In this document: positions 1 through 64,000 of the stretch, piece by piece
Position numbering within the stretch: position 1 is the first letter of the stretch
Layout: every line of letters starts with the position of its first letter
DNA from: Akkermansiaceae bacterium
Lineage (GTDB): Bacteria > Verrucomicrobiota > Verrucomicrobiia > Verrucomicrobiales > Akkermansiaceae
Length of the DNA: 64,000 bases
Assembly: GCA_031422775.1 (NCBI GenBank)
Contig: JANPMK010000089.1
Span: 14,945-78,944, forward strand
Direction of reading: 5' to 3'
Notes under the pieces: model-generated
What the model was told of the DNA's origin: nothing
Databases searched by the model: none
What the model saw: the letters and a program-made list of their open reading frames with translations, nothing else
Made by a program: the position numbers and the translations under genes

Positions 1-73
1 CATCGCCCAAGCTCCGCACGGTTCCCTAACCGAACTCTTCCGTAAACTCACCACCACCGACACCGCCGCGTAA
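1..73 (+). CDS. 3' end of an upstream CDS running off the window, probably the ATP-binding subunit of the downstream ABC-2 system
   Basis: Frame from nt 2 is open from the window edge (...IAQAPHGSLTELFRKLTTTDTAA) and stops at TAA 71-73, 58 nt before the permease gene. Function is inferred from operon context only. Confidence 0.35.
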   Translation, partial: IAQAPHGSLTELFRKLTTTDTAA

Positions 74-131
74 TGGTAAGCCACACAACCCAAGTCTTCC
101 TGAAAACTTCCAACTGAAAACTAGCAAACTG

Positions 132-860
132 ATGAACGTCTTCACTATCTATCTCCGCGAACTAAAATCCTACTTCGCCCAACCCACCGCTTACGCGCTC
201 ATTGTTATCTTCGTCTTTCTCTCTCTGGGCATGACTTTCACCTTTGGTGAATTCATGCGCGCCGGCGATGCCTCTCTCTACTCGTTCTTCTTCTGGCATC
301 CATGGCTCTACATGCTGCTTGCCCCAGCCATCTCGATGAAACTTTGGGCAGATGAACAACGCAACGGCACGATCGAGCTGTTAGGCACGTTTCCGGTTTC
401 TACCTGGTCCGCGATCGCCGGAAAATTTCTCGCCGCTGCCACGGTTTCCCTCGTCGCCCTGTTGCTGACTTTCCCCATGGTCATCACCGTCAATTACCTC
501 GGAAATCCCGATAACGGCGCGATCATATCCAGCTACATCGGTTCATTTCTAGTCTGCTGCACCTTTATCGCCATCACCATGCTGGTGTCAGCATTCACGC
601 GCGACCAAGTCGTTTGCCTGATCGTCGCCGCTGCTATCTGCACCCTGATGGTGCTCTGCGGTTACGAACCCGTTACCCGCGAACTCGCGAAAGCCACATC
701 GCCCGGCACCGTCGAGGCAGTCGTCGCCTTCGGTGTCTGGGATCACTTCTCCTCCCTCAACCGTGGCATGTTCCGGTTCCAAGACATCATCTGGTTCACC
801 AGCTTCATCGGCATCAGCCTCCTCGGAACCTCCACCATCCTCAGCGCCAAACGCGCTTAA
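132..860 (+). CDS. ABC-2 type transporter permease (GldF-like)
   Basis: 242 aa, about six hydrophobic segments. Conserved ABC-2/GldF-like stretch WADEQRNGTIELLGTFPVS. Followed by a GldG-like gene. Confidence 0.8.
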   Translation: MNVFTIYLRELKSYFAQPTAYALIVIFVFLSLGMTFTFGEFMRAGDASLYSFFFWHPWLYMLLAPAISMKLWADEQRNGTIELLGTFPVSTWSAIAGKFLAAATVSLVALLLTFPMVITVNYLGNPDNGAIISSYIGSFLVCCTFIAITMLVSAFTRDQVVCLIVAAAICTLMVLCGYEPVTRELAKATSPGTVEAVVAFGVWDHFSSLNRGMFRFQDIIWFTSFIGISLLGTSTILSAKRA

Positions 861-939
861 TCTTCAACTCTACTCTCCAACTTCCAATCCACCCAAAGCA
901 CCCATTCATCACTCCTCCTTGATGGTTGAACTTTGAATT

Positions 940-2832
940 TTGAAATTTATGAAATCCCCAATCACCCGCGCCACCTTCGGCATCATCGCCCTTGTCGCTA
1001 TCGCCGTTCTTGCGAACTGGCTGATCTCTCTAACACCATACGGAAACCGTGGAGCCGATTTCACGGAAAACAAAATCCACACGCTTTCCGACGGCACGAA
1101 ATCCATTCTCGGAGAACTCGATACCCCAGTCGTCATCCGCTACTACGCAACTCGAAGCAGCGACTACATGCCGGAGCAATTGAAAGTCCACCTCCGCCGC
1201 GTCGATGACCTGCTCAAAGAATACGCAAATCTTTCTAACGGAAAACTACGCATCGAACACCTCGATCCTCAACCCGATACCGATGCCGAGGACTCCGCGA
1301 ATCTCGATGAAATTTCCGGACAGAACATCAACGAAGATAACCTCTATCTCGGCATGGCGATCTCCGCGTTGGATAAAAAAGTCGTCCTTCCTTTCCTTAA
1401 TCCAGATGAGGAAACCATGTTGGAATACCACATCTCGAAAGCCATCGCCGAAGTCTCCACTCCTGTGAAACCTGTGATCGGTATCATTTCAGGAATCGAT
1501 CTTGCTGGTGCTCCCGCGATGATGCCCGGTCAGCAAGGCCAACAACCCTGGGTTATTTACCAACAGCTCCAGCAATCCTTCCAACTGAAAGATCTGGGCA
1601 TGGCTCCTGAAAAAATCGACTCAGAAGACATCAAAGTCCTGCTCGTTTTCCACCCTGCAGGAATTTCTCCGCAAACCGAATTTATCATCGATCAATACCT
1701 CCTCAGTGGCGGAACCGTCGTCGCTTGCCTTGATGCGCATTCCGTTGCTGCCCAAATGACCGGTGGTGGCAACCCAATGATGGGACAATCCGGCCCCCCT
1801 ACTTCATCCAACTTGCCCACCCTACTTCCTGCATGGGGCGTGAAATATAATTCCCAACAAGTCCTCGCCGATCCCGTCCACTACACATCGTTCGGCGATG
1901 GCCGCGGTAGCGTTGCCGTCTTGAGCCTTCCTGAATCCGCCATGCCTCAAAAAGACAGCATCATCACCAAGAATCTTGCGTCTGTTACTCTCTACCTTCC
2001 TGGCACATTCGAAGTCACCGCCAATAGCGGCGTTACCGCGAACTCACTGATTCATTCATCCAAGAGCGCTGGCCTCGTCGATCCCATCAAAGCCTCTCAG
2101 CTCGATCCATCCATCGAGAAAAACATCAAAGCCGAAGGCAAAGCGTTCGATCTCGTGACCTTCCTATCCGGAAATTTCAAAACCGCTTTCCCTGACGGCA
2201 AACCGAAAAGCGAAACTCCTGAAGGCGAACCCAAACCCAAAGACGCGCCGAAAGAAGAATCACTCAAAGAAGCCGTGAAACCCGGCAACGTGTTCCTCGT
2301 CGCGGATATCGATGCCTTCTTTGATAACTTCGCTTACACCATCCAAAACGCAGGTGGCATGCGTATGGCGAACCCGTCGAATGGCAACTCCGCATTGCTT
2401 TTCAACATCCTCGACCAAGCCCTCGGCTCAAGCCACCTGATTGGTTCACGCTCACGCTCCGCCACGCGCCGTCCATTCACCGTCATTAAAACCATGGAGG
2501 ACGAGTTTAAGAAACATGTCGGCTCCAAAATCGAAGAATTCGAGGTGAAGCAACAAGAAGCACAAAACAAACTGCAAGTGCTCCAAGCACAAAAAGCAAA
2601 AGGAACCGAACTCTATCTCTCACCAGAACAAGAAGCAGAAATCGATAAACTCCGCAAAGAACAGGCTGATTACTCACGCCGCATCCGTGAACAACAAAAA
2701 GACCTGCGTCGCCAAAAAGACAGACTCGCCGGAAACATCACCCTGCTCAACGTCGCAGTCGTGCCGTCATTCGTCATCCTCTTCGGACTCTTGCTCCACT
2801 TCATCCGCCGCTCATCAACCCGCGCCCGCTGA
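940..2832 (+). CDS. GldG-like auxiliary component of the ABC-2 transport system
   Basis: 630 aa with an N-terminal TM, a large periplasmic region, a C-terminal coiled coil (QQEAQNKLQVLQAQKAK...) and a C-terminal TM anchor. This is the typical GldG-family layout, placed directly after the permease. Confidence 0.7.
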   Translation: MKFMKSPITRATFGIIALVAIAVLANWLISLTPYGNRGADFTENKIHTLSDGTKSILGELDTPVVIRYYATRSSDYMPEQLKVHLRRVDDLLKEYANLSNGKLRIEHLDPQPDTDAEDSANLDEISGQNINEDNLYLGMAISALDKKVVLPFLNPDEETMLEYHISKAIAEVSTPVKPVIGIISGIDLAGAPAMMPGQQGQQPWVIYQQLQQSFQLKDLGMAPEKIDSEDIKVLLVFHPAGISPQTEFIIDQYLLSGGTVVACLDAHSVAAQMTGGGNPMMGQSGPPTSSNLPTLLPAWGVKYNSQQVLADPVHYTSFGDGRGSVAVLSLPESAMPQKDSIITKNLASVTLYLPGTFEVTANSGVTANSLIHSSKSAGLVDPIKASQLDPSIEKNIKAEGKAFDLVTFLSGNFKTAFPDGKPKSETPEGEPKPKDAPKEESLKEAVKPGNVFLVADIDAFFDNFAYTIQNAGGMRMANPSNGNSALLFNILDQALGSSHLIGSRSRSATRRPFTVIKTMEDEFKKHVGSKIEEFEVKQQEAQNKLQVLQAQKAKGTELYLSPEQEAEIDKLRKEQADYSRRIREQQKDLRRQKDRLAGNITLLNVAVVPSFVILFGLLLHFIRRSSTRAR

Positions 2833-2883
2833 TTTCACAAAAAACTTTTAACTTAAAAATTCTAACATCTAACATTCAAAAAG

Positions 2884-4113
2884 ATGAAACCACGCACCGT
2901 CATCATTCTCTGGATCATCGCCCTGCTTCTCGGCGCTTCCGTTTTCGCCGTCAAAAAATCCGCAGGCAACGATATCAAAAACACCACGGATCGCTCCGCT
3001 GGCGAAACACTCATCGCTGATTTTCCAGCCAAAGAAATCGCATCCATCCACATCGCCGATGCCGAGCTATCTGTCACTCTCCAACAAAAAGACGGCAACT
3101 GGTCAGTCGTTGAGCGCGATGGATTCAAAGCGAACTCCGCCGAAATCATTGGATTCCTTCGCTCCTTAATCGAACTGAAAGTCACCCAAGGCATCGAAGC
3201 TGGCCCGTCATTCGCGCCACGTTTCGGCATGGATGAAAAATCCTCCGATCCCGCCGAGCGCGGCATCACCGCTACGTTCAAAGACGCTTCTGGCAAATCT
3301 CTCGCCACGATCTCCTTCGGAAAAAATCTCGATTCCGTTGCATCCGCATCGCCCTTCGGCGGTGGCTCGATGGGTCGCTTCGTCCGAAACCACGCCGATG
3401 AATCCGGATTCTACGCCGTATCCGAACTCTTCCCTTCGCTCTCAGCCGATCCTAAAAATTGGCTTGCTGAAGAATTTATCAAAATCGAAAAAATCCAATC
3501 TATCTCCCTCACCCAACCGGGCTCAGATAAAAATGAATGGGAACTCGAGCGCGATAACGAAGAAGCCGATTTCAAATTCACCTCGGCATTTCCCGGTGTG
3601 AAAATCGACCCCGCTGCCGTCGCTCCGTTGAAATCGTTGTTCTCCTTCGCAAGATTCGACGACCTCGTGCCCACTGCTGAAATCGAAAAACGCGCGAACC
3701 CCGAGAAACTCCAAACCGCCACGATCAAAACCTTTGAGGGACTCACTTACGTTCTCACACTGCAACCATCGAAAATTCAAGGCTCTGAAAACTACCTGCT
3801 CACTGTCAAAGTTTCCGGCGAACTTCCCGAGAAACGCAAGCCTGCGGAAAACGAAAAACCCGAGGACGCAGCCGCAGCCGACAAGGCGTTTGCCGATCGC
3901 CGCAAAGCCATCGCCGATAGCATCGCTCAAACCAAAAAACTCGAACCTCTCACATTCGAGGTCAGCAACTTCACGGTCGATGCCCTAATCAAATCCCGCA
4001 CCGACCTCATGGACAAAGGCCCCGGCCCACAAGCCCAACCCCAACCCCAACCCCAACCCGGCAGCGGACTCGGCCCGGTCTTCTCACCTCCCATTTCGAT
4101 TCCCGAGCAGTAA
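2884..4113 (+). CDS. DUF4340-like membrane-anchored protein with a PQ-repeat tail
   Basis: 409 aa with an N-terminal TM (IILWIIALLLGASVFAV). Sits in the conserved position after GldG-like genes. C-terminal QAQPQPQPQPQPG low-complexity tail. Confidence 0.55.
   Translation: MKPRTVIILWIIALLLGASVFAVKKSAGNDIKNTTDRSAGETLIADFPAKEIASIHIADAELSVTLQQKDGNWSVVERDGFKANSAEIIGFLRSLIELKVTQGIEAGPSFAPRFGMDEKSSDPAERGITATFKDASGKSLATISFGKNLDSVASASPFGGGSMGRFVRNHADESGFYAVSELFPSLSADPKNWLAEEFIKIEKIQSISLTQPGSDKNEWELERDNEEADFKFTSAFPGVKIDPAAVAPLKSLFSFARFDDLVPTAEIEKRANPEKLQTATIKTFEGLTYVLTLQPSKIQGSENYLLTVKVSGELPEKRKPAENEKPEDAAAADKAFADRRKAIADSIAQTKKLEPLTFEVSNFTVDALIKSRTDLMDKGPGPQAQPQPQPQPGSGLGPVFSPPISIPEQ
4034..4059 (+). 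repeat. (CCCAAC)x4 hexanucleotide microsatellite inside the CDS, encoding the PQ repeat
   Basis: Read directly: cccaac cccaac cccaac cccaac. The unit length is a multiple of 3, so slippage would stay in frame. Confidence 0.9.
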
Positions 4114-4172
4114 GCTATTTTCCGAACTTGGAGTCTGGCGTTTCCTGAGCTAAACTCTCCTCCAAGTTCATC

Positions 4173-4454
4173 ATGTCGAATCCACACGACCATCCCACCG
4201 CCCTCAAAGATCTCCAGGATTCCATCTATCGGGAGAAAATTCTACGTGCACGCGCCATGACGCGCGAGGAGCGTATTTCGGAGGCATTCGAACTCTCCAC
4301 CAGACAACTAGGAATGATGTTGGCTGGAGCCATGGCGAAAATTTCCACCCAAGATGAAACACTCGGCTGGCATGAAGTCAGCAAAAGCATGGAGCGGCTT
4401 GATCGTATCCGAGAATTCAATCTCTACACCACCGAAAAACCTGCCCACCCATGA
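4173..4454 (+). CDS. small hypothetical protein, candidate partner (antitoxin-like) of the downstream nucleotidyltransferase-fold protein
   Basis: 93 aa, helical and charged. Its stop overlaps the next start in an ATGA junction (4451-4454). Confidence 0.45.
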   Translation: MSNPHDHPTALKDLQDSIYREKILRARAMTREERISEAFELSTRQLGMMLAGAMAKISTQDETLGWHEVSKSMERLDRIREFNLYTTEKPAHP

Positions 4455-5014
4455 ATCTGGAAGATCTCGCTTCTCAAGTCCTCAGTCGAATCGATGATTC
4501 CGGAGTTCCATACATGTTAGTCGGAGCTCTCGCAGCAGGTGTTTATGGAGTTCCGAGAGCCACGAGAGACATCGATTTTCTCGTTCCAGTATCACTAGGT
4601 GGAGGAGTCAATGCCCTCATCAAGGCACTTCGCGATATTCTGGAATTTGATAATCAAGCGGTGTTCGACACTCTCACATGGGGCAGACGCCACGTCGGAA
4701 AAACTATGAACCCGCCGACACTCAAGGTTGAGTTGTTTGAAATATTTGATGATCCTTTCGTTTTGAGCGAATTCGACCGTAGAAAACAAATTTTTATCCC
4801 GATTCTGAATCGCCAAAGTTGGATCCCTACCGCAGAGGATGTGATCGTGCAAAAACTTCGCTGGGGTCGAAGCAAAGATCTTGATGACGTCACCGATATT
4901 CTAGCCGTTCAAGGCCCCGAAAACCTCGACATGCCCTACATCGAAAACTGGTGCTCCATCCACCAAACCACCTCCCGTCTCAGCGACACCCTCGCCCGCA
5001 TTCCCCCGATGTAA
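4451..5014 (+). CDS. minimal nucleotidyltransferase-fold protein (AbiEii/DUF6036-like class)
   Basis: 187 aa. N-terminal GALAAGVYGVPRATRDIDFLV resembles the G-x-x-G...R-x-T-x-D-x-D NTase motif. Translationally coupled to the upstream small ORF. Confidence 0.5.
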   Translation: MNLEDLASQVLSRIDDSGVPYMLVGALAAGVYGVPRATRDIDFLVPVSLGGGVNALIKALRDILEFDNQAVFDTLTWGRRHVGKTMNPPTLKVELFEIFDDPFVLSEFDRRKQIFIPILNRQSWIPTAEDVIVQKLRWGRSKDLDDVTDILAVQGPENLDMPYIENWCSIHQTTSRLSDTLARIPPM

Positions 5015-5076
5015 CCTCACAAATCCGTCACTTAAAACTAGCCAACTCCCCCTCCGCAAGCTTCCATACCCGCCCC

Positions 5077-6138
5077 GTGACCAAACACCGCACAGACGAC
5101 CTCCGCATTTCCGGCATCAATCCCCTGATCTCCCCGGCAGTCCTCGCTTACTATCTGCCCATCAACGAACATGCCGCTGAAGTGGTTCATTCCGCTCGCG
5201 CCCAGGCCGATGCTATCCTTTCTCTCCAAGACGACCGACTCATGGTCGTCGTCGGCCCCTGCTCGATTCACGATCCCGAAGCCGCTCTCGAATACGCCTC
5301 GAAACTCAAAGCCGAGGCCGAACGTCTGGAAGAAGATCTCTTCATCATGATGCGGGTCTATTTTGAGAAACCTCGCACCACCGTTGGTTGGAAAGGTTTG
5401 ATCAACGATCCCGGCCTTGACGATTCTTTCGATATCAACCGCGGCCTGCGCGTCGCTCGCAAACTCCTGCTCGACCTCGCCAACATGGGCATGTCATCCG
5501 CCACCGAGTTCCTCGATACGATTTCACCTCAATACATCGCCGACCTCATCTCATGGGGCGCGATCGGTGCCCGCACGACGGAATCCCAAATCCATCGCGA
5601 ACTCGCCTCCGGTCTCTCCATGCCAGTCGGTTTCAAAAACGGCACCGGCGGTTCCATCCAGCTCGCGCTCGACGCGATCCAATCCGCCTCCCGCCCGCAC
5701 CATTTTCTCTCGGTCACCAAGCAAGGCGTCTCCGCCATCGTTTCAACCACCGGAAACACCTCCTGCCACCTCATCCTGCGTGGCGGAAAAACCGGCCCGA
5801 ACTACGAGGCCGGACACGTTGCTGAAGTGGAGAAAATGCTCACCGAGCAAAGCCTCCCGCTTTCGATCATGATCGATTGCTCACACGGCAACTCGAACAA
5901 AGACTACCGCAACCAACCGCTCGTCGCGAAAAATATCGCCAACCAAATCGCAGACGGCTCGAAAACCATCACTTCGGTGATGATCGAATCCAACCTCGTC
6001 GAGGGCAACCAAAAGCTCCATCCGGATCTCTCCAAACTCACTCGCGGTCAATCCGTCACCGATGCCTGCATCAACTGGGACGATACCGTGGAAACCCTCG
6101 ATCATCTCGCCGAGGCTGTTAGAAAACGCAGAGGTTAG
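5077..6138 (+). CDS. aroG: 3-deoxy-7-phosphoheptulonate (DAHP) synthase, class I (AroG/F/H type)
   Basis: Near-colinear with my recollection of E. coli AroG: DDLRI, VVVGPCSIHDP, MRVYFEKPRTTVGWKGLINDP, WGAIGARTTESQIHRELASGLSMPVGFKNGT, VEGNQ, DACI. I chose GTG 5077 as the start because the track ATG at 4951 adds about 42 non-homologous residues and overlaps the previous gene. Confidence 0.9.
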   Translation: MTKHRTDDLRISGINPLISPAVLAYYLPINEHAAEVVHSARAQADAILSLQDDRLMVVVGPCSIHDPEAALEYASKLKAEAERLEEDLFIMMRVYFEKPRTTVGWKGLINDPGLDDSFDINRGLRVARKLLLDLANMGMSSATEFLDTISPQYIADLISWGAIGARTTESQIHRELASGLSMPVGFKNGTGGSIQLALDAIQSASRPHHFLSVTKQGVSAIVSTTGNTSCHLILRGGKTGPNYEAGHVAEVEKMLTEQSLPLSIMIDCSHGNSNKDYRNQPLVAKNIANQIADGSKTITSVMIESNLVEGNQKLHPDLSKLTRGQSVTDACINWDDTVETLDHLAEAVRKRRG

Positions 6139-6254
6139 TTGATGGTAGGTCGGCTTTTGACTTGTCGGAAACTTTCGCTTTCGCTAGTCCATAAGGCCAT
6201 TGGGAAAAGATTTCCTTCCATCGTCCTTTCCCGCAAAACAAGCCCCCAACTTTC

Positions 6255-7118
6255 GTGACCAGCCCCCAAGATTCCCCATCACCATCCGAACTCACTCACT
6301 TTGGATCCGAGTTCGTCCCGCCTAGTGTTGAAGAACTGCAGAAACGATTTCCAGATTTGGAAATTCTTTCCTTCATCAGACACGGCGGGATGGGCACCTA
6401 TTATCAGGCGCGCCACCCGAAACTCGACCGACTTTCTGCCCTCAAAATACTGCCCGTGAATCCGGACATCGATGCCGATCTCATCGAGAGTTTCAAGAAA
6501 GAGGCAAAGGCCATGGCACGCCTCAGACATACCAACATCATTGGAGTTTATGAGTTCATGGAAACCGAATCCACGCTGTACCTTGTGATGGAATTCGTAA
6601 AAGGGGATATTTTGGAGCGACTCATCAACACACGGAGCTTCAATCTCAACGAGATTCTCGCGATCGTCTCTCAGGTCTGCGCCGCCTTGAATTACGCGCA
6701 TACCAACGGCGTCATTCATCGAGATCTTCGTCCAGGCAATACCTTGCTAGATCAAAACGGAATCGTCAAAGTCGGCGATTTCGGTCTGGCTCGGCTGATG
6801 GGCGAGGAACTTTTCCAGAGGAGAATGACTGCGAACAACCTAGAAATGGGCACGATGGACTACGTTGCACCCGAGCAGCTTGAGGCAGGACAACCGGTCG
6901 ATCACCGTGCCGACATCTACTCACTCGGCATGATGATCTACAAACTCCTAACAAGAACCCTGCCCCGCGGCACCTTCGTCGTCCCCTCCAAGCTGGTTCC
7001 CAACCTTGACCCGCGCGTCGACGATCTGGTGGTCCGCTGCCTGCAGCGTAACCCCGCAAACCGCTTTCAGCACATCGCGGAAGTATGGGCCGAGGTCAAC
7101 CATCTCCACAAACTCTAG
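6255..7118 (+). CDS. Hanks-type Ser/Thr protein kinase, catalytic domain only
   Basis: HRDLRPGN catalytic loop, VGDFGLARL (DFG), YVAPEQ (APE) and ALK (VAIK-like lysine). No TM or sensor domain. GTG start. Confidence 0.85.
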   Translation: MTSPQDSPSPSELTHFGSEFVPPSVEELQKRFPDLEILSFIRHGGMGTYYQARHPKLDRLSALKILPVNPDIDADLIESFKKEAKAMARLRHTNIIGVYEFMETESTLYLVMEFVKGDILERLINTRSFNLNEILAIVSQVCAALNYAHTNGVIHRDLRPGNTLLDQNGIVKVGDFGLARLMGEELFQRRMTANNLEMGTMDYVAPEQLEAGQPVDHRADIYSLGMMIYKLLTRTLPRGTFVVPSKLVPNLDPRVDDLVVRCLQRNPANRFQHIAEVWAEVNHLHKL

Positions 7119-7337
7119 TCCCCACCGGGAAGAGTCCCGCGTTCAAGTTCCCGTCTCACTGATGCAGTGGAGTTGTTAAGATTGAATAAATTTCATCGCG
7201 ACGGCTTCTTCCGCCCGAGGCGCTGCAAATTCTGAGCTGGCAACACGCATTAAAATGACAAGAACCGATCTTCTACTTGCTCTATGGGCATTCTTGATCT
7301 TCTTTAAACACGTCAGCAAGCCACAGCCTATTTTATC

Positions 7338-8090
7338 ATGAACCTCACCCTAAAAGTTTGGCGCCAAACCGGACCGAAATCCAAAGGCAGCATCCACACC
7401 TACGCTGCGGAAAACATCCCGCCAGAGGCCTCGTTCCTTGAAATGCTGGATATTGTCAACGAGCGCATCATTGAAAAAGGCGACGATCCCATCCATTTCG
7501 ACCACGACTGCCGCGAGGGGATTTGCGGTTCTTGCTCACTCACCATCAACGGCGTTCCTCACTCCAAGGAAAAAGGCATCACCACCTGCCAAGTCCACAT
7601 GCGTAAATATCGCGATGGCGATACCCTTTGGATCGAGCCCTTCCGCGCGAATTCTTTCCCCATCGTCAAAGATCTCATCGTTGATCGCTCCGCCCTCGAT
7701 CGCATCATCGGTGCTGGCGGTTACATCGACATCCGCACCGGTTCCGCCGTAGATGCAAACTCAATCCCGGTTCCAAAAAGCGATGCCGATAATGCCTTCG
7801 ACGCCGCGGCTTGCATTGGTTGCGGTGCGTGCGTCGCCGCCTGCCCGAACGGATCGGCCATGCTTTTCACCTCCGCAAAAGTTTCCCACCTCGGCCACCT
7901 GCCGCAAGGTCAGCCAGAACGCCAGAAACGCGCGCTCGCCATGGTTCGCCAAATGGACAGCGAAGGCTTCGGAAACTGCACCAACCACTACGAGTGCGAG
8001 GCCGCTTGCCCAAAAGAAATCTCCGTGGACCACATCGCCCGCATGAACCGCGACTACGGCAAAGGCGTCATCGCCGAGCAATTCGCGTAA
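7338..8090 (+). CDS. sdhB: succinate dehydrogenase/fumarate reductase iron-sulfur subunit
   Basis: Three Cys clusters: [11 protein letters not shown] (2Fe-2S), [12 protein letters not shown] (4Fe-4S) and [12 protein letters not shown] (3Fe-4S). 250 aa. Confidence 0.85.
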
Positions 8091-8101
8091 ACTCTCCGTG
8101 A

Positions 8102-8119
8102 TGCGGAATAAATTCCGCA
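8102..8119 (+). terminator. short hairpin between sdhB and msrB (possible weak terminator or attenuator)
   Basis: TGCGGAAT-AA-ATTCCGCA perfect inverted repeat, 12 nt after the sdhB stop. No U-tract follows, hence the low confidence. Confidence 0.25.
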
Positions 8120-8138
8120 CTCAACCATCCCATGTGAC

Positions 8139-8669
8139 ATGAAAACCAAGTTCACCCTCATTCTTGCGGCGATCACTCTCGTTTTCAGCGCCGCTTGCGC
8201 CGAAGAAAAGAACAAAGAAAAAGCCATGGAAACCGCCAAAGAAGCTCCTCAAGAACCCACCGAAAAAGTCGTGAAAACCGATGAGGAGTGGAAAAAAATC
8301 CTTACACCTGAACAATACCGCATCCTGCGCGAAGCTGGAACCGAGAGAGCTCACGGCGACGTTTACAACGAGTTCAAAAAACAAGGCGAAGGCGCTTACC
8401 ACTGCGCTGGCTGCGGCGCTTTGCTATTCAGCTCCAAAGAAAAATTCGACTCCGGCTGCGGCTGGCCATCCTTCTACGATCCTGCAAAGGCTCAGAACGT
8501 CACCACTAAAACCGACACCTCAGGCGGCTACGTCCGCACCGAAGTCAATTGCGCCAAATGCGGCGGCCACCTCGGTCACGTCTTTGAGGGAGAAGGATTC
8601 AAAACCCCCACCGATAAACGCTACTGCATCAACGGTGTCGGCCTGAAATTCGTCCCTGCGAAGGAATAA
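8139..8669 (+). CDS. msrB: peptide-methionine (R)-S-oxide reductase MsrB, exported or lipoprotein form
   Basis: Zinc CxxC pairs CAGCG and CAKCG, motifs GWPSF, HLGHVF and RYCINGV. N-terminal signal with a lipobox-like LVFSAAC. Confidence 0.9.
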
Positions 8670-8676
8670 TCCAATT

Positions 8677-9035
8677 TTTCAACGCAAAGCAGAACGAGCG
8701 ATGGCGAATCTTTACTAAATGGCGCAGCCGTGACCGCTTGGACGGAGTGAAGCGGAGTCAAAGCCGCAAAGGACGCAGAGGGTCGCAAAGCCATCTAAGC
8801 GGCAACCAATCCTTTTTACTTGTGAAGATATTGCCATCTAGACTTGCCAAGTAGCAATAAAGCTAAGCTAGGAAAAACAATACTTTCCATTCCTTTGCGT
8901 AACTCTGCGTCCTTTGACTACGCTACGCTCCGTCCAAGCAGTTACGGCTGCGCCATTAATTATAATTCGCTACCGCTCATCCTGCTTTGCGGCTTCTTGC
9001 CCCTCGTAGCCTCGGCGAAGTGGGGTGCGTTGAAA
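8677..9035. repeat. about 360-bp imperfect inverted-repeat (MITE-like or cruciform) element upstream of tRNA-Leu
   Basis: The left arm (8677-8790) aligns by eye to the reverse complement of the right arm (8893-9035). Examples: AATGGCGCAGCCGTGACCGCTTGGACGGAG vs AATGGCGCAGCCGTAACTGCTTGGACGGAG; GACGCAGAG..CGCAAAG; TTTCAACGCAAAGCAG. There is one indel of about 36 nt and a spacer of about 100 nt. Confidence 0.7.
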
Positions 9036-9111
9036 TTCTTAAATTCTCATAAAAAATTTAGTGTTTAGAACTTGCCCATCGCGGCAGCTCAAACAATGCT
9101 TTCCCAGCAAC

Positions 9112-9192
9112 GGCGGTTTGGCGGAATTGGTAGACGCGCTCGACTCAAAATCGAGTTCCTTGTGAGTGTGGGTTCGATTCCCACAGCCGCTA
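9112..9192 (+). tRNA. tRNA-Leu (anticodon CAA)
   Basis: Acceptor GGCGGTT/AGCCGCT (two G-U pairs), D arm TGGCGGAATTGGTAGACGCG, anticodon stem CTCGA/TCGAG with loop CTCAAAA, long variable arm, T arm GTGGG-TTCGATT-CCCAC. CCA is not encoded. Confidence 0.85.
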
Positions 9193-9223
9193 CTTTCTTT
9201 TCCCCGCGTCAAATCATCATCGC

Positions 9224-10039
9224 ATGTCCACTCCGCGCAGCATCGGCATCATCGCAGGCAGCGGAATCTATCCGGAAACTTTCGTCCGCGCCGCTCGCAA
9301 GGCCGAACCCAACACCCGTCTCGTGGTGGTTGGTTTTGAAAACGAAACCCGACCCGACCTCGAACCCCAAGTCGAAGCGTTTCGCTGGGTCCGCGTCGGC
9401 CAACTTTCTAAGCTGATCAAATTCCTCGTCAGCGAGGGTGTGACCGAAGCAGTCATGATGGGTCAAATTTCTCCGAAAAATCTCTTCGATCTACGTCCTG
9501 ACATACGCATCCTGATGATGCTCGCAAAAGTGAAAAAACGAAATGCGGAAACCTTGTTCGGGGCCATCGCCAGTGAACTTGAAAAAGACGGCATCAGCCT
9601 GCTACCGGCGACCACGTTTCTCGAAGATCACCTTCCCACCGCCGGACATGTCACCGGCCCAGTCATCAAACCCCGCACTCTCGAAGACCTCGAATACGGT
9701 TTCGACATCGCGAAGAAAACCTCTGCCCTCGATATAGGCCAATCCGTTGTCGTCAGACACGGCACCGTCCTCGCTGTCGAGGCGTTCGAAGGCACCAACG
9801 ACTGCATCCGCCGTGGCGGCGAACTCGGCCGCAACAAAGACGCTGTGCTCGTCAAAGTTTCCAAACCCAACCAAGACTTCCGCTTCGACGTCCCAGTCAT
9901 CGGCCCCCAAACCATCGAAAACTGCGCCGCAGCAGGCATCATCGCCATCGGCATCGAGGCAAATAGAACACTTCTGTTAGAAAAAGCAAAGGTCACCCAG
10001 CTTTGCGCCCAACACAAAATCTGCATTCACGCATTGTAG
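9224..10039 (+). CDS. lpxI: UDP-2,3-diacylglucosamine pyrophosphatase LpxI (DUF1009 family)
   Basis: 271 aa. IGIIAGSGIYP N-terminus and DIGQSVVV..GTVLAVEAFEGTNDCIRRGG..VLVKVSKPNQDFRFDVPVIG are typical LpxI blocks. Confidence 0.8.
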   Translation: MSTPRSIGIIAGSGIYPETFVRAARKAEPNTRLVVVGFENETRPDLEPQVEAFRWVRVGQLSKLIKFLVSEGVTEAVMMGQISPKNLFDLRPDIRILMMLAKVKKRNAETLFGAIASELEKDGISLLPATTFLEDHLPTAGHVTGPVIKPRTLEDLEYGFDIAKKTSALDIGQSVVVRHGTVLAVEAFEGTNDCIRRGGELGRNKDAVLVKVSKPNQDFRFDVPVIGPQTIENCAAAGIIAIGIEANRTLLLEKAKVTQLCAQHKICIHAL

Positions 10040-10059
10040 CTCTCAACGTGACAATAATT

Positions 10060-10191
10060 GAACCGCGGATGAACGCAGATGGACACGGATGCCATGCAAG
10101 GTTAAATTGGCAGTTACTTTTAAGCCAATTTCAGCACCAAAAAATTCAATGACCCATCCGATCCGCGTTCATCTGCGTCCATCCGTGGTTC
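10060..10191. repeat. nested palindromic element after lpxI (REP-like; may also terminate lpxI)
   Basis: Outer arms are GAACCGCGGATGAACGCAGATGGACACGGATG (10060-10091) and CATCCGATCCGCGTTCATCTGCGTCCATCCGTGGTTC (10155-10191), about 27/31 complementary. Inner perfect 8-bp inverted repeat AAATTGGC...GCCAATTT. Confidence 0.7.
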
Positions 10192-10289
10192 TCTTAATTT
10201 TTGTAAGTGCATCTCAATTAATAATGGAAGTTCAAGGTAGCCCTCATTTCTCTGCTTTGATTTAAAAATTTCACGTTTACCATCTCGCC

Positions 10290-11471
10290 GTGCGCAAGCT
10301 GTTCCACTTCCAAAAATTCATCAGCCTCACAGGTTTTTTCGTCCTGTCCCTCACCATCTCCTCTGCACAAGAAGACGCCCCCCCCGCTGTCACACTCAAA
10401 GACATCGATACCTCCATCACTCGCGGGGTCGACTTCCTGATCGGCGACCAAAACGAAAACGGTTCCTGGGGCAGCGCGACCCGCACCAAGCATATCAATA
10501 TCTACGCTCCCCTCCCCGGTGCGCATGACGCTTACCGCGCCGGAGCAACCGGGCTCGCACTTAGCGGTATGATCGACTCCGCAGACAAGCGACCCGAAGC
10601 TCTCGCATCCATCGAAAAATGTGCGGCATGGTCCATCGAACATCTTCCCAAGCTCCGCCGAGCGGATCAGACCACAACTTACAACATCTGGGGTCACGCT
10701 TACGGGCTGCGCTCCTTTGTTCGTCTCCATCAAACCGAAACCAACCCGGAAAAAAAAGCCCTCTATAAAACCCTCGCCCAACAACAAATCGATCTTGTCG
10801 GTCGATACGAGGATATCAACGGTGGCTTCGGTTACCTTGATCTGTTTGACGATTTCACCTCACAGAAACCCACTGGCATCACCACATCATTCACCTCTGC
10901 TACCGTTCTTCTCGCCATGTATGAAGGTCGAGAAAAACTTGGGCTTACTCTGAATAATAAAGTCGTCAGCACATCGCTCGATTCAATCAAACGGCAACAA
11001 TTCCCTGATAAAACATACGGTTATTCCCACAATCACATCATGCGCCCCCGCGCCGATATCAACCGCCCCGCTGGCTCCCTCGCTCGTTCGCAATCATGCA
11101 ATGCTGCGCTGCGCGTGTTCGGCCGCGATGGCATCACCGACGAAGTCATCATCGAATGGGCCGATCGCTTCCTCGCTCGCGAAGGTTGGCTTTCCATCGC
11201 CCGCAAACGCCCCAAACCCCACGACATCCATTTCAAAATTTCCGGCTACTTCTATTACTACGGCATCTACTATTTCACCGAATCTGTTAGACTACTCCCC
11301 ACAGAAAAACAAAAACCCTACGCCGAAAAACTCGCCGCTCTCATCCTTTCCAAACAGGAAAAAGACGGCTCATGGTGGGACTACCCGCTCTACGATTATC
11401 ACCAACCCTACGGCACGGGATATTCGCTGATGGCACTTAGTTGGTGTAAGAAGGTGATTGCTGGTTCGTGA
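10290..11471 (+). CDS. secreted prenyltransferase/squalene-cyclase-repeat (terpenoid cyclase-like alpha/alpha toroid) protein
   Basis: Signal peptide, then repeats of the type RGVDFLIGDQNENGSWGS and SKQEKDGSWWDYP, characteristic of the prenyltransferase/squalene oxidase repeat family. Confidence 0.6.
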   Translation: MRKLFHFQKFISLTGFFVLSLTISSAQEDAPPAVTLKDIDTSITRGVDFLIGDQNENGSWGSATRTKHINIYAPLPGAHDAYRAGATGLALSGMIDSADKRPEALASIEKCAAWSIEHLPKLRRADQTTTYNIWGHAYGLRSFVRLHQTETNPEKKALYKTLAQQQIDLVGRYEDINGGFGYLDLFDDFTSQKPTGITTSFTSATVLLAMYEGREKLGLTLNNKVVSTSLDSIKRQQFPDKTYGYSHNHIMRPRADINRPAGSLARSQSCNAALRVFGRDGITDEVIIEWADRFLAREGWLSIARKRPKPHDIHFKISGYFYYYGIYYFTESVRLLPTEKQKPYAEKLAALILSKQEKDGSWWDYPLYDYHQPYGTGYSLMALSWCKKVIAGS

Positions 11472-11606
11472 GACACCGCCCTGAAGGGGCGACCTATGTT
11501 AGCTTAGGGCAAAGCCCTAGGTCAGATACCCAAAGATAAAACGGGCAAGCTAACAGCTCTGTTGCATCCACAGCCCCGCCGCAGCCCGATGGATAAATGC
11601 GATATG

Positions 11607-11630
11607 AAAAAAGCCGGTCGGAGACCGGCT
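11607..11630 (-). terminator. rho-independent terminator of topB
   Basis: The minus strand reads AGCCGGTC-TCC-GACCGGCT followed by TTTTTT, starting 7 nt after the topB stop. Confidence 0.65.
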
Positions 11631-11636
11631 CTCCGG

Positions 11637-14195
11637 TTATTCTTCCTTCACCTTCTTCGCGGCTTTCTTGGCGGCTTTCTTAGCTACTTTCTTCGCGGGT
11701 CTGGGTGGGAAGTCGAAACCGATTTTTGCGGTTGCTAGGTCGAAAGTAAGATGGGCGTCGAACTTGCGTTTGGTGCGGTTTGAAACAAAGCCCTGAAGCA
11801 GATCTGTCTTACCTTCGGATAGGAGTTTCAATGCCTGGTCTTCTGGGATTTCTCTTTGAAGAATGACGCGGCCGATACGGATTCCGTGTGGGTCTTTTTT
11901 GGTGACGAGGCTAGGGACGTAGTAGGCTTTGTCCGTTGCAAAAACCTTGTGTTCTTTTCCATCTGGAGTTTTAGCGGAACCGATGAGCATGTCATCGCTG
12001 AGGTCCGGTGCTTTGTCATCGTCGCCTTCAAATAGGAACGATGTTTTGAATTTCGCATCGAGCTGGAGTGAGGCATCGAAGGGTTTGTTGAACTTCGATT
12101 TGAAACCTTGCAGCGGTCCGACCACACCTTTTGAAATCAGTGTGCGGAGTTCATCTTCTGTGAGCAAGCGACCTGCGATGTGCTTTTTGATTTTCAGCGG
12201 AATTTCAGGATCGCGGGATTCGTAGGTTGCCTCGGTTTGCTTCAAGACGAGCTTGCCATGGATAGGATGCTCGACTTCGACATCTGTGAATGTGTGGCTT
12301 TTCGCTTCCTCTGCAAGGCCATGCGCTTTCGCGACGATGTCCTCGGTGTAAGCGACGATCTCTTTCATGAACTCCGCCCTTTTCAAACGACCTTGTTCCA
12401 TCTGGCGAAGTTTGTATTCCCAGTCACCCGTCATGCGAGGTGAGTAAAGACCTTCGATGTCCATTTGGATCACGAGATCGATCAATCTTAACCCAGAGTT
12501 GGTGACATGTAGTTCGCGTCCATCACGAACCAGATATTTTTGTGAAATCAGACCTTCGATCGTCGCCGCGCGCGTCGCGGGAGTTCCGAGGCCGCGTTCA
12601 GCCATAGCTTCTCTGAGTTCCTCGTCATTGACGAGCAACTTGCCCGCGCCTTCCATTGCGGAAAGCAAAGTGGATTCTGTGAAACGTGCTGGCGGACGGG
12701 TTTGTTCGTTCACCAATTCGACGGGATCGGCTTTCGCGGTTTCGCCTGCTTTCACTGAGACCAATTCGTCTTTTCCAGCAGCGACTCCGATCTTGCGCCC
12801 ATAAACTTCCAACCAACCCGGAACGGTTAGAACCCGACCTTCGGTTTTAAAAACATCTTTCTCGCTAGCGTGGGAAACGGTGGAGAGTCGCGTGGTTTGC
12901 TCAAATTCCGCATGCGGATAAAAGACGGCGATGAAACGTTTCACCACCATATCGTAAACTTTTTGTTCTGTATCGGAGAGTTTCGCGATGACGCCGGTTG
13001 GGATGATGGCAAAGTGATCTGAAACTTTCTTAGTGTTGAAAATCCGTTTCGACTGATGGAGATGCGGCCCATCGGCGCCTTTTCCGGAGAGCACTGCTTT
13101 CGCGTATTTCGCAACATCGAGATCGCTGTTCGCGATCTGCTTCATCGTGTCTTTCACGTTCTGGACGTAGTCTTCCGGAAGGTAACGCGAGTCGGTTCTC
13201 GGATAGGTCAGCACCTTGTGTTTCTCGTAAAGGGCTTGAGCGATTTGCAAAGTTCCCTTCGCGGAAAACGGCGCTTCACGTTGGAGAGTTGTTAGATCGT
13301 AGAGTTGTGGCGCGATCTGCGTGCTGGATTTTTTCTCCTCAGAAATTTCCGCCTGCTTGCCTTGGCAACGTTCCACGATCGCTTGCGCTTTTGCCTGTTC
13401 CCAAATCCGCTCCGGCTTGGCGTGCGGTTTATCCACCGACTTCTTGAAATCGGTCGCTATCCATTTTCCTAAATACTCACCCGCTGAAACATGCAGCGTG
13501 GCATGGACTTCGAAATAGGGCTCCGACTCGAACGCTTGAATTTCTTTTTCGCGAGCTGCAAGAATCGCCAAGGTCGGCGTCTGCACCCGACCGGCTGCGG
13601 TGATGTTGAATCCGCCGTGGCGGGAGTTGAAACAAGTGAAAGCTCGGGTGGCATTCAAACCGACCAACCAGTCCGACTCGGAACGGCATTTTGCGGCATC
13701 CGCGAGAGGTCGCATTTCCTCATCGCTGCGAAGATTATCCCATGCGGAAACGATGGCGCCGGTGGTCATCGATTGCATCCAGAGGCGTTTGACCGGCTTC
13801 TGGATCTCGCCGATTTCCATGATGTAGCGGAAAATCAATTCACCTTCGCGGCCAGCATCGCAGGCATTGACGATGTTATCGACGTCCTTGCGTTTGGCGA
13901 GTTTGAGGACTTGTTTCAGTTTTGCCTCGGATTGCTCGATCGGATCTAGGGTGAAGGTTTCGGGAATGGCCGGTAAAACATCGAATTTCCACGGGAGCTT
14001 TTTCCCGTTCGGGCCCATCGGCATACGCAGCTCGACCAAGTGTCCGACCGCAGATGTGATGACCGCATTGTCGTTTTCGTAGTGGATATCCCGACCCGCG
14101 CCGACTTTTTTAAACTTCCCCAATTTCTGGCTCAGAGCCTTGGAGAGATCGTTCATAACGGAGGGTTTTTCGGCAATAATGAGTGTTTTTCCCAT
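11637..14195 (-). CDS. topB: DNA topoisomerase III with C-terminal topoisomerase repeats and a lysine-rich tail
   Basis: TLIIAEKPS Toprim start, GHLVEL, active-site [15 protein letters not shown]. Two C-terminal repeats ([21 protein letters not shown] and [22 protein letters not shown]). [18 protein letters not shown] tail. Confidence 0.85.
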
Positions 14196-14314
14196 GGAGG
14201 TAGGTTCTAGAAAGGCGTTGTGTCTGAAGTGGGACTAGGCAGGGAATTTCCTAGGATGCAAGGAGGAAAAGCTTTTCGGGGGAAATCCGCTTGGACGTGA
14301 AGTAGGCATTTTGG

Positions 14315-15418
14315 CTAACGGCGGATGAAGCGAAAACCCGGCAGCGGCCTGACCAAACGGCGCAATTCCAGCTTGAAAAGCCCCGCCGTCACCGCAGATG
14401 AGGGCAGCCCGGTGTGTTGGATCAATTGGTCAATCGCGAGTTCTTCCCCCGCCGGCATCGCGGCCGATATCTTCGCCTCTTCCTCGGGCAGCTCGGGACT
14501 ATCCGCCAGTTTTGGCTGCGGTTCTTCGTTTTGGTAGGAAAACGGCAACTCGCCCATGTCATCGATGATTTGCGAGGCATCGGTGATCAAAGTCGCGCCA
14601 TCACGGATCAACTGATGGCAACCCGCCGACGAAGGTTTATCGATGGGCCCCGGAACGGCGAAAATGGATTTCCCATATTCCGAAGCCAGATTCGCGGTGA
14701 TCAATGAACCCGACCAAGCAGGACATTCCGTAACCAAAACCGCTTGGCACCAAGCCGCGACGATACGGTTCCGCATCGGGAAGGTTTGTTTGTCGGGAGG
14801 CCGGTGCAGGGGAAATTCTGAAATCACCGCCCCGTTTCCATTCGCGATCCTTTCCGCCAAGGTCAGATTTTCCGGCGGATACAAGCGCGCCAACCCGGAG
14901 CCCACCACCGCAATGGTCCGGCCCTTCGCCGCGAGCGCAGACTCGTGCGCCGTGGTATCGATCCCGCGAGCGAGCCCGGAAACGATCGTGAATCCCGCAT
15001 GCGCCAACTGATAGGTCAGCATCTTCGTCGCGGATGTGCCGTAGGCCGTGCTGCGCCGCGAACCGACCACGCTGATTGCATGTCGATCTCGTGGTAAAAT
15101 TTCTCCCCAGACATAAAGCAAGATCGGTGCGTCGTATGCTTGGAGTAAATATTTGGGATAGGATTCATCTTCCCGCGTGATGATGGAAATCCCTCTATCC
15201 TCAGCCTCCGCGAGTTCTTTCGTTGGATCGACCAAATTTTTCCAATCAGCGATCAGCTTGGCGGTTTCGTTGCCGATGCCATCGACGCGAAGCAATTGAT
15301 TCGTGGAGGCTGTTAGAACTTTTTCCGCATCTCCAAATGCTTCTAACAAACGCGAAATACGAACGGGCCCGATGCTTGGTAACAGATTGAGCGCTAGAAT
15401 AGCTTCGCGAGACGTCAT
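14315..15418 (-). CDS. dprA: DNA-processing protein DprA (Smf)
   Basis: 367 aa. SGLARGIDTTAHESALAAKGRTIAVVGSGL Rossmann-like core and a C-terminal winged-helix-like region. Confidence 0.9.
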   Translation of the reverse strand: MTSREAILALNLLPSIGPVRISRLLEAFGDAEKVLTASTNQLLRVDGIGNETAKLIADWKNLVDPTKELAEAEDRGISIITREDESYPKYLLQAYDAPILLYVWGEILPRDRHAISVVGSRRSTAYGTSATKMLTYQLAHAGFTIVSGLARGIDTTAHESALAAKGRTIAVVGSGLARLYPPENLTLAERIANGNGAVISEFPLHRPPDKQTFPMRNRIVAAWCQAVLVTECPAWSGSLITANLASEYGKSIFAVPGPIDKPSSAGCHQLIRDGATLITDASQIIDDMGELPFSYQNEEPQPKLADSPELPEEEAKISAAMPAGEELAIDQLIQHTGLPSSAVTAGLFKLELRRLVRPLPGFRFIRR

Positions 15419-15479
15419 GGAGACTTTTTAATTCAGTGGGGGGATTTGATGAATGAGGCGAGAGATAAACTAGAGAGCC

Positions 15480-16121
15480 TCACTCGATTTGCATGCCGCT
15501 TTTCGGCGAGATCCAACGCACGACTTTGCCGTCCTTAATCAGGGCTTTCGCTGGAAGATTTTTCGTGCCGAAAGGAGTTTCCGCCTGATACGTCACATTG
15601 CCGATCTGATAAGCTACACCATCAAACGTTTCCGTGCTTGTGCCAGCTTGCCATTCCAAGACCTGACTAGCCGTAAACTTCGAGATTTGCCTGGATGCGA
15701 TACTTGCTTTCATCACAGCCACCGCGTCTGCCGTTTTAACGGGAGTCTCCGGTTGAACTTTAGGAGTCTCTGGCGTTTCAGCCCCAAACGGATCCAGTGT
15801 GACTGGCGGGTCAATGTCGACCACTTCAGGAGTAGTGGGAGTCACTGGAGTTGGTGTTGGCACCACTGGGGTTGGTGCGGGAACCACTGGAGTCGGAGAT
15901 TGAACCACTGGGGTTGGTGTGGGCGGCGCAACAGCAGGATTTGAGGGAATACCTAGATCTGGTCTATGCTGCGACGTAGCATTGCCTCGTTTTTTTGGCT
16001 CTCTCTTCGGCTTCTCAGAATCCGCAGATTTACCAGTCAAACTCACCCGCAAACTTGGCTCTGTCAGATAACCAGCCGCACATGCGATCATTACGGCGAA
16101 GAGTAGATAGAGGTATTTCAT
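15480..16121 (-). CDS. secreted Pro/Thr-rich hypothetical protein
   Basis: Signal or anchor MKYLYLLFAVMIACAAG, a PTPVV heptad repeat block, then a C-terminal globular region of about 90 aa with no family I recognise. Confidence 0.55.
   Translation of the reverse strand: MKYLYLLFAVMIACAAGYLTEPSLRVSLTGKSADSEKPKREPKKRGNATSQHRPDLGIPSNPAVAPPTPTPVVQSPTPVVPAPTPVVPTPTPVTPTTPEVVDIDPPVTLDPFGAETPETPKVQPETPVKTADAVAVMKASIASRQISKFTASQVLEWQAGTSTETFDGVAYQIGNVTYQAETPFGTKNLPAKALIKDGKVVRWISPKSGMQIE
15841..15924 (-). repeat. four tandem 21-bp repeats encoding the PTPVV(x)(x) heptads
   Basis: The plus strand reads gtcactggagttggtgttggc / accactggggttggtgcggga / accactggagtcggagattga / accactggggttggtgtgggc. Confidence 0.85.
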
Positions 16122-16230
16122 GTCTTAAGTTGCAAAGAATAGAACACTTTTAGATGATATTTGTCACCAACTCTTTGGGTGACTGCTTTGGAGATTGATG
16201 CCTACGTGTTTCATTGGGTAGTTTTTTTTT

Positions 16231-17355
16231 GTGAAGCGGATTTATGTGATTGCGGGCGAGATGAGTGGGGACGCGCATGCCGCTGGCTTACTGAGAGAAT
16301 TACAGGCCATCAATCCAGATGTCGAAATTTACGGCGCTGGGGGCCCAGAAATGCACGCCCTCAGCGGCGGCAAGGTGAATAACTGGGTCGAAGACGCCGC
16401 AGTCATGGGTGTAATTGAAGTCCTCAAACGCTACGGTTGGTTCAAAGAGCGGTTCCATGCCATGCTCAAGGAAGCGGTCTCCCTGAAACCCGACGTGCTA
16501 TTATTAGTGGATTATCCCGGCTTCAACCTCCGCTTCGCAAAAGCCCTGCGCGAGGCTTTGCCAGACACCCATCAGGTTTACTACATCAGCCCCCAAGTCT
16601 GGGCATGGAACAAAAAACGCATCCCGAAAATGGTGGAGCTGCTCGATGAGATGCTCTGCCTTTTCCCTTTCGAAAAACCCATCTTCGAAAACGCCGGCCT
16701 CAAAACCACCCACGTCGGCCATCCGCTCGTCGATGAACTTGCCGTCGAAAAAACCAACGCCCCACGACAGGAAAACCTAGTCGGACTTTTCCCCGGCAGC
16801 CGGGAACGGGAAATCGCCAAGCTTTTCCCCATGATGATCGAATCCGCCAAACTCCTCCGAGCTTGGCGCAGCGATCTGCTTTTCGCCGTCCCCGCCGCAA
16901 CACCGAAACTCGCCAAAACCATGCGGGTCATGATCGACGAGGCTGGCGCTACCGATTGGATCGAACTCCGCAACGGCGGCAGTCATGATCTGATGCAAAC
17001 CGCCGCCTGCGGCGTCATCGCCAGCGGAACCGCCACCCTCGAGGCCGCCACGTTCGGACTTCCTTACTGCCTCGTTTATAAAATGGCGTGGACGACTTAT
17101 TTCCTCGGAAAAATTTTGGTAAAAATCAAATATATCGGTCTCGTGAACATCTTGGCCGGTGAGAAAGTTGTTGAGGAACTCATTCAAGCCGACGCCTCAC
17201 CCACCGAGGTCAGTCATTGGTTACAGAATATTCTGAGCAACGATGGACAACGCGCAGATCTCGTCGCCCGACTCAAACAAGTCAGCTCCCAACTCGGCGA
17301 CCCCGGAACCCACCGCCGCGCCGCGGAACGCGTTGGTGAATGGTTAGCTAAATAA
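16231..17355 (+). CDS. lpxB: lipid-A-disaccharide synthase
   Basis: 374 aa. RIYVIAGEMSGDAHAAGLL N-terminus and VDYPGFNL, typical of LpxB. GTG start preceded by a T9 tract. Confidence 0.9.
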   Translation: MKRIYVIAGEMSGDAHAAGLLRELQAINPDVEIYGAGGPEMHALSGGKVNNWVEDAAVMGVIEVLKRYGWFKERFHAMLKEAVSLKPDVLLLVDYPGFNLRFAKALREALPDTHQVYYISPQVWAWNKKRIPKMVELLDEMLCLFPFEKPIFENAGLKTTHVGHPLVDELAVEKTNAPRQENLVGLFPGSREREIAKLFPMMIESAKLLRAWRSDLLFAVPAATPKLAKTMRVMIDEAGATDWIELRNGGSHDLMQTAACGVIASGTATLEAATFGLPYCLVYKMAWTTYFLGKILVKIKYIGLVNILAGEKVVEELIQADASPTEVSHWLQNILSNDGQRADLVARLKQVSSQLGDPGTHRRAAERVGEWLAK

Positions 17356-17400
17356 AAAAACGAGTTGTTTCAAAGAGCTTGCTGCAATCAGTATCCCGCC

Positions 17401-17862
17401 ATGCAAGACAACATCCTCGCGAAAATCGAATCTCTCGGCCTCAAACTTCCAGAAGTCCCGACACCCGTCGCCGCTTACGTGAACTACGTCCGCAGCGGAA
17501 ATCTCCTCTTCCTTTCCGGCGGACTTCCCATCGATGGCGATAGAAAAATGCTCGGCAAAGTCCCTTCCGTTTGCCCAGTCGAAGATGCAGTCGAAGGCGC
17601 ACGCATCATCATCCTCAACCGCCTCGCCGTCATCAAAGAAGCCATCGGCTCACTCGATAAGGTCAAACAAATCATCACCCTCAACGGCTTCGTAAACTCC
17701 GATCCCGATTTCTACGGCCACCCACAAGTCGTCAACGGTGCTTCCGAACTCCTCGTCCAAATCTTCGGCGAAAAAGGCAAACACTCCCGCACCGCCCTCG
17801 GCGCAGCTGCACTTCCGCTGAATGTTTCGGTGGAAATTAACTTGATCGTTGAGGTGGAGTGA
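17401..17862 (+). CDS. RidA/YjgF/endoribonuclease L-PSP family protein
   Basis: 153 aa from ATG 17401. LLFLSGGLPID, and C-terminal RTALGAAALPLNVSVEINLIVEV typical of the family. The track start at 17365 adds 12 unlikely residues. Confidence 0.8.
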   Translation: MQDNILAKIESLGLKLPEVPTPVAAYVNYVRSGNLLFLSGGLPIDGDRKMLGKVPSVCPVEDAVEGARIIILNRLAVIKEAIGSLDKVKQIITLNGFVNSDPDFYGHPQVVNGASELLVQIFGEKGKHSRTALGAAALPLNVSVEINLIVEVE

Positions 17863-17868
17863 TTTTTT

Positions 17869-17925
17869 GGACCGCGTGACTCCAGTCGCGCTCCTTCAAT
17901 CTGCGCGAGTGGACTCGCGCGGTCC
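17869..17925. repeat. long GC-rich hairpin after the RidA-family gene (REP-like element or terminator)
   Basis: GGACCGCGTGACTCCAGTCGCGC (17869-17891) pairs with GCGCGAGTGGACTCGCGCGGTCC (17903-17925). 23-nt arms with about 3 mismatches and an 11-nt loop. Confidence 0.55.
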
Positions 17926-17958
17926 AATCACAGCCAAATTTTTAGCTAACCCATCTTG

Positions 17959-18384
17959 TTAGCCAAATTCTTTGCGCTCGGGAGTTTCCAAAATCCTCCA
18001 AATCGAAAACACGAACAATACGGGAAGCACAACAATCAAGATTGCAGAGCTGGTGCATAATATGATTTCCGACACAGAGCTGCGATACCATGTCTCAAGA
18101 GTCAGCCTAGGAAGATTCAGATATAGATCCGGTATCTTCCAAGGTCTTTCCAAATATGAATAAGTGATTCGGGAATCTCTCCCTATGTTCTCAGTACAGT
18201 TGAAAAATGAGAAGATATACAATAGTCCAGCGAGTGACAGGATCAAGCACGCGATCCATAATGGTCGCTTGGTTGACATGTTTGATAGGTTTGTCATTCC
18301 AATGGCTAAGTAGTAATTGAACAACCCTTGCCCAACTAGACATGAGCTATTTCGAATCAGATTTATGTAACTAAACCTGAGCAT
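17959..18384 (-). CDS. hypothetical small membrane protein, AT-richer than its neighbours
   Basis: 141-aa ORF with two clear hydrophobic helices (LWIACLILSLAGLLYIFSFF and ILCTSSAILIVVLPVLFVFSIW). No recognisable family. Start uncertain (internal Met codons). Confidence 0.4.
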   Translation of the reverse strand: MLRFSYINLIRNSSCLVGQGLFNYYLAIGMTNLSNMSTKRPLWIACLILSLAGLLYIFSFFNCTENIGRDSRITYSYLERPWKIPDLYLNLPRLTLETWYRSSVSEIILCTSSAILIVVLPVLFVFSIWRILETPERKEFG

Positions 18385-18488
18385 GAAAGGGAAATGGAAT
18401 CCGCACCCATCCCCTCAAATTCTGTTTCCCCTCCATTTTCCCATCTGAAAAATAATCCTTTACCTATCGCCATTTCTCAGTGAGTGTT

Positions 18489-18502
18489 TGTTCTCAAGAA
18501 CA
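18489..18502. promoter_or_regulatory. LexA operator (SOS box), Verrucomicrobia-type TGTTC-N4-GAACA
   Basis: Perfect palindrome TGTTCTCAAGAACA, 16 nt upstream of the lexA ATG at 18518. It matches the LexA motif reported for Verrucomicrobia as I recall it. Confidence 0.7.
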
Positions 18503-18517
18503 CTGTTCAAAAAAGCC

Positions 18518-19132
18518 ATGGCCCATCAACTCACTTCAAGACAAAAGGAAATCCTCGAATATCTCCATAAATCCAGCCGCACCACTGGCTTGATGCCGAG
18601 CACTCGGGAGCTTCAACACTACTTCGGTTTCGCCAGCCAAACCGCTGCCATGAGTCACCTCCGCGCGCTTGAGAAAAAAGGCGTGATCCAACGCGTTCCG
18701 GGCAAAGCCCGCGCCGTGATTTTCCCTGAGGAACTCGATCGCGAAGAAATCCGCGACATCCCCATCTACGGTCGCATCGCCGCCGGTTATGGCGATAGCA
18801 CCCAACCCGAACCCGAAGGCTGCATCTCCATCGACATCGCCTCTCTCGGCTGCCGTGGCAAAAACGAAACCTTCGCCCTCCGCGTCCGCGGCGAATCCAT
18901 GATCGACGCGCATATTTGCGATGGCGACACAGTCATCCTCGAAATACGCGAAGCCCGCAACGGCGATGTCGTCGCCGCCCTCATCGATGGCGAAACCACG
19001 CTCAAACGTTTCATCTCCCAAAAAGGTAAAACCTATCTTCACGCAGAGAATGAAAACTTTCCAGATCTCATCCCGACCGAGGAATTGATCATCCAAGGAG
19101 TCATGATCGCGTTGCTGCGTAAGGCTGCTTGA
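18518..19132 (+). CDS. lexA: LexA repressor
   Basis: Winged-helix N-terminus (SRQKEILEYL...TRELQ), Ala-Gly cleavage site (GRIAAGYG), catalytic VRGESM serine and TLKRF lysine. I moved the start to ATG 18518 so the operator is not inside the CDS. Confidence 0.9.
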   Translation: MAHQLTSRQKEILEYLHKSSRTTGLMPSTRELQHYFGFASQTAAMSHLRALEKKGVIQRVPGKARAVIFPEELDREEIRDIPIYGRIAAGYGDSTQPEPEGCISIDIASLGCRGKNETFALRVRGESMIDAHICDGDTVILEIREARNGDVVAALIDGETTLKRFISQKGKTYLHAENENFPDLIPTEELIIQGVMIALLRKAA

Positions 19133-19163
19133 GTTTCTCTAACGGAACTTCGGCTCACGAATT

Positions 19164-19820
19164 CTACTTCGCTACTAAACGGTTTTTCCGCCCACGCCTG
19201 ATCCACCATTCAGCGAAAATCAGGTTCGGGATAAAACCGAGCCACGCCACCAACCGATAAACATCCATCGGTGCCGGCTCGAAAAAGAAAACAATCGCGT
19301 ATTTCCATGCCCGCAACGTAATCGCAGAAAGCGTCAGCGCGTAACTGCGTATCATCCATTCCCGATGCGCCTGCCATTCTCTGCGAAGAATTTTTCTCCA
19401 GCCCATTCCCGTGGTGAAAAGCCAAAGCACCGCCAAGGTCACAAACGCAATACGCGAAGTCACTCCGCCGTTCGCATAAAACGCCATCACCAAACTGGCC
19501 GGCCCCGTCACGAAGCACACGCTGAACACATACACCCGCCCCATCATTCGGTGAACGCTCGGCCATTTCGCCAAAACCCACGGAGCAAACTGAGTAAACC
19601 CCGCCAACAACGGCAGCATGCTGGTGAAAACATGAATCCAAAACGCCAACTCCCAATGCCGAATTCCGATATACTGTTGTTTGATCTGAAGAAACGCAGC
19701 ATCACTACGTATCGGCCAGTATTGCAGAGTGATCCGTAGCATGAGCCAGCTAAAGAACGCCAACGCAGCCAAACAAATCACTCCAGCGACCCTTCGATTT
19801 TTTTTATTAAGTCGCATCAT
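19164..19820 (-). CDS. DUF2306-like integral membrane protein
   Basis: 218 aa with 5-6 TM segments and the family-typical layout (FLQIKQQY...HVFTSMLPLLAGFTQF). Confidence 0.6.
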   Translation of the reverse strand: MMRLNKKNRRVAGVICLAALAFFSWLMLRITLQYWPIRSDAAFLQIKQQYIGIRHWELAFWIHVFTSMLPLLAGFTQFAPWVLAKWPSVHRMMGRVYVFSVCFVTGPASLVMAFYANGGVTSRIAFVTLAVLWLFTTGMGWRKILRREWQAHREWMIRSYALTLSAITLRAWKYAIVFFFEPAPMDVYRLVAWLGFIPNLIFAEWWIRRGRKNRLVAK

Positions 19821-19879
19821 TTCCTTGTTTTGAAATCCTATTTCTGAAAGATAAACACCAGATCAAAAACACCTTCAAA

Positions 19880-20602
19880 ATGAGAAAATTACTCACGCTT
19901 TGTGCATCTATCGTTTTCCTCGGAACCGTTTTCTCTGCTGCGAAAGAAGAATCCGTAGATACCGATTCCGATGTAAGCGCGCCGAAAACGGAAACCTCAG
20001 TCATAAAGGGCACCTATGTTGGAGACTTTGGTGGAAAGAAAATCACCATCTGCATCGACCGCATCGTCGGCGAGACCGTCACCGGCTACAGCATCGTAGC
20101 TGGCAACGAACGCGCTTTCAGCGGCTCCTACCAAGTTCATGAAAAAGGTTTCGCCATCGTCGCGGCAGAACCTGGAGACCGACCCGATGATGGCGTTTTC
20201 AAATTGCTCTACACCAAAGAAACCGACGATCTTGGCGGAATCTGGAAACCCAATGACACCAAGAAAATCAAAGAACGCGTCTTCGTCCTGCCACGCAAAG
20301 TTTTCAAATATAGCACCAAAGTCGGCACTTACCCACAATCCTCCACCAAACAGCTAAAAGAAAAAGATGTGGAAAATATGCGCCCCGCCGAGCTCCGCAT
20401 CATGCGCAACGAAATCTATGCCCGCCATGGCTACGGCTTCAAATTAGTGGAGATGCGCGAGCACTTCGAAAAACAAGGTTGGTACATGGCCGTTAGCCAA
20501 GACGTCACAACCAACCTCACCGAAAGAGAAAAGAAAAACGCAGCACTCATTAAACGCTACGAGAATTACGGCGAAGAATACTACGACTCATATGGGCGCT
20601 AG
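19880..20602 (+). CDS. secreted YARHG domain-containing protein
   Basis: Signal peptide and a C-terminal LRIMRNEIYARHGYGFK motif (YARHG domain). Confidence 0.75.
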   Translation: MRKLLTLCASIVFLGTVFSAAKEESVDTDSDVSAPKTETSVIKGTYVGDFGGKKITICIDRIVGETVTGYSIVAGNERAFSGSYQVHEKGFAIVAAEPGDRPDDGVFKLLYTKETDDLGGIWKPNDTKKIKERVFVLPRKVFKYSTKVGTYPQSSTKQLKEKDVENMRPAELRIMRNEIYARHGYGFKLVEMREHFEKQGWYMAVSQDVTTNLTEREKKNAALIKRYENYGEEYYDSYGR

Positions 20603-20666
20603 GCCCATCGGCCATTTAAAAATCTTTCCTCTAGAAATTTCTCTCTCCTACCCACAACCTTCCGTC

Positions 20667-21149
20667 ATGGATGATTTCGAAAAGAAAATCGATGACGCTT
20701 TGGCGAATCCGCAGAACCAAGGCGAGATGGCCGACGCGGATTCCGTCGGCACGGTCGGCTCGCCCGACTGCGGTGATATGATGCGGATGTGGCTGAAGTT
20801 TTCTGAAAAGGACGGCAAAAAAATCATCGATCGCGCATCTTTCCAGGCTTTTGGCTGCCAAACAGCCATCGCCGTCGCATCCATCGCCACCCAACTCCTC
20901 AAAGGCAAAACCGCCGAAGAAGCCCGCCACCTCAGCGCTCAAGACCTAGCTGGCGATCTCGGCACCCTGCCACCCATGAAAATTCACTGCGGCCAACTCG
21001 TCGAAGGTGCCCTGCGCAACGCCCTAGATTCCGATGCCACTCCCTCGCCCTCTAACACACCCAAAAATACCCTCATCGGCGACATTCACTCCGCCAAACC
21101 TAAGATCATCAAAATCGTCCCACTCGAAAACTCTGACGATCAGGCTTGA
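20667..21149 (+). CDS. NifU/IscU-like Fe-S cluster scaffold (N-terminal domain type) with a C-terminal extension
   Basis: GSPDCGDMMRMW, FGCQTAIA and IHCGQL give the three conserved Cys of IscU/NifU-N. Start moved to ATG 20667 (MDDFEKK). Confidence 0.8.
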   Translation: MDDFEKKIDDALANPQNQGEMADADSVGTVGSPDCGDMMRMWLKFSEKDGKKIIDRASFQAFGCQTAIAVASIATQLLKGKTAEEARHLSAQDLAGDLGTLPPMKIHCGQLVEGALRNALDSDATPSPSNTPKNTLIGDIHSAKPKIIKIVPLENSDDQA

Positions 21150-21221
21150 GTATCCCTCACAATTTCCCTAATTCATAAAAGATTGTTACTTCCTCGTTAC
21201 TAAAAGCTAACCTTTTTCACT

Positions 21222-22982
21222 GTGCTAGAACTCCAAGACGTCTGTTTCACCATCCGCAAAGACGGCGAAGATGTAAATCTCGTCGATCACGTATCGATCA
21301 AGATTCCCAAAGGTCACTTCATGGCCATCGTGGGGCCCTCAGGTTGCGGTAAAACAACCTTGATGAAAACCATCGCCGGCCTCAATCCCGAGTCCGATGG
21401 CTCTCTAATCTGGGACGGCCGCAACCTTTCCGAAGATGGCGATTTCTCACCCTCAGAAATCGGTTACGTCCCGCAGTTCTCCATCGCTTACGATCCGCTC
21501 ACCGTTGACGAATCCGTCGAGGCCGCCACCCGCCTCCGCGTGAAGTCCAGAAACACCGAAGAACTCGATCACAGAATCGATCGCGTCCTCGATGAAACCG
21601 GCCTCGGACCGATTAGTGATCGCTTAGTCAAAGTTCTTTCCGGCGGACAAAAACGCCGACTCGGCCTCGCCATGGAACTCGTTTCCGATCCGAAAATTCT
21701 CCTCTGCGACGAAGTCACATCCGGACTCGATCCACGCTCCGAACGTGAAATTGTTAGACTCTTACATGATCTTTCACGCAAAGACGGGCGCATCGTTCTT
21801 TCCGTCACTCACTCCCTCGCTCACCTTGAGCTATACGATTCCATCCTCGTGCTTCACGAAGGCAAAGTCGCCTTCCACGGCCCACCGGAACAGCTCAACC
21901 ATTATTTCTCCGTCACTGATACCGAGGAAGTCTACCCTCGCCTCTCCAAACAACCCTCTGAACGTTGGCAGAGCTCATGGAATAAACATCGCGAGTCGTA
22001 TTACAAAATGCTGGAAAAAAATCGCCAGCGTCTCATCGAAAGCGGCGACCTCCGAGCATCCGCCGTCGCCTCGCCTAAAGCCGATGATGAGACAAAAGAT
22101 CCCGAATCTATCAGCTCCAGAGAAAATCAGATCCCAGGCTTCTTTTCTCAGTTCGCCACGCTCCTCTCACGCCGCTGGCGCATTTTCTTCCGTGATCGCG
22201 GACAAGTATTTCTTCAACTTGCCATCCTCATCTGCTTCCCCGTCCTCGTCACCTTGTTCAGCGAAAAAGCATCCGGAAATATCCGGAAATTTTCAGACAT
22301 GCGGCAAAACAACATCGTCCAGGAAATCAAGGAACAACAATCTGTTAGAGCAGACCAAGCGAAAGTTGGCTCCGCGATTTCCGGAATCATCATGTTCCAA
22401 GTCGTCCTACTCGCACTCATGGGATCTAACAACTCCGCACGTGAAATCGCTGGCGAGCGACCCATCTACGAAAAAGAAAAATTCGGAGGCTTGCGGCCTT
22501 TGGCTTATCTCTGCTCAAAAATCGCCTTCCTCTCCTGTTTGATAATCGCTCAATCTCTATGGATGGCATTTTTCGTAAATTTATTTGGATCCTTCCGAGG
22601 TGAATTTGTCGAGCACGCCATCTTCCTACTCCTGATCAATGCGTCCATGACTTTCATCTGCCTAGCCATCTCCGCGATGATGCGCACCGCAGAACAAGCC
22701 TCCCTGCTTTCCATTTATCTCGTCGGCTTCCAACTTCCTCTCTCCGGTGCTGTCCTCGCCTTGCCCGAGCACATTGAAGCATTCACCCGTCCCTTCATCT
22801 CCGCCTACTGGTCATGGTCCGGCTCTGTCGAGGCTCTCCAGTCTCAAGTCCATGGCGCTGTCAAATCTGTCGTCGATACCTCACTCTCAAATCAAAACGC
22901 CTGCCTCTTCACCCTAACCATTCATATCCTAGCTGCACTAGGACTCGCATGGATCGGAACGCGCCGCCCCCAATGGGATTAA
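21222..22982 (+). CDS. fused ABC transporter ATPase plus ABC-2 permease (ABCG-like half transporter)
   Basis: Walker A GPSGCGKTT, signature LSGGQKRR, Walker B LLCDEVTSGLD, then about six C-terminal TM helices. GTG start. Confidence 0.85.
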   Translation: MLELQDVCFTIRKDGEDVNLVDHVSIKIPKGHFMAIVGPSGCGKTTLMKTIAGLNPESDGSLIWDGRNLSEDGDFSPSEIGYVPQFSIAYDPLTVDESVEAATRLRVKSRNTEELDHRIDRVLDETGLGPISDRLVKVLSGGQKRRLGLAMELVSDPKILLCDEVTSGLDPRSEREIVRLLHDLSRKDGRIVLSVTHSLAHLELYDSILVLHEGKVAFHGPPEQLNHYFSVTDTEEVYPRLSKQPSERWQSSWNKHRESYYKMLEKNRQRLIESGDLRASAVASPKADDETKDPESISSRENQIPGFFSQFATLLSRRWRIFFRDRGQVFLQLAILICFPVLVTLFSEKASGNIRKFSDMRQNNIVQEIKEQQSVRADQAKVGSAISGIIMFQVVLLALMGSNNSAREIAGERPIYEKEKFGGLRPLAYLCSKIAFLSCLIIAQSLWMAFFVNLFGSFRGEFVEHAIFLLLINASMTFICLAISAMMRTAEQASLLSIYLVGFQLPLSGAVLALPEHIEAFTRPFISAYWSWSGSVEALQSQVHGAVKSVVDTSLSNQNACLFTLTIHILAALGLAWIGTRRPQWD

Positions 22983-23054
22983 TCTTTTCAGATCAGGCAA
23001 AAATACTTTAATTATCTTATTCCTAAGACATCTTGTCTGAACTCCTCTAAAAAA

Positions 23055-23459
23055 ATGGCTCGCCGCGCAAGTTCCAGCACCAACCCCAAACTCCTCGTCG
23101 GCATCGGCGTTGCTATCATTGTACTCGTCTTTGCTGGCAAATTCCTCCTCACAAAAAAATCTGAATCTTTCTCGGACGCTTTCCCTCTCGACGTCAAAGC
23201 GTTCCTCGAAGACGGCAACGCCTTCCGTGGAGACGAATTTTTTATCGAAGGCAAAATCGATGAAAAACTTCGATGGACCCCATCCGATGGACAAATCGTC
23301 AGTATCAGAGTGAAAACCCCTGGCGGAGAAGAAATCATTCCCATACAAATTCCAGATAAATTCAACGATCTCAACATCGATCGAGAACAAAGCTATGCTT
23401 TTAAAATCGATATCAAAGAAGGCGGCATCCCCATTGCCACCGCCATCAAACGCCTTTAA
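23055..23459 (+). CDS. membrane-anchored hypothetical protein
   Basis: 134 aa with a single N-terminal TM (LLVGIGVAIIVLVFAG). No recognisable motifs. Same strand as its neighbours with short gaps. Confidence 0.5.
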   Translation: MARRASSSTNPKLLVGIGVAIIVLVFAGKFLLTKKSESFSDAFPLDVKAFLEDGNAFRGDEFFIEGKIDEKLRWTPSDGQIVSIRVKTPGGEEIIPIQIPDKFNDLNIDREQSYAFKIDIKEGGIPIATAIKRL

Positions 23460-23489
23460 ATCGTATCAACCCCAACGGAACCCAAAACC

Positions 23490-25382
23490 ATGAGAACTCT
23501 AATAACCCTTCTATCCCTCGCGGCAGCCATGCCGCTTTTCTCTCAGGTCTACACTCCTCCCACTCAGCCCACGCAGCTACCAACTCAACAACCAGCCACT
23601 GATAACGGCACGGCCCAAAAACCTAAAGACCCAGCCTCACCTTACGGGCAGGAAATCCCCATGCTCGATCCCTCCGCGGAAAGCGTCACCGTCGGCGGTG
23701 TGACGATTCCCCTCGGAGACAATCGTTTGCTCAAAGCTCGTTTCGAGAAATACCTCAACCAACCCCCAGAAAGCGATGCCGAGGCCAAAGCCTACCGCCA
23801 AACCATTGCAAGCATTTTGGACACCATCTCACCCCTACGTGGCAAACCCCCAAATCTAAAAGAGGCATTCTTGCAGCTACCTCGCGCCTCCGCCTACCCC
23901 GGAGATGCCAATCTTTGCTCTTCCCTTGCCGAGTCTGTTTACATGGCTCTGCTCGCTAAAAAAGACGGCAAGCAACTTACCGATCTCAACGCTTCCATCG
24001 AAAAAGAAAAAATATCCATCATGCAACAAGCCGATTGGGACGCACGAAACGGGAAAGATTCCACCCTTGGCCAAACCAGAGCCCCAGGTAGCGGTGGCGC
24101 TAACGGCGCACCAGCCGGCGGTAATACCCAAACTCAAAAAAACGGCACAGGCGCTAACTCACTCAAATACAAAGATACCCTGCGCCGCATCGCGGAAATT
24201 GAAGCGCTGAAAAAAACAAACATCCTTAAAACGGAAGCTCAGACCATCCGCACCAAAACCCAATACCAAGTCAACATGATCCAGTGGTTCGCGCAGCGCC
24301 GCTACGAACATGTGCTTATGGCCGCCCGCTTCTATAACCAAATCTGGAAAGACGGTGACACCACCTTGATGATCGATAAAAATTCCGATGTTTCGAAACT
24401 CTTCTCTGATTCGCTCGGCATTTCCCCAACCGTTTCATCTCTCGACTCTCTCTCCAACGAAGCCATCCGCGAGGTCGATAAATACATCGAGGCTTTCAAT
24501 CACCTCCTCGGTCAAAACGAACTCCATTCCGCTTCCCAACGCCTCATGGAAGCCTACGCCCTCGGAGAATATCTCGGCCCTGTCGCGACTCTCCCATTGG
24601 AGAAAAAACGCCGCGTGGCATTGTATGTCCGCGATCTTCACGAACTCTACGGAGCTCTCCAAGCCCGTGACTACGTCCGTGGCAAAGTTTTATCAGACCA
24701 ACTGAAAGCCGCCGCTAAAGATTTCCCGTCCTCAAAAGTCGACTCGCTCATTTCCGGCTACACCCTGGCCTCAGACCTCGCTATCGAAGATGCCAAAGCC
24801 GCCCTCCTCGCTCGCAATTCCGATAAAGCCGAAGAAAAAATCACAAAGGCAGCCCAGATCTGGCCAACCAATCCTAAACTCGCTGAGTTCCGCACGCTCG
24901 TCAGTAACTCTGGCGCCATCGTCACCGCTCGCAACGATTTCGACCGCCTCCTTTCCGAAGGCAACTACCGCGAAATCGCCAAACGCCAATACGAATTCGC
25001 ACCAGCCATTCAAGGCGATGCAACACGTGAGGACGCATTCAAACAAATCATGCAGAATCTGTTAGCCATCGAAACCGCTCTCGGAAAAGCCAACGAATTC
25101 GCACGCGTCGGACAAAACTACAGCGCTTGGGAACAACTCGCAGACATCCGCCTGCAATTCCCTGACGATCCGAAACTCGGCCGCGAACTCGAACTACTCA
25201 CCCCAAAAGTAGCCGACTTCACCCTAGCCCTCGACAAAGCCAGTCAATTTGAAAGCCGCAATCCAAAACAAACCGGCTCCGCCCTCACCTGGTTCCTCAA
25301 AGCCCGCTCCATCTACCCACAATCTAGACAAGCAGAAAAAGGCATCCAGCGCCTGCTCGATGATATCCTGCCGGAGAGTTGA
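23490..25382 (+). CDS. secreted helical (TPR-like) hypothetical protein
   Basis: 630 aa with a signal peptide (LLSLAAAMPLFSQ), a Q/T/P-rich linker and a long helical remainder. No catalytic motifs recognised. Confidence 0.55.
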   Translation: MRTLITLLSLAAAMPLFSQVYTPPTQPTQLPTQQPATDNGTAQKPKDPASPYGQEIPMLDPSAESVTVGGVTIPLGDNRLLKARFEKYLNQPPESDAEAKAYRQTIASILDTISPLRGKPPNLKEAFLQLPRASAYPGDANLCSSLAESVYMALLAKKDGKQLTDLNASIEKEKISIMQQADWDARNGKDSTLGQTRAPGSGGANGAPAGGNTQTQKNGTGANSLKYKDTLRRIAEIEALKKTNILKTEAQTIRTKTQYQVNMIQWFAQRRYEHVLMAARFYNQIWKDGDTTLMIDKNSDVSKLFSDSLGISPTVSSLDSLSNEAIREVDKYIEAFNHLLGQNELHSASQRLMEAYALGEYLGPVATLPLEKKRRVALYVRDLHELYGALQARDYVRGKVLSDQLKAAAKDFPSSKVDSLISGYTLASDLAIEDAKAALLARNSDKAEEKITKAAQIWPTNPKLAEFRTLVSNSGAIVTARNDFDRLLSEGNYREIAKRQYEFAPAIQGDATREDAFKQIMQNLLAIETALGKANEFARVGQNYSAWEQLADIRLQFPDDPKLGRELELLTPKVADFTLALDKASQFESRNPKQTGSALTWFLKARSIYPQSRQAEKGIQRLLDDILPES

Positions 25383-25547
25383 TAAAGGGGATATCAGAGA
25401 TGAGTCCCTCATAGAAAAAATACTCATCCTCCTCCTCGAACGAATGATGTCACGTGGTGGCAGTTATTTCATAAAAAACGGCGAACCAGAACAAATAACC
25501 CCCATAAGATGGTAAGATAAATCTGCACAGTACAGCTCCGAATACAC

Positions 25548-26423
25548 ATGCCTGATCCAAATATCACCCCAAAAAAGCCGACACTCGCTAACAAGATTTC
25601 GGTAATCAAACAACAGCTCAAAAACTTCGAGCGGAGCCTGCGATTTCATTGGAAATCCATCAAACCTGCGCCAACGACTCCATTCGGATTCAAACTCTAC
25701 GGCAGTAAGGCCATGCAGGATGGCCGCTTCGAACCCCTGGAAACCGAATTAGTACAGCGAATCCTACCCCACGTGGATGCTTTTTTGAACGTTGGTGCAA
25801 ACGTCGGTTACTACTGCTGTCACGCGATCCAAAAAAAGGTACCGGTCTACGCATTCGAGCCCATTGATCTCAACGTTCGTTATCTTCTCGAAAACATCCG
25901 CATCAATGATTGGGCAGATAAGATTGAAGTTTACCCAGTGGCGCTCGGTTCCCAAACCGGCATTTTAGAAATTTTCGGTGCCGGCACTGGCGCATCATTG
26001 ATCAAAGGTTGGGCCAACACTCCGGAAACCGATGTCTTACTCGCACCTGTGCTCACACTTGACCTTGTTCTAGGCAACCGATTAGCGGGTAAATCTTGCT
26101 TCATTATGATCGATATCGAAGGAGCTGAACGATTCATGCTTGAAGGAGCTTCACAATTTCTCAGCGCCTCACCCAAACCCGTCTGGATGATCGAAGTCTG
26201 TGTTTATGAGCACCAACCATCCGGAACTTCTATCAATCCACATCTCGTTCAAACCTTCGATTTCTTTTTTGATCATGGCTACCTTGCTTGGACTGCTGAT
26301 GCTAATCCTCGTCAAGTAACTCGCGCAGAAGTTGCTGCGGTCGCAGAAAACAAGGTGAGTACATTTGGCACTCACAACTTCATATTCGCTGATCCAGAAA
26401 CTTCGGATCGCCTCTCATTTTAA
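25548..26423 (+). CDS. FkbM-family SAM-dependent methyltransferase
   Basis: FLNVGANVGYYC...VYAFEP nucleotide-binding block and FIMIDIEGAERFMLEGA block, typical of FkbM. Confidence 0.8.
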   Translation: MPDPNITPKKPTLANKISVIKQQLKNFERSLRFHWKSIKPAPTTPFGFKLYGSKAMQDGRFEPLETELVQRILPHVDAFLNVGANVGYYCCHAIQKKVPVYAFEPIDLNVRYLLENIRINDWADKIEVYPVALGSQTGILEIFGAGTGASLIKGWANTPETDVLLAPVLTLDLVLGNRLAGKSCFIMIDIEGAERFMLEGASQFLSASPKPVWMIEVCVYEHQPSGTSINPHLVQTFDFFFDHGYLAWTADANPRQVTRAEVAAVAENKVSTFGTHNFIFADPETSDRLSF

Positions 26424-26434
26424 CCAGATTTTAC

Positions 26435-27511
26435 ATGGTCAATGATCAACAGCCAATTCGTGTCAAATTAATAGGTAAGTTCAGACCCGGTCAGGATGGC
26501 GCCGGTTGGCATCGCCGCTTTCCCAATGGAACTCCGGGAAACACGAAATTCGGTAACTGTGAATTTGTTTTCGATCGGCACGAGCGCAATTACGACTGGC
26601 TTATCGTCTGGGATGACCTTCCATCAGTCAAAGGCGAGCGCCATACTCTCTGGGAAGAACCATTAGCTTGCCCTCGTGAGCACACCATGCTCGTAACAAC
26701 CGAGCCTTCCACGATCAAAGTTTATGGATCGAAATTCCTCAACCAATTTTCACATGTCCTAACAAGCCAAGAACCCTGGGCTGTAGGCCATCATCCCGGT
26801 GCCCGCTGGGAGCAAACCAGCTATGTTTGGTTCTATTCAAATAATGAGCCTCGTGGTGATTACGATACGATACGAAATCAGCCTATCCCAGTGAAGACCG
26901 GCGAGATCTCCGCCGTATGCTCCACCAAACAACAACGCCACACACTCCATCGCAAACGTTACGACTTTGTGATGGCGCTGAAATCGCGAATACCTGAGAT
27001 AGAACTCTTCGGTCGCGGCATCCGCTTTATCGAGGACAAGGCAGATGCTCTCGATCCATACAAATACCACATCGCGATCGAAAATTTTTATGGTCCACAT
27101 CATTGGACGGAAAAGCTCGCAGATCCTTTCCTAGGAGCATGCATGCCGATTTATTACGGATGCCCTAACGCAGAAGACTATTTCCCAGAAGAAAGCTTCA
27201 TCCGCATCGATCTCGAGGATGTGGATCACTCTTTTGAAATCATCAAAAAAGCGATCACGGATGGTCTATACGAAAAAAATCTATCAGCCATCCTTGAAAG
27301 CCGGAGACGTGTCATCGAGGAATACGCTCCGGTCGCAAATATTTCCAGACTCGTCAACCTGCTTAGCCAGCCTGATGCCAAACCTCCCAGCGTGAATGAC
27401 GTAATTCTGAGCCGTTTTTGCATTCGTAAGAAATCGGTAGTCAACGCCCTCTCATTCGCTCGGGAGAAAGTTAGTGTTTCACTCAGGCATAAATTTCAGC
27501 ATCCTAAATAA
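26435..27511 (+). CDS. GT10-like glycosyltransferase (alpha-1,3/4-fucosyltransferase family-like)
   Basis: YKYHIAIENFYGPHHWTEKLADPFLGACMPIYYGCPN matches the GT10 (F/I)EN...Y.TEK..D......P(I/V)Y.G signature. Paralog of 32925..34007. Confidence 0.6.
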   Translation: MVNDQQPIRVKLIGKFRPGQDGAGWHRRFPNGTPGNTKFGNCEFVFDRHERNYDWLIVWDDLPSVKGERHTLWEEPLACPREHTMLVTTEPSTIKVYGSKFLNQFSHVLTSQEPWAVGHHPGARWEQTSYVWFYSNNEPRGDYDTIRNQPIPVKTGEISAVCSTKQQRHTLHRKRYDFVMALKSRIPEIELFGRGIRFIEDKADALDPYKYHIAIENFYGPHHWTEKLADPFLGACMPIYYGCPNAEDYFPEESFIRIDLEDVDHSFEIIKKAITDGLYEKNLSAILESRRRVIEEYAPVANISRLVNLLSQPDAKPPSVNDVILSRFCIRKKSVVNALSFAREKVSVSLRHKFQHPK

Positions 27512-27513
27512 CC

Positions 27514-28365
27514 ATGACTCCCGAACAACTTCAGGACTCCCCTTGGGATCAAATCGATGCCATTCCAGTCATCAACCTAGACAAGCGCCCAGAGCGCTGG
27601 GAACAGATTGTTGAGACCACCAAAGGTATTTTTCCAGAGAACAAATTGATTCGGTTTTCAGCCGCATTGGGTGTCGCCATACCAGGTTACGGTGAAAGCC
27701 CTTGGTTCAATGGAAAATCTACAGACTCTCGGTGGGCAGCACGGGCAGGATGTACGCTTTCCCATCAACAAATCATGACCATGGCCATAGAGAAGGGATG
27801 GCAAACGTTCTTGATTCTTGAAGACGATGCCGATTTCTCTCAAACAGATGGCAAGGAACTTGCCGCAGTTGTCGGAAAACTTTTGGTGGATCGCTCATCA
27901 TGGGATATTTGCTACTTGGGTTTCAGTAAGACACGAGGCCCCTCCCGCCTAGTCAGCGATATCGGGAAACGCGGCACCTATGAAGTATCTGGCTGCGGAA
28001 CCACGCATGCTTATCTCGTCAACGTCACCGCCCGTGATTGGCTCGCACGAAACCTCCCTGCTGAAGATTCCATCTGGCCATGGATCGCCAAACACCGAGT
28101 GATCGATCGTTGGTATTCATGGAATCTGGCGCGACATCTAAAAGTACTTGCCGTTTCCCCATCTATCATCACTCAAACAACGGGATACTCAGATCTTGTT
28201 GAAAACAATGTCGACTACAATATTGAATTCCCAGGCAAGGTGACATTAGTTCCCGATAGCTCAATGGGCTATCACATGGCCCGCGTGTCTTGGCGCGTAA
28301 AAGGAATGACCACGTTATTACACGATTCGATACGCTATCTTTTAAAGTGCATCAAAGGCTTTTGA
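27514..28365 (+). CDS. glycosyltransferase family 25 (LOS/LPS-type)
   Basis: IPVINLDKRPERWEQI start, GCTLSHQQI and ILEDDADF blocks, typical of GT25. Confidence 0.7.
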   Translation: MTPEQLQDSPWDQIDAIPVINLDKRPERWEQIVETTKGIFPENKLIRFSAALGVAIPGYGESPWFNGKSTDSRWAARAGCTLSHQQIMTMAIEKGWQTFLILEDDADFSQTDGKELAAVVGKLLVDRSSWDICYLGFSKTRGPSRLVSDIGKRGTYEVSGCGTTHAYLVNVTARDWLARNLPAEDSIWPWIAKHRVIDRWYSWNLARHLKVLAVSPSIITQTTGYSDLVENNVDYNIEFPGKVTLVPDSSMGYHMARVSWRVKGMTTLLHDSIRYLLKCIKGF

Positions 28366-28408
28366 TCTATTAGATTAAAAAGATCTTAAGATTTTCCAGA
28401 TACAGGCA

Positions 28409-29071
28409 TTACGCGTTCTTGAGCCGCCAGCCATCCCAAACAAACGTGTAATGAAATATGGCATCATGAGTCAATGCGAGCTTCTCACAGATTGTCTTCA
28501 TGTGTGATTCCGAGTCGGGCGATAGATCATGGAACTGTATGTGCAGGTGAATAATGCGCGAAATAAGATCTGATTCAATTAATCGATCGAGAAGCTCATA
28601 TTCGCCCCCCTCAATATTGATTTTCATGAAATCAATTCGGGTTACTTCATGCTCATCGAACCACTCCTTCACATCAATTAGTTCAATGGGCAATTTAGCA
28701 CCTTCGGACTTAATAAAGATCGAGCTAGCATCAGCACTAGGCGATATATATTCCGTACGGGTCGTTGCACCAAGGCCACAGGTGTGCACTCGGAGGGCTG
28801 CATTTTTAATAAAACGGCTTCTAATTTTTTCAGCGAACGATGGTACAGGTTCGAAAATCTCAACACGGCAGGCATATCGGGCAAAAATTTCAGCGGCCCA
28901 TGAACCCTCGTAGCCTCCCATGTCAAAAACAATGGAATTAGCATCTAACGGACAGTCGTAACGGAGAAGATTATCGGCATCATCCTTGCGCCAACGCTTG
29001 ATTGCGATTTCGCGTTCAGTTGGATTGATGCGTTTGCGCAAGCTGCGGGCTAGACGAGATATCAGGTTCAT
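28409..29071 (-). CDS. FkbM-family methyltransferase
   Basis: VFDMGGYEGSWAAEI...VEIFEP and DFMKINIEGGEYELL blocks. Confidence 0.75.
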   Translation of the reverse strand: MNLISRLARSLRKRINPTEREIAIKRWRKDDADNLLRYDCPLDANSIVFDMGGYEGSWAAEIFARYACRVEIFEPVPSFAEKIRSRFIKNAALRVHTCGLGATTRTEYISPSADASSIFIKSEGAKLPIELIDVKEWFDEHEVTRIDFMKINIEGGEYELLDRLIESDLISRIIHLHIQFHDLSPDSESHMKTICEKLALTHDAIFHYTFVWDGWRLKNA

Positions 29072-29149
29072 TTCTTAAATAAGTTAGGTTAATTGGAAAA
29101 TGATTTCAATAAATTAACTTTTTCTGTTCAATATATAATTTATAAATTT

Positions 29150-29449
29150 GAGTAATTTGAATGCGATAGCCTTGAATCGCTTCATTCTTGTCATCAATAG
29201 GATTAAATCCTCGGCCGAAGCGCACTAACCTATCATCGAGTCGTTCACTCAACCGTGCTGGAAATACTAGTCGCTCCCTTTGACAAGACGTGAACGAGTC
29301 ATCCGAACATACGATGCTCACATTATTGATGACAGTCTACGGATAATCCCTCGCCATATGATCCTTATATCCACTTTTGTGTCGATTGTGACAACCACTC
29401 GTAATCGAGTTTCGTTACTAACGATTACAATCGATGTAGTATCGAACAT
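29150..29449 (-). pseudogene. decayed GT10-like paralog (internal deletion plus C-terminal truncation)
   Basis: Two frames carry pieces homologous to 32925..34007. MFDTTS...LRVVVTIDTKV matches MFDTPDS...LRVVVTTDSRV. IVCSDDSFTSCQRERLVFPARLSERLDDRLVRFGRGFNPIDDKNEAIQGYR matches VVCSNASFTIGQRERLAFLKRLKEKLGDRLVHFGRGFEPIDDKSAAIQGYR. DNA-level similarity is visible. The catalytic EN..TEK block is missing. Confidence 0.65.
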
Positions 29450-29526
29450 AATCAGAGAAAATCTTAGTTGCTTTTTATTACACGCTCCAGAGATGAAAGT
29501 GCCGATCCAAGGCTCTAGTTCAAGAT

Positions 29527-30369
29527 TCAGAGGGAGAGCCAAGAAAGTGGAATTTTTGGTGTAACGATGGCTTTACGACAAGCAATAACCGTTTTCCCAG
29601 CACCCAACCAAGCTCCCCACCAACTAAACGAACTATTTGCAATAACTGCGTGACGGCAACAGCTCATCAACCATAAATCAGCTAGCTCATCTTCATGATT
29701 CCAATCCACAATTGTTACTGATGATCCATGGAAATCTAGAGATTTCATCACCCATACAGGATCATCCCCAAAAATATAAAAATGTAAATTAGATGCCTTG
29801 GATTGGTGAAAATCGATGGCGCTTTGATAGTATGAACTTGGCAATAATTCTGGGTAGTTCTTACGGCGAACGTGCAGGAACACAGAACCTTCTTCACAAA
29901 GTGCAGTGCCTAAATCTAAATTCCGTGTGTCTATGGGTGGGGGAGGGAATAATTCCTCACGGATATTATCCGCAAAATCTGAAAAATAAGCTTCGTCCTG
30001 CCAATAACCTAACATCGTCACCCTATCCTTACTTAGACTCAAACGAGTGAGCTGTTCTGCTCCAAGGTCTCGCCTTTCGGCAAGATAACTGCGATGCGCT
30101 ATTGGTAGTATTTTGTTCCAGGTTCTCACGGCCTTATGGCGCAGATGCTTTAAGCTGGGTGCTACCCGCCACTCTTCAGGCATTGGCTTTGCCTTGATGG
30201 GAAAATGATCAAGTCGATAGCTCCGTCCGTATCCATCATTTTTGTAACCACGCGTTGTATCGAGAAATAACTCACGACCGTTGCGCAGCGCAAATGCTCT
30301 TGCAGCAGCGTAGATAAACAGCTGGTTACCCAAGCCTCCCTTAATGATAGAAATGACTGCTTTCGGCAT
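29527..30369 (-). CDS. glycosyltransferase family 11 (alpha-1,2-fucosyltransferase-like)
   Basis: GGLGNQLFIYAAARA, LHVRRKNY and ANSSFSWWGAWL are the three GT11 signature blocks. Confidence 0.85.
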   Translation of the reverse strand: MPKAVISIIKGGLGNQLFIYAAARAFALRNGRELFLDTTRGYKNDGYGRSYRLDHFPIKAKPMPEEWRVAPSLKHLRHKAVRTWNKILPIAHRSYLAERRDLGAEQLTRLSLSKDRVTMLGYWQDEAYFSDFADNIREELFPPPPIDTRNLDLGTALCEEGSVFLHVRRKNYPELLPSSYYQSAIDFHQSKASNLHFYIFGDDPVWVMKSLDFHGSSVTIVDWNHEDELADLWLMSCCRHAVIANSSFSWWGAWLGAGKTVIACRKAIVTPKIPLSWLSL

Positions 30370-30483
30370 TAATGCGTGTACCTAATCGGCAATATCATCT
30401 GACGACAAGCCCAATTCTTTAGAACAGCTCTGCATTATCTCTGACGCTTGACAACAAATAGAGACAGCGACACGATTGATTTG

Positions 30484-30509
30484 TCTTTGTGCTGCTGGCA
30501 GCACAAAGA
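30484..30509. promoter_or_regulatory. perfect 12-bp-arm palindrome in the divergent GT11/methyltransferase intergenic region (candidate operator or 5'-UTR hairpin)
   Basis: TCTTTGTGCTGC-TG-GCAGCACAAAGA, read directly. It ends 20 nt upstream of ATG 30529. Confidence 0.4.
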
Positions 30510-30528
30510 TTAAAAATTGATTCCGATT

Positions 30529-31329
30529 ATGAGTTTTGATAATTTGCGATTTCTAATAACTGGTGGTCGAAAAGAACATATTTTTGAACTATACGATCTG
30601 ATTCGTCCGAAAACATACCCAGGACTCAAGAAAATAAGGATCGGCAACCGAGCATCCGACGGCGGTTATGTCATGATCGATGATTTCGAGGGAATGAAGG
30701 GAGCGCTGTCTCTCGGCATAGGAAATGATATTTCATGGGATTTGGAAATGAGCCAATATGGTGTGGATATTTACCAATTTGACCACACCGTCGAAGCTCC
30801 GGATGCAGTCAAAAATAACCCCCTGTTGCATTTCCATCAGTGCGGCATTTCCGGCATTCAGGGGCAGCATCCCAAGATGAAAACAATTGGTGAAATCCTG
30901 AGTCAGGAAATGTCTGGCTACGTTGGCGACTTGATCCTCAAAATTGATATTGACGGCTATGAATGGGAGGTTTTTGAGCACATGCCAATGGAAATCCTTC
31001 GGAGATTCCGCCAGATTTGCATCGAGATCCACAATCCTCTGGGACGTCCAAGCCAATCAAATTGGCGTCTCAGAAACCTTAATATACTACGTAAGCTTCA
31101 CTCGGTTTTTGCGCCCGTCCATCTCCATGCCAATAATGCAAGTCCCCCACGGATGTTTTGTGGATATGCGGTTCCGAAGCTTCTCGAAATCACCTACATT
31201 CGTAGAGACGGTCAGTCGTTCAACGATTCACAAGAGTCTTTTCCTGGCGAGTATGATGTCCCTAACATCGCTTCTCTTCCTGAAATTAAAATCGGCGAAA
31301 TCTTAGCTCGCTCCAAACGTAATTCCTAA
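30529..31329 (+). CDS. FkbM-like methyltransferase-fold protein
   Basis: LSLGIGNDISWDLEMSQYGVDIYQFDHTV (nucleotide-binding-like block) and LKIDIDGYEWEVF (FkbM KIDxEGxE-like block). Weaker match than the other two FkbM genes. Confidence 0.5.
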   Translation: MSFDNLRFLITGGRKEHIFELYDLIRPKTYPGLKKIRIGNRASDGGYVMIDDFEGMKGALSLGIGNDISWDLEMSQYGVDIYQFDHTVEAPDAVKNNPLLHFHQCGISGIQGQHPKMKTIGEILSQEMSGYVGDLILKIDIDGYEWEVFEHMPMEILRRFRQICIEIHNPLGRPSQSNWRLRNLNILRKLHSVFAPVHLHANNASPPRMFCGYAVPKLLEITYIRRDGQSFNDSQESFPGEYDVPNIASLPEIKIGEILARSKRNS

Positions 31330-31384
31330 ATAACGCCTACGTTTCTCCAGGATTCCCAGTAACAAAACGTTCCTTTTTTGCATT

Positions 31385-32026
31385 ATGAAAGTCAGTAAAA
31401 TCATCGGATTTCATCTACCGTGGAAACACACGATCGTTCAATTCAGTCCGATACGATCTGGTAGCACCCTGCTTTTTAACCTGCTCAGTGAACTCTACCC
31501 ACAAGCATCGATTGAAAAACAGCATACCTACGGTTGGTATTTCAATCATCTAAAAGTAATTTCCTCAGTGCGACATCCCTTCGATTGTGTTGGATCAATC
31601 GTTCAGGCCCACAAAAAGGAACTGACCATGGAAACAGTCGAGTGGACGACAAATCGTTTCCTTAACAATGGTGGAAACGATATCACCAAGGTCAAAGATC
31701 GTGGGAATGTTCGAGTACTCCGCTACGAGTCATTCGTCAATAACTATGACGTGATTTTCGATACCTTGGAGGAATTCATGGGGCTTAAAGTAGACCAGGT
31801 CACACGTGAAAACATCAATGCAAAATTCAATCGTGACGGCGTACGCAAAATCATGGCGGAAAAGAAAAATTTCGCTGAATGGGATGATAAGACACTCATT
31901 CATGGCGATCACATATCCGTGCGAGATGGTCAATGCGGCTACGGCAAAGAGATGTTCTCTCCTGAGCAGCAGGATTACATCGCGGCGCGTTGCAAGGAAT
32001 ACATGACGGCTTTTGACTACCAATGA
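31385..32026 (+). CDS. sulfotransferase-like protein
   Basis: FSPIRSGSTLLFNLL resembles the PAPS 5'-phosphosulfate-binding loop P(K/R)SG(S/T)T. SSVRHPFDCVGS resembles the 3'-phosphate-binding R.P.D...S block. Confidence 0.55.
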   Translation: MKVSKIIGFHLPWKHTIVQFSPIRSGSTLLFNLLSELYPQASIEKQHTYGWYFNHLKVISSVRHPFDCVGSIVQAHKKELTMETVEWTTNRFLNNGGNDITKVKDRGNVRVLRYESFVNNYDVIFDTLEEFMGLKVDQVTRENINAKFNRDGVRKIMAEKKNFAEWDDKTLIHGDHISVRDGQCGYGKEMFSPEQQDYIAARCKEYMTAFDYQ

Positions 32027-32113
32027 CCAAGGTATCATCCATGCAGGACTTCAAATAAACCGCAACTTCGTTTCTGATCTCTGGATAACAACTAATCGTC
32101 AAAATATCAAACG

Positions 32114-32905
32114 ATGATGCATGATTCTAAAGTCTATTGCATTGGAGACAGCCATATATCCTTTTTCAGTGGGAAAGACTCCATCCAACCTTCATGGCCA
32201 ACGGTTTCTCAAGACCTGCTTCCATGGTTCAAAACGTTTCACATCGGTCCTGCATTGGCTTTCAACCTCAGCCGTGAGGGCACCCAGACCCAGGGTCGCG
32301 AGAAAATCTTTGATATTCTGAAAAAACATATTCCTTGTGGAGCCACGCTTCTCCTTTCCTTCGGTGAAATCGATTGCCGTATGCATCTAACTAAACAGGC
32401 AGAGCAAAGACAAGAACCTCTCTCCGGCGTTGTCGGAAATTGTTTGGATGAATATTTCAAAATCATCTCAGAGATGATTGATTTGGGTTATCGCATCATC
32501 GTTTACAATGCCGTGCCATCGCACTCCAAAAGCCGTAAGCTCCGTAGAGCAGGAACCCACGCTTACGCATCCTACGGCACCAAAGAGCAGCGAACCCATG
32601 CTATCCGCTTATTCAATGCCGGAGCAAAAGAACGTAGTGCCAAAGTAGGTGCTTATTTTTTGGAGAATGCCCACCACCTAACTAACTCCGCTGGCAAACC
32701 CTACAATTGGTACTTTTTCGATAGCATCCATCTCTCCCAGCGCGCCATGCCAGCGACTCTTCATGAGCTGGCCATATTGTTGCCTGATCTGAATTTAAAG
32801 GGGCCTCCGATTTCAACTCTGAACTTCAATTTACGCCTGCGCGATTGGCTTCACAGGCGATATTTACGGATACGTAAGGAGCTTTCGAAATTACGTCGTA
32901 AATAA
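32114..32905 (+). CDS. SGNH/GDSL-like hydrolase-fold protein (possible glycan O-acyl esterase or transferase)
   Basis: N-terminal KVYCIGDSHISFFSG (block I GDS motif). The remaining blocks are not confidently recognised. Confidence 0.4.
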   Translation: MMHDSKVYCIGDSHISFFSGKDSIQPSWPTVSQDLLPWFKTFHIGPALAFNLSREGTQTQGREKIFDILKKHIPCGATLLLSFGEIDCRMHLTKQAEQRQEPLSGVVGNCLDEYFKIISEMIDLGYRIIVYNAVPSHSKSRKLRRAGTHAYASYGTKEQRTHAIRLFNAGAKERSAKVGAYFLENAHHLTNSAGKPYNWYFFDSIHLSQRAMPATLHELAILLPDLNLKGPPISTLNFNLRLRDWLHRRYLRIRKELSKLRRK

Positions 32906-32924
32906 AACAAATGATTCCATTGAG

Positions 32925-34007
32925 TCATTTGCCGCGCCGTTTTATACGAAAAATGAGTCCCCTCGGAAATGGTCTGAAAGCCTTATGTGAACGGATCATC
33001 GTTTCAGTGGGTTTAGCGGTTGGATTGTAAAACATTTCAGCCCAGCGCGCCCAAGCAACCCACGGATTATATCTGTATAATACTTGTTCCCTTGCTCTAC
33101 CAACTGCTTGAATCTCTTCAGGCTCTCTGGGAAGATCAAGCAACGCAGCAATTCTATCCGCTGCATGGTCCGGTGATTTGATGTCTAAAGCGATAAAGGA
33201 ATTTTTAGGAAAATATTCGTCGAGATTTGGACAGCCAATATATAATGGAAACGCCCATCCCAGATATGCATCGAGGATTTTCTCTGTCCAGTAATGCGGC
33301 GCGCGGCAGTTTTCCATCGCTAGATGAAAGCGATAGCCTTGTATCGCAGCTGACTTGTCATCAATAGGTTCAAAGCCACGACCAAAATGCACAAGCCTAT
33401 CACCCAACTTCTCCTTGAGTCTTTTGAGAAAAGCCAGACGCTCCCTTTGTCCGATTGTGAAAGATGCGTTGGAACATACGACACTGACTTTATTCAGGAC
33501 AGCCTCGGGCGCTTTCATCGCTTCCAACTCTCTGAATCCAATTTCAATATTTGACGAAAGATGATTGAATCCGAACTGCCAGCTTAGGCAGGGTGCATGC
33601 AGTGTTACACGAGGATGACCCGATTGCTTGTGGGTATCAATAATTTGATGAAACTGCCTATAGAATGCTTTCGGATATACTTTTTTAGACTCTGGCTCAG
33701 CTGCGATGAATAAGGTGTTTTCTGGGCTACACCTCATCTTTTCCATCGGTCGCGCATTAGCAAAAACAATCCAAAAATCAGCTTCCATTTCCTCTTTAGG
33801 ATTGAGGAAAAACTCACATCTGCCAATTTTGGGGTTTTTGCCTTCACTATATTCAGGGGCAATTTTTCCCAATCCACTGACACGACTATCAGTCGTGACA
33901 ACCACCCGCAAATACTTGCTGTGTATTCGGCTATCAGGAGTATCAAACATGTTGAAGACATGATCTATAACTTTCTTTGATTCTACAAGAACTTCCCATT
34001 CTTCCAA
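32925..34007 (-). CDS. GT10-like glycosyltransferase, paralog of 26435..27511
   Basis: YRFHLAMENCRAPHYWTEKILDAYLGWAFPLYIGCPN signature. Colinear with the other copy. The track start is TTG; Met20 (nt 33950) is an alternative. Confidence 0.6.
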   Translation of the reverse strand: MEEWEVLVESKKVIDHVFNMFDTPDSRIHSKYLRVVVTTDSRVSGLGKIAPEYSEGKNPKIGRCEFFLNPKEEMEADFWIVFANARPMEKMRCSPENTLFIAAEPESKKVYPKAFYRQFHQIIDTHKQSGHPRVTLHAPCLSWQFGFNHLSSNIEIGFRELEAMKAPEAVLNKVSVVCSNASFTIGQRERLAFLKRLKEKLGDRLVHFGRGFEPIDDKSAAIQGYRFHLAMENCRAPHYWTEKILDAYLGWAFPLYIGCPNLDEYFPKNSFIALDIKSPDHAADRIAALLDLPREPEEIQAVGRAREQVLYRYNPWVAWARWAEMFYNPTAKPTETMIRSHKAFRPFPRGLIFRIKRRGK

Positions 34008-34194
34008 TTTCAGCCTCGAGTCTAGAATCTATTTTCTCATCTTAACTCCTTCACTGATGAATTCTCATCCTATAGAAGAAACTTAAGTTGCTCAGCGTCT
34101 GATTTTTTGAGAAATTCTTGCCGCTAACTTGCGAAAGTTATTTCAAAGCTTTACAAGATTAAGAATACATTTTTCGATTAAAATTGTCTTTATC

Positions 34195-34998
34195 ATGAAT
34201 TTATCTAATAAAAAACCAGCAGCGATTGATACTAATATGCGTCACCGGATGCTGAGAGCATTTCGTGCTCCATTCAAACGCATGACACAGCTTATTGGTT
34301 TTGAGATTAAGAAAATTCGGAAATTTTCAGCCAAAGATGTCGCATTTCTACATATTGGGAAAAATGCTGGCACTCAAATCAGGTATCTTGAAAAGCTAAT
34401 CAATGACGCTCAGAGCCAAATCAGATTCGTTAATTATGGTCATGCCTTAAAATTAAATAATATACCAGAATCTGTTCCATATTTTTTTAGTATTAGAAAT
34501 CCTGTAACCCGATTCAAATCTGCGTTCTATTCGCGAAAACAAATAGAACGACGTTGGCATGACGTGGAAAAAATAGCGTTCGCGGATTTCGAGCATGCTA
34601 ATGATCTCGCTGAAGCCTTATTTTCAGGCGGAGACGCTGGAACACGCGCGTTTTGGGCAATGAACAACATCGGTCATGTCAACTCCGATCAGTTTGAATG
34701 GCTTGAAAATTGTGGCTACATATTCACACACAGAGAACCTATTTTTATTATTAGACAGGAAAACTTTGAAGCTGATTTCAAAGTTTTACTCCAAAGGTTG
34801 CATCTGCGTATAGATTGGAATCATTTGGACATCGCACCAAAACAGCAACGCTCAAATTCTTTTGATTATTTGGATACGCCAGAGCTATCTCCGTTAGCCG
34901 TGTCAAATTTAGAGCTTTGGTATAAGCGCGATTTTGAGTTTCACCGCACTTGTGTCGAATGGATTGAATCAAAAAAATCAAATGTAGATGATGTCTGA
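34195..34998 (+). CDS. sulfotransferase family 2-like protein
   Basis: FLHIGKNAGTQI (compare HIPKTGGT PAPS loop) and SIRNPVTRFKSAFY (compare RDPxxRxxS). Start moved to ATG 34195. Confidence 0.6.
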   Translation: MNLSNKKPAAIDTNMRHRMLRAFRAPFKRMTQLIGFEIKKIRKFSAKDVAFLHIGKNAGTQIRYLEKLINDAQSQIRFVNYGHALKLNNIPESVPYFFSIRNPVTRFKSAFYSRKQIERRWHDVEKIAFADFEHANDLAEALFSGGDAGTRAFWAMNNIGHVNSDQFEWLENCGYIFTHREPIFIIRQENFEADFKVLLQRLHLRIDWNHLDIAPKQQRSNSFDYLDTPELSPLAVSNLELWYKRDFEFHRTCVEWIESKKSNVDDV

Positions 34999-35012
34999 AA
35001 AATATAAATTAT

Positions 35013-36290
35013 TTAGGCGCGATGATACTTTGCAGGACGTTTTTCACCGGCAATAGCGTTTCGTGTGTCCACTAGAGGAATCTGATAACTTGAGAAATCA
35101 TGCGTCTTGTAAACGTCATGGCCCGTGGACAAGACAATCAAATCATAGTCCTGAGAAATTTTCGCTTCTGACTTACGGCCTGCATACGCGGCGTGTTCGC
35201 GCGTCATTGGGATGACTGGCACAAATGGATCGTGGTAAAATACTTGGGCTCCCAGAGCTTCAAATTTCTCGATTAACTTGTAGGTAGGCGACTCGCGGTC
35301 GTCATCGACATTCGCTTTATAAGCCAGACCTAGGATCAATATTTTAGACCCGTTAACCGCTTTACCCTCACCATTCAATGCTTCAAAAGCAACCTTCACT
35401 ACATGATCCGGCATCGATGTATTGATTTCACCAGCGAGCTCGATAAATCGTGTGTGTTGGCCGAATTCTCGCGCTTTCCAAGTGAGATAAAACGGATCGA
35501 TGGGGATGCAATGTCCTCCGAGTCCCGGACCGGGATAAAACGGCATGAATCCAAATGGTTTGGTCTTAGCCGCCTCAATCACCTCCCAAATATCGATCCC
35601 CATTGCGCCGTAAACGATTTTCAATTCGTTCACCAAGGCGATGTTCACAGAACGAAAAATGTTTTCTAGCAGTTTGCTGGCTTCAGCAACGCGACAGGAA
35701 CTGACAGGTACAAGTTTATCTATCGCAAGACTATAAAGCTGTATGGCTTTTTCCAAGCACTCGGGGGTAAGACCGCCAACGACTTTAGGAATCGATGCCA
35801 CTTTGCTATCCGGATTACCTGGATCTTCGCGTTCGGGAGAAAACGCTAAGTGAAAATCGACCCCAGCTTTTTTACCTGAGCCATTTTCAAGCACGCTTAA
35901 TAATTCGCCATCCGTGGTTCCCGGGTAAGTGGTGGATTCCAATACAATTAACGCGCCCTGCTTCATATGCGGAGCAAGTGAACGCCCCGTATCAAGAACG
36001 TAGCTCAAGTCAGGTTCCCTGAAATGATTTAACGGTGTAGGCAGGCAGAGAATGACCGCATCAGCCTCTGATACTCGGGAAAAATCGGTGGATGCATCGA
36101 GTTTTCCGCTTTTGACCTGCACACTAATATCATCAGCGGCCACATGTTTAATATAGGTTTTACCGGCGAGTATCGCATCGGTCTTTTTAGAATCGATGTC
36201 TAAACCCAACACTTTGACCCCACGTCGCGCAAACTGGAGCGCCAGAGGGAGTCCTACATATCCGAGACCTACGATTGCGATTTGATTCAT
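35013..36290 (-). CDS. UDP-glucose/GDP-mannose dehydrogenase family nucleotide-sugar dehydrogenase (UDP-N-acetyl-hexosamine 6-dehydrogenase-like)
   Basis: IAIVGLGYVGLPLA NAD-binding fold and catalytic Cys block GPGLGGHCIPIDP. 425 aa. Confidence 0.85.
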   Translation of the reverse strand: MNQIAIVGLGYVGLPLALQFARRGVKVLGLDIDSKKTDAILAGKTYIKHVAADDISVQVKSGKLDASTDFSRVSEADAVILCLPTPLNHFREPDLSYVLDTGRSLAPHMKQGALIVLESTTYPGTTDGELLSVLENGSGKKAGVDFHLAFSPEREDPGNPDSKVASIPKVVGGLTPECLEKAIQLYSLAIDKLVPVSSCRVAEASKLLENIFRSVNIALVNELKIVYGAMGIDIWEVIEAAKTKPFGFMPFYPGPGLGGHCIPIDPFYLTWKAREFGQHTRFIELAGEINTSMPDHVVKVAFEALNGEGKAVNGSKILILGLAYKANVDDDRESPTYKLIEKFEALGAQVFYHDPFVPVIPMTREHAAYAGRKSEAKISQDYDLIVLSTGHDVYKTHDFSSYQIPLVDTRNAIAGEKRPAKYHRA

Positions 36291-36321
36291 GAAGCGGCGC
36301 TATTCATCTCACGAGATTGGC

Positions 36322-37455
36322 TCAGATGGTAGAAGTTTTTTCGCCAACCTCGCCCACCAGCTCTTTGTAGAGATTCAAAGTGCCAGCGCACATGGACTCG
36401 AGGTAAAACGCGGAGTCTGGCACTTTTGGAATGGGCTTGTTGGCGAGAATGCGGATGGCAGCATCGAGGAGTTCAGCGGAATCCATGAGTTTGACACGGC
36501 CCTCGGGAAAAATCACTTCGAGCAACTCGCCAACTCCCCCGCAGTCGTAGCCCAATACCGGCTTACCAATCGCTAATGCTTCCAAAACCGTTCGTCCGAA
36601 TGACTCAGGCTGTTGGGAAAGCGCACATACCACTTGGCTGATAGCCATGATCTCGCGCACATCGGAGCGATGGCCAGTAAAAGTAACCGAATCCTCCAAC
36701 CCCTTGTCTCTGACCAGTGATCGCAACTCCTCAAGATAAGCCCGTTTTTTCGGATGCGTATCTCCCACCACTAAACCGTGCACTGCATTTCCTAACTTTT
36801 TCAATTCACTGAGTAATTCGAAAAAGTCCGCATGCCCTTTGAGTCTCGTGATGCGACCCGGTAACACCAACACCGCTTTCCCTTCGAGGTGTGGATTTTC
36901 GCTTCTCCATCGTTCCAGCCAGTCTTTCGAAGGTTTATAATTTGGCGGATAATCGGCGGGATTGATTCCACGATAAATGAGAGAGACTTTTTCAGCAGGA
37001 GTTTGCGGATAGTATTTTAAAATATAATCACGGATACTCTCAGATACCGCGATAACCCGTTCGCCTTTTGTCATGATGGCGGAGTAAAAGCTCACAGAAT
37101 AAAAGCCGTGAACTGTGCTGACCAAACGCGGACGCGTGGCGGGATCCAATTTTCGCCAAGCCAACCATGCGATCCAACCCGGCACTCGTGAGCGAATGTG
37201 CAGGATGTCCGGCTTTTCCTTTTCAAGTAATGCTCTGAAAGCTTTCACCTGAAACAATGAGCTCAATCTTTTGCGATGCACCGGCATAGCGATATGCCTG
37301 CCGCCCATTTTTTCTAACGCCTCCACTTGCCTACCACCGTTCGAAACCACCAGTGCTTCATGGCCGTTTTTTACCAAGTAATCCGCGATTTCCAGCGTCC
37401 CACGCTCGACTCCACCGGAATTTAACTCAGGTAATATTTGTAAAACTTTCATCAC
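36322..37455 (-). CDS. glycosyltransferase family 4 (GT-B, retaining)
   Basis: NSGGVERGTLEIA N-terminus and E-x7-E region PESFGRTVLEALAIGKPV. The start overlaps the rfbB stop by 4 nt. Confidence 0.8.
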   Translation of the reverse strand: MMKVLQILPELNSGGVERGTLEIADYLVKNGHEALVVSNGGRQVEALEKMGGRHIAMPVHRKRLSSLFQVKAFRALLEKEKPDILHIRSRVPGWIAWLAWRKLDPATRPRLVSTVHGFYSVSFYSAIMTKGERVIAVSESIRDYILKYYPQTPAEKVSLIYRGINPADYPPNYKPSKDWLERWRSENPHLEGKAVLVLPGRITRLKGHADFFELLSELKKLGNAVHGLVVGDTHPKKRAYLEELRSLVRDKGLEDSVTFTGHRSDVREIMAISQVVCALSQQPESFGRTVLEALAIGKPVLGYDCGGVGELLEVIFPEGRVKLMDSAELLDAAIRILANKPIPKVPDSAFYLESMCAGTLNLYKELVGEVGEKTSTI

Positions 37456-38492
37456 TTAAATTCACCTGCACGATAGCTACCATCCAATATAGAATCCCAC
37501 CATGCTCGATTTTCAAAATACCACCTGACCGTGGATTCCAATCCCTCAGAAAAGCTCACCATTGGCTTCCAGCCAAGCTCTGAACGCAACTTTCCACTGT
37601 CCACCGCATAACGAAAATCGTGACCGGGTCTGTCAGCCACAAATTTCACTAGCTGATCCGCTCCAGAGATCTGCGAACCGTAATCCATCGAAACCCTTTC
37701 GATGATACTCAGCAACTCTCTGACCAAATCGATATTCCTAACCTCTGAGTTTCCTCCAATTACATATTCGGAACCCACTCGCCCGTTTTCAGAAATTTTC
37801 AGCAAAGCCTCACAATGATCCTGCACATGCAACCAATCGCGAACATTCTCTCCTGTCCCATAAACTGGAATCGGATTTCCTAAAATTCCCGCTAAAATCA
37901 CCATGGGAATGAGCTTTTCGGGAAACTGATAAGGGCCATAGTTATTTGAGCAATTCACAAACACCGTCGGCAACCCATAGGTTTGGTGCCATGCGCGAAC
38001 CAAGTGATCGCTGCCGGCTTTACTTGCAGAATATGGCGAATTTGGCTGATACCGACTTTTTTCATCGAATGCATCGCCCTCACCTGACGATCCAAAAACT
38101 TCATCGGTTGAGACATGGATGATCCGAAAATCATGATTCTTCTGCTTCCAAAATTCCAACGCGGCATCTAACAAACATGCCGTTCCAAGGACATTGGTTT
38201 TTACGAAATCCAATGGCTCTGCAATCGAACGATCCACGTGACTTTCAGCAGCCAGATGGAAAATTCGATCGGGTTTGAATTCGGAAATCACTTCTCCAAG
38301 TCTCTCACGATCCGCCACGTCTCCGAGAGCGAAATGATATCGCGGATGATTTTCCACATCGCGCAGTGAACCCCTATTCCCCGCGTAAGTCAGCTTATCA
38401 AAATTCAAAACCTCATGTCCGAGATCTAACAATCGTCGCACCAGGTTGACGCCAATGAAACCCGCACCACCTGTGACAAGTATTCGTTTCAT
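37452..38492 (-). CDS. rfbB: dTDP-glucose 4,6-dehydratase
   Basis: TGGAGFIG, DKLTYAGN, YSASKAGSDHLV and a C-terminal WW motif. 346 aa. Confidence 0.9.
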   Translation of the reverse strand: MKRILVTGGAGFIGVNLVRRLLDLGHEVLNFDKLTYAGNRGSLRDVENHPRYHFALGDVADRERLGEVISEFKPDRIFHLAAESHVDRSIAEPLDFVKTNVLGTACLLDAALEFWKQKNHDFRIIHVSTDEVFGSSGEGDAFDEKSRYQPNSPYSASKAGSDHLVRAWHQTYGLPTVFVNCSNNYGPYQFPEKLIPMVILAGILGNPIPVYGTGENVRDWLHVQDHCEALLKISENGRVGSEYVIGGNSEVRNIDLVRELLSIIERVSMDYGSQISGADQLVKFVADRPGHDFRYAVDSGKLRSELGWKPMVSFSEGLESTVRWYFENRAWWDSILDGSYRAGEFK

Positions 38493-40222
38493 ATCCCCAT
38501 CTCTCTTTCCAAAGCCTCTTCCATCGCGCGCTCTACCAAGCGAGCTGCAGCGGCTTCGGTTGCTTCGTCCAATGTTTTGACCGCTGCCTTTAACGCATTC
38601 GCATTACCGATTGCCATCGCAGATTTCACTTTAGAAACGGCCTCTTCAATTTCCGCACGTTCCTCGTCCTCCACAAATCCCTGTTCCAAAATCATCTCCA
38701 CCGCAGGCAATAATTCATCGGCCTTCATCTTTGCCTCAGTGAAAATCCGCTCCGACATATCTTCAAACGCAAACTCCACCGACTCACCCACCATCTGCTC
38801 CACCGCCGCATCGTCCACATTCACCGCTGAGTTTTCAATCTTCACAACCACGTCTTTTCCGGTCGAAGTATCTCGGGCAAGAACCTCCAAAATCCCATCA
38901 GCATCGATCTTGAACTGCACCCCAACGCGCGCCTGACCTTTTGGTGCACTTTCCATTTCCACATCGAAATTTCCTAGCTCCCAGTTATCACGAGCCATCT
39001 CGCGCTCGCCCTGCAAAACCCTGACCCGCATCTTCCGCTGACCATCTGCCGCATTGGTAAACATCTCGCCCGCTTTGCATGGGATCGTCGTATTTCGAGG
39101 AATCAACACATTCATCAGCCCCCCGAAGGTTTCAATTCCAAGACTCAGCGGAGTCACATCTAACAAAACCATCTTGCTCATCGCCCCACTTAAAACCCCT
39201 GCCTGTATCGTCGCGCCGAGCGCAATCGCTTCATCCGGATGCTGGGTGACATCGACATTCTTTTCAAAAATTGCTGCGACAGCTATCCTTACCGCAGGCA
39301 TCCTTGTGCTGCCGCCCACCAAAACCACGGCATCGAGATCCGAGTTTTTCAATCCGCTGTCGAGCATCGCTTGTTGAGAACATTTGAGCGTTTTTGCAAT
39401 CCAGTCCCGAGTCATCGCGTTGAGCTCAGTTCTCGTGATTGTTTTCTCAAAGCTACTAGATCCATCGTAAAACGGAATCCTCACAGTGTAACTTTCCTCC
39501 TCAGAGAGCGCACGCTTCGCCTTTTCCGCCTCTTCCAGAAAGCGCATCTGCATTTCAACAGAGAGCTTACCAAGACCTTCGAGTAATCGGCGGGAAATCA
39601 TTTGATCCACGTCATCTCCACCCAAACGCGTATCGCCATGTGTCGCCAACACCTGAAACACACCTTCCTGCATCTCCAGAATAGAGAGATCAAAGGTACC
39701 GCCTCCTAAATCATAAACCGCTACCCGCGAGCGGTCTTTCATCTTATCCAGCCCGTAAGCCAAAGCCGCCGCCGTTGGTTCATTTAAAATTCTCACCACC
39801 TCCAAACCCGCAAGCTCTGCCGCACGTTTCGTTGCGGCCCGCTGGGAATCGTTGAAATAAGCAGGGACCGTCACCACTGTTTGCTTCACCTCAGTTTCCA
39901 ATCTCCATTCCGCAATTCGTTTAAGCTCTCTCAAAATATCCGCGCTGACTTCTTCAGGAGTTTTCCCCACCGCATGTAGCACAGGATCGTCAATGCGCCC
40001 AGCCCCCATCCAGCGTTTCACACTGGTTACGACCCGCATCGGATCGGTCACGCGTCGTCTCAACGCTTTACGCCCAACCTCGACCGCGCCGCCTTCACCA
40101 TACCAAACGGCACTTGGAATGATGCGTTTCCCTTCCTCGTCTGCGAGTAGGATAGGAAAACCTGAATCCACCACGCCCACCGCGGAGTGAGTCGTGCCGA
40201 GATCAATTCCAAGTATCATCAT
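38489..40222 (-). CDS. Hsp70-family chaperone paralog (DnaK/HscA-like)
   Basis: ILGIDLGTTHSAV, VVTVPAYFNDSQRAATK, DLGGGTFD, VLVGGSTRMPAV. Start moved to ATG 40222. The stop overlaps the rfbB start (ATGA). Confidence 0.85.
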   Translation of the reverse strand: MMILGIDLGTTHSAVGVVDSGFPILLADEEGKRIIPSAVWYGEGGAVEVGRKALRRRVTDPMRVVTSVKRWMGAGRIDDPVLHAVGKTPEEVSADILRELKRIAEWRLETEVKQTVVTVPAYFNDSQRAATKRAAELAGLEVVRILNEPTAAALAYGLDKMKDRSRVAVYDLGGGTFDLSILEMQEGVFQVLATHGDTRLGGDDVDQMISRRLLEGLGKLSVEMQMRFLEEAEKAKRALSEEESYTVRIPFYDGSSSFEKTITRTELNAMTRDWIAKTLKCSQQAMLDSGLKNSDLDAVVLVGGSTRMPAVRIAVAAIFEKNVDVTQHPDEAIALGATIQAGVLSGAMSKMVLLDVTPLSLGIETFGGLMNVLIPRNTTIPCKAGEMFTNAADGQRKMRVRVLQGEREMARDNWELGNFDVEMESAPKGQARVGVQFKIDADGILEVLARDTSTGKDVVVKIENSAVNVDDAAVEQMVGESVEFAFEDMSERIFTEAKMKADELLPAVEMILEQGFVEDEERAEIEEAVSKVKSAMAIGNANALKAAVKTLDEATEAAAARLVERAMEEALEREMGI

Positions 40223-40251
40223 TTCACAGGCAAGATGCCTCACCTTAACCT

Positions 40252-40578
40252 CTAGGGAATACGGAAAATTTTCCCGTTCGATGGATCTTTGGCGAGCTGC
40301 CCCGAGCGGAAGCCTTCTACATTGATCACATTAAATGGCGAGTACGGGCTAATCACATGGTTGGGATTAGCGGTGCGTTGAGCGACGGGATGCTCGTCCT
40401 GCGTAGGATGCCTGACGATTTCTTCTTCATCGCCATCTGGACGATCCGGCTTTGGTTGTTCCTGCTCACCGGGAGAATGAGGACGTGGGTGTTGGTGTTC
40501 AGGATAAAATGGAATCGGTTCACAAGAAACCAGTAAGAATGCCGACCCTGCGGCCATCGTGAGTATGAGTTTGGTCAT
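40252..40578 (-). CDS. small lipoprotein, hypothetical
   Basis: Lipobox-like AFLLVSC after a signal sequence. 108 aa, His/Pro-rich middle. Confidence 0.5.
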   Translation of the reverse strand: MTKLILTMAAGSAFLLVSCEPIPFYPEHQHPRPHSPGEQEQPKPDRPDGDEEEIVRHPTQDEHPVAQRTANPNHVISPYSPFNVINVEGFRSGQLAKDPSNGKIFRIP

Positions 40579-40604
40579 GGTTTTTCGGTGTTCGTTGCCT
40601 AAAG

Positions 40605-41444
40605 CTATTCACTTCTGAGCACTCCTGTGAACAGAAATTTCAATAGAATGAGGACTTTTCTGAATTTTGAGACGGAATAACGGCGATCAAACACCCGAAA
40701 CCCGTCCTCTTTCATCTTTTCAAGCAGACATTGGTAAATTTCCGCCATCGCCCGTGCGGGCAGCAGAGCATGGCGATCCATCGGGTGAATCAGCGCCTCG
40801 GCCTCCCGGAACAGATATTCCGCCCGCTCCGCCTGATAACGCATCATCGCCATGAACCGCCCATCATAGACCCGGCCAATCAAATCCCGCTCCGAGTATT
40901 GAAAGCGGATGATGTCGTTTTCCGGCAAATAAATCCGTCCGCCGTTGGCGAGATCCTCGCCGACATCACGTAAAATATTCGTGAGCTGGAGAGCATTCCC
41001 AAGCATTTCCGCATAGCGATCCGAGCTCTCATGCACGCAACCAAAAATTCTCGTCGAAACCAGCCCCACCACCCCCGCAACCTTCCAATTGTATTTCGAA
41101 AGCGCCTCCCAACTTCCGAACTTCTGTGGTTTAAGATCCATCCGGCAGCCATCGATGATTTCTAACAACCAATTAGGCAAAATTCCGCGACGCGCTATCA
41201 TTTCCATCAGCTCATATCCAAGCGCATGCTCTGCCGGAAATCCATGGAGTAATCCTTCTTCCCACGTCTTCAAACCCTCCGAACGCTTAGCCACCGAGAT
41301 GCCCAGCTCATCGGCAATGTCATCTACCGTTCTGCAAAACGCATAGAAAACCACCATATCGTCGCGCCTATCCTTCGGCAGGATTTTTAGCGCGAAGGCC
41401 AAATTGGATTCCGCCTTCCGGGTGATCTCAGATGCGGCGGACAC
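40605..41444 (-). CDS. squalene/phytoene synthase family protein (HpnC/HpnD-like)
   Basis: Two Asp-rich motifs, YAFCRTVDDIADE and LTNILRDVGEDLANGRIYLP. 279 aa. Confidence 0.8.
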   Translation of the reverse strand: MSAASEITRKAESNLAFALKILPKDRRDDMVVFYAFCRTVDDIADELGISVAKRSEGLKTWEEGLLHGFPAEHALGYELMEMIARRGILPNWLLEIIDGCRMDLKPQKFGSWEALSKYNWKVAGVVGLVSTRIFGCVHESSDRYAEMLGNALQLTNILRDVGEDLANGGRIYLPENDIIRFQYSERDLIGRVYDGRFMAMMRYQAERAEYLFREAEALIHPMDRHALLPARAMAEIYQCLLEKMKEDGFRVFDRRYSVSKFRKVLILLKFLFTGVLRSE

Positions 41445-41455
41445 GGTTGGAAAAA

Positions 41456-42682
41456 CTATTTAATGAAGCCCCAATGACCCGTGGTGAACGGCCAGAGCGA
41501 AAACAACGCGGGACCCACCAGGTTGAATTCTTTCACTGATCCCCAGTAACGAGAATCCAGTGAACTACTCGTGTTATCCCCCATCGCAGCATACTCACGC
41601 ATGCCTGGTTTGGCTTTCTCATCTTTGAGCGGTAACACTTCACCATCATCCACCAAATAACGTTTTTGACCGGGGCTCGATTGAGCAAGGACATAACCCT
41701 TGTGCTCTTTTTTAAACGGCGGCCCACCCTCAGCCACTCGGCGTATTCCCGGCTCACTCGCTACTTTTCCATTCACAATTAAATCTGGACTCATGATGGA
41801 AAGCTCATCACCCGGCACACCCACCAAGCGTTTGATGTAGTGCGATCCAGCACCCTGCGGCCCACTGTGCTCTTGGATGCCTTTGATTCCAATCGTATCA
41901 AAAACAAACACCTCTCCGCGCTTCGGCTTCCTGAAATGATACGAAAATTTATCCACCAGAACGAGGTCGCCTGTGTCGATATAACCCTCCATGAGAACCT
42001 GGCCTTTCTTCAAAATGTCACCATTTTTCCTAGCCTCCTTATACGCTGCGACTAGACCAATATCATGCGCCTGACTTGAAGGCGAAGGCAGTCTCAACGG
42101 CTCTTCGTCTATGCTAATCAATTGCGATCGACTGAAAAAATGCAGCCACTGAAAGTCCCTTACATCTCCCCCTTCTTCAATACTGCCATCTGAAGCCTGT
42201 CGCATGAAAACCTGCACTCGGCGGTCTTTATCATTCACCACTTTTTCGTAACTCCTACCCCGCAAGACACTTTCCATCACTCGTTCCGGAAACGATGGCC
42301 ATTTCTCTTTTTTCAAAGGAGTTCCGGTAATCCCGTTCAAAGTCGGCTGCATCGATCCCGTCGGAATCCGAAACGGCTGCAAATAATACGCACGCAATCC
42401 AAGTGCGATGACGATCGCCACAAACATGACTTCAACATTCTCCTCAAACCAACCCTGCGGCTTCTCACGCGGCAGCGCATTTTCACACGTCGCACGCAAC
42501 TGCTTTGACGCCTCATCCACCTTTTCCTTATCCTTGCTCTTAATCGCTTGAACCAGATCTTTACGTCGAGATTCGATCTCCGCAACCCGCTCAGCAGTTA
42601 GCAAATCTCTTTTGTAATTCAGAAATTTGGTCGCTCCTTTAGCGAGATGGTTCGCATTTTTTTTCCAAGCAGGCGTGAACAT
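41456..42682 (-). CDS. lepB: signal peptidase I, long form
   Basis: IPTGSMQPTL (catalytic Ser), IKRLVGVPGD (catalytic Lys), GDNTSSSLDSRYWG. ATG 42682 preferred over the TTG at 42736. Confidence 0.85.
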   Translation of the reverse strand: MFTPAWKKNANHLAKGATKFLNYKRDLLTAERVAEIESRRKDLVQAIKSKDKEKVDEASKQLRATCENALPREKPQGWFEENVEVMFVAIVIALGLRAYYLQPFRIPTGSMQPTLNGITGTPLKKEKWPSFPERVMESVLRGRSYEKVVNDKDRRVQVFMRQASDGSIEEGGDVRDFQWLHFFSRSQLISIDEEPLRLPSPSSQAHDIGLVAAYKEARKNGDILKKGQVLMEGYIDTGDLVLVDKFSYHFRKPKRGEVFVFDTIGIKGIQEHSGPQGAGSHYIKRLVGVPGDELSIMSPDLIVNGKVASEPGIRRVAEGGPPFKKEHKGYVLAQSSPGQKRYLVDDGEVLPLKDEKAKPGMREYAAMGDNTSSSLDSRYWGSVKEFNLVGPALFSLWPFTTGHWGFIK

Positions 42683-42841
42683 ACGAGGAAACCCTGCACC
42701 CCGAGAAGCTTCCCTGCAAGCCCTACGCCATGACAAAACCTAAAATCTTGCCTTCGAATACCCCTTGATTCACTTTGGCAGTATGAATTTGATATTCAGG
42801 ACCTTTTTCATTTTGATTACCTGCGGCATTCCCAGCCATCT

Positions 42842-43156
42842 TTGTGCTCAGCCGCCAAAGCACTCAACGAGACGATAGAGAGCGGAAATTACCAAGAACG
42901 CGGCGTCAATAGCCCTCTCTGGGAAAATGTCTCACTGCTCAATCGCTTGAGAGAAAACGTCGATCCAAGAACCAAAGACTATCTCGATGCTTTCCTCAAA
43001 ACCGCAACACTCCTCAAAGACATCATCGCCAGCGGAAAGAAGCAATGGACGTCCGATCAACTACGCGAATTCAATTCCTTGGTCACGAAAATCCAATCCG
43101 AAGAAAGCAAACTCCTCAACAACGTCGAAATCCAAGAGGAAATGATGGATCAGTGA
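42842..43156 (+). CDS. hypothetical protein; the reading frame appears split from its own signal peptide
   Basis: The 104-aa ORF has no ATG. A signal-peptide-like 31-codon ORF (ATG 42783, MNLIFRTFFILITCGIPSHLCAQ...) sits just upstream in another frame. Confidence 0.35.
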   Translation: MCSAAKALNETIESGNYQERGVNSPLWENVSLLNRLRENVDPRTKDYLDAFLKTATLLKDIIASGKKQWTSDQLREFNSLVTKIQSEESKLLNNVEIQEEMMDQ

Positions 43157-43169
43157 CATTTCACTGATC
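43148..43169. terminator. hairpin between convergent genes (possible bidirectional terminator)
   Basis: GATCAGTGA-CATT-TCACTGATC, a perfect 9-bp stem spanning the stop codon of 42842..43156. No clear U-tract. Confidence 0.35.
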
Positions 43170-43190
43170 ACTACTTACTCTGCACCTTCC

Positions 43191-44306
43191 TCAAACCCCA
43201 ACCCGCAGATCCCTAACACTCCACAACGTCCCTCCCGCTCCTTTCCCTGCCCCCCGCATCTTCCGCGCTCCATCTTTTCTCTTCTCAGAAAATCTCTCTC
43301 GCGCCGCGTCAAACGCATCATTCACAAAGCTCTTGCTACCGATCACGGCCCCGTCCGTGAAATACCTTACCCGCGTCCGCAAGATTTTCGTCATCCCTAG
43401 CTCAGGTAAGCGTGACTCATCGTGGGGGCGATCATTGGTCGCCCTCCTGCCTTCTTTGCTTTCCTCAATCGCCGTAGAACGTTGAATCTTCGCATTCGAT
43501 GGCTTCCGCTCCAACGCCATTCCCATTAACCTCCGATACTGCCGCGATGCCTGTTTCCACATCGTCGCATCAAATCCCACATCACGATCCGACATCATCG
43601 CCCTCACCAATCCCTCCCGCGCCTTCTTACCATTTCCTCTCGGCCCTCCGCCCACTGCCTCCCCATAGCTACTCCAACGGTATTCCGCAGGATCTTCCAC
43701 CATCTTCGCCCTAACAGGATTTAGATCGATGTAAGCCGCCATCACTCGTGCCGCCGTGCCGCTCTCTACGATTACGCTTTTAAATCTATCCTCCCACAAC
43801 CGCCCCGTCCGCTTATGCTGACCGTTAAACCATTGGGTAAAACGCTGCATCAACCCTTTCATGAACTGACTCAGATCGTGCATGCGATGCGTGAACCGAC
43901 CCTTGATTTCCTCCACCCGCTCCGGGTTCCCTCCCTCTAGGCCGCCCTCATGCCTTGCTTCGTGAATTTGTGCCGCCACATCCGCCACAAACGCATCGCT
44001 GTATAAAGCCGAGAGACGCTTGAGAAACACATCATCGGCAATGCCTTCCTCCGGCTTAGGCGGAACCTCAACCAGCAAATGGATGTGATTGCTCATGATG
44101 CAATACGACAAAACTCGGCACCCACTGAAATTCTCATACATCCGCATAAACATTCGGAACTTCTCCTTCTCCTCCACCCCAAACGCAAACCTCCGCTCCA
44201 CAACCCTTGAAATACAATGGTAAATCGATGGTTTCTCCAACGAATCCTTCCAAGGCGATATCCAACGTGCACGTCTCATTTGCTCCTTTTTAACTCCCAA
44301 ATCCAA
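43191..44306 (-). CDS. IS200-like / REP-associated (RayT-like) Y1 tyrosine transposase family protein with a long C-terminal extension
   Basis: HUH motif SNHIHLLVEV and catalytic-Tyr helix AAYIDLNPVRAKMV. 371 aa. No terminal inverted repeats of a classical IS are evident. Confidence 0.75.
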   Translation of the reverse strand: MDLGVKKEQMRRARWISPWKDSLEKPSIYHCISRVVERRFAFGVEEKEKFRMFMRMYENFSGCRVLSYCIMSNHIHLLVEVPPKPEEGIADDVFLKRLSALYSDAFVADVAAQIHEARHEGGLEGGNPERVEEIKGRFTHRMHDLSQFMKGLMQRFTQWFNGQHKRTGRLWEDRFKSVIVESGTAARVMAAYIDLNPVRAKMVEDPAEYRWSSYGEAVGGGPRGNGKKAREGLVRAMMSDRDVGFDATMWKQASRQYRRLMGMALERKPSNAKIQRSTAIEESKEGRRATNDRPHDESRLPELGMTKILRTRVRYFTDGAVIGSKSFVNDAFDAARERFSEKRKDGARKMRGAGKGAGGTLWSVRDLRVGV

Positions 44307-44332
44307 TATTGCAACAGGAAAGTCATATATAA

Positions 44333-44371
44333 GGACTGTCCCTTTTTAACAGTCCCTTTTTCAGGGGACTC
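44333..44371. repeat. overlapping hairpins and direct repeat upstream of the Y1 transposase gene
   Basis: GGACTGT (44333-39) pairs with ACAGTCC (44349-55). AGTCCC (44351-56) pairs with GGGACT (44365-70). GTCCCTTTTT is directly repeated 14 nt apart. Confidence 0.5.
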
Positions 44372-44653
44372 TTACACTGGGTCTTTGTGTATCGTGCGCG
44401 CCCTGCACGATCGCTCTTCACTAACGTGCCTGATGTTGTCTCTTGTATAGATGTCATAGAATCCAAATCTATGGCATCTATGCTATCCTTGAATAGAGAG
44501 GTTCTGTTGGGCGCTTAAGAAGGGCGACCCAACGCACCATGCGATTCATCCGATGGTTACGAGCCCACATCTATAAAAACGCTCCTCTAAGCGAATCTAT
44601 CAAACGCCTCACCGCAGTCTGGTCTTGTTAACTTATCAACTTTTCCACACCGA

Positions 44654-45070
44654 TCAGTTATGCCTAATCGTAGAATTCCAAGATTTAAAAACCAATTTCC
44701 CGTTTTTAAATGTATTAAAAAATCTGACTATTTTTATATTTTCCATTCCAATATTAACATTAATATAACTAACAAATAATATTTTCCGGCAAACTATTTC
44801 TACATTGTTAAATATAATATTATTAACAAAATCAATAATGTCATTATGAGATTCGCAGGATCGAAAATTCCAAGAAGCAAACTCAGGTATGCTTTCAATA
44901 CTTAAGTCAGCACCTGCTTCAGTTATTACCAAATGAATTTTAATTTTATCAACAGCAGGTTGCTTTGTCTCTAATATATAAAAATTATTTTCGATGTCTG
45001 ACGCCGTTATTTCAAAAAATCCATCAAGCGCCATAAGATCATCAACAATAGCAGCTGGATAATTATCCAT
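44654..45070 (-). CDS. putative immunity protein for the upstream RHS C-terminal toxin
   Basis: 139-147 aa ORF directly after (or overlapping by 17 nt) the giant RHS gene on the same strand. Extremely AT-rich relative to the window. No signal peptide or TM. No family recognised. Confidence 0.5.
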   Translation of the reverse strand: MDNYPAAIVDDLMALDGFFEITASDIENNFYILETKQPAVDKIKIHLVITEAGADLSIESIPEFASWNFRSCESHNDIIDFVNNIIFNNVEIVCRKILFVSYINVNIGMENIKIVRFFNTFKNGKLVFKSWNSTIRHN

Positions 45071-45080
45071 GATTCGAATT

Positions 45081-48000
45081 TTATTTATTGGAAGCATTGT
45101 AAAGCCATCTTTTCAATATAGCTGTATCATTAGCTACATTATTCGGTACAAATGTTTTTGGAACTTGGAAGTGAAAGCTAGCGATATTAGGTCTCAAGGC
45201 ATTTGTGCCAAGTCCAAAGCGAAATGCCATTCCATACTCTCCAGCTGCAGTTCCAGTACTCCACCCGGCTTTAATGACCGATCCTGCTTGATTATAAGTC
45301 CCCCCGGCTCCTCCAAATGCCGAATGGCCAAATCTGGAGGATGTGACACCAAATATTTCGCTTAAAAATGCTTTTTTTCCTAGATAACTTAGCCCTGCTC
45401 CAACTCCCTTGAATATACCCCCACCGACTGCAGACGTAATCATGTATTCTTGTGTAGCTAGCGACGCCCCTAAGGCTTCGGATTTAGCAAAATTTGCAAA
45501 ATAGTGCAATTGTGCTTCTGCTCTCGGTGTAAAGACCGTTCCAAGTTCAAAATCATTTACGTCACCAGAAAATCCTAATGCCGATACCCCGTGGCACTGA
45601 ATGCACGGAAGTGCGGTATCTTGAGTAATGTATCTAGGTGTTCTTCTGTCCCCCTCCGCGTTAACCAGATGTTGGAATGCAGCAGTCCAAGCGCCGTTGG
45701 CGAATTTTCCTCCACCCAGCACCGAGGCTGTGCCGCCAGCAACACTAGCAACGGCAGTCCGTCCTGCAAGGCCTAGGCTAGAACCTATCTTTGTATCTGG
45801 ATTGGTTAGCCCGGATACAGCGGTTGCAGCTCCTGCTGCCGCTGAGATAAACCCATCTCCAAACTTTTCGCCCATTGCTACGTTGGTGGCACCACCAATA
45901 ATTCCGTGACCCACAATGTTTGCTACACCACCAACCATGTGCAGAGGTCCGGTCAATGCTCCCGAGATCCCTTGAATTGTTGCTCCGCGCAACACATCAC
46001 CCAAGTCTCCCCCATTGAGACCGGCACTAAGCGCACCAGTAACAGCTCCAACCACAGCACCCGCGGCCGCAAACCCAGCTATCGCCCCGTATGCTACGGC
46101 TGAATAGAAACCGACACCGCTTGCTGCAAGAGAATACGCCACAGAATAGGCTACCGATCCCGCAATGCCAGCGGTCACGATCGTAGCGACTACAGCCACA
46201 ACTATCACCACAATCGTCCGCCAGTTCTCTTTGATGAAGCTTCCTATTTTACTGAACGCCTTGCTGATGAACGAGAAACCACTTGGATCTGTTGCGTTAA
46301 GCGGATTGTTTAGAACGTAACTGTAGCGGTTGAAGTTTTGACTGTATTCGGGGATTTGGACGACTGGGTCGGGTGAGAGGAAGCGGCCTAGTTCCGGATC
46401 GAAGATTCGGCCGTTCATGTGGATGAGGCCGGAGTCGTCTAACTGTTCGTGGCCGGTGTAGCCGCGGTCGTGGTCTTTTGAGCTGGTGCGGAAGGGATCA
46501 GCATCGCTGGCGCGGTAGCTTATTTGGGTGGCGGCGTCGCGACGTTCGCCCCATGCATCGAAGGATTGGTATTCGGTGGATTGGCTGGCGAAAGATGAGC
46601 CGTTCCAGATGCCGACGACTAACGCATCGGTGGAGCCGAGGTGATCTGCGATGACGTTGGTGAGTTTGGTTCCGGGATTTGAGCCGCCGAGGACGCGGGT
46701 GTAAATCATTCCACCGCCGAGTGAATGCCTGTGCACAGTTTTGACCAGAACAGGGCTGGCCGTTCCGTTGGTTTTTGTCGTGTGTTTTTCACGCTCGTAG
46801 GAGCCGAGGTAGAGGGTGGTTTCGATTGCACGGGAATCATTCCCCGATACACGTTCCTTGATCTGGCGAGCGCGGCTGCCACCGGCATCGAAATCAAACA
46901 GGCTGGTCACCGTGCTTGCGCTGGCGTGGACGATGTTTCCGGAAAAATCCTTCAATTCAGGAACGCCTTGGTATTCGAGGCTTTGGAGCTGGCCGAAGGA
47001 GGTCCAAGTGTAGGTGCGCTTGCCGTCTGAGGTGACGTAACCAGCGGCATCGTAAGAGTAGGTGCGGTTGAAACCTTTCACTGTTGCCGATGTGACCGCA
47101 TGGAGGCGAGTCGGGCTGGCGTATGTTAGAGTGGCGGAGTTGCCTTTGGTGAGCAGGTTGCCTTTGATGTCATAGGAATAACTTTGTGGAGGTGGGACGC
47201 TGGTGATGGTCGCTCCTGGTAGGGCGACGACTGAGGATGATGTGAGGCGGTTCAGGGTATCATAGCCGAAGGTTTCACTGCGTTGTGCGATGATATCGTT
47301 GCGGATTTTCAAATTTCCCAAACTATCCCAAGTGTAGGTTTTGTTTTGGATGGAATCGCCATTGCGAGTAGCGGAAAGCGCAAGCACATCGCCTTTGGCG
47401 GGATCATAGGAGGCGATGATGTTGACGTTTTGGGCGAGATGTTGGGTGAGAGCGCGGCCCTTGCTGTCATAGATTCCCGCCTGCCATAAAACCGTGCCCG
47501 CACCTTCGTAGGTTCCGGGAGCGAGTTTTTGCCTCAGAGGGAAAGAATAATCCTCATCATACTCATTCATGACGGTCAGACCTCCGGCATCGGTCGATGA
47601 AGTGACGCGCCCCAGCGCATCGTAAGTGCTGGATGTGGTAAACGTTTCACCGAACTGAGTTTTGGATGTGGTGAGGGGTCGGCCTAATGAATCGTAGGTA
47701 AACGATTCCTGATAACCACTCGCCGCGCCGGAGCCGGTGATTTCAATGACCTTGCCGCGCAAGACGCCAGAGGCTCCGCTGTAGAGTGTGCTGTATGTGC
47801 CTTCGGGTTGGGTGACTGTTAGAGGTCGGCCCAAGACATCATAGGTGAATGATGAGACTTGGCCTTTTGCGTTGGTGGAGGAAAGGACTTCGCCAAAAGC
47901 GTTGTAGACGGAGGATGAGGTGCCGGAGTTGGTTTCGGTTACCGAAATTTTATTTCCAAACGTGTCCCAGGTGTTGGTGAGCAAGGTATTGCCACCGACG

Positions 48001-51000
48001 GAGACAGAGGTGAGTCGGCCCTCGACATCATGGTTGAAAAGAGTGGTTTGGCCGGATGGATCTTTGGACTGAACAAGTCTGCCGTGCTGATCTTCCCAAC
48101 GTTCCAATGTCTGATTCGCAACGTTGATGGATTTGGAGTAGGTGGCGGGCTGATCCCCGAGCATACAGTAACCTTGTTCTTCAACGGAGTCGCTAATGTT
48201 ACCGGGTCGATTGGTGCGGATGACACGACTGAGTAGGTCATACTCAATGGTTGTGTAGTTTGGAGCTTCACCGGCAGCAAACGAATCCGAGACCGATGAT
48301 TTGCGGCCTTGGCTGTCGTAATGGGTGACGGTGTAAACTTTTCCGTAACGCGCGGAGCCTACGGCGGTGCCATCGATGAGGATGGTGGTTTCCGTGACGA
48401 GCTCACGGCCCAAGGCATCGAGATAGACTTTGCCTATGGGTGTGCCGGAGGATTGTTTCGCGCGGAAATAAGCGATGTTGTGGGTGGAGTTGTGCGGCCA
48501 GACCGAGTTCGGGACTGAGAAGTTGGCAGCATAGCCCGTGACCTCAGCGGTCTCGGTGGAATCGGGATGATTGGTTTTGATGAGGGTGCCGAATGGATCG
48601 TAAGCAAAGCTTGTTGTTAGGCCATTGATGCCTGTTGTGGAGAGAACGAGGGCTTTATCGGAATCGTAGTTATAGGTCGCAGTGTAGCCGAGTTGGTTCG
48701 TTTCCGAGATGACGAATCTACCTCTGGAATCATAGGTTGTAGATGACGAGCGTGTTAGTCCTGAGCCTGCAACTGTCGTGGAAACCACGTTGCCAAATGC
48801 GTCATGCGTGTAGGATTTGGTAACAGAGAGCGGATGTCCGGGTTCTACGGTTTCCGATTTCAGGATGCCGGTTCCGGTATCGTAGGTGAAGGCGGAGTTT
48901 TTCTGGCTGGCTGTGAGTCCCTGCTTGGTCTTGGTGACGCTTGCAGAAGACAATCGACCCAAGTGCCATTTCGTTGAAGTGATGTTGTGGCTGTAGACAC
49001 TATTGGTGGTCACGGATGACTCATCTAGGGAGGTAACGCTTGAGATTTTCACAAATCCATAAGCATCAAAATCCGCTAGATTTTGAGTGGTGACTGTTTC
49101 GCCTTTTAAGGTGCCATCGAGATCAAAAATATGATTCACAGATCTGGTCTGTACCGGACGGCGTATGGTGCCACCTACTCCGACCTGACTTGGCATTTCC
49201 GAGTAGATTGCGGACTGGATAGATAGAATTTTGCGACCCGCGGTGAAAGCTTGCCCCCCATGATTCGGGGGCATGAGTAAGCTGTCTGCGGCAGTCAGAT
49301 TGACGCTGGTTTGTGTGTAAACCGGACTCCCCGCGAAAGGGAACTCACGATGGCTGTCCGTGCGTGTGAGCTGGCCGTTGGTTTCATCCAAAGCCTCGAC
49401 CCAACCGAAGCCCAGGGAGGCTTCATTGGTTTTGTCATATCGAAGATCGCCGTAGCGTTGGGATTTCCAGTTGCGTCCGCCCAGACCGTTGGGTTCCGAG
49501 TAGCGTGAAACCACTAGACGAGAATCAATCAAGCTTGCATGGCCGACTGGAAGAGTTCCGGTGAATTTCTCGTAGACTCTTGCTCCAAAACCCGTGGTTG
49601 GGGTTGGATCGTTGAGGCGGTGATACTGAACTTGGAGTTCCGAGCCAAAGCCATCGGTGATGGCGGTGATGATTTCGGGTTTGGCTTGGTTGAGATAAAC
49701 GGTGGGGCGTTCTCCGTTACGGATATTCGCAACGATATCAGGAAAGCCATCTCCATTGATATCCACCACCATGGAGTTGGGATCTGGGTAATTTTTTTTG
49801 CCGAGCTTAAATCCATCCGGCAGTCCCCATGATTGATCCTGTATCCAACCCTTTCCGGTATTGATGAATGCGCCATTGTTGGTTCCTGAAAACGGATCGT
49901 TGCTGGTGACCGTGCGCTTGCCATCGGGTCCAATGTAATCAGTGCCATCGCGAGAATATAGAATATCGACTAAGCCGTCACCGTTCAGGTCTGCAAACTG
50001 TGAACAGGTTTGATCGTCGCCGGCATCCGAATCAAGAGAGAGCGGTAGTGTGTAACCTTGTCCGTAAGTAGAAGTATCTCTCAACCATCGATTTGCTCCC
50101 ACAGAAGTATCTCCACGGTTGAACCACGTGGAATGAGAGAGCTCAATTTTTGTATTCGTGCTAAAAAGTTTCGTGAACGCACGCACGATATCCACAAGGC
50201 CATCGCCATTCACATCGACCATTTGGGTCCCTGCCCCATTCCTAAGACTGTTAGAATCAGGATTTTGAACGAGAGGAGCATTGCCATCCACACTTGTGGG
50301 ATTGCTTCGATTCATATTTGAAGTCGAAGGATATGTGGCGGCGGGGAACTTCCAATCAGGGATGTCTTTATCTGGGAGAGATGATAACCAGGAAGGGTAT
50401 AATGCCGAAGAAGTAGGAGCTCTAAACTTTCCGGTGTAACGCGTATCAACATAGGCTGTGCTGGACGCTTCGACGGTGGATTTTACATAATCCAAGAAGC
50501 CATCTCCGTTTAAATCTACGAGTGCACGTCCGATGTCGTGAATTTTATGAATATCGTCGAGGTATAGTAGGTCTTCTGGTGGAGCCAATGCGTCATTTTT
50601 GACCCAGCCCTGTCCTAGATGGCAACGGTTATGGAAGACCGTACGTGAACTCTCTGGAAGAATTTTAGCTGATGCTGGGAGTGAAGTTAGCGGACTCGCA
50701 TTAGCCAGCCAACCCCAATTTGAGGTATTGATAAAAAGATCTAGGTAGCCGTCTTTATCGATATCGATCAAATCACGTGAAATCAGGTGACGCTTTCCAC
50801 CATACTCACTCACTGAGTTATTATTTCTGGATTCAAATGTGGGTGAATACCCAGCTAGTTCCACCCATCCAGTGCCATTGTGCGTGAGAAATTTGAACTT
50901 ATTAATGGATGTATAGCCGTTATATGCCCTTCTATGTTCTGTGACGAAAAGATCCATCTTGCCATCTCCATTGATATCGCAGGGCACGGAGCTGAGATCA

Positions 51001-53627
51001 TGTCTTGCTGACCAACCGCTATCTTGACCTGAATTTGTAAACGCATAGCGGCCGATAGGCTTGTATATTTCATCGGAGTAAAATCCGTCTCCTGAATTTA
51101 AATAAACACCTCCAACCACATCCGCATCCGTTTGGGTAATTAGTGCATCATTGACAATGTCCCAATCCGTAACCCTGTAGTCTGTTAGATCAAGAAGCCC
51201 ATCATTGTTGATGTCCATGAAACGCATGCCACGCGTTAAGTTGCTATTGTTACTAAACAAGGGAATTTCACTGATATCAGGAAAAGTGGCGGCTGAAACT
51301 TGGTTGTTATCGAGCTGTGTGGCAGTTCCAAAACGGATATTTTTAAATTCGCTCCAGCTAGTTCCATTGGTCGTGCTATTGTCATAATTAATGAATGCGA
51401 GGTAAGGGTAATTTCCTGCGACGAGACTAGCCGAGCCACTTACATTTTGCAGGGGAACTCTAAATGTCTTCCACTGGGAGTTTTCTCCTGGGCCATAAGT
51501 GATACTGCGATCACTGCTGATGGGTGATGCGACAGTCGTATCAGGACGAACATGAACGACAAACTCAGCACCCTGATTCCAAGCATCATTTGTATCGACG
51601 ATCAGGTAGGCTCCTTTATCAAGATTATCTGACCGAAATTGAAATTCCACAAATGAGTTGTTCGGAACCACCACAGCTGGCGTCTGAGCTACCAATCGTC
51701 CAACTGCTCCTTCAAGGCGGATCGAGTCGGATTGGGTTTCGGTAAATGAGGTAATATCACGGTCAATCGTGATGAATGAATCGCCGTAGCTTGGAAGCAC
51801 GATTTGCTCAGCTTTTACCCATTTGTTTGGTATGCTATTCGCACCCTGCCATGTAAAAACGGTCGGGCTGGTTGTAAATCCACCTGCATGTTGCCTGAAC
51901 ATAGATGCTAAAACCGACCTGCCCGTTTGCGCGCTAGTTTGGTAATTTAAAAAGTAGGTATGGTTGGTGTATGCACCTGTTTTGACTGCGATTTCCTTGA
52001 GGCGATTGTTCGTCTCATAGCGTAAACCGCTGGCATGATAGGCAAAGCTCTTATCCGGCCTGTCTTCGTAGGTAAAATTGATGCTGCAATACGGCGCTAA
52101 CCCGCTGTCGTTACCCGTGTAGTTTACAGAAGTTACGCGTCTATCTATCACGTTATTTGTCGTATGACTCGCTTGTCCTGACCAATTGACCAAATAGTAA
52201 TTGCCATTTGTGTCGGATACTTTTGAGACGTCCCACGAAATAGGTGCGTTGTAGAGCGGAGCAACAATTTTAGAACTGCTAGAATTTCCTAACTGTATAA
52301 TGAGTCCAGCCTTTGTCTCAACCTGCCACCATGAATTCGTATTGTTTTGGTTTCCACCTTTCAGAGTGATGCGTGCGAATGAATCGATTTCAGTGCGGTA
52401 TTCTGAATTCTGTTGGCCATAAGTTCCAGCTACACAGACCAACTTTTCTCCATTGAAAAAGAAGCGGTCATCGCCATCGAAACGTACAGCGCCTTCAAAA
52501 CCATCTTTCTGCAAACTCGCTGGCCCACGGGTGATGCTTTGGAAACCCGATAAGGACCAGCCCACACCAGCAATCCCATTTCCGGCACCGGATGAATAAT
52601 TCAGCGAAACTTTCGGTTCCATCCCTGCGGTGCCTTTTGGAATATCAATCGGCATCGAGTAGGTCATTGAGCCATCGCCACCAACAGACATCGAACCCTT
52701 TAACGAAGTAACAGGTTGATGCGTGCCGAGAATGGTCACAGGGGGAATGCTTCCTTGCTGCGGCAGTGGTGCACTACCATTTAATCCACCAAGCCAAAGT
52801 GAATCCATGTAATGATCGAGAAATGATTTTCCTGTACCGGGCTTGATATTATCCCTATCGTAGAGGTTTGGATTCGAACCGTTAGCAGTCTCCCATGCGT
52901 TTGGTAGACCGTCTTTATCCGTGTCGGGAAACATGGTATTTGCTGGATCGACCGTTAAATCATCTATCAGAGTGTCACCTAGCCGGCTGCCGTAGAGCTC
53001 GATGTTTTCTAAATTTGCCCCGCGCCCTTCGAATGCCAAGTTGGCCGCCGCCAATTTTCCACCGATGAATAAATCCCAGATATTACGCTGGTAGTCGTGG
53101 CGTAAAGTGATCCTTGTGTAACCCGAAGCTGTTAAACCATTTGCAGCGAGCGCAAACGTCCCAACTGTTTTCGCCCACTGGGCTGGATTTGTTTCACCCG
53201 AGCTACCATTCAAAACCCAAATATTTCCTGAGTTCGTGCCGACTGGAACCTGAAACGCGAGCTGTGTTCCATTCGAATGAAAACTCGCCTGACTGCCCTC
53301 AGGATCAGCTGCGGGTTTGAGTTGTAGATCGATGAATGCAATTTTCTCAGCGGCATTCCATTCGATATCTCTAACCAAAAGCGGTTCTTGTGCCGCGTTA
53401 GCTTCGATTTTTAAAGCCTGCCCACCGCCAACGCCTTGGCCATTCGCGGAGATGGCTGCATTTCCGGACAACAGCGACCATCCAGTGCCATTGGTAATTC
53501 CTAAAACTTCACCGGGATTATAGACGGGGCTCTCAAATGAGATTGGCGGTAAATATGCCAGAAGTTGATTCGTCCAGATAGCTGAGCAACAAATCGTGGT
53601 AACACTCGCCTTTAAAAAGTAGTTCAT
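45081..53627 (-). CDS. giant secreted TcB/TcC-like RHS-repeat polymorphic toxin (SpvB-like domain + FG-GAP/VCBS-type repeats + RHS shell + core + variable C-terminal region)
   Basis: 2848 aa with an N-terminal hydrophobic signal. [12 protein letters not shown] Ca-binding-like motif. SpvB/TcB signature [39 protein letters not shown]. DxNGDG loops ([53 protein letters not shown]). More than 15 YD repeats (YDSRGRF, YDVLGRP, YDSLGRP, YDALGRV...). RHS core ...[30 protein letters not shown]...[17 protein letters not shown]. Confidence 0.9.
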   Translation of the reverse strand: [2848 protein letters not shown]

Positions 53628-53912
53628 GAGAAGGGGTAGATGGGGGGATTTACGCTTCCAGAATCAGGATTCAATGCTATCTAATCAGCTAACAAACTAT
53701 TTAAATGACAAAGAAAACGAATGCGGGAGGGAAATCACGCTGATTGTTTACTCTAGCAGAAAATCACAGGACAAGATTAAAGTGGTATTTTTGTGAAAAT
53801 GATTCGCATGGTCCTTAATTCAACAAAGTTTCACTTATACCTTTGCAGGGAAGAAACGAAAAATACCCCACCCCACCATTGACTCCGCGCCATTCATCGT
53901 TTCCCATCCTGC

Positions 53913-55679
53913 ATGCCCGTTGTGGAAAAAAAATCTCCGATCTCTTCAAATCGCTGGATTTTTTCTTACTTACTCACTGAGAAAAAAATCTTCATCCCCT
54001 CGCTTATTGCGTTGTTCCTGACTGCTGGGCTTTCGCTCGCTTTCCCCTATTTTCTTAAAGAGCTTATTGGAAATCCGGTCGATTCCCTGCGCAATGCCGT
54101 CCCGCCATCGGAAATTCTTGCGAAGATTAACGACATCATCCTGAAGCTCATTGCCGTTTTGTTCTTACAAGCAACCATCGGTTACTTCCGTGTTCAGGGT
54201 TTCATCCGTTCCGGTGAGTCTGCCCTGAATCGTCTGCGTAAAGATCTTTTCAAACATCTCCTGCACTTGCCGGTGCCTTATTTCCAGGATCAACGCGCCG
54301 GCTCTCTGAGCAACCGAGTTTCCGCAGATCTCGCATTGGTGCGAGAAACCCTACTCACCACGATTCCGCAGGCCGTTCGCCAAACTGTTATTCTCATCGG
54401 AGGGCTGGTTTTCATTTTCGTAGCCTCATGGAAACTCTCGGTCGTCATGCTCGGCTGCATTCCCGTCGTGGTGCTATTGATCGCCTTTTTCGGACGCAAA
54501 GTTCGCAACCATTCCAAGGCCGCTCAGCAATCCCTAGCCGATGCTTCAACCGTGATCGAAGAATCCGTCCAAAACATCGCGGATGTCAAAGCGTTCACCA
54601 ATCAACCCTTCGAGTGCGAGCGCTATGAATCATCGCTTCAGTCTTTCCTTGCCGTCACTTTGCGCGGTGCGAAAGCACGCGGCGCGTTTCTATCATTCAT
54701 CATCTTTGTTCTATTTGGAACGATCGCCTTCGTCGTCTGGTATGGCGCGCGCATGTATTCCAACGGCGTTATCACATGGGAAAATTTCTTCGCCTTCATC
54801 ATCTTCTCGATCTTCGTCGGCGCCTCGCTCGGATCGTTTCCGGAAATCATTTCCCAATTCCAACAAACCGCCGGCGCTACGGATCGACTCCGTGAAATTC
54901 TCGATATGCAGGGCGAGCGTAAAAACGGCAATGCCAACGTCACGCTCAAAGGTCAGATCTCTTTTGAGAACGTTTCGTTCAACTATCCATCCCGCCCAGA
55001 GATCACGACCCTAAACGAGATTTCCCTTCAAATCCCCGCCGGTCAACGCACCGCCATCGTCGGTCCATCGGGTGCGGGAAAATCCACCTTGTTCTCGCTG
55101 ATCCTCGGCTTCAACGATCCCACCTCTGGCAATATCCGCTTTGACGGAACCGATGCCCAAGACATTGCCCTAGATTGCCTGCGCTCACAAATCGCCATCG
55201 TCCCACAGGAAGTCATGCTCTTTGGCGGCACGATCTCTGAAAACATCGCCTACGGCAAACCCGGCGCATCCGCAGCCGAAATCGAAAATGCCGCGAAACT
55301 CGCCAACGCCCACGATTTCATCGCCGAGCTTCCAAGTAGCTACGAAACTATGGTCGGCCCACGCGGCACCAAACTCTCCGGTGGTCAACGCCAACGCATC
55401 GCCATCGCCCGCGCCATCTTGGCCGATCCGAAAATCCTGCTGTTAGACGAAGCCACCTCCGCCTTGGATTCCGAATCCGAACGCCTCGTCAACGAAGCCC
55501 TCGAGCGCTTGATGGAAAACCGCACATCGCTCGTCATCGCGCACAGACTCTCCACCGTCCGCCACGCCGATCAAATCCTCGTGATCTCCAAAGGTAAACT
55601 TGTCGAGCAAGGCAGCCACGACAACCTCTACGCCGCAAACGGAACCTACCGTTTTCTGGCAGAGACGCAGTTGAGTTAA
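53913..55679 (+). CDS. ABCB-type exporter, fused permease-ATPase (MsbA/lipid or multidrug exporter-like)
   Basis: Six N-terminal TM helices. Walker A GPSGAGKST, signature LSGGQRQRIAIARA, Walker B ILLLDEATSALD, H-loop VIAHRLST. Confidence 0.85.
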   Translation: MPVVEKKSPISSNRWIFSYLLTEKKIFIPSLIALFLTAGLSLAFPYFLKELIGNPVDSLRNAVPPSEILAKINDIILKLIAVLFLQATIGYFRVQGFIRSGESALNRLRKDLFKHLLHLPVPYFQDQRAGSLSNRVSADLALVRETLLTTIPQAVRQTVILIGGLVFIFVASWKLSVVMLGCIPVVVLLIAFFGRKVRNHSKAAQQSLADASTVIEESVQNIADVKAFTNQPFECERYESSLQSFLAVTLRGAKARGAFLSFIIFVLFGTIAFVVWYGARMYSNGVITWENFFAFIIFSIFVGASLGSFPEIISQFQQTAGATDRLREILDMQGERKNGNANVTLKGQISFENVSFNYPSRPEITTLNEISLQIPAGQRTAIVGPSGAGKSTLFSLILGFNDPTSGNIRFDGTDAQDIALDCLRSQIAIVPQEVMLFGGTISENIAYGKPGASAAEIENAAKLANAHDFIAELPSSYETMVGPRGTKLSGGQRQRIAIARAILADPKILLLDEATSALDSESERLVNEALERLMENRTSLVIAHRLSTVRHADQILVISKGKLVEQGSHDNLYAANGTYRFLAETQLS

Positions 55680-55689
55680 CCCCAAGGAG

Positions 55690-55714
55690 AGGCGGCATTC
55701 TGCCGCCTTTCTTC
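55690..55714 (+). terminator. rho-independent terminator of the ABC exporter gene
   Basis: AGGCGGCA-TTC-TGCCGCCT followed by TTCTTCTCC, starting 11 nt after the stop. Confidence 0.6.
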
Positions 55715-55791
55715 TCCATCTCCACGATCTCCCCTCCCAAAAACTCTCCATTTTCCTTGATAAACTCATGAATTCATGCATGATTTCATGC

Positions 55792-56052
55792 ATGGCAACT
55801 AAAACGATTTCCCTGGAACTCGATGCTTATGAAAAGCTCCGTCGATCCAAACTAGACGGAGAATCCTTTTCCGCAGTCGTTCGCCGAGCGCGATTTGACC
55901 CCGCCGATGCACGCGGCAGTTCCATCATCAGCGCCTTGTCCGCTCTTAGCGTGCGGGAATCCGACGAAAAAGCAGTCACTTACTGGGAAAAAGCCGGCCT
56001 TCCAGAACGAACAATTAGCCCCTCCGTATGGGAAGGAGATAAAGAACAGTGA
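55792..56052 (+). CDS. vapB: VapB-like antitoxin (DUF217-type)
   Basis: 86 aa from ATG 55792 (MATKTISLELDAYEKLRRSK...). The stop overlaps the GTG start of the PIN gene. Confidence 0.6.
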   Translation: MATKTISLELDAYEKLRRSKLDGESFSAVVRRARFDPADARGSSIISALSALSVRESDEKAVTYWEKAGLPERTISPSVWEGDKEQ

Positions 56053-56435
56053 AGCTCCTAGATACCTGCTTTCTCATTCATTTACATCGTGAATGGACTA
56101 AGAAGCAACCTGGCCCTGCCACTCATTATCTTGAACAGCATCAAAAAGAAGAATTTAGCATCTCCGTGATCACGTCGCTTGAGTTTCTCGAAGGCTTCGA
56201 ACAGATCAACGATGGACAACGCTTTCTCGCACCATTCTCCTCTCTTCTCGTATCCGAAGAAATCGCCCGTATTGGCAGTCGCATCAGACGCGATCTCCGC
56301 AAGCGCGGAGAGATGATTGGAGACTTCGACATCCTAATCGCCGCTACAGCCATCGAAGCCGCGATTCCAATTATCACGGACAACGTCAACCACTTCAACC
56401 GCATCGAAGGGCTTACCGTAGAAACATACCGTTAG
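56049..56435 (+). CDS. vapC: PIN-domain ribonuclease toxin VapC
   Basis: LLDTCFLIH (first acidic residue), E in LEFLEG, DILIAATAI, TDNVNHF. 128 aa. Confidence 0.8.
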   Translation: MKLLDTCFLIHLHREWTKKQPGPATHYLEQHQKEEFSISVITSLEFLEGFEQINDGQRFLAPFSSLLVSEEIARIGSRIRRDLRKRGEMIGDFDILIAATAIEAAIPIITDNVNHFNRIEGLTVETYR

Positions 56436-56474
56436 GTCACAGAGACTCAGCAGCGCCGATCTTTGTCTGCTAAA

Positions 56475-57908
56475 TCACTTTTCCTTATCTTCAATCCTGT
56501 CAGCAGCACGGCGCACGCGGCTGACATATTGTTCGAGGGTTTCGCTCTTCTTCAGATTGAGAGCCGCTTGAAGGTTAATCAGAGCATCGCTGTAACGGCG
56601 CTCACGCACTAACATTTGACCAAGTGCGAGGTTTGAAGCGTAAGCAACTTTCTCGACCCTTGCCGCGAGCTGGTAACTTGTCCGAGCCTCCACAACTAAG
56701 GCCTCGCGTTTGCTTTCATCGGTTTCATCACGCGAGAGAAGATCTTTGTGACGAGCAAGCTCTAACAATACCTCGCCATCCGCAGGATTGAGTTCGACAA
56801 GTTTGTTGAGTAAAGTGCTGGTGCGTTCTTTCTGCCCTAAAGATTGAGATATTCTCACCTCAACAAGCAGGATAGAGGTAAGATCTGCAGGTAAAATTTT
56901 GTCGCCAAGTTTCGTCCGGATACTGGTGATGAACTCATCCGCCTGGTCGGGAAATCCATAGTCATTCAGAATGCGTGCTGACTTAACTGTGCGCGCAACA
57001 TCCAGTGTCTTGGACTTTTCGATGGCAGCTTGATAAGCCAACAGTGCGAGCTGAGGCTCATTCTGATCCATGTATAGGTTGCCGAGTAGATTGAGGTTTG
57101 CTTCATCCGCGATACCCTTAAGCCTCAGCACTTCAAGGTTTACGATGGCATCGTCCTTTCTCTCCATGGCGAGGTATGCATTGGTTTGCTGCAACCATAA
57201 TTGTTTATCGTTCGGGTTAGCATCGATAAGCGTTCCGATCAAATTGGAGCCTTCTGTATATTTTTCCTGCGTCATTAGAGCTTGTGAGAGCCCGAGTTTC
57301 CAATCACGCGATGAGGAATCAAGCAAGTAAGCTTGGCGATATGCGTTCTCAGCGGCGACAGCGTCTTTCTTTAAAAGATGACAATAACCTAACAGACCGT
57401 ATATCCGTGCGGAATTCTCACCCAACTCGATGGCCTTCTGTAAAATCGGCAGAGCTTCGTCGGTTTTATTCTGTGAGACATAGAGATAAGCAAGGTTCGT
57501 GTGTGCACGGCGAAAACGTGGAAACTTACTGATGGCCTCCAAGAAAGAACGGCGGGCATCATCATTCCGACCTGCTTGGAAATACAAATTTCCCATCACA
57601 AAAATCATAGCGGGACTGATTTCTGTAGCCACTTTCTTGCGATCTGTCGGGTGTTCAGTTTCTTGAATGAAAGCTGCTAACTGTGCCTCAGCCTCTTTAA
57701 ACTTAGATTTCTCAAACAGGTCACGGACAGCAGTAAGCGCAATCTGTTCTTCAGCAGAAACTTTAGGCTCTACGTCTGAAAGGAAACCGTAGGAACCAAC
57801 AAAATCGCGCACAAATTTTGGATCACGAAATAGGTTTGAAGGTGGAATGATCTGCTGTGCAGATAAAGCCGTGACTAGCAGCATGGAGATAGTGATGGAG
57901 CGGAACAT
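56475..57908 (-). CDS. periplasmic TPR-repeat protein (TtpD-like position in a TonB2-type cluster)
   Basis: Signal peptide, then repeated TPR-like helices (A..YLA/YQA...P.D). Last gene of the exbB-exbD-tonB string. Confidence 0.65.
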   Translation of the reverse strand: MFRSITISMLLVTALSAQQIIPPSNLFRDPKFVRDFVGSYGFLSDVEPKVSAEEQIALTAVRDLFEKSKFKEAEAQLAAFIQETEHPTDRKKVATEISPAMIFVMGNLYFQAGRNDDARRSFLEAISKFPRFRRAHTNLAYLYVSQNKTDEALPILQKAIELGENSARIYGLLGYCHLLKKDAVAAENAYRQAYLLDSSSRDWKLGLSQALMTQEKYTEGSNLIGTLIDANPNDKQLWLQQTNAYLAMERKDDAIVNLEVLRLKGIADEANLNLLGNLYMDQNEPQLALLAYQAAIEKSKTLDVARTVKSARILNDYGFPDQADEFITSIRTKLGDKILPADLTSILLVEVRISQSLGQKERTSTLLNKLVELNPADGEVLLELARHKDLLSRDETDESKREALVVEARTSYQLAARVEKVAYASNLALGQMLVRERRYSDALINLQAALNLKKSETLEQYVSRVRRAADRIEDKEK

Positions 57909-57929
57909 GGTATAGTGGTTTCTTTGCTA

Positions 57930-58631
57930 TCAGTTTTTCTTAACTTCAAAAGTGAATGGAACAATGCAGGTGGCTTTAATTTTTTTACCCTCTTTCATAG
58001 CGGGCTTAAAAATCCACTTACTGACCGCGTTGATCGCGGACTTATCGAGATCCGAATGACCGGAAGATTGTTTGATGGCGGTGTTCGTGACGCGTCCATC
58101 TGCGTCCACCGTGCAAGAAACGAGTACCTTGCCGCCCACACCATTTTTGAGAAGCGAAGCGGGATAGATCGGCTGGCTCTTGCTCGCCGGAAATGGAGGG
58201 GAGTCCATTTCCCCTCCAAGCAGGTCTTCCCCATCACCTCCGCCGCCTCCTCGCCGTCCGAACCCAGAAATGTCAATCGCGAAGCCAGAGCCACTTGATA
58301 AAGCCAGATCTCCGACATCAATCCCAAGATCCACGTCCGATGATTCCTGAGCATCCGACGCCATCTCGATCGGCTCGATCGACTTCTCAACCTCTTCGAG
58401 TTCATCCAACTCTTCGGGCTCCTCCAATTTCTCCTCATCTGGCGGCGGTGGCGGAGGCGGTGGGGGGATGGTTATATCCACAATCTGATATTCCTCAGCC
58501 TCCTCCTCGCCCTCCTGATTTCCGCCGTTGAATATGAAATTCGCCACCCCGCCAATCAAGACGATGGCCAGCATCACGCCGATAACCCAACGGTGGCGTG
58601 ATTTGGTTGGCGGTTTGGAAAACGGTGGCAT
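57930..58631 (-). CDS. tonB: TonB-family energy transducer
   Basis: N-terminal TM, P8 and acidic linker (PPPPPPPPDEEKLEEPEE). C-terminal TonB_C-like YPASLLKNGVGGKVLVSCTVDADGRVTNTAI...AINAVSKWIFKPA. Confidence 0.8.
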   Translation of the reverse strand: MPPFSKPPTKSRHRWVIGVMLAIVLIGGVANFIFNGGNQEGEEEAEEYQIVDITIPPPPPPPPPDEEKLEEPEELDELEEVEKSIEPIEMASDAQESSDVDLGIDVGDLALSSGSGFAIDISGFGRRGGGGGDGEDLLGGEMDSPPFPASKSQPIYPASLLKNGVGGKVLVSCTVDADGRVTNTAIKQSSGHSDLDKSAINAVSKWIFKPAMKEGKKIKATCIVPFTFEVKKN

Positions 58632-58712
58632 TGGATCTTTCGAAGTTGGCTAGGAATAGCGGGCCTGAAGTCAAAAATCACTCGGCTCAACTTATTCCGG
58701 CAGACTTGTCAT

Positions 58713-59108
58713 TTATTTTTTGACTTGGGTAGCAAGGCCGATCTTATCGATACCCAGACGCCCAAGCACCGACATCACATCCATGACTTTCTGATATTGC
58801 GCCGAGCTATCTCCCCGCACGACGACCGGCAAATCCGGCGTGGCTGCCTTGAGTGCGCTAAGCTTGGTTTCGAGCTCTTCCAATGACACTGGTGTTAGGT
58901 TCAGCGAAATCCGCCCTTCTGGATCCACCGTAATCGCCTGAATCTTGGGAGCCCCAATATCCGCTGAAGACTTCCCACTCGCGCTAGGCAGTTCAACTTT
59001 CACTCCCTTTACGCCTGCTGCGGTCATCACAATGAAGATGAGGAGTAGAACCAGATAGAGGTCCACCATCGGTGTGACGTTGATATCGTCGTAGTTTTCT
59101 GAGGCCAT
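58713..59108 (-). CDS. exbD: ExbD/TolR-family biopolymer transport protein
   Basis: DINVTPMVDLYLVLLLIFIVM N-terminal signature. 131 aa. Confidence 0.85.
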   Translation of the reverse strand: MASENYDDINVTPMVDLYLVLLLIFIVMTAAGVKGVKVELPSASGKSSADIGAPKIQAITVDPEGRISLNLTPVSLEELETKLSALKAATPDLPVVVRGDSSAQYQKVMDVMSVLGRLGIDKIGLATQVKK

Positions 59109-59162
59109 GGCTTTAAAGGTTGGGTTGGTGGATTGGCGAGAATCTGGGTGGGCGGGGTGCGA

Positions 59163-60695
59163 TCAATCTTTGCTAGGATAGAACTCGGCCATCTTGGCGA
59201 CGAACTCATCGATGAAAACTTGGATCTCGGCAGTCGTGTTTTTGATCCGACCGTTCAGGTAGGAATAGATGAACAAGGCGGGAATCGCCACGATGAGGCC
59301 TGCAACGGTGGCAAGCAGCGCCGATGCAATACCAGGGGCGATGGCGTTGACGTTTACTTCGCCTTCCTTGGAAATGATGGCGAAGGTGATCATCACGCCG
59401 ACCACCGTTCCAAGGAGACCGACGTATGGTCCGCCCGCGATACTGATCGTGAGGTAAACCAAGCCGTCAGTCATCTTGTGCTGGATCTGCACAAGGCCAG
59501 CATCGAGCGAGGCGCGAATGGCCAGAATGGAACGTCCCGTGAGGCCAGTCGTCTGATTCGGCCCCGGAGATAGGCGATGGCTGATTTCCTCTGAGCCAAT
59601 GTGATAGATTTCATAAAACGGTGACTTCTGGATGACCTTCTGAGCCGCGGGATCCGCGTTGCCACCGAAGCTGCTGACACTGTCGCCGCAAGCGTGGTCG
59701 ATAGCGGTGAGATCAGAGGAAAGTCTGCTCCACTGGCGAAGGAACTCGGCACTGCCTTTGTGAATGGAGTTGAGATAAAAGAGTTTTTTGACCGCGACAG
59801 ACCATCCGACCAGAATCATGAGAACGCAAATCGCAATGGCTACCCAACCGTCGAACATCATATTCTTAGCGATGTCTCCGAACAGCATGACGTGTTCCAT
59901 GGCCTTATTCTGCCCGCCAGGATGTTTGATCTCGGCATCGATTGCCTTGCCCATGGTTCCGTCAAAAGGAAGCTCACCCTTTCCTGTCTCGATGGCCTTG
60001 GCGATAGTGCCCTCGGACTTGTTGATCGAGACAACAGCGGGAAGACCCGAGCCCGTGTCAGCAGGTGGGGAAATGCCCTCGGTTTTCTTGTCCGTGGACG
60101 CAAAAAATACGGAAGGACCAGCGATAAAAAGTGTACCATCAATCGCGCGTCCCGCGAAACCGAGAGCTTTGCCCTCGAAACGATGTCCTCCGGCTACCGT
60201 TCCGAGACGCTTGATCCCAAGCTCCAGAACCTTCAACCGCTCAGTCATCTCACCTTTAGGATCGCCCACAGATGTGAACGCCTTTTGGTCGATGTTCGCG
60301 ACCTGATCGCGATAAAGCTGGAACTCAGCGGGATGAATGCGGGTCACGAGCGCCTTCGAATACTGGTTAAGCAGACCCGATGTGTAGGTGAATCCGCCCT
60401 TGCGAGTTTCGAGATCACGCTCGAGAACCTTAATCTTGGTGGTGCGTAGTTCCTCCTCACGTTCGAGGGCGCGAAGCTCTCTGGCGAGCAAGAGAGCTTC
60501 GTCATCACGACGATTCACTTCTTTATAGAGTGCGCGACGGAGGTCCGCGTATTCCTTTTGAGTGCTCTGGAGCTCGCTGACAGCTTTATCAAGTAGAGCG
60601 CGGGCGCTCTCGTTCGGATTCGGTGCGGTTTTCGCCTCGGCGGAAATGGAAGTAGCCACGATAAACATGGCGACGGCTAAGTTGATAGGTTTCAT
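59163..60695 (-). CDS. long MotA/TolQ/ExbB proton-channel family protein (TtpC-like: periplasmic coiled-coil N-domain plus ExbB channel)
   Basis: Signal or TM, then about 280 aa of periplasmic coiled coil, then GGPYVGLLGTVVGVMITF and APGIASALLATVAGLIVAIPALFIYSYL (ExbB motifs). ATG 60695 overlaps the stop of the upstream gene (ATGA). Confidence 0.8.
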   Translation of the reverse strand: MKPINLAVAMFIVATSISAEAKTAPNPNESARALLDKAVSELQSTQKEYADLRRALYKEVNRRDDEALLLARELRALEREEELRTTKIKVLERDLETRKGGFTYTSGLLNQYSKALVTRIHPAEFQLYRDQVANIDQKAFTSVGDPKGEMTERLKVLELGIKRLGTVAGGHRFEGKALGFAGRAIDGTLFIAGPSVFFASTDKKTEGISPPADTGSGLPAVVSINKSEGTIAKAIETGKGELPFDGTMGKAIDAEIKHPGGQNKAMEHVMLFGDIAKNMMFDGWVAIAICVLMILVGWSVAVKKLFYLNSIHKGSAEFLRQWSRLSSDLTAIDHACGDSVSSFGGNADPAAQKVIQKSPFYEIYHIGSEEISHRLSPGPNQTTGLTGRSILAIRASLDAGLVQIQHKMTDGLVYLTISIAGGPYVGLLGTVVGVMITFAIISKEGEVNVNAIAPGIASALLATVAGLIVAIPALFIYSYLNGRIKNTTAEIQVFIDEFVAKMAEFYPSKD

Positions 60696-61471
60696 GGCTG
60701 TATGATGGGAAGTTGGGTAAAGGAAACTTCTGTCTCGCTGGTAGCGGTGACTAGGAGTTTTAGGATTTGAGGGGCAAGTTCGTTGCGCTCTTGAAATTTC
60801 CAACCGTCTGCGCCCGCTCGGCCGGCCAAGGCAAAACTCCCGTCTTCATTCACTGCGTATGCGAACGCCAGACCAAAATAGACAACCTGCAAGTTAAACT
60901 CCTCACCCTTGGAATTCTTGTGGAGCTCAGGAAACACATGGACTCCTTGCTGGAATTTCTCCACATCCGCCATGAGTTCAGTAACTGTCACTAGCCTCTT
61001 GGAAACGTCATCGGTTTGGCCGTCTGCAGGCAATAAGAGATTCTTCTGGATCGCTTCTATCGCCTGCGTGACTTTAGGATTACTCTTAAGAGACGCTGGT
61101 AAGAGTGGGAATTTGGCTGCCAAGTTTTCCTCCATCACCCTGAGTTGGCGTTTGAGTTCGTCTTCAGCCGCGGTGAGACGATCCTTTTCGGATACCTTAT
61201 CGAGGGACTGTTGGTCAGCACCTTCCTTACGCGTCTTTGCAGAGGCAATTTGCTCCTTGAGAGAAGCAATCTCGCTATCAAGACCTTCCTTGTAATTCGT
61301 TAGAACTTCCTGATCGCGAGACCAATCGTTTTCTTCCTGTTGGATTTTCCGCATGGTCTCGACCCACTCCCGCACCGATGTACGAAGCTCTTCGTTAGGT
61401 GTAACTGCTGCTTCTTGAGCGAAGACTGTGAGAGATAAAGCCAGACTGAATATGGTAATGTAGGCGCGCAT
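60692..61471 (-). CDS. periplasmic coiled-coil protein, DUF3450-like (TtpB-like position)
   Basis: 259 aa with a signal peptide and a long coiled coil. Translationally coupled to the TtpC-like gene, an arrangement I recall for TonB2-type clusters. Confidence 0.5.
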   Translation of the reverse strand: MRAYITIFSLALSLTVFAQEAAVTPNEELRTSVREWVETMRKIQQEENDWSRDQEVLTNYKEGLDSEIASLKEQIASAKTRKEGADQQSLDKVSEKDRLTAAEDELKRQLRVMEENLAAKFPLLPASLKSNPKVTQAIEAIQKNLLLPADGQTDDVSKRLVTVTELMADVEKFQQGVHVFPELHKNSKGEEFNLQVVYFGLAFAYAVNEDGSFALAGRAGADGWKFQERNELAPQILKLLVTATSETEVSFTQLPIIQP

Positions 61472-61554
61472 ATGTTGTGACGCGGCGAATTAAAGAAGGG
61501 CTGTCGGCAATTGCCGACAGCCCCCTTGTGACAATTTCGTCAGATAAGTTTAAC

Positions 61555-64000
61555 TTATGGTGTGTAGCTGACTGGAGTCCAACCAGCTAAGCCCTGAAGT
61601 AAGGCGACGTTCAATTCGCCAGTCGGAACACCATCTTCGTCCAACTCTTCTTCGACTCTGAACATTCCCATGAGCTCACCAGGGCCTGGGACGGTTGTGT
61701 TGATGCTAGCGATGCCATCTGCAGAAATACTGCCAATGGACTTGATCGCTTTGCCACCCGTTGGGGTGACTGACCAGCTAACGCCTTTGCTACTAACAAC
61801 ACCCGTGATGGTGACGGTAACGGCGGCTTTGCTCAACACGATCGCGCCCGTGCCAGTGGATGCTTTGAAGCCCCAAAGTTCATCTTCGCCTAACGTTCCG
61901 TAATCACCTAAGAAGGAATCATCGTCTTCTTTGAGCGTGCGTATGGTTGGTAATACAATTTCCAAATCTGAGGCTGGAACATCAATCGTCCATTCATCTA
62001 GCACAGAATCGTAGAAAAGCACTGCCTTAAGCTTGACGGCTTTGGTATCCGCTGCATCCAATATCGAAACTGAAGTTCCTTTTGGACCAATGGCAACAGT
62101 TACCGCATCTCCGTCATCTGTATGAAGGACATGCGTTCCTAAGAATGCTGCTGGAACTGGATTAATTGTGAAAGTCATCTCCAATTCCACTGGATCTTCA
62201 CCAGGAAGTGTCACGGTGAATGTAGCTGTTCCATTGACAGTAGGATATCCCGTGATTGCTTTGGTATCCGCATTGAATTTCATGCCCTTTGGAAGACTTC
62301 CTACGAGCACAACATCAGCATCCTCAAACTGACCAGTTTGGAAGTAGTCGGAGATATCCAACGGTGCACCCGGTGCTGTTGTAAATGGAACCGTAGTATC
62401 GGAATTGCCTAATCCGACATTCACGATTCTGGTAACTTGGGTAGCTGCATTTGTGCCTGCATCCGTATAATTGTATGTAACCTCGTATTCTCCAGCTACG
62501 CTAGTGTTGACTGTATCGGATCCAACGATGGTGCGTGTAGCCTCAGGATAGTCGGAAACAATAGCACCTGGATCGGTGAATTCAGATCCCAAAACCACAT
62601 CGATTTCGGCCGCACCAATTAAGGCGATGACAGGAGCAACATCATCTAAACCCTGTGTTTGTATACCATCGTATGTTTCGTCGAAGAATGACCATCCGTC
62701 CAGCCAGTTGTAGTCACCGAAGGCACCACGGAAAAGCACTGGAACAGGTGCTCCAGCTTGCAAAGTAGCGCCCAACAATGGCGAGCCTGATTGTGGACGT
62801 GGGTCAATGGTGGTAAGGTAATTACCAGTGCCTTGGCCAGTGCCTGCTACAAGAGTACGAGTGTAATCGCGCAGCAAAGGATTCGTGGCGCCATTCGAGT
62901 TACTATTTTGAGCATTACCCACAGCATCGTAAAACAGGTTGTAGAAGTTTGTGTTGGTAATGTAGGACTGGTTGGTTCCAGCTGAGCCACCGAAGACACC
63001 GATGGTGTTGTGTCCAGCCGCAATAGTTGAACCCGTGGATTTTGCGGAATTAGGGTTAGTGGTAACGTGGCCATCTCTAAAGTTAACAAGATCCCCAGTG
63101 AAATCGTGGAACACAGAGTTGTAAAACTCACCGTTGAAGTGGTCTTCGATGGTAAAGCCGACGTTGCCTTTCTCGGTGAGAACCTGACCTGTGCCAAGGG
63201 CAATGGTGGTAGCAATATTCGTGCTTCCAGGGCCGATGATTGTCATGTTGTAAAAAATTGGCTTCGAAAGAGTGAGTCCAGCCACTTGGCCGTTGCCCTG
63301 ATTTGTTGAGGAGCTTGGTGTGGACTCGATTCCGTCGAGCTCGGCACCACCGTCGGCAATGCCCGGGTTTTGGATAGAGAAAAGGAATTGGTGTTTGCCG
63401 GTATGTCCTGTGTCGAAGTCGAAGCTATCGTCTTGGTTGAAGGCGGAAACAAGATATCTGGTGGAAACCGTGCCACCGAAAAACTCGAAGCCATCGTCGG
63501 TGTTAGCATAAACCTCGACAAACTCGATGGTGGTGCCGCTTCCGACGCCGCCCATGGTCAGGCCGTTGATTTCCCTACCAGCGCTGAACTCGTAACCACC
63601 GTGACGGATGGAAACGTAACGAATGATACCGGAGTCGTCTGCGTCATCTCTTGGGAAGACAGCATCGAAGCCATAGGTGATCGCGTCCGCGAGACCGTCA
63701 CTTGGAGCGGTATCAGGAGTTCCAGCAGGAAGGAATCCTTCGATCTCGGACTTGCCGATGTTAAGGCCAGTTGGATCGGACTGAGAAATGTAGGAGTTAC
63801 CGAGGAGAACGACACCACCCCAAAGTCCGCCGGTTGAAGAGCTAGGCAATTGGCCGTTGACCAAGTGACCCTTAATACTGTCTCCGTTGAGATCTGTATC
63901 TATTTCTACCTCAAGCACTTGAATGGCGTTGAAAACGATAGGCGCGGCTTTCGTCCCATCCGCTACGAGACGACCACCACGACATGCAATAAGAGAGCCG
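61555..64000 (-). CDS. large secreted or surface protein, 5' end beyond the window (conserved beta-rich N-region plus Ig-like DUF5011-type domain plus C-terminal beta domains)
   Basis: The reading frame stays open to nt 64000 (upstream in-frame residues ...GSLIACRGGRLVADGTKAAPIVFNAIQ before the track start). Blocks RHGGYEFSAGREINGLTMGGVGSGTTIEFVEVYANTDDGFEFFGGTV. Ig-like block GSEFTDPGAIVSDY...VAGEYEVTYNYTDAGTNAATQVTRIVNV. Confidence 0.7.
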   Translation of the reverse strand, partial: GSLIACRGGRLVADGTKAAPIVFNAIQVLEVEIDTDLNGDSIKGHLVNGQLPSSSTGGLWGGVVLLGNSYISQSDPTGLNIGKSEIEGFLPAGTPDTAPSDGLADAITYGFDAVFPRDDADDSGIIRYVSIRHGGYEFSAGREINGLTMGGVGSGTTIEFVEVYANTDDGFEFFGGTVSTRYLVSAFNQDDSFDFDTGHTGKHQFLFSIQNPGIADGGAELDGIESTPSSSTNQGNGQVAGLTLSKPIFYNMTIIGPGSTNIATTIALGTGQVLTEKGNVGFTIEDHFNGEFYNSVFHDFTGDLVNFRDGHVTTNPNSAKSTGSTIAAGHNTIGVFGGSAGTNQSYITNTNFYNLFYDAVGNAQNSNSNGATNPLLRDYTRTLVAGTGQGTGNYLTTIDPRPQSGSPLLGATLQAGAPVPVLFRGAFGDYNWLDGWSFFDETYDGIQTQGLDDVAPVIALIGAAEIDVVLGSEFTDPGAIVSDYPEATRTIVGSDTVNTSVAGEYEVTYNYTDAGTNAATQVTRIVNVGLGNSDTTVPFTTAPGAPLDISDYFQTGQFEDADVVLVGSLPKGMKFNADTKAITGYPTVNGTATFTVTLPGEDPVELEMTFTINPVPAAFLGTHVLHTDDGDAVTVAIGPKGTSVSILDAADTKAVKLKAVLFYDSVLDEWTIDVPASDLEIVLPTIRTLKEDDDSFLGDYGTLGEDELWGFKASTGTGAIVLSKAAVTVTITGVVSSKGVSWSVTPTGGKAIKSIGSISADGIASINTTVPGPGELMGMFRVEEELDEDGVPTGELNVALLQGLAGWTPVSYTP

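What the first reader, a model, noticed from the sequence alone, without database searches (positions are those of the whole stretch)
25548..38492. Glycan island combining fucosyltransferase-like GTs, multiple methyltransferases and two sulfotransferase-like genes, but no export or polymerisation genes
Seen: 13 kb of mixed-strand genes, visibly AT-richer than the flanks. The island holds FkbM methyltransferases (25548, 28409, probably 30529), two GT10-like genes plus one remnant, GT25, GT11 and GT4. It also holds two proteins with PAPS-loop-like motifs (31385, 34195), an SGNH-like protein, an NDP-sugar dehydrogenase and rfbB. Established: GT10 and GT11 are fucosyltransferase families, FkbM enzymes O-methylate sugars, and bacterial carbohydrate sulfotransferases are uncommon. 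Inference: the locus would decorate a glycan that is at once fucosylated, O-methylated and sulfated. The product could be a fucoidan or Lewis-antigen-like mimic, or a sulfated LOS or capsule. There is no Wzx/Wzy/Wzz, no WbaP/WecA-type initiator, no GDP-fucose (gmd/fcl) genes, no PAPS synthesis genes and no rfbACD. The acceptor and the export route are therefore unexplained. The only nearby exporter is the ABC-2 fusion at 21222.
Basis: partly seen in the sequence, partly recalled or inferred. Interest (0 to 1): 0.65.

Follow-up and report, generated by a model that had tools for sequence, protein, structure and literature searches.

The report
Variable LPS-core glycan locus with sulfotransferases
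This 13 kb stretch is the fast-changing part of the gene cluster that builds the sugar core of the outer-membrane lipopolysaccharide in an uncultured freshwater Verrucomicrobium, and it predicts an unusual fucosylated, methylated and sulfated surface sugar, which explains why no export or polymerase genes are present.

Summary
Between 25548 and 38492 lie 13 intact genes and one GT10 pseudogene fragment. They are two solid FkbM methyltransferases and one weak one, two GT10, one GT11, one GT25, one GT4, an SGNH-like protein, an NDP-sugar dehydrogenase, RfbB and two sulfotransferase-like proteins. GC is 0.37-0.49 against about 0.52 in the flanks.

They have PAPS-binding motifs, family profiles and confident AlphaFold models whose best PDB matches are all PAPS sulfotransferases.

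The organism is a freshwater-sediment Akkermansiaceae (Luteolibacter-like). About 30 related species carry a glycan locus at the same site, between an HscA-like Hsp70 and a conserved ABC2-unk134-unk630 block. GT4 is the conserved end and the middle is variable.

In sister species this locus also holds a GT9 heptosyltransferase and the whole ADP-heptose pathway. It is therefore the LPS-core (waa-like) locus. [quoted passage not shown]

The nearby ABC-2 fusion is a housekeeping gene that is not linked to glycan genes elsewhere. Sulfotransferases of different families recur at this locus. Chemistry, GDP-fucose supply and PAPS supply remain untested.

The parts
25548..26423 (+). FkbM-family SAM methyltransferase (291 aa)
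   Evidence: PF05050 44.7 bits, TIGR01444 59.4 bits, both above cut-off
26435..27511 (+). GT10-like glycosyltransferase 'GT10a' (358 aa), putative alpha-1,3/4-fucosyltransferase
   Evidence: PF00852 34.5 bits, above the cut-off of 23.9. Motif HIAIENFYGPHHWTEK. Homologs of 41-68% identity in relatives at the same locus, including 46% in Luteolibacter algae next to ADP-heptose genes.
27514..28365 (+). GT25-family glycosyltransferase (283 aa; the 'LPS biosynthesis' family)
   Evidence: PF01755 28 bits, above the cut-off of 24. EDD motif. Homologs in L002, L009, L010, L022, L082 and L088.
28409..29071 (-). FkbM-family SAM methyltransferase (220 aa)
   Evidence: PF05050 41.4 bits, TIGR01444 51.4 bits. 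78% ortholog in L002.
29151..29372 (-). GT10 pseudogene fragment (74 codons), a relic of a duplicated GT10b-FkbM pair
   Evidence: tblastn 58% identity to residues 157-230 of the 32925 protein. DNA repeats D1/D2, 71-78% identical to 33325-33505. L002 has an intact GT10b directly beside the FkbM ortholog.
29527..30369 (-). GT11-family glycosyltransferase (280 aa), putative alpha-1,2-fucosyltransferase
   Evidence: PF01531 74.2 bits. Motifs GGLGNQLFIYA, HVRRKNY and ANSSFSWWGAWL.
30517..31329 (+). FkbM-like protein, weak assignment (270 aa; ATG at 30529 gives 266 aa)
   Evidence: PF05050 20.6 bits, below the cut-off. hhalign to FkbM gives E 1.4e-3 and probability 17%, aligning KIDIDGYEWEVF to KIDIEGxE. 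Well conserved orthologs, 67-86%, in L002, L007 and L082.
31385..32026 (+). ST1: minimal (213 aa) PAPS-type sulfotransferase, Sulfotransfer_1-like
   Evidence: Motifs PIRSGST and RHPFDCVGS. Family invariants R24, G26, R63, S71. 63 of 90 relatives hit PF00685. Family profile against PDB SULT1C3 gives E 2e-12. AF2 pLDDT 96; Foldseek 2h8k E 1.3e-7, TM 0.70, and the top 50 hits are all sulfotransferases. The source's gene call was truncated to 132 aa.
32114..32905 (+). SGNH/GDSL-like protein (263 aa), possible O-acyl transferase or esterase
   Evidence: Weak PF13472/PF00657. GDSH and DxxH conserved with the L082 ortholog, 52% identical. No PDB sequence match.
32925..34007 (-). GT10-like glycosyltransferase 'GT10b' (360 aa)
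   Evidence: PF00852 40.1 bits. phmmer against H. pylori alpha-1,3-FucT 2nzw gives E 2.6e-8 across HLAMENCRAPHYWTEK.
34195..34998 (+). ST2: Sulfotransfer_2-like PAPS sulfotransferase (267 aa), the lowest-GC gene of the locus
   Evidence: No Pfam hit itself. 546 relatives, some named 'sulfotransferase family 2'. 33 of 59 relatives hit PF03567. AF2 pLDDT 88.9. Foldseek top hit is heparan sulfate 2-O-sulfotransferase 4ndz, probability 1.00, E 1.5e-3, TM 0.52, and the top 41 hits are all sulfotransferases. GC3 0.336.
35013..36290 (-). NDP-sugar 6-dehydrogenase (425 aa), nearest to UDP-ManNAc/UDP-GlcNAc dehydrogenases
   Evidence: TIGR03026 419.6 bits; WecC and TviB models below cut-off. Conserved at 79-86% in many relatives at this position.
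36322..37455 (-). GT4 glycosyltransferase (377 aa), the conserved anchor enzyme of the locus
   Evidence: PF13439 and PF00534. Present next to Hsp70 in nearly all syntenic loci (59-80%). It lies directly beside a GT9 heptosyltransferase in L022, or one gene (UGDH) away in L078 and L014.
37452..38492 (-). RfbB, dTDP-glucose 4,6-dehydratase (346 aa)
   Evidence: TIGR01181 445 bits, above the cut-off of 365. Present or absent among relatives. A contig with a precise rfbB-less junction, 37446 to 38487, is seen in run X3.
38489..40243 (-). HscA-like Hsp70, conserved right-hand flank used as the synteny anchor (not part of the pathway)
   Evidence: PF00012; TIGR01991 578 bits. 80 loci retrieved with it.
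21222..25382 (+). ABC/ABC-2 fusion, unk134 and unk630: conserved left-hand flank, judged unrelated to the glycan
   Evidence: 80-84%, 54-64% and 71-75% identical in other genera. In Akkermansiaceae HZ994 it is followed by BatA, GreA and enolase, not glycan genes.
53913..55679 (+). MsbA-like ABC exporter, the inferred flippase for lipid A-core. The link is an inference only.
   Evidence: TIGR02204 563 bits and TIGR02203 496 bits, both below the equivalog cut-offs.

Best explanation
**What it is**
- The region is the variable (outer-core) segment of the LPS-core / lipooligosaccharide (waa-like) locus of a freshwater Akkermansiaceae bacterium.

**Proposed mechanism (inferred)**
- Soluble enzymes work at the cytoplasmic face of the inner membrane. 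They extend lipid A-inner core one sugar at a time.
- The conserved GT4 lays the first locus-encoded sugar, with precursors from the NDP-sugar dehydrogenase and RfbB.
- GT25 adds a hexose.
- GT10a, GT10b and GT11 add 6-deoxyhexose, most likely L-fucose from GDP-fucose.
- Two or three FkbM enzymes O-methylate sugars from SAM.
- ST1 and ST2 add sulfate from PAPS.
- The SGNH-like protein adds or trims an O-acyl group.
- The finished lipid A-core is flipped by MsbA and carried out by Lpt. No Wzx, Wzy, Wzz, polyprenyl-phosphate initiator or dedicated exporter is needed.
- The middle of the locus is reshuffled by recombination between conserved flanks. This gives species- and strain-specific surface epitopes.

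**Shown here**
- The family and fold assignments.
- Synteny and variability of the locus.
- Co-location with GT9 and ADP-heptose genes in sister species.

**Inferred**
- The acceptor, the donors, the order of steps and the actual presence of sulfate, methyl and fucose.
For: **Organism and synteny**
- HscA-anchored loci come from Akkermansiaceae and Luteolibacter MAGs.
- About 30 share the layout S26-SQS-unk108-Hsp70 | (RfbB)-GT4-(UGDH) | variable genes | unk630-unk134-ABC2.

**Inner-core genes at the same locus in sister species**
- L022, L015, L078 and L014 carry GT9, GmhB, RfaE-II, HldD, GmhA and RfaE-I within one or two genes of the GT4 ortholog. In L022 these are followed by GT10 and GT25.
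- GT9 was confirmed by PF01075 at 82-92 bits.
- In cultured Luteolibacter algae the order is unk630, Band7 x2, GT, GT25, GT10 (46% to GT10a), unk299, RfaE-I, GmhA, HldD (TIGR02197 380 bits, above cut-off), RfaE-II, GmhB, GT9.

**No flippase or polymerase anywhere at this locus**
- The only multi-TM ORFs in any variable region are two MFS transporters.
- All island proteins lack TM segments and signal peptides. This fits the use of cytoplasmic donors.

**Family precedent**
- Akkermansia muciniphila makes an LOS without O-polysaccharide. Its non-repeating core carries several alpha-fucoses, one of them O-acetylated (PMC11436972).

**Sulfotransferases are real and recur**
- ST1. ST2.
- L009 has a Sulfotransfer_1 (59.9 bits) beside GT10 and GT25.
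- L031 has a Sulfotransfer_2 and L030 has fragments.
- L082 has a 58% ST1 ortholog within GT10a-GT25-ST1-x-GT10b-GT11-FkbMw-SGNH-UGDH.
- Closer ST2 relatives sit beside other sulfotransferases and GTs.

**Variability**
- L002 has nearly the same genes but lacks ST1, SGNH and ST2.
- A GT10 relic is present.
- GC3 is low.
- There is no tRNA or flanking repeat.
- In the source sample a second population, about 90% identical, covers the left flank but not the island.
- The island was detected in 5 runs, against 20 or more for the flank.

**Other lipid A genes**
- LpxI, LpxB and an MsbA-like gene lie in the same 64 kb.
Against: - The window's own locus contains no GT9, Kdo-transferase or ADP-heptose gene. 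The LPS-core assignment rests on synteny with sister species about 78-80% identical in Hsp70, and on L. algae.
- The GT10/GT25 pair is only 46%/32% identical to the L. algae pair and is in the opposite gene order, so strict orthology is not shown.
- No gmd, fcl or fkp gene and no PAPS-synthesis gene is in the 64 kb. The rest of the genome could not be searched.
- One published study regards PAPS genes inside the cluster as a hallmark of sulfated-polysaccharide loci (PMC11641403). They are absent here.
- ST1 scores just below Pfam gathering thresholds and ST2 has no Pfam hit by itself. The ST2 fold match is modest (TM 0.52, E 1.5e-3).
- Donor and acceptor specificities of every enzyme are inferred from family membership only.
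- No expression data were found.
Confidence: 0.55

Rival explanations
1. Helicobacter-type O-antigen. The same soluble GTs build a non-polymerised, Lewis-like chain on undecaprenyl-PP-GlcNAc, started by a WecA encoded elsewhere. A PglK/Wzk-like ABC flippase moves it across the membrane and WaaL ligates it to lipid A-core.
For: - H. pylori uses the same activities (beta-1,4-GalT HP0826, GT10 FutA/B, GT11 FutC) without Wzy, via WecA, Wzk and WaaL (PMC12342981).
- The MsbA-like protein at 53913 falls below the MsbA equivalog cut-offs and also hits the PglK model weakly.
- The window's locus itself lacks inner-core genes.
Against: - No WecA, WaaL or second MsbA-like gene is in the 64 kb.
- Sister species place the homologous GTs directly among GT9 and ADP-heptose core genes.
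- The one family member studied chemically has LOS without O-chain.
Confidence: 0.15
2. ABC-transporter-dependent polysaccharide (O-PS or capsule). Its chain end is capped by methyl or sulfate groups, and it is exported by the adjacent ABC/ABC-2 fusion at 21222 together with unk134 and unk630.
For: - The ABC-2 fusion has the Wzt plus Wzm domain composition.
- It lies on the left-hand border of the variable locus in L003, L005 and L008, as in the window.
- FkbM-type methylation is compatible with terminal capping (from general knowledge).
Against: - ABC2, unk134 and unk630 are core genes, 80-84%, 54-64% and 71-75% identical between genera.
- In Akkermansiaceae HZ994 the same NifU-ABC2-unk134-unk630 block is followed by BatA, GreA and enolase, with no glycan gene.
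- In L. algae two Band-7 genes separate the block from the GTs.
- There is no PCP/OPX or KpsDE-like gene and no initiator.
- The ABC-2 membrane domain has no PDB match to Wzm or TarG.
Confidence: 0.07
3. The glycan is not LPS-linked. The enzymes decorate another acceptor, such as a protein O-glycan, a glycolipid or an exopolysaccharide made by machinery elsewhere. Alternatively, the two sulfotransferase-like proteins act on a non-carbohydrate small molecule or are inactive.
For: - Acceptor specificity is not predictable from sequence.
- The ST1 fold is closest to cytosolic small-molecule SULTs.
- Some ST1 and ST2 relatives occur outside glycan clusters.
- Other Verrucomicrobiota (Pontiella) make sulfated exopolymers (PMC7356697).
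Against: - ST1 co-occurs with GT10, GT25, GT11 and SGNH in two diverged islands.
- Unrelated sulfotransferase families sit at the same locus in L009 and L031.
- Catalytic and PAPS-binding motifs are invariant across hundreds of relatives.
- The locus is tied to GT9 and heptose genes in sister species.
Confidence: 0.15

Closest known systems
LPS-core / LOS outer-core loci with variable glycosyltransferase content (Neisseria/Haemophilus GT25-containing LOS loci from general knowledge; Akkermansia muciniphila LOS, PMC11436972)
   Same: - Only soluble GTs and modifying enzymes are present.
- There is no Wzx, Wzy or initiator.
- A conserved inner end joins a variable outer end at a fixed chromosomal site.
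- A GT25 family member is present.
- The family-level precedent is a fucosylated, O-acetylated, O-chain-less LOS.
   Different: - The window's version carries two PAPS-type sulfotransferases and two or three FkbM methyltransferases.
- Inner-core genes (GT9, ADP-heptose) are in the locus only in sister species, not here.
- No chemistry is known for this organism.
Helicobacter pylori Lewis-antigen machinery (HP0826 beta-1,4-GalT, FutA/FutB GT10, FutC GT11; PMC12342981)
   Same: - Two GT10 enzymes plus one GT11 are paired with a galactosyltransferase-type enzyme.
- GT10b matches H. pylori FucT 2nzw at E 2.6e-8.
- No Wzy is present.
   Different: - The H. pylori genes are scattered, and they act on an Und-PP-linked chain flipped by Wzk and ligated by WaaL.
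- No sulfation or FkbM methylation is known there.
- That HP0826 belongs to CAZy GT25 is my recollection and was not tested.
Rhizobium sp. NGR234 Nod-factor decoration set: nodZ (fucosylation), noeI (methylation of the fucose), noeE (sulfation), nolL (acetylation) (PMC4881576)
   Same: - It is the same combination of chemistries on one sugar: fucosyl transfer, O-methylation, PAPS-dependent sulfation and O-acylation.
- All are done by soluble cytoplasmic enzymes before export.
   Different: - The acceptor is a lipo-chitooligosaccharide signal, not LPS.
- NodZ is an alpha-1,6-FucT of another GT family (from memory).
- No sequence relationship to ST1 or ST2 was tested.
Sulfated capsular or O-polysaccharide clusters of marine bacteria (Vibrio sp. 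KMM 8419, Cobetia marina KMM 1449; PMC11641403, PMC11766843)
   Same: Sulfotransferase genes are embedded among GTs and sugar-nucleotide genes of a surface-glycan cluster, and are strain-variable.
   Different: - Those clusters carry cysNDC (PAPS synthesis), ABC or Wzx export and polymer synthesis.
- This locus has none of these, and it sits in an LPS-core context in a freshwater Verrucomicrobium.

Membership tests
PAPS-dependent sulfotransferase superfamily, Sulfotransfer_1-like (ST1, 31385) | 5'-phosphosulfate-binding loop (PKxGTT-type P-loop) near the N-terminus | tested here: met
   PIRSGST at residues 22-28. R24 and G26 are invariant and S27 and T28 nearly invariant in 90 relatives.
PAPS-dependent sulfotransferase superfamily, Sulfotransfer_1-like (ST1, 31385) | 3'-phosphate-binding motif (R...S on strand/helix after the P-loop) and C-terminal GxxGxxK-like region | tested here: met
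   R63 and S71 are invariant. HGDHIS..G..GYGKE aligns to the RKGxxGDWK region of SULT1C3.
PAPS-dependent sulfotransferase superfamily, Sulfotransfer_1-like (ST1, 31385) | Sulfotransferase fold | tested here: met
   AF2 pLDDT 96.1, pTM 0.91. Foldseek against PDB gives 2h8k E 1.3e-7, TM 0.70, and the top 50 hits are all PAP(S)-bound sulfotransferases.
PAPS-dependent sulfotransferase superfamily, Sulfotransfer_1-like (ST1, 31385) | Score above the Pfam gathering threshold for PF00685/PF13469 | tested here: not met
   21.1 bits against 22, and 23.2 against 27, for the window protein. However, 63 of 90 relatives match PF00685 at E of 0.01 or better, and the family profile hits PDB SULTs at 2e-12.
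PAPS-dependent sulfotransferase superfamily, Sulfotransfer_1-like (ST1, 31385) | Sulfate transfer from PAPS to a defined acceptor | not testable with these tools
   Needs enzyme assay.
Sulfotransfer_2 family (carbohydrate sulfotransferases such as HS2ST) (ST2, 34195) | HxxKxGGT-type 5'-PSB motif and RxPxxRxxS 3'-PB motif | tested here: met
   HIGKNAGTQ (H53, K56 and G59 invariant) and SIRNPVTRFKSAFY (R101, P103, R106 and S109 invariant) in 59 relatives.
Sulfotransfer_2 family (carbohydrate sulfotransferases such as HS2ST) (ST2, 34195) | Fold match to solved family members | tested here: met
   AF2 pLDDT 88.9. The best PDB hits are HS 2-O-sulfotransferase 4ndz and 3f5f, probability 1.00. The E-value is only 1.5e-3 and TM 0.52. 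The top 41 hits are all sulfotransferases.
Sulfotransfer_2 family (carbohydrate sulfotransferases such as HS2ST) (ST2, 34195) | Pfam PF03567 match | tested here: inconclusive
   The window protein has no hit. 33 of 59 close relatives hit PF03567, best E 2.3e-6. Sources name relatives 'sulfotransferase family 2'.
CAZy GT10 (alpha-1,3/4-fucosyltransferases) | PF00852 above threshold and the conserved nucleotide-sugar motif (..EN....Y.TEK..) | tested here: met
   34.5 and 40.1 bits against 23.9. Motifs HIAIENFYGPHHWTEK and HLAMENCRAPHYWTEK. H. pylori FucT 2nzw at E 2.6e-8. Only the C-terminal domain matches.
CAZy GT10 (alpha-1,3/4-fucosyltransferases) | GDP-L-fucose available as donor (gmd/fcl or fkp in the genome) | not testable with these tools
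   None in the 64 kb. The SDR beside GT10 in L009 is UDP-GlcA-epimerase/dehydratase-like, not Gmd or Fcl.
CAZy GT11 (alpha-1,2-fucosyltransferases) | PF01531 above threshold and motifs GGLGNQ / HxRRxxY / SxFSWW | tested here: met
   74.2 bits. Motifs GGLGNQLFIYA, HVRRKNY (the canonical GD is KN here) and ANSSFSWWGAWL.
FkbM methyltransferase family | PF05050/TIGR01444 above threshold | tested here: met
   Met for 25548 and 28409. Not met for 30517: 20.6 against 22.7, 20.8 against 37.7, and hhalign probability 17%.
LPS-core (waa-like) biosynthesis locus | Co-location with inner-core genes (GT9 heptosyltransferase, ADP-heptose pathway, Kdo transferase) | tested here: inconclusive
   Not in the window's locus (one search gave no window hits). 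Present at the syntenic locus in L014, L015, L022 and L078 and in L. algae L088.
LPS-core (waa-like) biosynthesis locus | Soluble GTs only; no Wzx, Wzy, Wzz or polyprenyl-phosphate glycosyltransferase | tested here: met
   Pfam on all island ORFs. TM scans across 32 syntenic loci. The only multi-TM ORFs are MFS transporters.
Wzx/Wzy-dependent or ABC-transporter-dependent O-antigen/capsule cluster | Cluster-encoded flippase/polymerase, or Wzm/Wzt (KpsMT) with PCP/OPX, plus an initiating transferase | tested here: not met
   None in the island. The nearby ABC-2 fusion is conserved independently of glycan genes.
Integrative genomic island (mobile element) | Integrase, tRNA or att repeats at the borders | tested here: not met
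   There is no tRNA near the island (the only one is at 9112) and no flanking direct repeats. The flanks are conserved core genes.

The most novel reading that the evidence does not exclude
Freshwater Akkermansiaceae display a lipooligosaccharide whose outer core carries sulfated, O-methylated (and perhaps O-acylated) fucose. This would be a Lewis- or fucoidan-like anionic epitope built entirely on lipid A at the cytoplasmic face. The sulfation would be done by a previously uncharacterised family of minimal (about 210 aa) sulfotransferases (ST1; about 900 sequence clusters in public data) and by a Sulfotransfer_2 relative. Sulfotransferase modules would be swapped in and out of the LPS-core locus between species as a surface-diversification strategy.
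Probability: 0.3. Interest if true: 0.6.

Novelty: new variant of a known kind. Interest (0 to 1): 0.4.

Why it matters
**If the prediction holds**
- It would add sulfate esters, together with O-methyl-fucose, to the known decorations of LPS cores. So far LPS sulfation is documented in very few bacteria.
- It would give a first functional context for a sizeable uncharacterised family of small bacterial sulfotransferases. Polysaccharide sulfotransferases are sought after as biocatalysts, and few bacterial ones are characterised (PMC11641403).

**Ecology**
- The hypervariable LPS-core locus is found at one chromosomal site in about 30 freshwater Verrucomicrobia species, and it differs between co-occurring populations of one sample.
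- It is a likely target of phage or grazer selection, and a handle for strain typing in metagenomes.

**Annotation**
- The result shows that 'no export genes' near a GT cluster need not be a puzzle when the locus is the LPS-core locus.

Tried and rejected
- **Single-sequence PDB searches.** Queries with ST1 and ST2, and the ST2 family profile, gave nothing. Only the ST1 family profile and the structure searches were informative.
- **ST1 relatives.** The word-indexed homolog search made ST1 look almost unique, with 4 relatives. The exhaustive profile search corrected this to about 900 clusters.
- **Metagenome scan.** The 5-sequence alignment found a single 3.7 kb contig with no island genes.
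- **ABC-2 fusion as exporter.** Its membrane domain has no PDB sequence match. Context in other genera argues against a link to the glycan.
- **unk630 as a possible export component.** It is a highly conserved secreted TPR-like core protein with no family assignment. I rejected it as part of the pathway.
- **SDR next to GT10 in L009, as a Gmd/Fcl candidate.** It is closest to dTDP-glucose dehydratase/UDP-GlcA 4-epimerase-type enzymes instead.
- **SGNH profile against PDB.** No match.
- **Third FkbM.** Profile-profile support is weak.
- **Mobile-island hypothesis.** No tRNA, integrase or border repeats were found.
- **Promoter/terminator scan.** Counts are no different from shuffles.
- **RNA-seq evidence.** No run was listed.
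- **Gene table of the A. muciniphila LOS paper.** The supplement is not held.

Full report

Yes.
- FkbM methyltransferases lie at 25548 and 28409, both above curated cut-offs.
- A third FkbM-like gene lies at 30517/30529. It stays below cut-off (20.6 bits), and profile-profile support is weak.
- GT10-like genes lie at 26435 and 32925.
- GT25 lies at 27514, GT11 at 29527 and GT4 at 36322.
- An NDP-sugar dehydrogenase lies at 35013 (TIGR03026).
- A bona fide RfbB lies at 37452 (TIGR01181, 445 bits).
- The GT10 'remnant' is a 74-codon fragment at 29151-29372 (-). It is 58% identical to the middle of the 32925 protein and is also visible as a DNA repeat.
- The SGNH-like protein (32114) is below Pfam thresholds. 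It keeps the GDSH and DxxH catalytic blocks, which are conserved in its one ortholog.

GC drops to 0.37-0.49 across 26-38 kb, against about 0.52 outside. GC3 of island genes is 0.34-0.52, against 0.50-0.64 for the flanks.

No Wzx, Wzy, Wzz, initiating transferase, gmd, fcl, PAPS-synthesis gene or rfbACD is found in any ORF of 150 aa or more in the 64 kb.

**2. Are the two sulfotransferase-like proteins sulfotransferases?**

ST1 (31385, 213 aa):
- It carries PIRSGST and RHPFDCVGS.
- An exhaustive profile search finds about 900 cluster representatives.
- In 90 of these, R24, G26, R63 and S71 are invariant.
- 63 of the 90 match Pfam Sulfotransfer_1.
- The family profile hits human SULT1C3 and other solved sulfotransferases at E 2e-12.
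- The AlphaFold model (pLDDT 96) superposes on SULT1C3 with TM 0.70. The 50 best PDB matches are all PAP(S)-binding sulfotransferases.
- The source annotation had truncated this gene to 132 aa, cutting off the PAPS loop. The 213-aa reading is the conserved one.

ST2 (34195, 267 aa):
- It has no Pfam hit itself.
- It has more than 500 relatives, some named 'sulfotransferase family 2'.
- 33 of 59 relatives hit PF03567.
- The HIGKNAGTQ and RNPxxRxxS motifs are invariant.
- Its model (pLDDT 89) matches heparan-sulfate 2-O-sulfotransferase best. The next 40 hits are all sulfotransferases, but the scores are modest (TM 0.52, E 1.5e-3).

**3. Whose genome, and is this an 'island'?**

Using the flanking HscA-like Hsp70 as an anchor, 80 loci were retrieved from species-representative genomes. 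The closest (91-96% identical) are freshwater Akkermansiaceae and Luteolibacter MAGs. The runs that hold the sequence are freshwater and freshwater-sediment metagenomes.

About 30 of these species share the same architecture:
- S26 peptidase, squalene/phytoene synthase, unk108 and Hsp70 on one side.
- Then (RfbB), GT4 and (dehydrogenase).
- Then a stretch whose gene content differs from species to species.
- Then unk630, unk134 and the ABC/ABC-2 fusion.

Evidence that the middle is variable:
- L002 has nearly the window's gene set at 62-86% identity, rearranged, but without ST1, SGNH and ST2.
- L003, L005 and L008 have much shorter, different middles.
- There is no tRNA, integrase or border repeat.
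- In the source sample, the island sits on one Logan contig at depth 18.6.
- There, the left flank is covered by two populations about 90% identical, summing to roughly 25-27.
- Another sample holds a contig with a precise rfbB-less junction.

So this is not a mobile island. It is the recombining, variable segment of a conserved locus, as in O-antigen and LOS loci.

**4. What locus is it?**

The decisive evidence comes from the sister sub-clade (Hsp70 about 78-80% identical).
- In L022, L015, L078 and L014 the GT4 ortholog is followed within one or two genes by these genes:
  - a GT9 heptosyltransferase (PF01075, 82-92 bits);
  - the complete ADP-L-glycero-D-manno-heptose pathway, namely GmhB, RfaE domain II, HldD, GmhA and RfaE domain I.
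- In L022 these are followed by a GT10, a GT25 and a GT1.
- Starting instead from the other flank (unk630), cultured Luteolibacter algae shows this order:
  - NifU, ABC2, unk134, unk630, Band7 x2;
  - GT, GT25, GT10 (46% to the window's GT10a), unk299;
  - RfaE-I, GmhA, HldD (380 bits, above cut-off), RfaE-II, GmhB, GT9.
- GT9 plus ADP-heptose genes are the signature of LPS inner-core synthesis. This chromosomal site is therefore the LPS-core (waa-like) locus of the clade.
- Across all syntenic loci, the only multi-membrane-span ORFs in the variable part are two MFS transporters.
- All 13 island proteins are predicted soluble.
- The window also carries LpxI, LpxB and an MsbA-like exporter.

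**5. Mechanism proposed**

The shown and inferred parts are separated in the report sections.
- Core oligosaccharide is assembled sugar by sugar on lipid A-Kdo at the cytoplasmic face. It is flipped by MsbA and exported by Lpt.
No Wzx, Wzy, Wzz, WbaP or WecA is expected, and SAM- and PAPS-dependent decoration must occur in the cytoplasm, as the soluble enzymes suggest.
- The family has a chemical precedent. Akkermansia muciniphila LPS lacks an O-polysaccharide, and its non-repeating core carries several alpha-fucoses, one of them 2-O-acetylated (PMC11436972).
- The GT10 proteins carry the EN....Y/W.TEK nucleotide-sugar motif and match H. pylori FucT.
- GT11 has its hallmark motifs.
- GT25 is the 'LPS biosynthesis' galactosyltransferase family.
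- The predicted product is a fucosylated outer core with O-methyl, sulfate and possibly O-acyl substituents.

**6. Is sulfation an accident of this one genome?**

No.
- L009 has a Sulfotransfer_1 protein (59.9 bits), unrelated to ST1, beside GT10 and GT25 at the same locus.
- L031 has a Sulfotransfer_2 relative and L030 has fragments of one.
- An 8.8 kb contig from another sample (L082) carries GT10a-GT25-ST1-unk-GT10b-GT11-FkbM-like-SGNH-dehydrogenase, at 52-78% identity to the window. ST1, SGNH and the FkbM-like gene therefore travel together with the fucosyltransferase-like genes.
- Closer ST2 relatives lie beside other sulfotransferases and GTs. One of these GTs is 41% identical to the GT in the L. 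algae core locus.
- More distant ST2 relatives in marine Alphaproteobacteria are paired with a capsule-synthesis-type GT, or stand alone.

**7. The ABC-2 fusion**

It has a Wzt plus Wzm-like domain make-up. It is 80-84% identical between genera. In the complete genome of Akkermansiaceae HZ994 the same NifU-ABC2-unk134-unk630 block is followed by unrelated housekeeping genes. unk630 is a secreted, TPR-like, very conserved core protein. I regard this block as a conserved flank, not as the exporter.

**8. What remains open**
- The window's own locus has no inner-core gene, so the LPS-core assignment is by synteny.
- GT10/GT25 orthology with the heptose-linked pairs is loose (46%/32% identity, different order).
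- GDP-fucose and PAPS supply could not be checked outside the 64 kb.
- The candidate SDR next to GT10 in L009 is not Gmd or Fcl.
- No transcript data were available.
- A Helicobacter-type route (Und-PP assembly, Wzk flippase, WaaL; PMC12342981) cannot be excluded.
- A non-LPS acceptor cannot be excluded either.

**9. Comparison and novelty**

The closest known systems, and how each differs, are these.
- Variable LOS/LPS-core loci.
- The H. pylori Lewis-antigen enzymes. These share the GT10 x2 plus GT11 plus GalT logic but use a different carrier route.
- The NGR234 Nod-factor set nodZ/noeI/noeE/nolL. This gives the same fucose, methyl, sulfate and acetyl chemistry on another acceptor (PMC4881576).
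- Sulfated capsule clusters of marine bacteria. Unlike this locus, they carry cysNDC and export genes (PMC11641403).

I rate the finding as a new variant of a known kind. It is an LPS-core locus that has recruited sulfotransferase and methyltransferase modules, in a phylum where LPS chemistry is barely explored. Interest is moderate (0.4). The genes are real and the context is now explained, but the chemistry is predicted only and the organism is uncultured.

Noticed in passing
window 45081-53627 (-), with low-GC stretch 44001-45000: A 2848-aa protein with SpvB, FG-GAP, TcdB-middle and RHS-repeat domains (Tc-toxin/RHS-type polymorphic toxin). It is preceded by a 1-kb window of GC 0.395.
   Followed up: no
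window 43191-44306 (-): A 371-aa ORF in which only residues 28-84 match the IS200-like Y1 transposase domain. It lies between the conserved S26 peptidase gene and the RHS toxin gene.
   Followed up: no
window 20592-21149 (+) and 38489-40243 (-): An IscU-like NifU_N gene and an HscA-like Hsp70 (TIGR01991, 578 bits) lie on either side of the glycan locus. Two Fe-S assembly partners are thus separated by the ABC2 block and the LPS-core locus. The same arrangement is seen in relatives.
   Followed up: partly
window 31385-32026 (+); L001 6361-6759: The public gene call for ST1 is truncated to 132 aa and lacks the PAPS-binding loop. The conserved full-length protein is 213 aa.
   Followed up: yes
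window 37446/38487 junction: A contig in another sediment metagenome (run X3) joins GT4 directly to Hsp70, precisely skipping the 1040-bp rfbB gene. This matches the rfbB-less species L004-L006.
   Followed up: partly
window 9224-10039 (+), 16231-17355 (+), 53913-55679 (+): LpxI, LpxB and an MsbA-like ABC exporter lie in the same 64 kb as the core locus. The MsbA-like protein scores below both MsbA equivalog cut-offs.
   Followed up: partly
window 23490-25382 (+) and 23055-23459 (+): unk630 is a secreted 630-aa helical, TPR-like protein with no Pfam or NCBIfam family. It is 70% or more identical across Akkermansiaceae genera. It is always preceded by a 134-aa single-span membrane protein and the ABC/ABC-2 fusion. 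This is a conserved three-gene unit of unknown function.
   Followed up: partly
window 57930-61471 (-): A TonB gene, a long (546 aa) ExbB/MotA-family protein and a DUF3450 protein, with a TPR protein at 56475. This looks like a TonB-ExbB-type energy-transduction cluster.
   Followed up: no
L009 15496-16299 (-); L031 17281-18051 (+); L030 16031-16387 and 18600-19052: Other species carry different sulfotransferase families at the same locus. In L030 the ST2-like gene appears split into two fragments, possibly a pseudogene.
   Followed up: partly
L082 3120-4085 (+); L009 14716-15477 (+); L022 17325-18221 (+); L078 12761-14275 (-): Several well-sized ORFs inside the variable LPS-core loci of relatives have no Pfam family at all. 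They are candidate novel glycan-modifying enzymes.
   Followed up: no

Follow-up and report, generated by a model that had tools for sequence, protein, structure and literature searches.

A Sec-signal SpvB/RHS protein from an Akkermansiaceae bacterium: a probable antibacterial polymorphic toxin with a candidate built-in entry module

The stretch of Akkermansiaceae DNA analysed here, 64 kb in length and referred to below as the window, encodes a protein of 2848 amino acids (45081..53627, on the reverse strand (-), as are all the features described below) which is probably, though by no means certainly, an antibacterial polymorphic toxin built on a signal/SpvB/β-propeller/RHS scaffold and encoded next to its immunity gene. 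Judged from its sequence, the gene is a member of the widespread "TcdB/TcaC" class of polymorphic toxins, which has already been defined computationally (Zhang et al. 2012, Biol Direct 7:18; PMC3482391) and for which a literature search found no experimental study of the signal-SpvB-RHS type. A family search retrieved around 70 near-full-length homologues of roughly 2750–2950 aa from the Verrucomicrobiota. From the N-terminus onwards, a Sec-type signal, a lectin-like β-sandwich, a TSP3-like Ca motif, an SpvB domain and a second β-sandwich are followed by a seven-loop propeller, a TcdB_midN region, an RHS shell and an Rhs core, beyond which lie a hydrophobic pretoxin module and a variable toxin domain. 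The initial annotation of the window had recognized a single ORF with a hydrophobic N-terminal signal, a β-rich lectin-like module, a DTDKDG Ca-binding-like motif, the SpvB/TcB signature, an inserted β-rich module and a fused shell of the TcB/TcC type, and both the ORF and this series of modules were recovered by Pfam, NCBIfam, AF2 and Foldseek, with SpvB, propeller, midN, RHS and core all occurring in one chain.

The Sec-type signal peptide (aa 1–24, 53556..53627; MNYFLKASVTTICCSAIWTNQLLA/YLPP, the slash marking its end) is delineated by its n/h/c pattern and by the AF2 model, in which aa 3–22 form a helix followed by a disordered linker of low confidence. According to a pattern heuristic, the signal is kept across the ~70 homologues in the form of a K/R-containing n-region, a hydrophobic core and a terminal ...NQLLA/[YDQ]LPPI. 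The N-terminal ConA/LamG-like β-sandwich (aa 28–232, 52932..53546) is devoid of any match in Pfam and NCBIfam, and was identified from the strands which AF2 places at aa 50–227 (pLDDT about 80–88) and from Foldseek, whose matches beyond the SpvB region correspond to ConA-like lectin and jelly-roll folds (1e-6 to 1e-4). Its HMM matches only the loci L008, L011, L012, L019 and L021, all of them with Akkermansiaceae-type members, and the modelled fold makes it a candidate target-binding module. It is followed by the TSP3-like Ca-binding motif DTDKDGLPNAWE (aa 235–254, 52866..52925), starting with DTDKDG at position 235, which scores 21 bits with TSP3_bac and thus stays below the cut-off of 25 (E 2.5e-4), but of which the family keeps five residues, D235, D237, D239, G240 and E246, without exception. 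The SpvB/TcB N-terminal shell domain (aa 305–600, 51828..52715) is supported by Pfam (4e-16, aa 317–484) and by Foldseek, the model of this region matching YenB (4igl, 9e-16), TcdB2-TccC3 (4o9x) and SpvB-N (6p0x, TMt 0.62). An inserted β-sandwich (aa 615–790, 51258..51785), with AF2 strands at aa 628–767 and a pLDDT of about 90, again has no match in Pfam and NCBIfam. In the proteobacterial members this insertion is lacking and the signal directly precedes SpvB.

The FG-GAP/integrin-like β-propeller (aa 800–1310, 49698..51230) is recognized by FG-GAP_3 (8e-15) and FG-GAP (9e-11), and a motif scan located its D-x-[DN]-x-D-G-x-x-D loops at positions 805, 884, 955, 1038, 1138, 1213 and 1289, so that their number, initially given as five or more, is exactly seven. 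The TcdB_toxin_midN and RHS/YD-repeat shell extends over aa 1311–2357 (46557..49697). The midN match itself (1.9e-9) covers aa 1281–1415 and contains ITAITDGFGSELQVQY at aa 1320. Among the profiles proposed at the outset, SpvB, TcdB_toxin_midN, FG-GAP, RHS_repeat and the Rhs core gave matches, whereas TcdB_toxin_midC found none in the protein at E≤0.1. The RHS_repeat profile matches the shell at 9e-31; a strict regular expression counts 11 YD repeats, and the figure of more than 15 put forward earlier is reached only by counting degenerate repeats. When compared with the PDB by sequence, the YD region is closest to Rhs proteins of T6SS (7q97 and Tse5). The shell is closed by the Rhs-associated core or aspartyl autoprotease domain (aa 2358–2451, 46275..46556), identified by TIGR03696 (Rhs_assc_core, 1.5e-18, aa 2358–2450) and ending with DPSGF at 2447–2451. 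Residues D2420 (in SPDP) and D2447 (in DPSGF), which we take to be the catalytic positions by analogy to D651 and D674 of TccC3, are invariant across the family, and an autoproteolytic cut is predicted after F2451.

That the core ends at DPSGF, as first proposed, holds true, but the family-conserved sequence runs 205 aa further, and the homology breaks off sharply at ~aa 2656–2658 (aa 2654–2665 in the comparison with the ~70 relatives) and not at DPSGF. The intervening pretoxin module (aa 2452–2656, 45660..46274), delimited by homology and AF2 and ending with GGGKFANGAWTAAFQHLVN, consists of an amphipathic helix, a TM-like helix and Gly/Ala-rich helices, is all-helical in AF2 (pLDDT 70–93) and contains the motif GG-x4-GGKF-x-[DN]G twice. 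Nowhere else in the protein do TM-like segments (KD≥1.6) occur; they are located right after the cleavage site and include a strongly hydrophobic helix at aa 2467–2497 (KD 2.76). With respect to known families, 12 of the 28 members of the pretoxin alignment A1 match DUF637 (PF04830; best E 5.8e-8), P0089 reaching 27.3 bits for a gathering score of 26.6, and several members match glycine-zipper families. The window's own pretoxin has no match with the DUF637 model, its relationship to DUF637 being probably a distant one, transitive through alignment A1, and the pretoxin profile found no match in the PDB. The module occurs in 9633 sequence-cluster representatives, and at least 477 pretoxin-class loci were confirmed in species-representative genomes. 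Nearly all of the complete upstream ORFs that carry it combine RHS and SpvB; no SpvB match occurs in L022, L060, L082 and L083, two or three of which appear truncated or frameshifted. PAAR-Rhs and CdiA scaffolds were also considered as carriers of the pretoxin and discarded, the long representatives being nearly all of the RHS + SpvB type, with a scan for PAAR, VgrG and TPS that covered six.

Downstream of the homology breakpoint, the variable toxin domain occupies the last 192 residues (aa 2657–2848, 45084..45659). It gives no match in Pfam, NCBIfam and PDB sequence searches, its AF2 model has a pLDDT mostly below 50, and a Foldseek search of this model against the PDB returned nothing better than E 2.2. 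The domain is common only to one other protein, P0121 (59% identity). The immunity candidate, a protein of 138–147 aa without signal peptide (44654..45097), is designated by its co-occurrence with the toxin. It also has no match in Pfam, NCBIfam and PDB sequence searches, and shares 33% identity (E 3e-23) with the ORF located immediately downstream of the sole other copy of the toxin domain, so that toxin and downstream ORF recur as a pair on a second, unrelated contig (L004). The GC content steps down from 0.545 in the pretoxin to 0.443 in the toxin and 0.283 in the immunity gene. The relatives end in unrelated tails of 150–210 aa, which comprise CHAP, VanY/M15, Lipase_3/Mbeg1, Tox-REase-7, RNase A-like and M23 domains. 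That the cargo consists of a conserved pretoxin and a swappable toxin is indicated jointly by the abrupt end of homology, the drop in GC content and the variety of these tails. Depending on the tail, the ORFs found in the immunity position also differ: those beside CHAP and VanY tails possess lipoprotein-type or signal-type leaders, whereas that of the window has none. The CHAP, VanY, lipase and nuclease tails of the relatives, along with the matching leaders of the immunity ORFs, thus point to an antibacterial polymorphic toxin rather than to an insecticidal Tc subunit. Neither orphan cassettes nor paralogues were found by tblastn within the 64-kb window. The polymorphic-toxin nature of the protein, its immunity gene and the pretoxin had been overlooked in the initial annotation, where the variable boundary was set at DPSGF.

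The features listed by Zhang et al. for the TcdB/TcaC class, namely a signal, SpvB, a propeller, RHS, a variable toxin, a downstream immunity gene and orphan cassettes, are largely encountered here, since the protein combines a signal (recognized heuristically), SpvB with an integrin-like propeller, and RHS with a variable toxin and an immunity gene. Compared to that class, the subfamily of the window adds the lectin-like N-terminal domain and the inserted β-sandwich, and has a DUF637-like module after the Rhs cleavage site, ahead of the toxin; in the 2012 survey (PMC3482391) the DUF637 pre-toxin is listed under T5SS only, and Verrucomicrobia are not listed for the TcdB/TcaC class. The layout made of signal, SpvB, propeller, RHS and pretoxin is also distributed in Gamma-, Beta- and Alphaproteobacteria, Campylobacterota and Bacteroidota, which contradicts the earlier suggestion of a format peculiar to the lineage.

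Delivery partners were looked for in the window among the ORFs of at least 150 aa, apart from 14 nested within or overlapping longer ones, and among five shorter ORFs. In agreement with what had been noticed from the letters, no TcA, PAAR, VgrG, Hcp or TPS occurs among these scanned ORFs, and genes for the same five components are also missing within 2.5–10 kb at six homologous loci. Both the toxin protein and the scanned ORFs are devoid of PAAR/prePAAR, VgrG linkage and Eag chaperone, as well as of TPS domain, FHA repeats and CdiB. No conserved partner gene accompanies the toxin gene, the surroundings of which are entirely different at the six homologous loci. A divergent ABC transporter, a TonB/ExbB cluster and an S26 peptidase near the gene were examined as possible partners and rejected, as they are not kept at these six loci. 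Delivery without any partner is a plausible reading of the sequence data.

The following sequence of events would account for these features. The precursor would be exported by Sec and its signal removed, as the conservation of the latter suggests. SpvB, propeller and RHS, the homology of which to TcB and TcC is apparent, may then form a closed, TcB/TcC-like shell that encloses the C-terminal 397 aa, and the aspartyl protease D2420/D2447, with its motif intact, would cut after DPSGF. The cargo freed in this way would consist of the DUF637-like helical module (aa 2452–2656) and the swappable toxin (aa 2657–2848), the shell presumably shielding the membrane-active module until a competitor is reached. 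The competitor may be bound via the lectin-like β-sandwiches and/or the propeller; the hydrophobic module would subsequently insert in the target envelope, bringing the toxin at least to the periplasm. In the siblings, the 138-aa downstream protein without signal, which co-varies with the toxin, would neutralize it. No TcA, T6SS or TPS partner would be needed, and T2SS, vesicles or lysis are options for the passage of a folded particle of ~300 kDa across the outer membrane of the producer. Parts of this scheme have precedents: the Rhs cage of Tse5 encloses a hydrophobic, pore-forming cargo (cited in PMC11630599), a glycine zipper mediates the translocation of the toxin Tde1 (PMC10240207), toxins with a Sec signal, a YD shell and a TM-containing C-terminal domain are known that have no delivery machine (PMC13018210), and the Rhs bacteriocin Bcn-A is active in supernatant (PMC7259588). 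With regard to the pretoxin, the proposal that a DUF637-like module situated past the Rhs cleavage site serves as a membrane-entry device shielded by a Sec-exported cocoon of the TcB/TcC type is put forward tentatively, and is rather doubtful as a whole, although the module is the best candidate, from sequence, for an in-built entry device. An objection has to be faced, since a TM-like helix such as that of aa 2467–2497 would normally act, in a Sec substrate, as a stop-transfer anchor in the inner membrane of the producer. Such a behaviour, expected of a helix with a KD of 2.76, conflicts with simple periplasmic encapsulation.

The same helix would become an asset if the protein were a contact-dependent toxin of the WapA or CdiA type, Sec-exported and retained in the envelope of the producer by, for example, its hydrophobic pretoxin helices or another outer-membrane route, with a C-terminal region handed over only when cells touch; this we regard as unlikely. 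Elsewhere, modules of the DUF637 kind are typically found in CdiA, in which the pre-toxin (DUF637/PT-VENN) is also a helical Gly/Ala-rich module preceding immediately the variable toxin, GGKFANGAxTAAFQHLxN playing here the same boundary role as VENN, and the C-terminal half of CdiA waits in the periplasm (PMC11630599). Adhesion would suit the lectin-like and propeller modules. Surface display has moreover been proposed (PMC13018210) for the bacterial teneurin-like proteins or BiTLP (Raoelijaona et al. 2026, Nat Commun 17:2753; 9pt5, 9ifo), polymorphic toxins which likewise combine a Sec signal with a YD shell, are accompanied by immunity genes, end in a hydrophobic C-terminal domain containing TM segments and have no delivery machine that could be identified. 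However, BiTLP are made of a TTR, a TIP domain, an FN-plug and an NHL propeller instead of SpvB and an FG-GAP propeller, and the PDB profile match with 9pt5 is restricted to the YD shell (profile positions 2034–2128). The scaffold also differs from that of CdiA, an RHS shell replacing the FHA β-helix. No lipobox, outer-membrane anchor or TPS/autotransporter domain occurs in the protein, nor any partner transporter at the loci examined, and in a diderm, a protein anchored in the inner membrane cannot be exposed at the cell surface. Rhs-family antibacterial toxins independent of T6SS do exist, e.g., WapA from B. subtilis, which is anchored to the Gram-positive cell wall, and Bcn-A from Xanthomonas. 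The latter is active in culture supernatant (PMC7259588), but has only 1398 aa, is devoid of the SpvB half and requires accessory ORFs. Another, improbable, possibility is that the hydrophobic module does most of the damage, as a glycine-zipper toxin that depolarises membranes, the tail being an accessory or specificity domain. The glycine-zipper matches of several members and the TM-like helices speak in its favour, together with the precedents of Tse5, EsxX, the CdiA ionophores and the C-terminal domain of BiTLP. Against it, the module is conserved whereas the immunity genes change with the tail, a conserved toxin would require a conserved immunity protein, which was not seen, and many tails of the relatives are bona fide enzymes.

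Readings that rely on an external injector fare worse. The set formed by SpvB, propeller, TcdB_midN, RHS shell and core is that of TcB and TcC, as seen in the cocoons TcdB2-TccC3 and YenB-YenC (4o9x, 4igl), which share with the protein the SpvB fold and a two-Asp autoprotease with a DPxG[LF] site, and the propeller of TcB is the element docking on TcA. A conventional BC subunit docking on a TcA pentamer encoded elsewhere and directed against eukaryotic grazers or hosts is nevertheless very improbable. Immunity genes and peptidoglycan-hydrolase tails indicate bacterial targets, the hydrophobic cargo is unlike the known Tc hypervariable regions, and TcA is missing at the places scanned. In addition, the Sec signal is family-wide, in contrast to Tc subunits, which have no signals and are released by T10SS-dependent lysis (PMC10847048). 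Set beside the Tc cocoon, the protein also has a single fused chain, an immunity gene, an antibacterial-type cargo with a hydrophobic module past the cleavage site and two extra β-sandwich modules. A T6SS-delivered Rhs effector, with a PAAR/VgrG adaptor encoded elsewhere, is hardly credible. Like RhsA, Tse5 and Rhs1 (7q97), the protein would form an RHS cage with C-terminal autoproteolysis and an encapsulated toxin; the best PDB sequence matches of the YD region are of this type, and rhs loci typically contain orphan cassettes and immunity genes. In Tse5 the cargo is hydrophobic as well. These effectors depend, however, on PAAR/prePAAR and VgrG, which are found neither in the protein nor in the scanned window ORFs, and lack a Sec signal; the N-terminal half is TcB-like rather than a T6SS Rhs plug. 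Loading onto T6SS in the cytoplasm, as well as cytoplasmic assembly onto TcA, is hard to reconcile with a predicted cleavable Sec signal conserved throughout the family.

For the gene of the window, the reading as an antibacterial polymorphic toxin with its immunity gene mostly represents a gain in annotation over that of an insecticidal Tc component. In a broader perspective, RHS/YD shells are known as containers for which TcA or T6SS has to act as external injector, and the question of how the versions provided with a Sec signal reach their targets has been raised anew in 2026 for the teneurin-like proteins. The consistent coupling of a conserved hydrophobic module to the signal-SpvB-RHS scaffold offers a testable candidate for the entry step, and the boundary motif GGKFANGAxTAAFxxLxN a precise handle for mining new toxin/immunity pairs. 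If the tentative proposal of a shielded entry device were true, thousands of proteins from aquatic Gram-negative bacteria would be self-sufficient "capsule" toxins working without TcA, T6SS or two-partner transporter, and one conserved entry module would serve cargoes directed to the periplasm, the membrane and the cytoplasm.

The open reading frame on the minus strand at 45081-53627 (2848 aa) is a genuine gene, and the module list proposed for it in the initial annotation is borne out by profile searches. Its product associates a TcB/TcC-type module set with an intact autoprotease motif, a conserved signal, a two-part cargo and a paired immunity gene. The SpvB domain (aa 317-484, 4e-16) is accompanied by an FG-GAP propeller (FG-GAP_3, 8e-15; FG-GAP, 9e-11), a TcdB_toxin_midN domain (aa 1281-1415, 1.9e-9) which spans the ITAITDGFGSELQVQY block at aa 1320, RHS repeats (RHS_repeat, 9e-31) and the Rhs-associated core TIGR03696 (aa 2358-2450, 1.5e-18), the end of which is the DPSGF motif (2447-2451); TcdB_toxin_midC was not detected in the same search of the protein. 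Seven calcium-type loops of the form D-x-[DN]-x-D-G-x-x-D, where five or more had been anticipated, were counted by motif search between aa 805 and 1297. The DTDKDG motif gives a sub-threshold match to TSP3_bac, and its acidic residues are nonetheless invariant across the family. Both aspartates of the autoprotease motif, D2420 (SPDP) and D2447 (DPSGF), are similarly invariant, and presumably correspond to D651 and D674 of TccC3.

The N-terminus, MNYFLKASVTTICCSAIWTNQLLA|YLPPISFE, consists of a basic n-region and a hydrophobic core, with small residues at -1 and -3. This pattern, ending in ...NQLLA|[DYQ]LPP or ...AQA|EL, recurs in practically every full-length homologue, and a classical signal immediately precedes the SpvB domain in the proteobacterial relatives, so that the predicted Sec-type signal, as initially annotated, rests on conservation among homologues combined with standard, heuristic rules. 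An AlphaFold2 model of aa 1-820, built from 44 family sequences (mean pLDDT 80.7), comprises four elements, a helix (3-22), a β-sandwich (50-227), the SpvB domain (312-580) and a second β-sandwich (628-767). In Foldseek searches the SpvB region matches YenB (4igl, 9e-16), TcdB2-TccC3 (4o9x) and the SpvB N-domain (6p0x). The other matches of the model, at 1e-6 to 1e-4, are concanavalin-like lectin or jelly-roll domains, namely botulinum Hc-N, the lectin domain of Vibrio cholerae sialidase, calreticulin and the lectin domain of Aap, which makes the earlier description of the N-terminal module as lectin-like a reasonable one. Both sandwiches are without a match in Pfam and NCBIfam and, among the matches listed, module HMMs retrieve the two of them, the N-terminal lectin-like one and the inserted one, in the Akkermansiaceae-type subfamily only.

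In BLAST comparisons with about 70 relatives (34-83% identity), homology starts at residue 1 and, in the great majority, stops a few residues at most from aa 2658, beyond which unrelated tails of 150-210 aa occur. The core does end at DPSGF as previously stated, but conservation does not stop there (aa 2451) and persists to about aa 2658. The additional conserved segment, a pretoxin module (aa 2452-2656; window 45660-46274), starts with an amphipathic and often very basic helix, followed by a TM-like helix, IVVIVVAVVATIVTAGIAG, and by a Gly/Ala-rich region (38% G+A) in which the motif GG-x4-GGKF-x-[DN]G occurs twice, up to a near-invariant GGGKFANGAxTAAFQHLxN at its C-terminal end. It contains the only segments of the protein that reach a Kyte-Doolittle value of at least 1.6 over 19 residues. 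The AlphaFold2 model of the module consists of eight helices (pLDDT 70-93), for which no resemblance to solved structures was found, either by model (Foldseek, PDB) or by profile. The window copy matches no Pfam family, while 12 of the 28 aligned members match DUF637 (best E 5.8e-8), the helical pre-toxin region of CdiA/FhaB, and several match glycine-zipper families. The module is internally duplicated, with H-G-x-[VI]-G-G-x4-M-G-G-K-F-x-D-G-F followed by V-G-G-T-A-S-x-L-G-G-G-K-F-A-N-G-A, which suggests that it is derived from a repeated glycine-zipper-like unit.

The toxin tail proper (the last 192 aa) is common only to the metagenomic fragment P0121 (59% identity), and the ORF directly downstream on the P0121 contig resembles the window ORF 44654-45070 (minus strand; 33% identity, E 3e-23), which either overlaps the stop codon of the toxin or lies directly next to it. 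The GC content falls from 0.545 in the pretoxin module to 0.443 in the toxin and 0.283 in the downstream ORF, for a window value of 0.50. Taken together, the breakpoint, the pairing on P0121 and the GC steps form the signature of a putative toxin/immunity cassette fused to a conserved delivery body. Just downstream lies an IS200-like Y1 (HUH) transposase-family gene (43191-44306, minus strand), and genes of this family occupy the same position at two otherwise unrelated homologous loci, L001:19825-21021 (35% identity to the window gene, E 1e-61) and L004:1640-2584 (E 7e-11). Verrucomicrobia may contain many paralogues of such genes, so that this co-occurrence could be due to chance; alternatively, the gene could mark a cassette edge that is mobile or prone to recombination.

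Members of the close family are from Verrucomicrobia (Akkermansiaceae, Luteolibacter, Haloferula) and carry on the same body CHAP, VanY/Peptidase_M15, M23, Lipase_3/Mbeg1-like, Tox-REase-7 or bacterial RNase A tails. The ORFs in the immunity position have lipoprotein-type or signal-type leaders after one CHAP and one VanY tail, and a small multi-TM protein follows one homologue; no signal occurs at the N-terminus of the window ORF or of its counterpart at L004, a locus with a second copy of the window toxin domain. Since both the tail types and these N-termini differ, the cargo is predicted to act in the periplasm, membrane or cytoplasm of other diderm bacteria, which argues for interbacterial antagonism and not for an insecticidal Tc function.

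A profile of the pretoxin alignment, searched against 1.84 billion cluster representatives, matched 9633 proteins at E<=1e-3 and 5756 at E<=1e-10, and when species-representative genomes were scanned for the peptide GGKFANGA, at least 477 loci were confirmed. Among the matches listed, these belong to Verrucomicrobiota, Betaproteobacteria, Alphaproteobacteria, Campylobacterota, Bacteroidota and Gammaproteobacteria (Alteromonas, Pseudoalteromonas, Shewanella, Hahella, Ferrimonas, Cellvibrio, Xanthomonadaceae/Lysobacterales). Module HMMs built from the toxin family were run on the ORFs of the scanned loci; nearly all of the listed ORFs with a complete upstream part possess the signal, SpvB, (propeller), RHS and pretoxin in this order. 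The SpvB match is absent in L022, L060, L082 and L083, of which two or three look truncated or frameshifted. The idea of a lineage-specific format thus has to be abandoned, the same layout being found across several phyla. Orphan pretoxin-toxin cassette arrays occur at many of the listed loci (L029, L030, L070, L073, L075), and L075, L070, L030 and L073 (Gammaproteobacteria and others) have up to four orphan cassettes that either lie downstream of a full-length gene or are separated from it. A conserved Met, in HMNGR and 43 residues upstream of DPxG, is the first residue of many database entries some 400 aa in length, which fits orphan fragments retaining a recombination handle.

Pfam scans were run on the window ORFs with a length of 150 aa or more, apart from 14 that are nested in longer ORFs or overlap them, and on five shorter ORFs. 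They identified housekeeping, LPS and glycosyltransferase, ABC, TonB/ExbB, chaperone and signal-peptidase genes, and no TcA, PAAR, VgrG, Hcp, TPS/ShlB or T2SS component among the scanned ORFs. At six homologous loci the neighbours are wholly different, apart from the small downstream ORF, which keeps its position throughout; the reported lack of a visible partner holds locally. Beyond the Y1 gene, and so in second place downstream of the pair, lies a gene for a signal peptidase I (S26; 41456-42736, minus strand; 426 aa) with its catalytic domain confined to residues 252-415 after a long, unassigned N-terminal extension; it is not conserved next to the homologues. A cluster at 56475-63918 (minus strand) encodes a TPR protein, TonB, ExbB with a ~420-aa N-terminal extension, a DUF3450 protein and, after these, a 787-aa protein in which bacterial surface Ig-like and He_PIG domains are present; the cluster has no linkage to the toxin at other loci. 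Between this cluster and an ABC transporter, overlapping genes for a VapB-like antitoxin (94 aa) and a PIN-domain toxin (128 aa) form a type II toxin-antitoxin pair (55768-56435, plus strand). At two homologous loci the toxin gene is followed, after 3-4 kb, by a gene for a PATR-repeat (autotransporter-associated) protein of ~1350-1430 aa (L006:22799-27088 and L007:21336-25343), probably by coincidence, since this protein is missing from the window, L001 and L002. The low-GC island at ~25500-36300 (0.42-0.45 versus 0.50-0.54) contains GT10 and GT11 fucosyltransferase-like, GT25 and FkbM methyltransferase genes and several family-less ORFs, adjoins GDP-mannose dehydratase and UDP-glucose dehydrogenase genes, and has the look of an O-antigen-like surface-glycan cluster gained by horizontal transfer. 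A 630-aa ORF at its edge (23490-25382, plus strand) has no Pfam match at E<=1e-5.

The window gene is a member of a known, computationally defined group, the 'TcdB/TcaC' trafficking class of polymorphic toxins (Zhang et al. 2012, PMC3482391), every defining feature of which was found in it. Other reports mention SpvB/TcdB-type Rhs proteins of Apibacter (PMC8125069) and of a Xanthomonas strain (bioRxiv 2025.05.08.652813), and a literature search found no experimental work on the signal-SpvB-RHS class. In spite of its module set, of which midC was not detected, a canonical Tc BC subunit is very unlikely in view of the signal peptide, the immunity gene, the antibacterial tails and the missing local TcA. 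A T6SS Rhs protein is very unlikely because neither the protein nor the scanned window ORFs contain PAAR or VgrG, and a teneurin-like protein is excluded because TTR, FN-plug and NHL are lacking and the match is confined to the YD region. An antibacterial polymorphic RHS toxin with its immunity gene is, in our opinion, very probable.

For delivery, we infer a sequence in which Sec would export the precursor, the shell would fold closed around the last 397 residues and self-cleavage would follow F2451, the shell interior shielding the hydrophobic pretoxin module; after competitor binding via the β-sandwiches or the propeller, the module would insert in the membrane and take the toxin inward. 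Autonomous delivery, which the initial annotation had proposed in part from the lack of a visible partner, combined with a role of the pretoxin as entry device, is a tentative and somewhat doubtful reading. The main difficulties are the export of a ~300 kDa particle from a diderm cell and the opening of the shell without TcA; in addition, SecYEG would be expected to retain so hydrophobic a helix as a stop-transfer anchor. Related cases include Tse5, a hydrophobic pore-former held in an Rhs cage (as cited in PMC11630599), Tde1, the translocation of which requires a glycine zipper (PMC10240207), BiTLP, a teneurin-like YD-shell toxin with a Sec signal and a TM-containing C-terminal domain toxic only from the periplasmic side (PMC13018210), and Bcn-A, an Rhs bacteriocin active in the supernatant (PMC7259588). 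Zhang et al. 2012 (PMC3482391) place DUF637 under T5SS only, and the regular association of a hydrophobic, DUF637-like module with the signal-SpvB-RHS scaffold, like the Verrucomicrobial addition of two lectin-like sandwiches, appears not to have been described before. The pretoxin module represents a testable candidate answer to the question of how Sec-exported RHS cocoons deliver their cargo.

Follow-up and report, generated by a model that had tools for sequence, protein, structure and literature searches.

In the window, that is, the whole 64-kb stretch of an Akkermansiaceae contig analyzed here, the minus strand carries a Rhs toxin gene (45081..53627) encoding a protein of 2848 aa with a signal-like N-terminus. 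Pfam and NCBIfam scans gave the architecture SpvB, FG-GAP, TcdB_midN, RHS repeats and Rhs_assc_core: SpvB, FG-GAP/TcdB_midN and RHS were present (PF03534, PF13517, PF01839 and PF12256), the RHS/YD repeats of the shell were matched by PF05593 (E 9e-31) and TIGR01643 (E 1.5e-17), and haemagglutinin repeats were absent from the carrier in the Pfam scan. The Rhs cocoon ends with the RHS repeat-associated core (46275..46556, minus strand; aa 2358-2451, ...GRIFDPELGRFLSPDP...NNPLNATDPSGF), which matched TIGR03696 at aa 2358-2450 (E 1.5e-18) and aligned, in a homologue profile search, to PDB chains of YenC2, TccC3 and Rhs. A PxxxxDPxG[LF] autoproteolysis motif closes this core as NNPLNATDPSGF at aa 2447-2451, and because the Rhs core ends there, positions 45081-46274 correspond precisely to aa 2452-2848 and the stop codon. 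Judging from this aspartyl motif, everything downstream of it should be released. Repeats, core motif and a variable tip with an adjoining cognate immunity gene are all found, as in Rhs/YD polymorphic toxins, supporting the view that the region is the modular C-terminal payload of such a toxin. No T6SS or TcA gene was found among the ORFs scanned in the window, nor among the genes listed beside the relatives in Ensifer and Janthinobacterium. All strings quoted in an earlier note on this DNA are present in the protein.

The cognate immunity gene (44654..45070, minus strand; GC 0.28) starts 10 nt past the toxin stop codon, from an ATG at 45070, and encodes 138 aa with a pI of 4.9. Its product is 33% identical (E 4e-23) to that of the gene directly after the closest toxin homologue, and a profile-profile comparison of the immunity proteins gave a probability of 88% (E 3e-6). 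In a locus search with an alignment of nine core family sequences, 13 of the 14 genome loci had an ORF of 145-157 aa directly behind the toxin. The immunity proteins of the 14 loci showed no signal peptide, lipobox or membrane segment, which is consistent with cytoplasmic action of the toxin, and have a pI of about 5-6, against 9.8-12 for all members of the toxin core family. When those of 11 loci were compared with Pfam, no convincing family emerged; the best single match, to DUF530 in one protein (E 0.0022), was treated as chance. This is the sole small soluble immunity gene, with no membrane immunity gene adjacent, and about 60 nt past it lies a terminator-like hairpin with a T run (44580..44593, minus strand). 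The hairpin is a consensus match only, one being found against 0.4 expected in shuffles, and it likely marks the end of the operon.

The 3' end of the toxin gene and the next gene are compositionally foreign, as supported by third-position GC (GC3), in which the break is sharper than in total GC. GC3 falls from 0.515 in the body to 0.459 at aa 2452-2658, 0.345 at aa 2659-2742, 0.283 at aa 2743-2848 and 0.209 in the downstream ORF, which is the lowest-GC spot of the whole window. No stretch of 106 codons in the body has a GC3 as low as that of the toxin core (minimum 0.368, z = -2.6). Since GC3 is still 0.62-0.72 just before DPSGF, the first step down coincides with the start of the region. The profile across the junction is thus not uniform, and the gene end is AT-richer than the RHS body, just as had been noticed by eye.

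Directly behind the autoproteolysis motif lies a Gly/Ala-rich pre-toxin module of about 207 aa (45654-46274, minus strand; aa 2452-2658). Its first part (46020..46274, minus strand; aa 2452-2536) opens with the amphipathic SFISKAFSKIGSFIKENWR, followed by a hydrophobic Gly/Ala/Val/Ile segment predicted to form a long helical hairpin; the second part (45654..46019, minus strand; aa 2537-2658) forms a helical bundle rich in Gly, in which GGKF occurs twice (GEKFGDGFISAAA and GGGKFANGAWTAAF), and closes with HLVNAE. The module contains 19.8% A, 18.4% G, 11.6% V and 7.2% I, compared with 6.9% A and 9.7% G in the body, and the Kyte-Doolittle mean over 19 residues reaches 2.74 in the stretch at about aa 2468-2535. 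The earlier note had described some 200 residues rich in G, A, V and I after DPSGF, which these figures bear out, and had called them a glycine zipper, a description of which only the hydrophobic Gly/Ala richness stands. The small-x3-small-x3-small pattern occurs 27 times in aa 2452-2658, against 19.5 +/- 4.1 in shuffled sequences (99 of 2000 shuffles reach 27), and GxxxG occurs nine times, against 6.7 +/- 2.1 (376 of 2000 reach nine). The spacing is therefore barely above composition and statistically not established, and with counts so near those of shuffled sequence it was rejected as a signal in itself.

Relatives of the module were found in at least 218 proteins, with differing tips behind it, including CHAP, VanY/M15, M23, lipase, Tlde1, Tox-REase-7 and Ntox44. 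The Gly-rich part is thus conserved, not polymorphic as the earlier note had supposed, while its proposal of a modular, multi-part Rhs payload holds. The module ends in the signature GGGKFANGAxTAAFxHLxNxE; homologues resemble each other as far as LLNxE and lose all resemblance beyond it, and GGKFANGA..AF..LxN is present in 78 of 120 homologues, which part directly after it. The border takes the form L[LVF]N-x-E in the family, its Asn being at least 90% conserved, and HLVNAE in the window protein, where, on these alignments, conserved sequence appears to give way to variable sequence. The hydrophobic stretch is retained in 50 of 58 homologues despite varying sequence and length. The AF2 model of a 221-aa module query is a membrane-protein-like bundle of eight helices (mean pLDDT 89, pTM 0.76), with helices at residues 8-23, 25-58 and 63-93 of the query predicted at a pLDDT of about 90. 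Its weak Foldseek neighbours in the PDB, all at E >= 0.25, are membrane proteins; searches with single sequences and with profiles found no PDB chain similar in sequence beyond the Rhs core motif.

The module is also present in FG-GAP/RHS proteins of cultured strains, namely Ensifer adhaerens CTYH.Ch1 (WP_275028075.1) and Janthinobacterium lividum EIF2 (WP_176386344.1). The first tblastn of the window's own core and module against plasmids gave no match; later plasmid matches, obtained with a more typical family member as query, were to RHS or FG-GAP proteins only. The reading of short matches of about 280-390 aa as free-standing proteins was rejected, the gene of at least one (P0013) beginning at a contig end. 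The GGKFANGA motif was not found in a literature search.

Homologues of the module match positions ~75-168 of the Pfam family DUF637 (PF04830), the C-terminal half of that model, with E values from 1e-5 to 6e-10. Six of nine exceed its gathering score of 26.6 bits (P0023, 28.8; P0074, 28.7; P0080, 36.4; P0101, 35.1; P0104, 39.5; P0111, 26.9). The matching homologues are 32-47% identical to the window segment, which aligns to such homologues at 42-47% identity over 96-97% of its length. The window's own aa 2452-2848 gave no DUF637 match at E<=1. As its own sequence misses DUF637 and its homologues reach half of the model, the module is better regarded as a distant relative than as a certified member, the apparent link being transitive and spanning only half of that model.

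The final stretch of about 190 aa had been taken for a single domain. Instead, it is composed of an 84-aa linker or putative entry module (45402..45653, minus strand; aa 2659-2742) and a 106-aa toxin core. The linker is common to P0059 and P0171; the latter, a protein of 2811 aa, is collinear as far as aa 2744, with 43% identity, and has a different toxin beyond that point, which places the apparent recombination joint between linker and core at about aa 2743. Within the linker, CIQCH occupies aa 2675-2679 (nt 45591-45605), and a long helix is predicted after it (query residues 49-81), with AF2 scores of about 60-75, against less than 50 around the motif. Of 204 relatives, four have CxxCH (0.03 expected), and it recurs in L011. 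It matches a c-type cytochrome haem site at the motif level only, and no Pfam cytochrome model matched the linker region.

The toxin core (45084..45401, minus strand; aa 2743-2848; 11.1 kDa, pI 10.2) follows the motif LFLSExFG[IV]TSxxFGNS...G.LN..G...K.GWS...R.G.G...N.A..H...P.TFVPN. In the alignment G2760, S2763, G2776, N2779, K2786, G2788, W2789 and H2819 are invariant and R2803 is nearly so. The core is not unique: a word-indexed homologue search with the tip gave no match, and an exhaustive search found a family of 74 representatives at E<=1e-3, every one of them C-terminal, carried by Rhs and Hint proteins of Verrucomicrobiota, Bacteroidota, Rhodothermales, Chloroflexota and Pseudomonadota. 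The window domain matched no named toxin family at E<=1 among Pfam and NCBIfam models, the Ntox and Tox sets included, and 41 family members matched no Pfam model at E<=0.01 and no NCBIfam model at E<=0.1; a weak match to DUF6621 (E 0.034) was treated as chance. The core motifs are also absent from the supplement of the toxin screen of Danov et al. We conclude that the data support an unnamed toxin family, matching no named family or solved fold, and the earlier note, which could not place the terminal domain in any toxin family, is borne out by both profile collections and by PDB structures.

The AF2 model of the core has a pLDDT above 90 throughout. Foldseek, whose sensitivity is limited for a domain of 100 residues, gave a best E of 1.0 against the PDB with no RNase among the matches, and the tip model had no match with E below 0.25 in BFVD. 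As no RNase of the BECR fold, the group of colicin D/E5, the CdiA-CT tRNases and barnase, was retrieved from the PDB, an RNase of that fold is not favoured. In the PDB, the toxin profile also matched 47 residues of a tropinone-reductase-like SDR (E 0.027); we dismiss this as chance, since the matched part of the SDR consists of helix and strand and the corresponding part of the core model is a loop. No structural or sequence match points to an activity of the core. The new toxin fold suggested earlier agrees with the absence of a Foldseek match; a model of 100 residues is weak evidence in this respect and does not prove novelty.

Taking these observations together, we lean, with some reserve, towards a Sec-exported toxin of the TcB/TcC type, whose cargo would consist of a pre-toxin delivery module, an exchangeable linker and a basic enzymatic core, followed by the immunity gene. 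The pre-toxin module would be the delivery part, kept unfolded or shielded within the cocoon, from which the aspartyl autoprotease at DPSGF would free it. Cocoons that store hydrophobic cargo are already known (Tse5, PMC10684867; BiTLP, PMC13018210). At 39.7 kDa, the cargo of the window is larger than the 15-16 kDa of T6SS Rhs cocoon cargos (PMC10684867), and we assume that it fits in the larger BC-type shell. Once freed, the module may insert into the envelope of the target and there pass on or present the domain fused behind it. Since the CHAP, VanY, M23, Tlde1 and lipase tips act in the periplasm, the module cannot be a dedicated inner-membrane translocator. We know of no precedent for outer-membrane crossing by alpha-helices.

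The border with its conserved Asn (N2656) would be the equivalent of VENN, both as a recombination joint and as a probable processing site. The 84-aa linker with its CxxCH may serve for entry or as an adaptor, comparable to the N-terminal half of CdiA-CTs. The core would be an enzyme at work in the cytoplasm of the target, its most likely substrate being nucleic acid and its candidate active residues His2819, Lys2786, Asn2779 and Ser2763, all invariant, plus Arg2803, which is nearly so; the soluble, acidic 138-aa immunity product would neutralise it. A cytoplasm-acting terminal domain had been proposed before, and a cytoplasmic site indeed fits an immunity protein that is soluble and lacks a signal. 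More tentatively, the module might be a self-contained translocation device by which Sec-exported BC-type Rhs cocoons lacking TcA and T6SS reach into neighbouring bacteria, and hence an evolutionary bridge between CdiA and Rhs, with a core enzyme whose fold is new to the PDB; we put this forward as a speculative extension with the odds against it.

The Gly-rich segment could itself be a weapon, that is, a pore-forming, depolarising glycine-zipper toxin like Tse5-CT, BiTLP-CTD or EsxX, which would make the protein a "double-blade" with two toxic activities. We consider this unlikely: the module remains constant whereas the tips and their immunity genes differ, the single immunity gene here encodes a small soluble protein and precedes a terminator-like site, with no membrane immunity protein, the zipper spacing is not significantly above chance, and similarity to PDB sequences is limited to the Rhs core motif. 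These points have to be set against a strong hydrophobic hairpin, the Gly/Ala richness, an AF2 bundle resembling membrane proteins, with membrane proteins as its weak Foldseek neighbours, and the existence of Rhs/YD cocoons with hydrophobic pore-forming cargos (PMC9637101, PMC10684867, PMC13018210). It is similarly doubtful that the module works on the producer side, as a stop-transfer anchor, a packaging or plug element or a secretion signal, rather than in the target membrane. The signal-like N-terminus, the lack of dedicated secretion genes nearby, a hydrophobic hairpin that would arrest in SecYEG and the confinement of the module to one carrier class, SpvB/FG-GAP/RHS proteins, would all fit such a role. 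The module nevertheless lies downstream of the autoproteolysis site and so departs with the toxin, the related DUF637 belongs to the C-terminal portion of CdiA that is delivered, and packaging requires neither an Asn-bordered junction nor about 120 conserved residues of a helical bundle.

We find it very improbable that the core acts on the envelope, in the periplasm or the membrane, or is a binding module rather than a toxin, even though most of the annotated tips behind the same module attack cell wall or lipids, a small and very basic domain could bind anionic lipids, and no catalytic fold was recognised in it. Immunity proteins devoid of signal peptide, lipobox and membrane segment in 14 loci argue otherwise, an active site is indicated by S, N, K, W and H, which never vary, and by R, which hardly does, and a constant position at the extreme C-terminus of Rhs/Hint carriers with the same small immunity family behind it is the signature of a toxin.

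The preferred reading, a delivery module with an exchangeable linker and an enzymatic core, bears on a wider gap. Sec-signal SpvB/FG-GAP/RHS proteins of environmental bacteria have neither a TcA pore nor a T6SS. A conserved membrane-type module that lies behind the autoprotease site and ahead of the variable tip is a testable candidate for the missing delivery step. The GGKFANGA...LxNxE border offers a practical rule for locating the toxin start in such proteins, and the core with its immunity partner makes an unnamed toxin/immunity pair, present in at least five phyla, with candidate catalytic residues.

The closest shells are the BC cocoons of Tc toxins (TcdB2-TccC3, YenB-YenC2), which share SpvB, FG-GAP/TcdB_midN, RHS and the aspartyl autoprotease motif, as well as a C-terminal hypervariable region freed inside the shell. 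Unlike in Tc systems, no TcA translocator gene was found in the window or among the genes listed beside the cultured relatives, and the cargo has a conserved membrane-type module at its front and an immunity gene as partner, which argues for bacteria, not insects, as targets. Tse5-CT of P. aeruginosa and BiTLP-CTD of a bacterial teneurin-like protein are likewise helix-rich fragments resembling integral membrane proteins, enclosed in a YD shell and released by a C-terminal aspartyl protease (PMC10684867, PMC9637101, PMC13018210). There, the hydrophobic fragment of about 16 kDa is the toxin itself and has its own immunity, whereas the hydrophobic part of the window protein is conserved, has exchangeable enzymes behind it and shows no sequence similarity to Tse5-CT or BiTLP-CTD. 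In Tde1, a T6SS DNase effector of A. tumefaciens, an N-terminal glycine-zipper region permeabilises the target membrane and lets the enzyme in (PMC10240207). The likeness consists in a Gly-rich segment ahead of an enzymatic toxin; that of Tde1 is much shorter, N-terminal and T6SS-delivered, and no homology to the window module was found.

The C-terminal region of CdiA presents the same order of parts: a conserved pre-toxin domain, an Asn-containing border, an exchangeable Cys-bearing N-terminal sub-domain, a small toxin and an adjoining immunity gene. To our knowledge, the hydrophobic hairpin ahead of the window module has no counterpart in CdiA. In CdiA, DUF637/PT637 and PT-VENN precede the bipartite CdiA-CT (entry domain plus toxin) and CdiI (PMC9424206, PMC3482391), the CT being delimited by VENN and processed by the pre-toxin domain (PMC9424206). 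The carrier of the window differs in being a Rhs cocoon of the SpvB/FG-GAP class instead of a filamentous haemagglutinin with a TpsB/CdiB partner, and its border, at the same position, reads HL[LV]N-x-E instead of VENN, with no match to PT-VENN (PF04829) in the protein. The core itself recalls the "Ntox" and "Tox" families, under which Zhang et al. (2012) gathered uncharacterised C-terminal domains of polymorphic toxins, and which are likewise domains of ~100 aa at the C-terminus of Rhs/Hint carriers, spread over many phyla and each with a dedicated immunity family (PMC3482391), although it matches no such model. The cassette is therefore an ordinary polymorphic toxin in kind, built of two undescribed parts.

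The Gly-rich stretch of ~207 aa (aa 2452-2658) located directly after the cleavage site of the giant Rhs protein (2848 aa; gene at 45081..53627, − strand) is a conserved, membrane-type pre-toxin module. Using aa ~2442-2667 as query, we retrieved 218 proteins, mostly metagenomic, with named sources that include several Akkermansiaceae or Verrucomicrobia and also Colwellia, Microbulbifer, Pseudomonadales, Bradyrhizobium and Thioglobus. According to precomputed Pfam annotation, the tails of these homologues carry domains as varied as CHAP, VanY/Peptidase_M15_4, Peptidase_M23, Lipase_3, Mbeg1-like lipases, Tlde1, Tox-REase-7 and PF15607. The earlier note had read the last 397 codons (45081-46274, − strand) as a two-part payload; the modular organization stood, but the Gly-rich part proved to be conserved behind varied tips throughout the 218 proteins.

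Similarity among the homologues runs from the Rhs core through SxAFxKIGxWxKENWR to a hydrophobic stretch of variable sequence and length (46-96 aa), in which TM-like hydropathy is kept in 50 of 58 members. The part that follows is of constant length (112-140 aa) and includes GGDLGDVLRGA, HGVVGGxxNxAxGGKFxDGFLSAA and finally GRTAxAxxxGGTASxLGGGKFANGAxTAAFxHLLNxE, directly beyond which the homologues are unrelated. This last motif is present in 78 of 120 module matches, mostly with 100-200 residues of unrelated sequence after it. The module alignment, with an invariant G-K-F-x-x-G-A and a border Asn conserved in at least 90%, places a sharp limit between conserved and variable sequence at that Asn. 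Two similar motifs at 45654-46019 (− strand), GG..N.A.GGKF.DGF.SAA and GGT.S.LGGGKFANGA.TAAF, suggest an internal duplication with a unit of ~35 residues.

Nine tested members matched the C-terminal half of the Pfam model DUF637 (model positions ~75-168; E 1.4e-5 to 6e-10), six of them above its gathering score. DUF637 (PT637) is a pre-toxin domain of CdiA-type T5SS toxins (PMC3482391). The window's own segment did not reach this model in the Pfam scan, but it shares 42-47% identity, across 96-97% of its length, with members matching the model; we file it as a distant relative of DUF637, not as a member. An AlphaFold2 model from 58 sequences consists of eight helices (mean pLDDT 89, pTM 0.76), for which Foldseek found no PDB neighbours at E <1.

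All sequence strings quoted in the earlier note were found in the translated protein. Its glycine-zipper segment is indeed hydrophobic and rich in Gly and Ala (A 19.8%, G 18.4% and V 11.6% in aa 2452-2658; hydrophobic run at ~aa 2468-2535), but the zipper is dropped as an established feature because its spacing barely exceeds the expectation from composition: the small-x3-small-x3-small count was matched by 99 of 2000 shuffles and the GxxxG count by 376 of 2000. The compositional break reported near the gene end is real and has more than one step, the GC profile not being uniform. GC3 falls from 0.62-0.72 in the last 300 codons of the shell to 0.46 in aa 2452-2658, 0.35 in aa 2659-2742, 0.28 in aa 2743-2848 and 0.21 in the next gene, which is the lowest-GC spot in the entire 64-kb window. 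No 106-codon window of the body (minimum 0.368) is as low as aa 2743-2848 (z = -2.6). The tip and its immunity gene have a foreign base composition. A second low-GC patch (~33800-34200, GC 0.33-0.36) lies where a GT10 fucosyltransferase-like gene (32925-34007, − strand) begins, within a sugar-nucleotide/glycosyltransferase cluster, adjoins an unassigned 289-aa ORF (34129-34998), and may be a further acquired segment.

The terminal domain of ~190 aa that the earlier note could not place consists of two units, a linker and a core. The linker, 84 residues long (aa 2659-2742), starts after HLVNAE and reaches to the core; it is a separate unit. The 2811-aa homologue P0171 is collinear with the window protein, being 43% identical over aa 1-2744, and has the pre-toxin module and linker in common with it, followed by an unrelated C-terminal domain; this comparison places a second exchange joint at ~aa 2743. 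The linker contains CIQCH (45591-45605, − strand; aa 2675-2679), a CxxCH motif that recurs in P0171 with its different toxin and upstream of the core in the homologues P0059, P0124 and P0152 and at locus L011. The linker of the last three is of another type (C-x-[MD]-CH..G.YYDQL..YR). Four occurrences of CxxCH were found in 204 proteins vs 0.03 expected. CxxCH is the haem-c attachment signature, and the window protein that carries it has a signal-like N-terminus. The motif may serve to attach haem, form a metal knuckle or make a disulfide.

The last 196 aa gave no matches in a word-indexed search, but an exhaustive HMMER search with the tip yielded 74 representatives at E<=1e-3 (37 at E<=1e-10), in which the common part is the last ~106 aa, always at the extreme C-terminus. 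Carriers have 1.4-3.0 thousand residues and Rhs cores, Bacteroidota-type Rhs cores or Hint domains; genome loci belong to Akkermansiaceae, Saprospiraceae, Chitinophagales, Lewinellaceae, Bacteroidales, Echinicola, Rhodothermales, Anaerolineaceae and one Pseudomonadota MAG. In the Bacteroidota examples the pre-toxin module is missing and the toxin core comes after the Rhs motif; core and module are therefore independent. The family alignment has invariant G2760, S2763, G2776, N2779, K2786, G2788, W2789 and H2819, and nearly invariant F2754, S2769, S2790, G2799, R2803, G2805, G2807, A2816, V2827 and N2833. All 41 cores analysed are very basic (pI 9.8-12.0). No family member matched a Pfam or NCBIfam model. 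In the AF2 model of the core (pLDDT >90) a helix leads into a long, ordered loop, after which come a beta-hairpin, one strand and a helix at the C-terminus; Foldseek gave no match for it in PDB (best E 1.0) or BFVD (best E 0.25).

Directly after the toxin lies a 138-aa immunity ORF (44654-45070, − strand, ATG at 45070), followed by a terminator-like hairpin (44580-44593). The ORF shares 33% identity (E 4e-23) with the gene located 7 nt 3' of P0059, the closest toxin homologue. At 13 of 14 genome loci the toxin stop codon is followed, at a distance of a few bases, by the start of an ORF of 145-157 aa. Profiles of the window type and the Bacteroidota type match each other (probability 88%, E 3e-6). 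The putative toxin-immunity pair co-occurs across phyla. The immunity proteins (pI ~5-6) have no N-terminal signals and no Pfam or PDB relatives were found for them; hydropathy over 19 residues exceeds 1.6 in a single one. Just downstream of the pair, an ORF (43191-44306, − strand) has a partial IS200-like Y1 transposase domain. An unrelated metagenome contig, which encodes the closest toxin homologue, has a Y1-type gene in the corresponding place after that homologue (L001:1640-2584). The two Y1 genes are distant kin (38% identity over 88 aa), and the cassette may be associated with a Y1 element.

Upstream of the module, the protein has a signal-like, hydrophobic N-terminus, an unassigned region of ~230 aa, a weak, below-threshold TSP3-repeat match, an SpvB domain (aa 317-484), FG-GAP repeats, TcdB_midN, RHS repeats and an RHS-associated core (aa 2358-2450) that terminates in NNPLNATDPSGF; a predicted autoprotease motif belongs to this Rhs shell. 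By its domains it is a member of the 'TcdB/TcaC' polymorphic-toxin class, composed of signal peptide, SpvB, integrin-like propeller and RHS (Zhang et al. 2012; PMC3482391). A Pfam scan of the first 209 aa (53000-53627, − strand) gave no matches. P0171 has the N-terminal ~230 aa conserved as well; they may form a domain that binds to a surface or a target. The surrounding genes are housekeeping, and no T6SS or TcA genes were found among the scanned ORFs of the window. A TonB/ExbB-type cluster upstream (56475-61471, − strand), with a MotA/ExbB protein (546 aa, long N-terminal extension), DUF3450, TonB_C and TPR proteins, has no evident connection to the toxin gene. Among cultured strains, the module occurs in a 2579-aa 'FG-GAP-like repeat-containing protein' of Ensifer adhaerens and in an 'RHS repeat protein' of Janthinobacterium lividum, next to which a separate FG-GAP protein is encoded; both carriers are of the same class as the window protein, and no T6SS or TcA genes are among the genes listed beside them. 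On the E. adhaerens plasmid NZ_CP118613.1, the gene directly 3' of the toxin (11205-11672; 155 aa) is annotated 'L,D-transpeptidase', which agrees with the Tlde1-type tips of other members and is unexpected at the position of an immunity gene.

The hydrophobic module could itself be a pore-forming toxin, but it is conserved across differing immunity contexts and a membrane immunity gene is absent, and we disfavour this reading. A role of the module in the producing cell, whether in anchoring or in packaging, is likewise disfavoured, given its place beyond the cleavage site and its kinship to the delivered part of CdiA. For the core, action on the envelope, or no toxic role at all, agrees poorly with immunity proteins devoid of signals and with the invariant polar residues.

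We favour a delivered toxin, in which the 39.7-kDa fragment would be kept inside a BC-type shell and, after release, the hairpin and bundle of the module would insert into the envelope of the target cell, presenting the tip. CHAP, VanY, M23, Tlde1 and lipase tips act in the periplasm. That many sister tips do so argues that the shared module takes cargo as far as the outer layers or across them, the inner-membrane step being left to the variable part. The basic core would then work in the cytoplasm, the site of its soluble immunity protein, most likely on nucleic acid and using His, Lys, Asn, Ser and Arg; its chemistry is the weakest link of the mechanism, since a fold or family match is absent.

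A Rhs polymorphic toxin with its immunity gene is a well-known kind of system. The Rhs-linked, DUF637-related pre-toxin unit (hairpin plus GGKFANGA...LxNxE border), the 106-aa toxin family and its immunity family all appear to be undescribed in the libraries and literature searched. Storage of a hydrophobic cargo in the shell, as we propose for the window fragment, is known from Tse5 (PMC10684867) and BiTLP (PMC13018210). The Asn border may be a recombination joint and perhaps a processing site, like the VENN of CdiA, in which a change to VENA stops processing and killing (PMC9424206). By the same analogy, the linker would be the counterpart of the CdiA-CT entry domain, which also has a Cys pair (PMC9424206).
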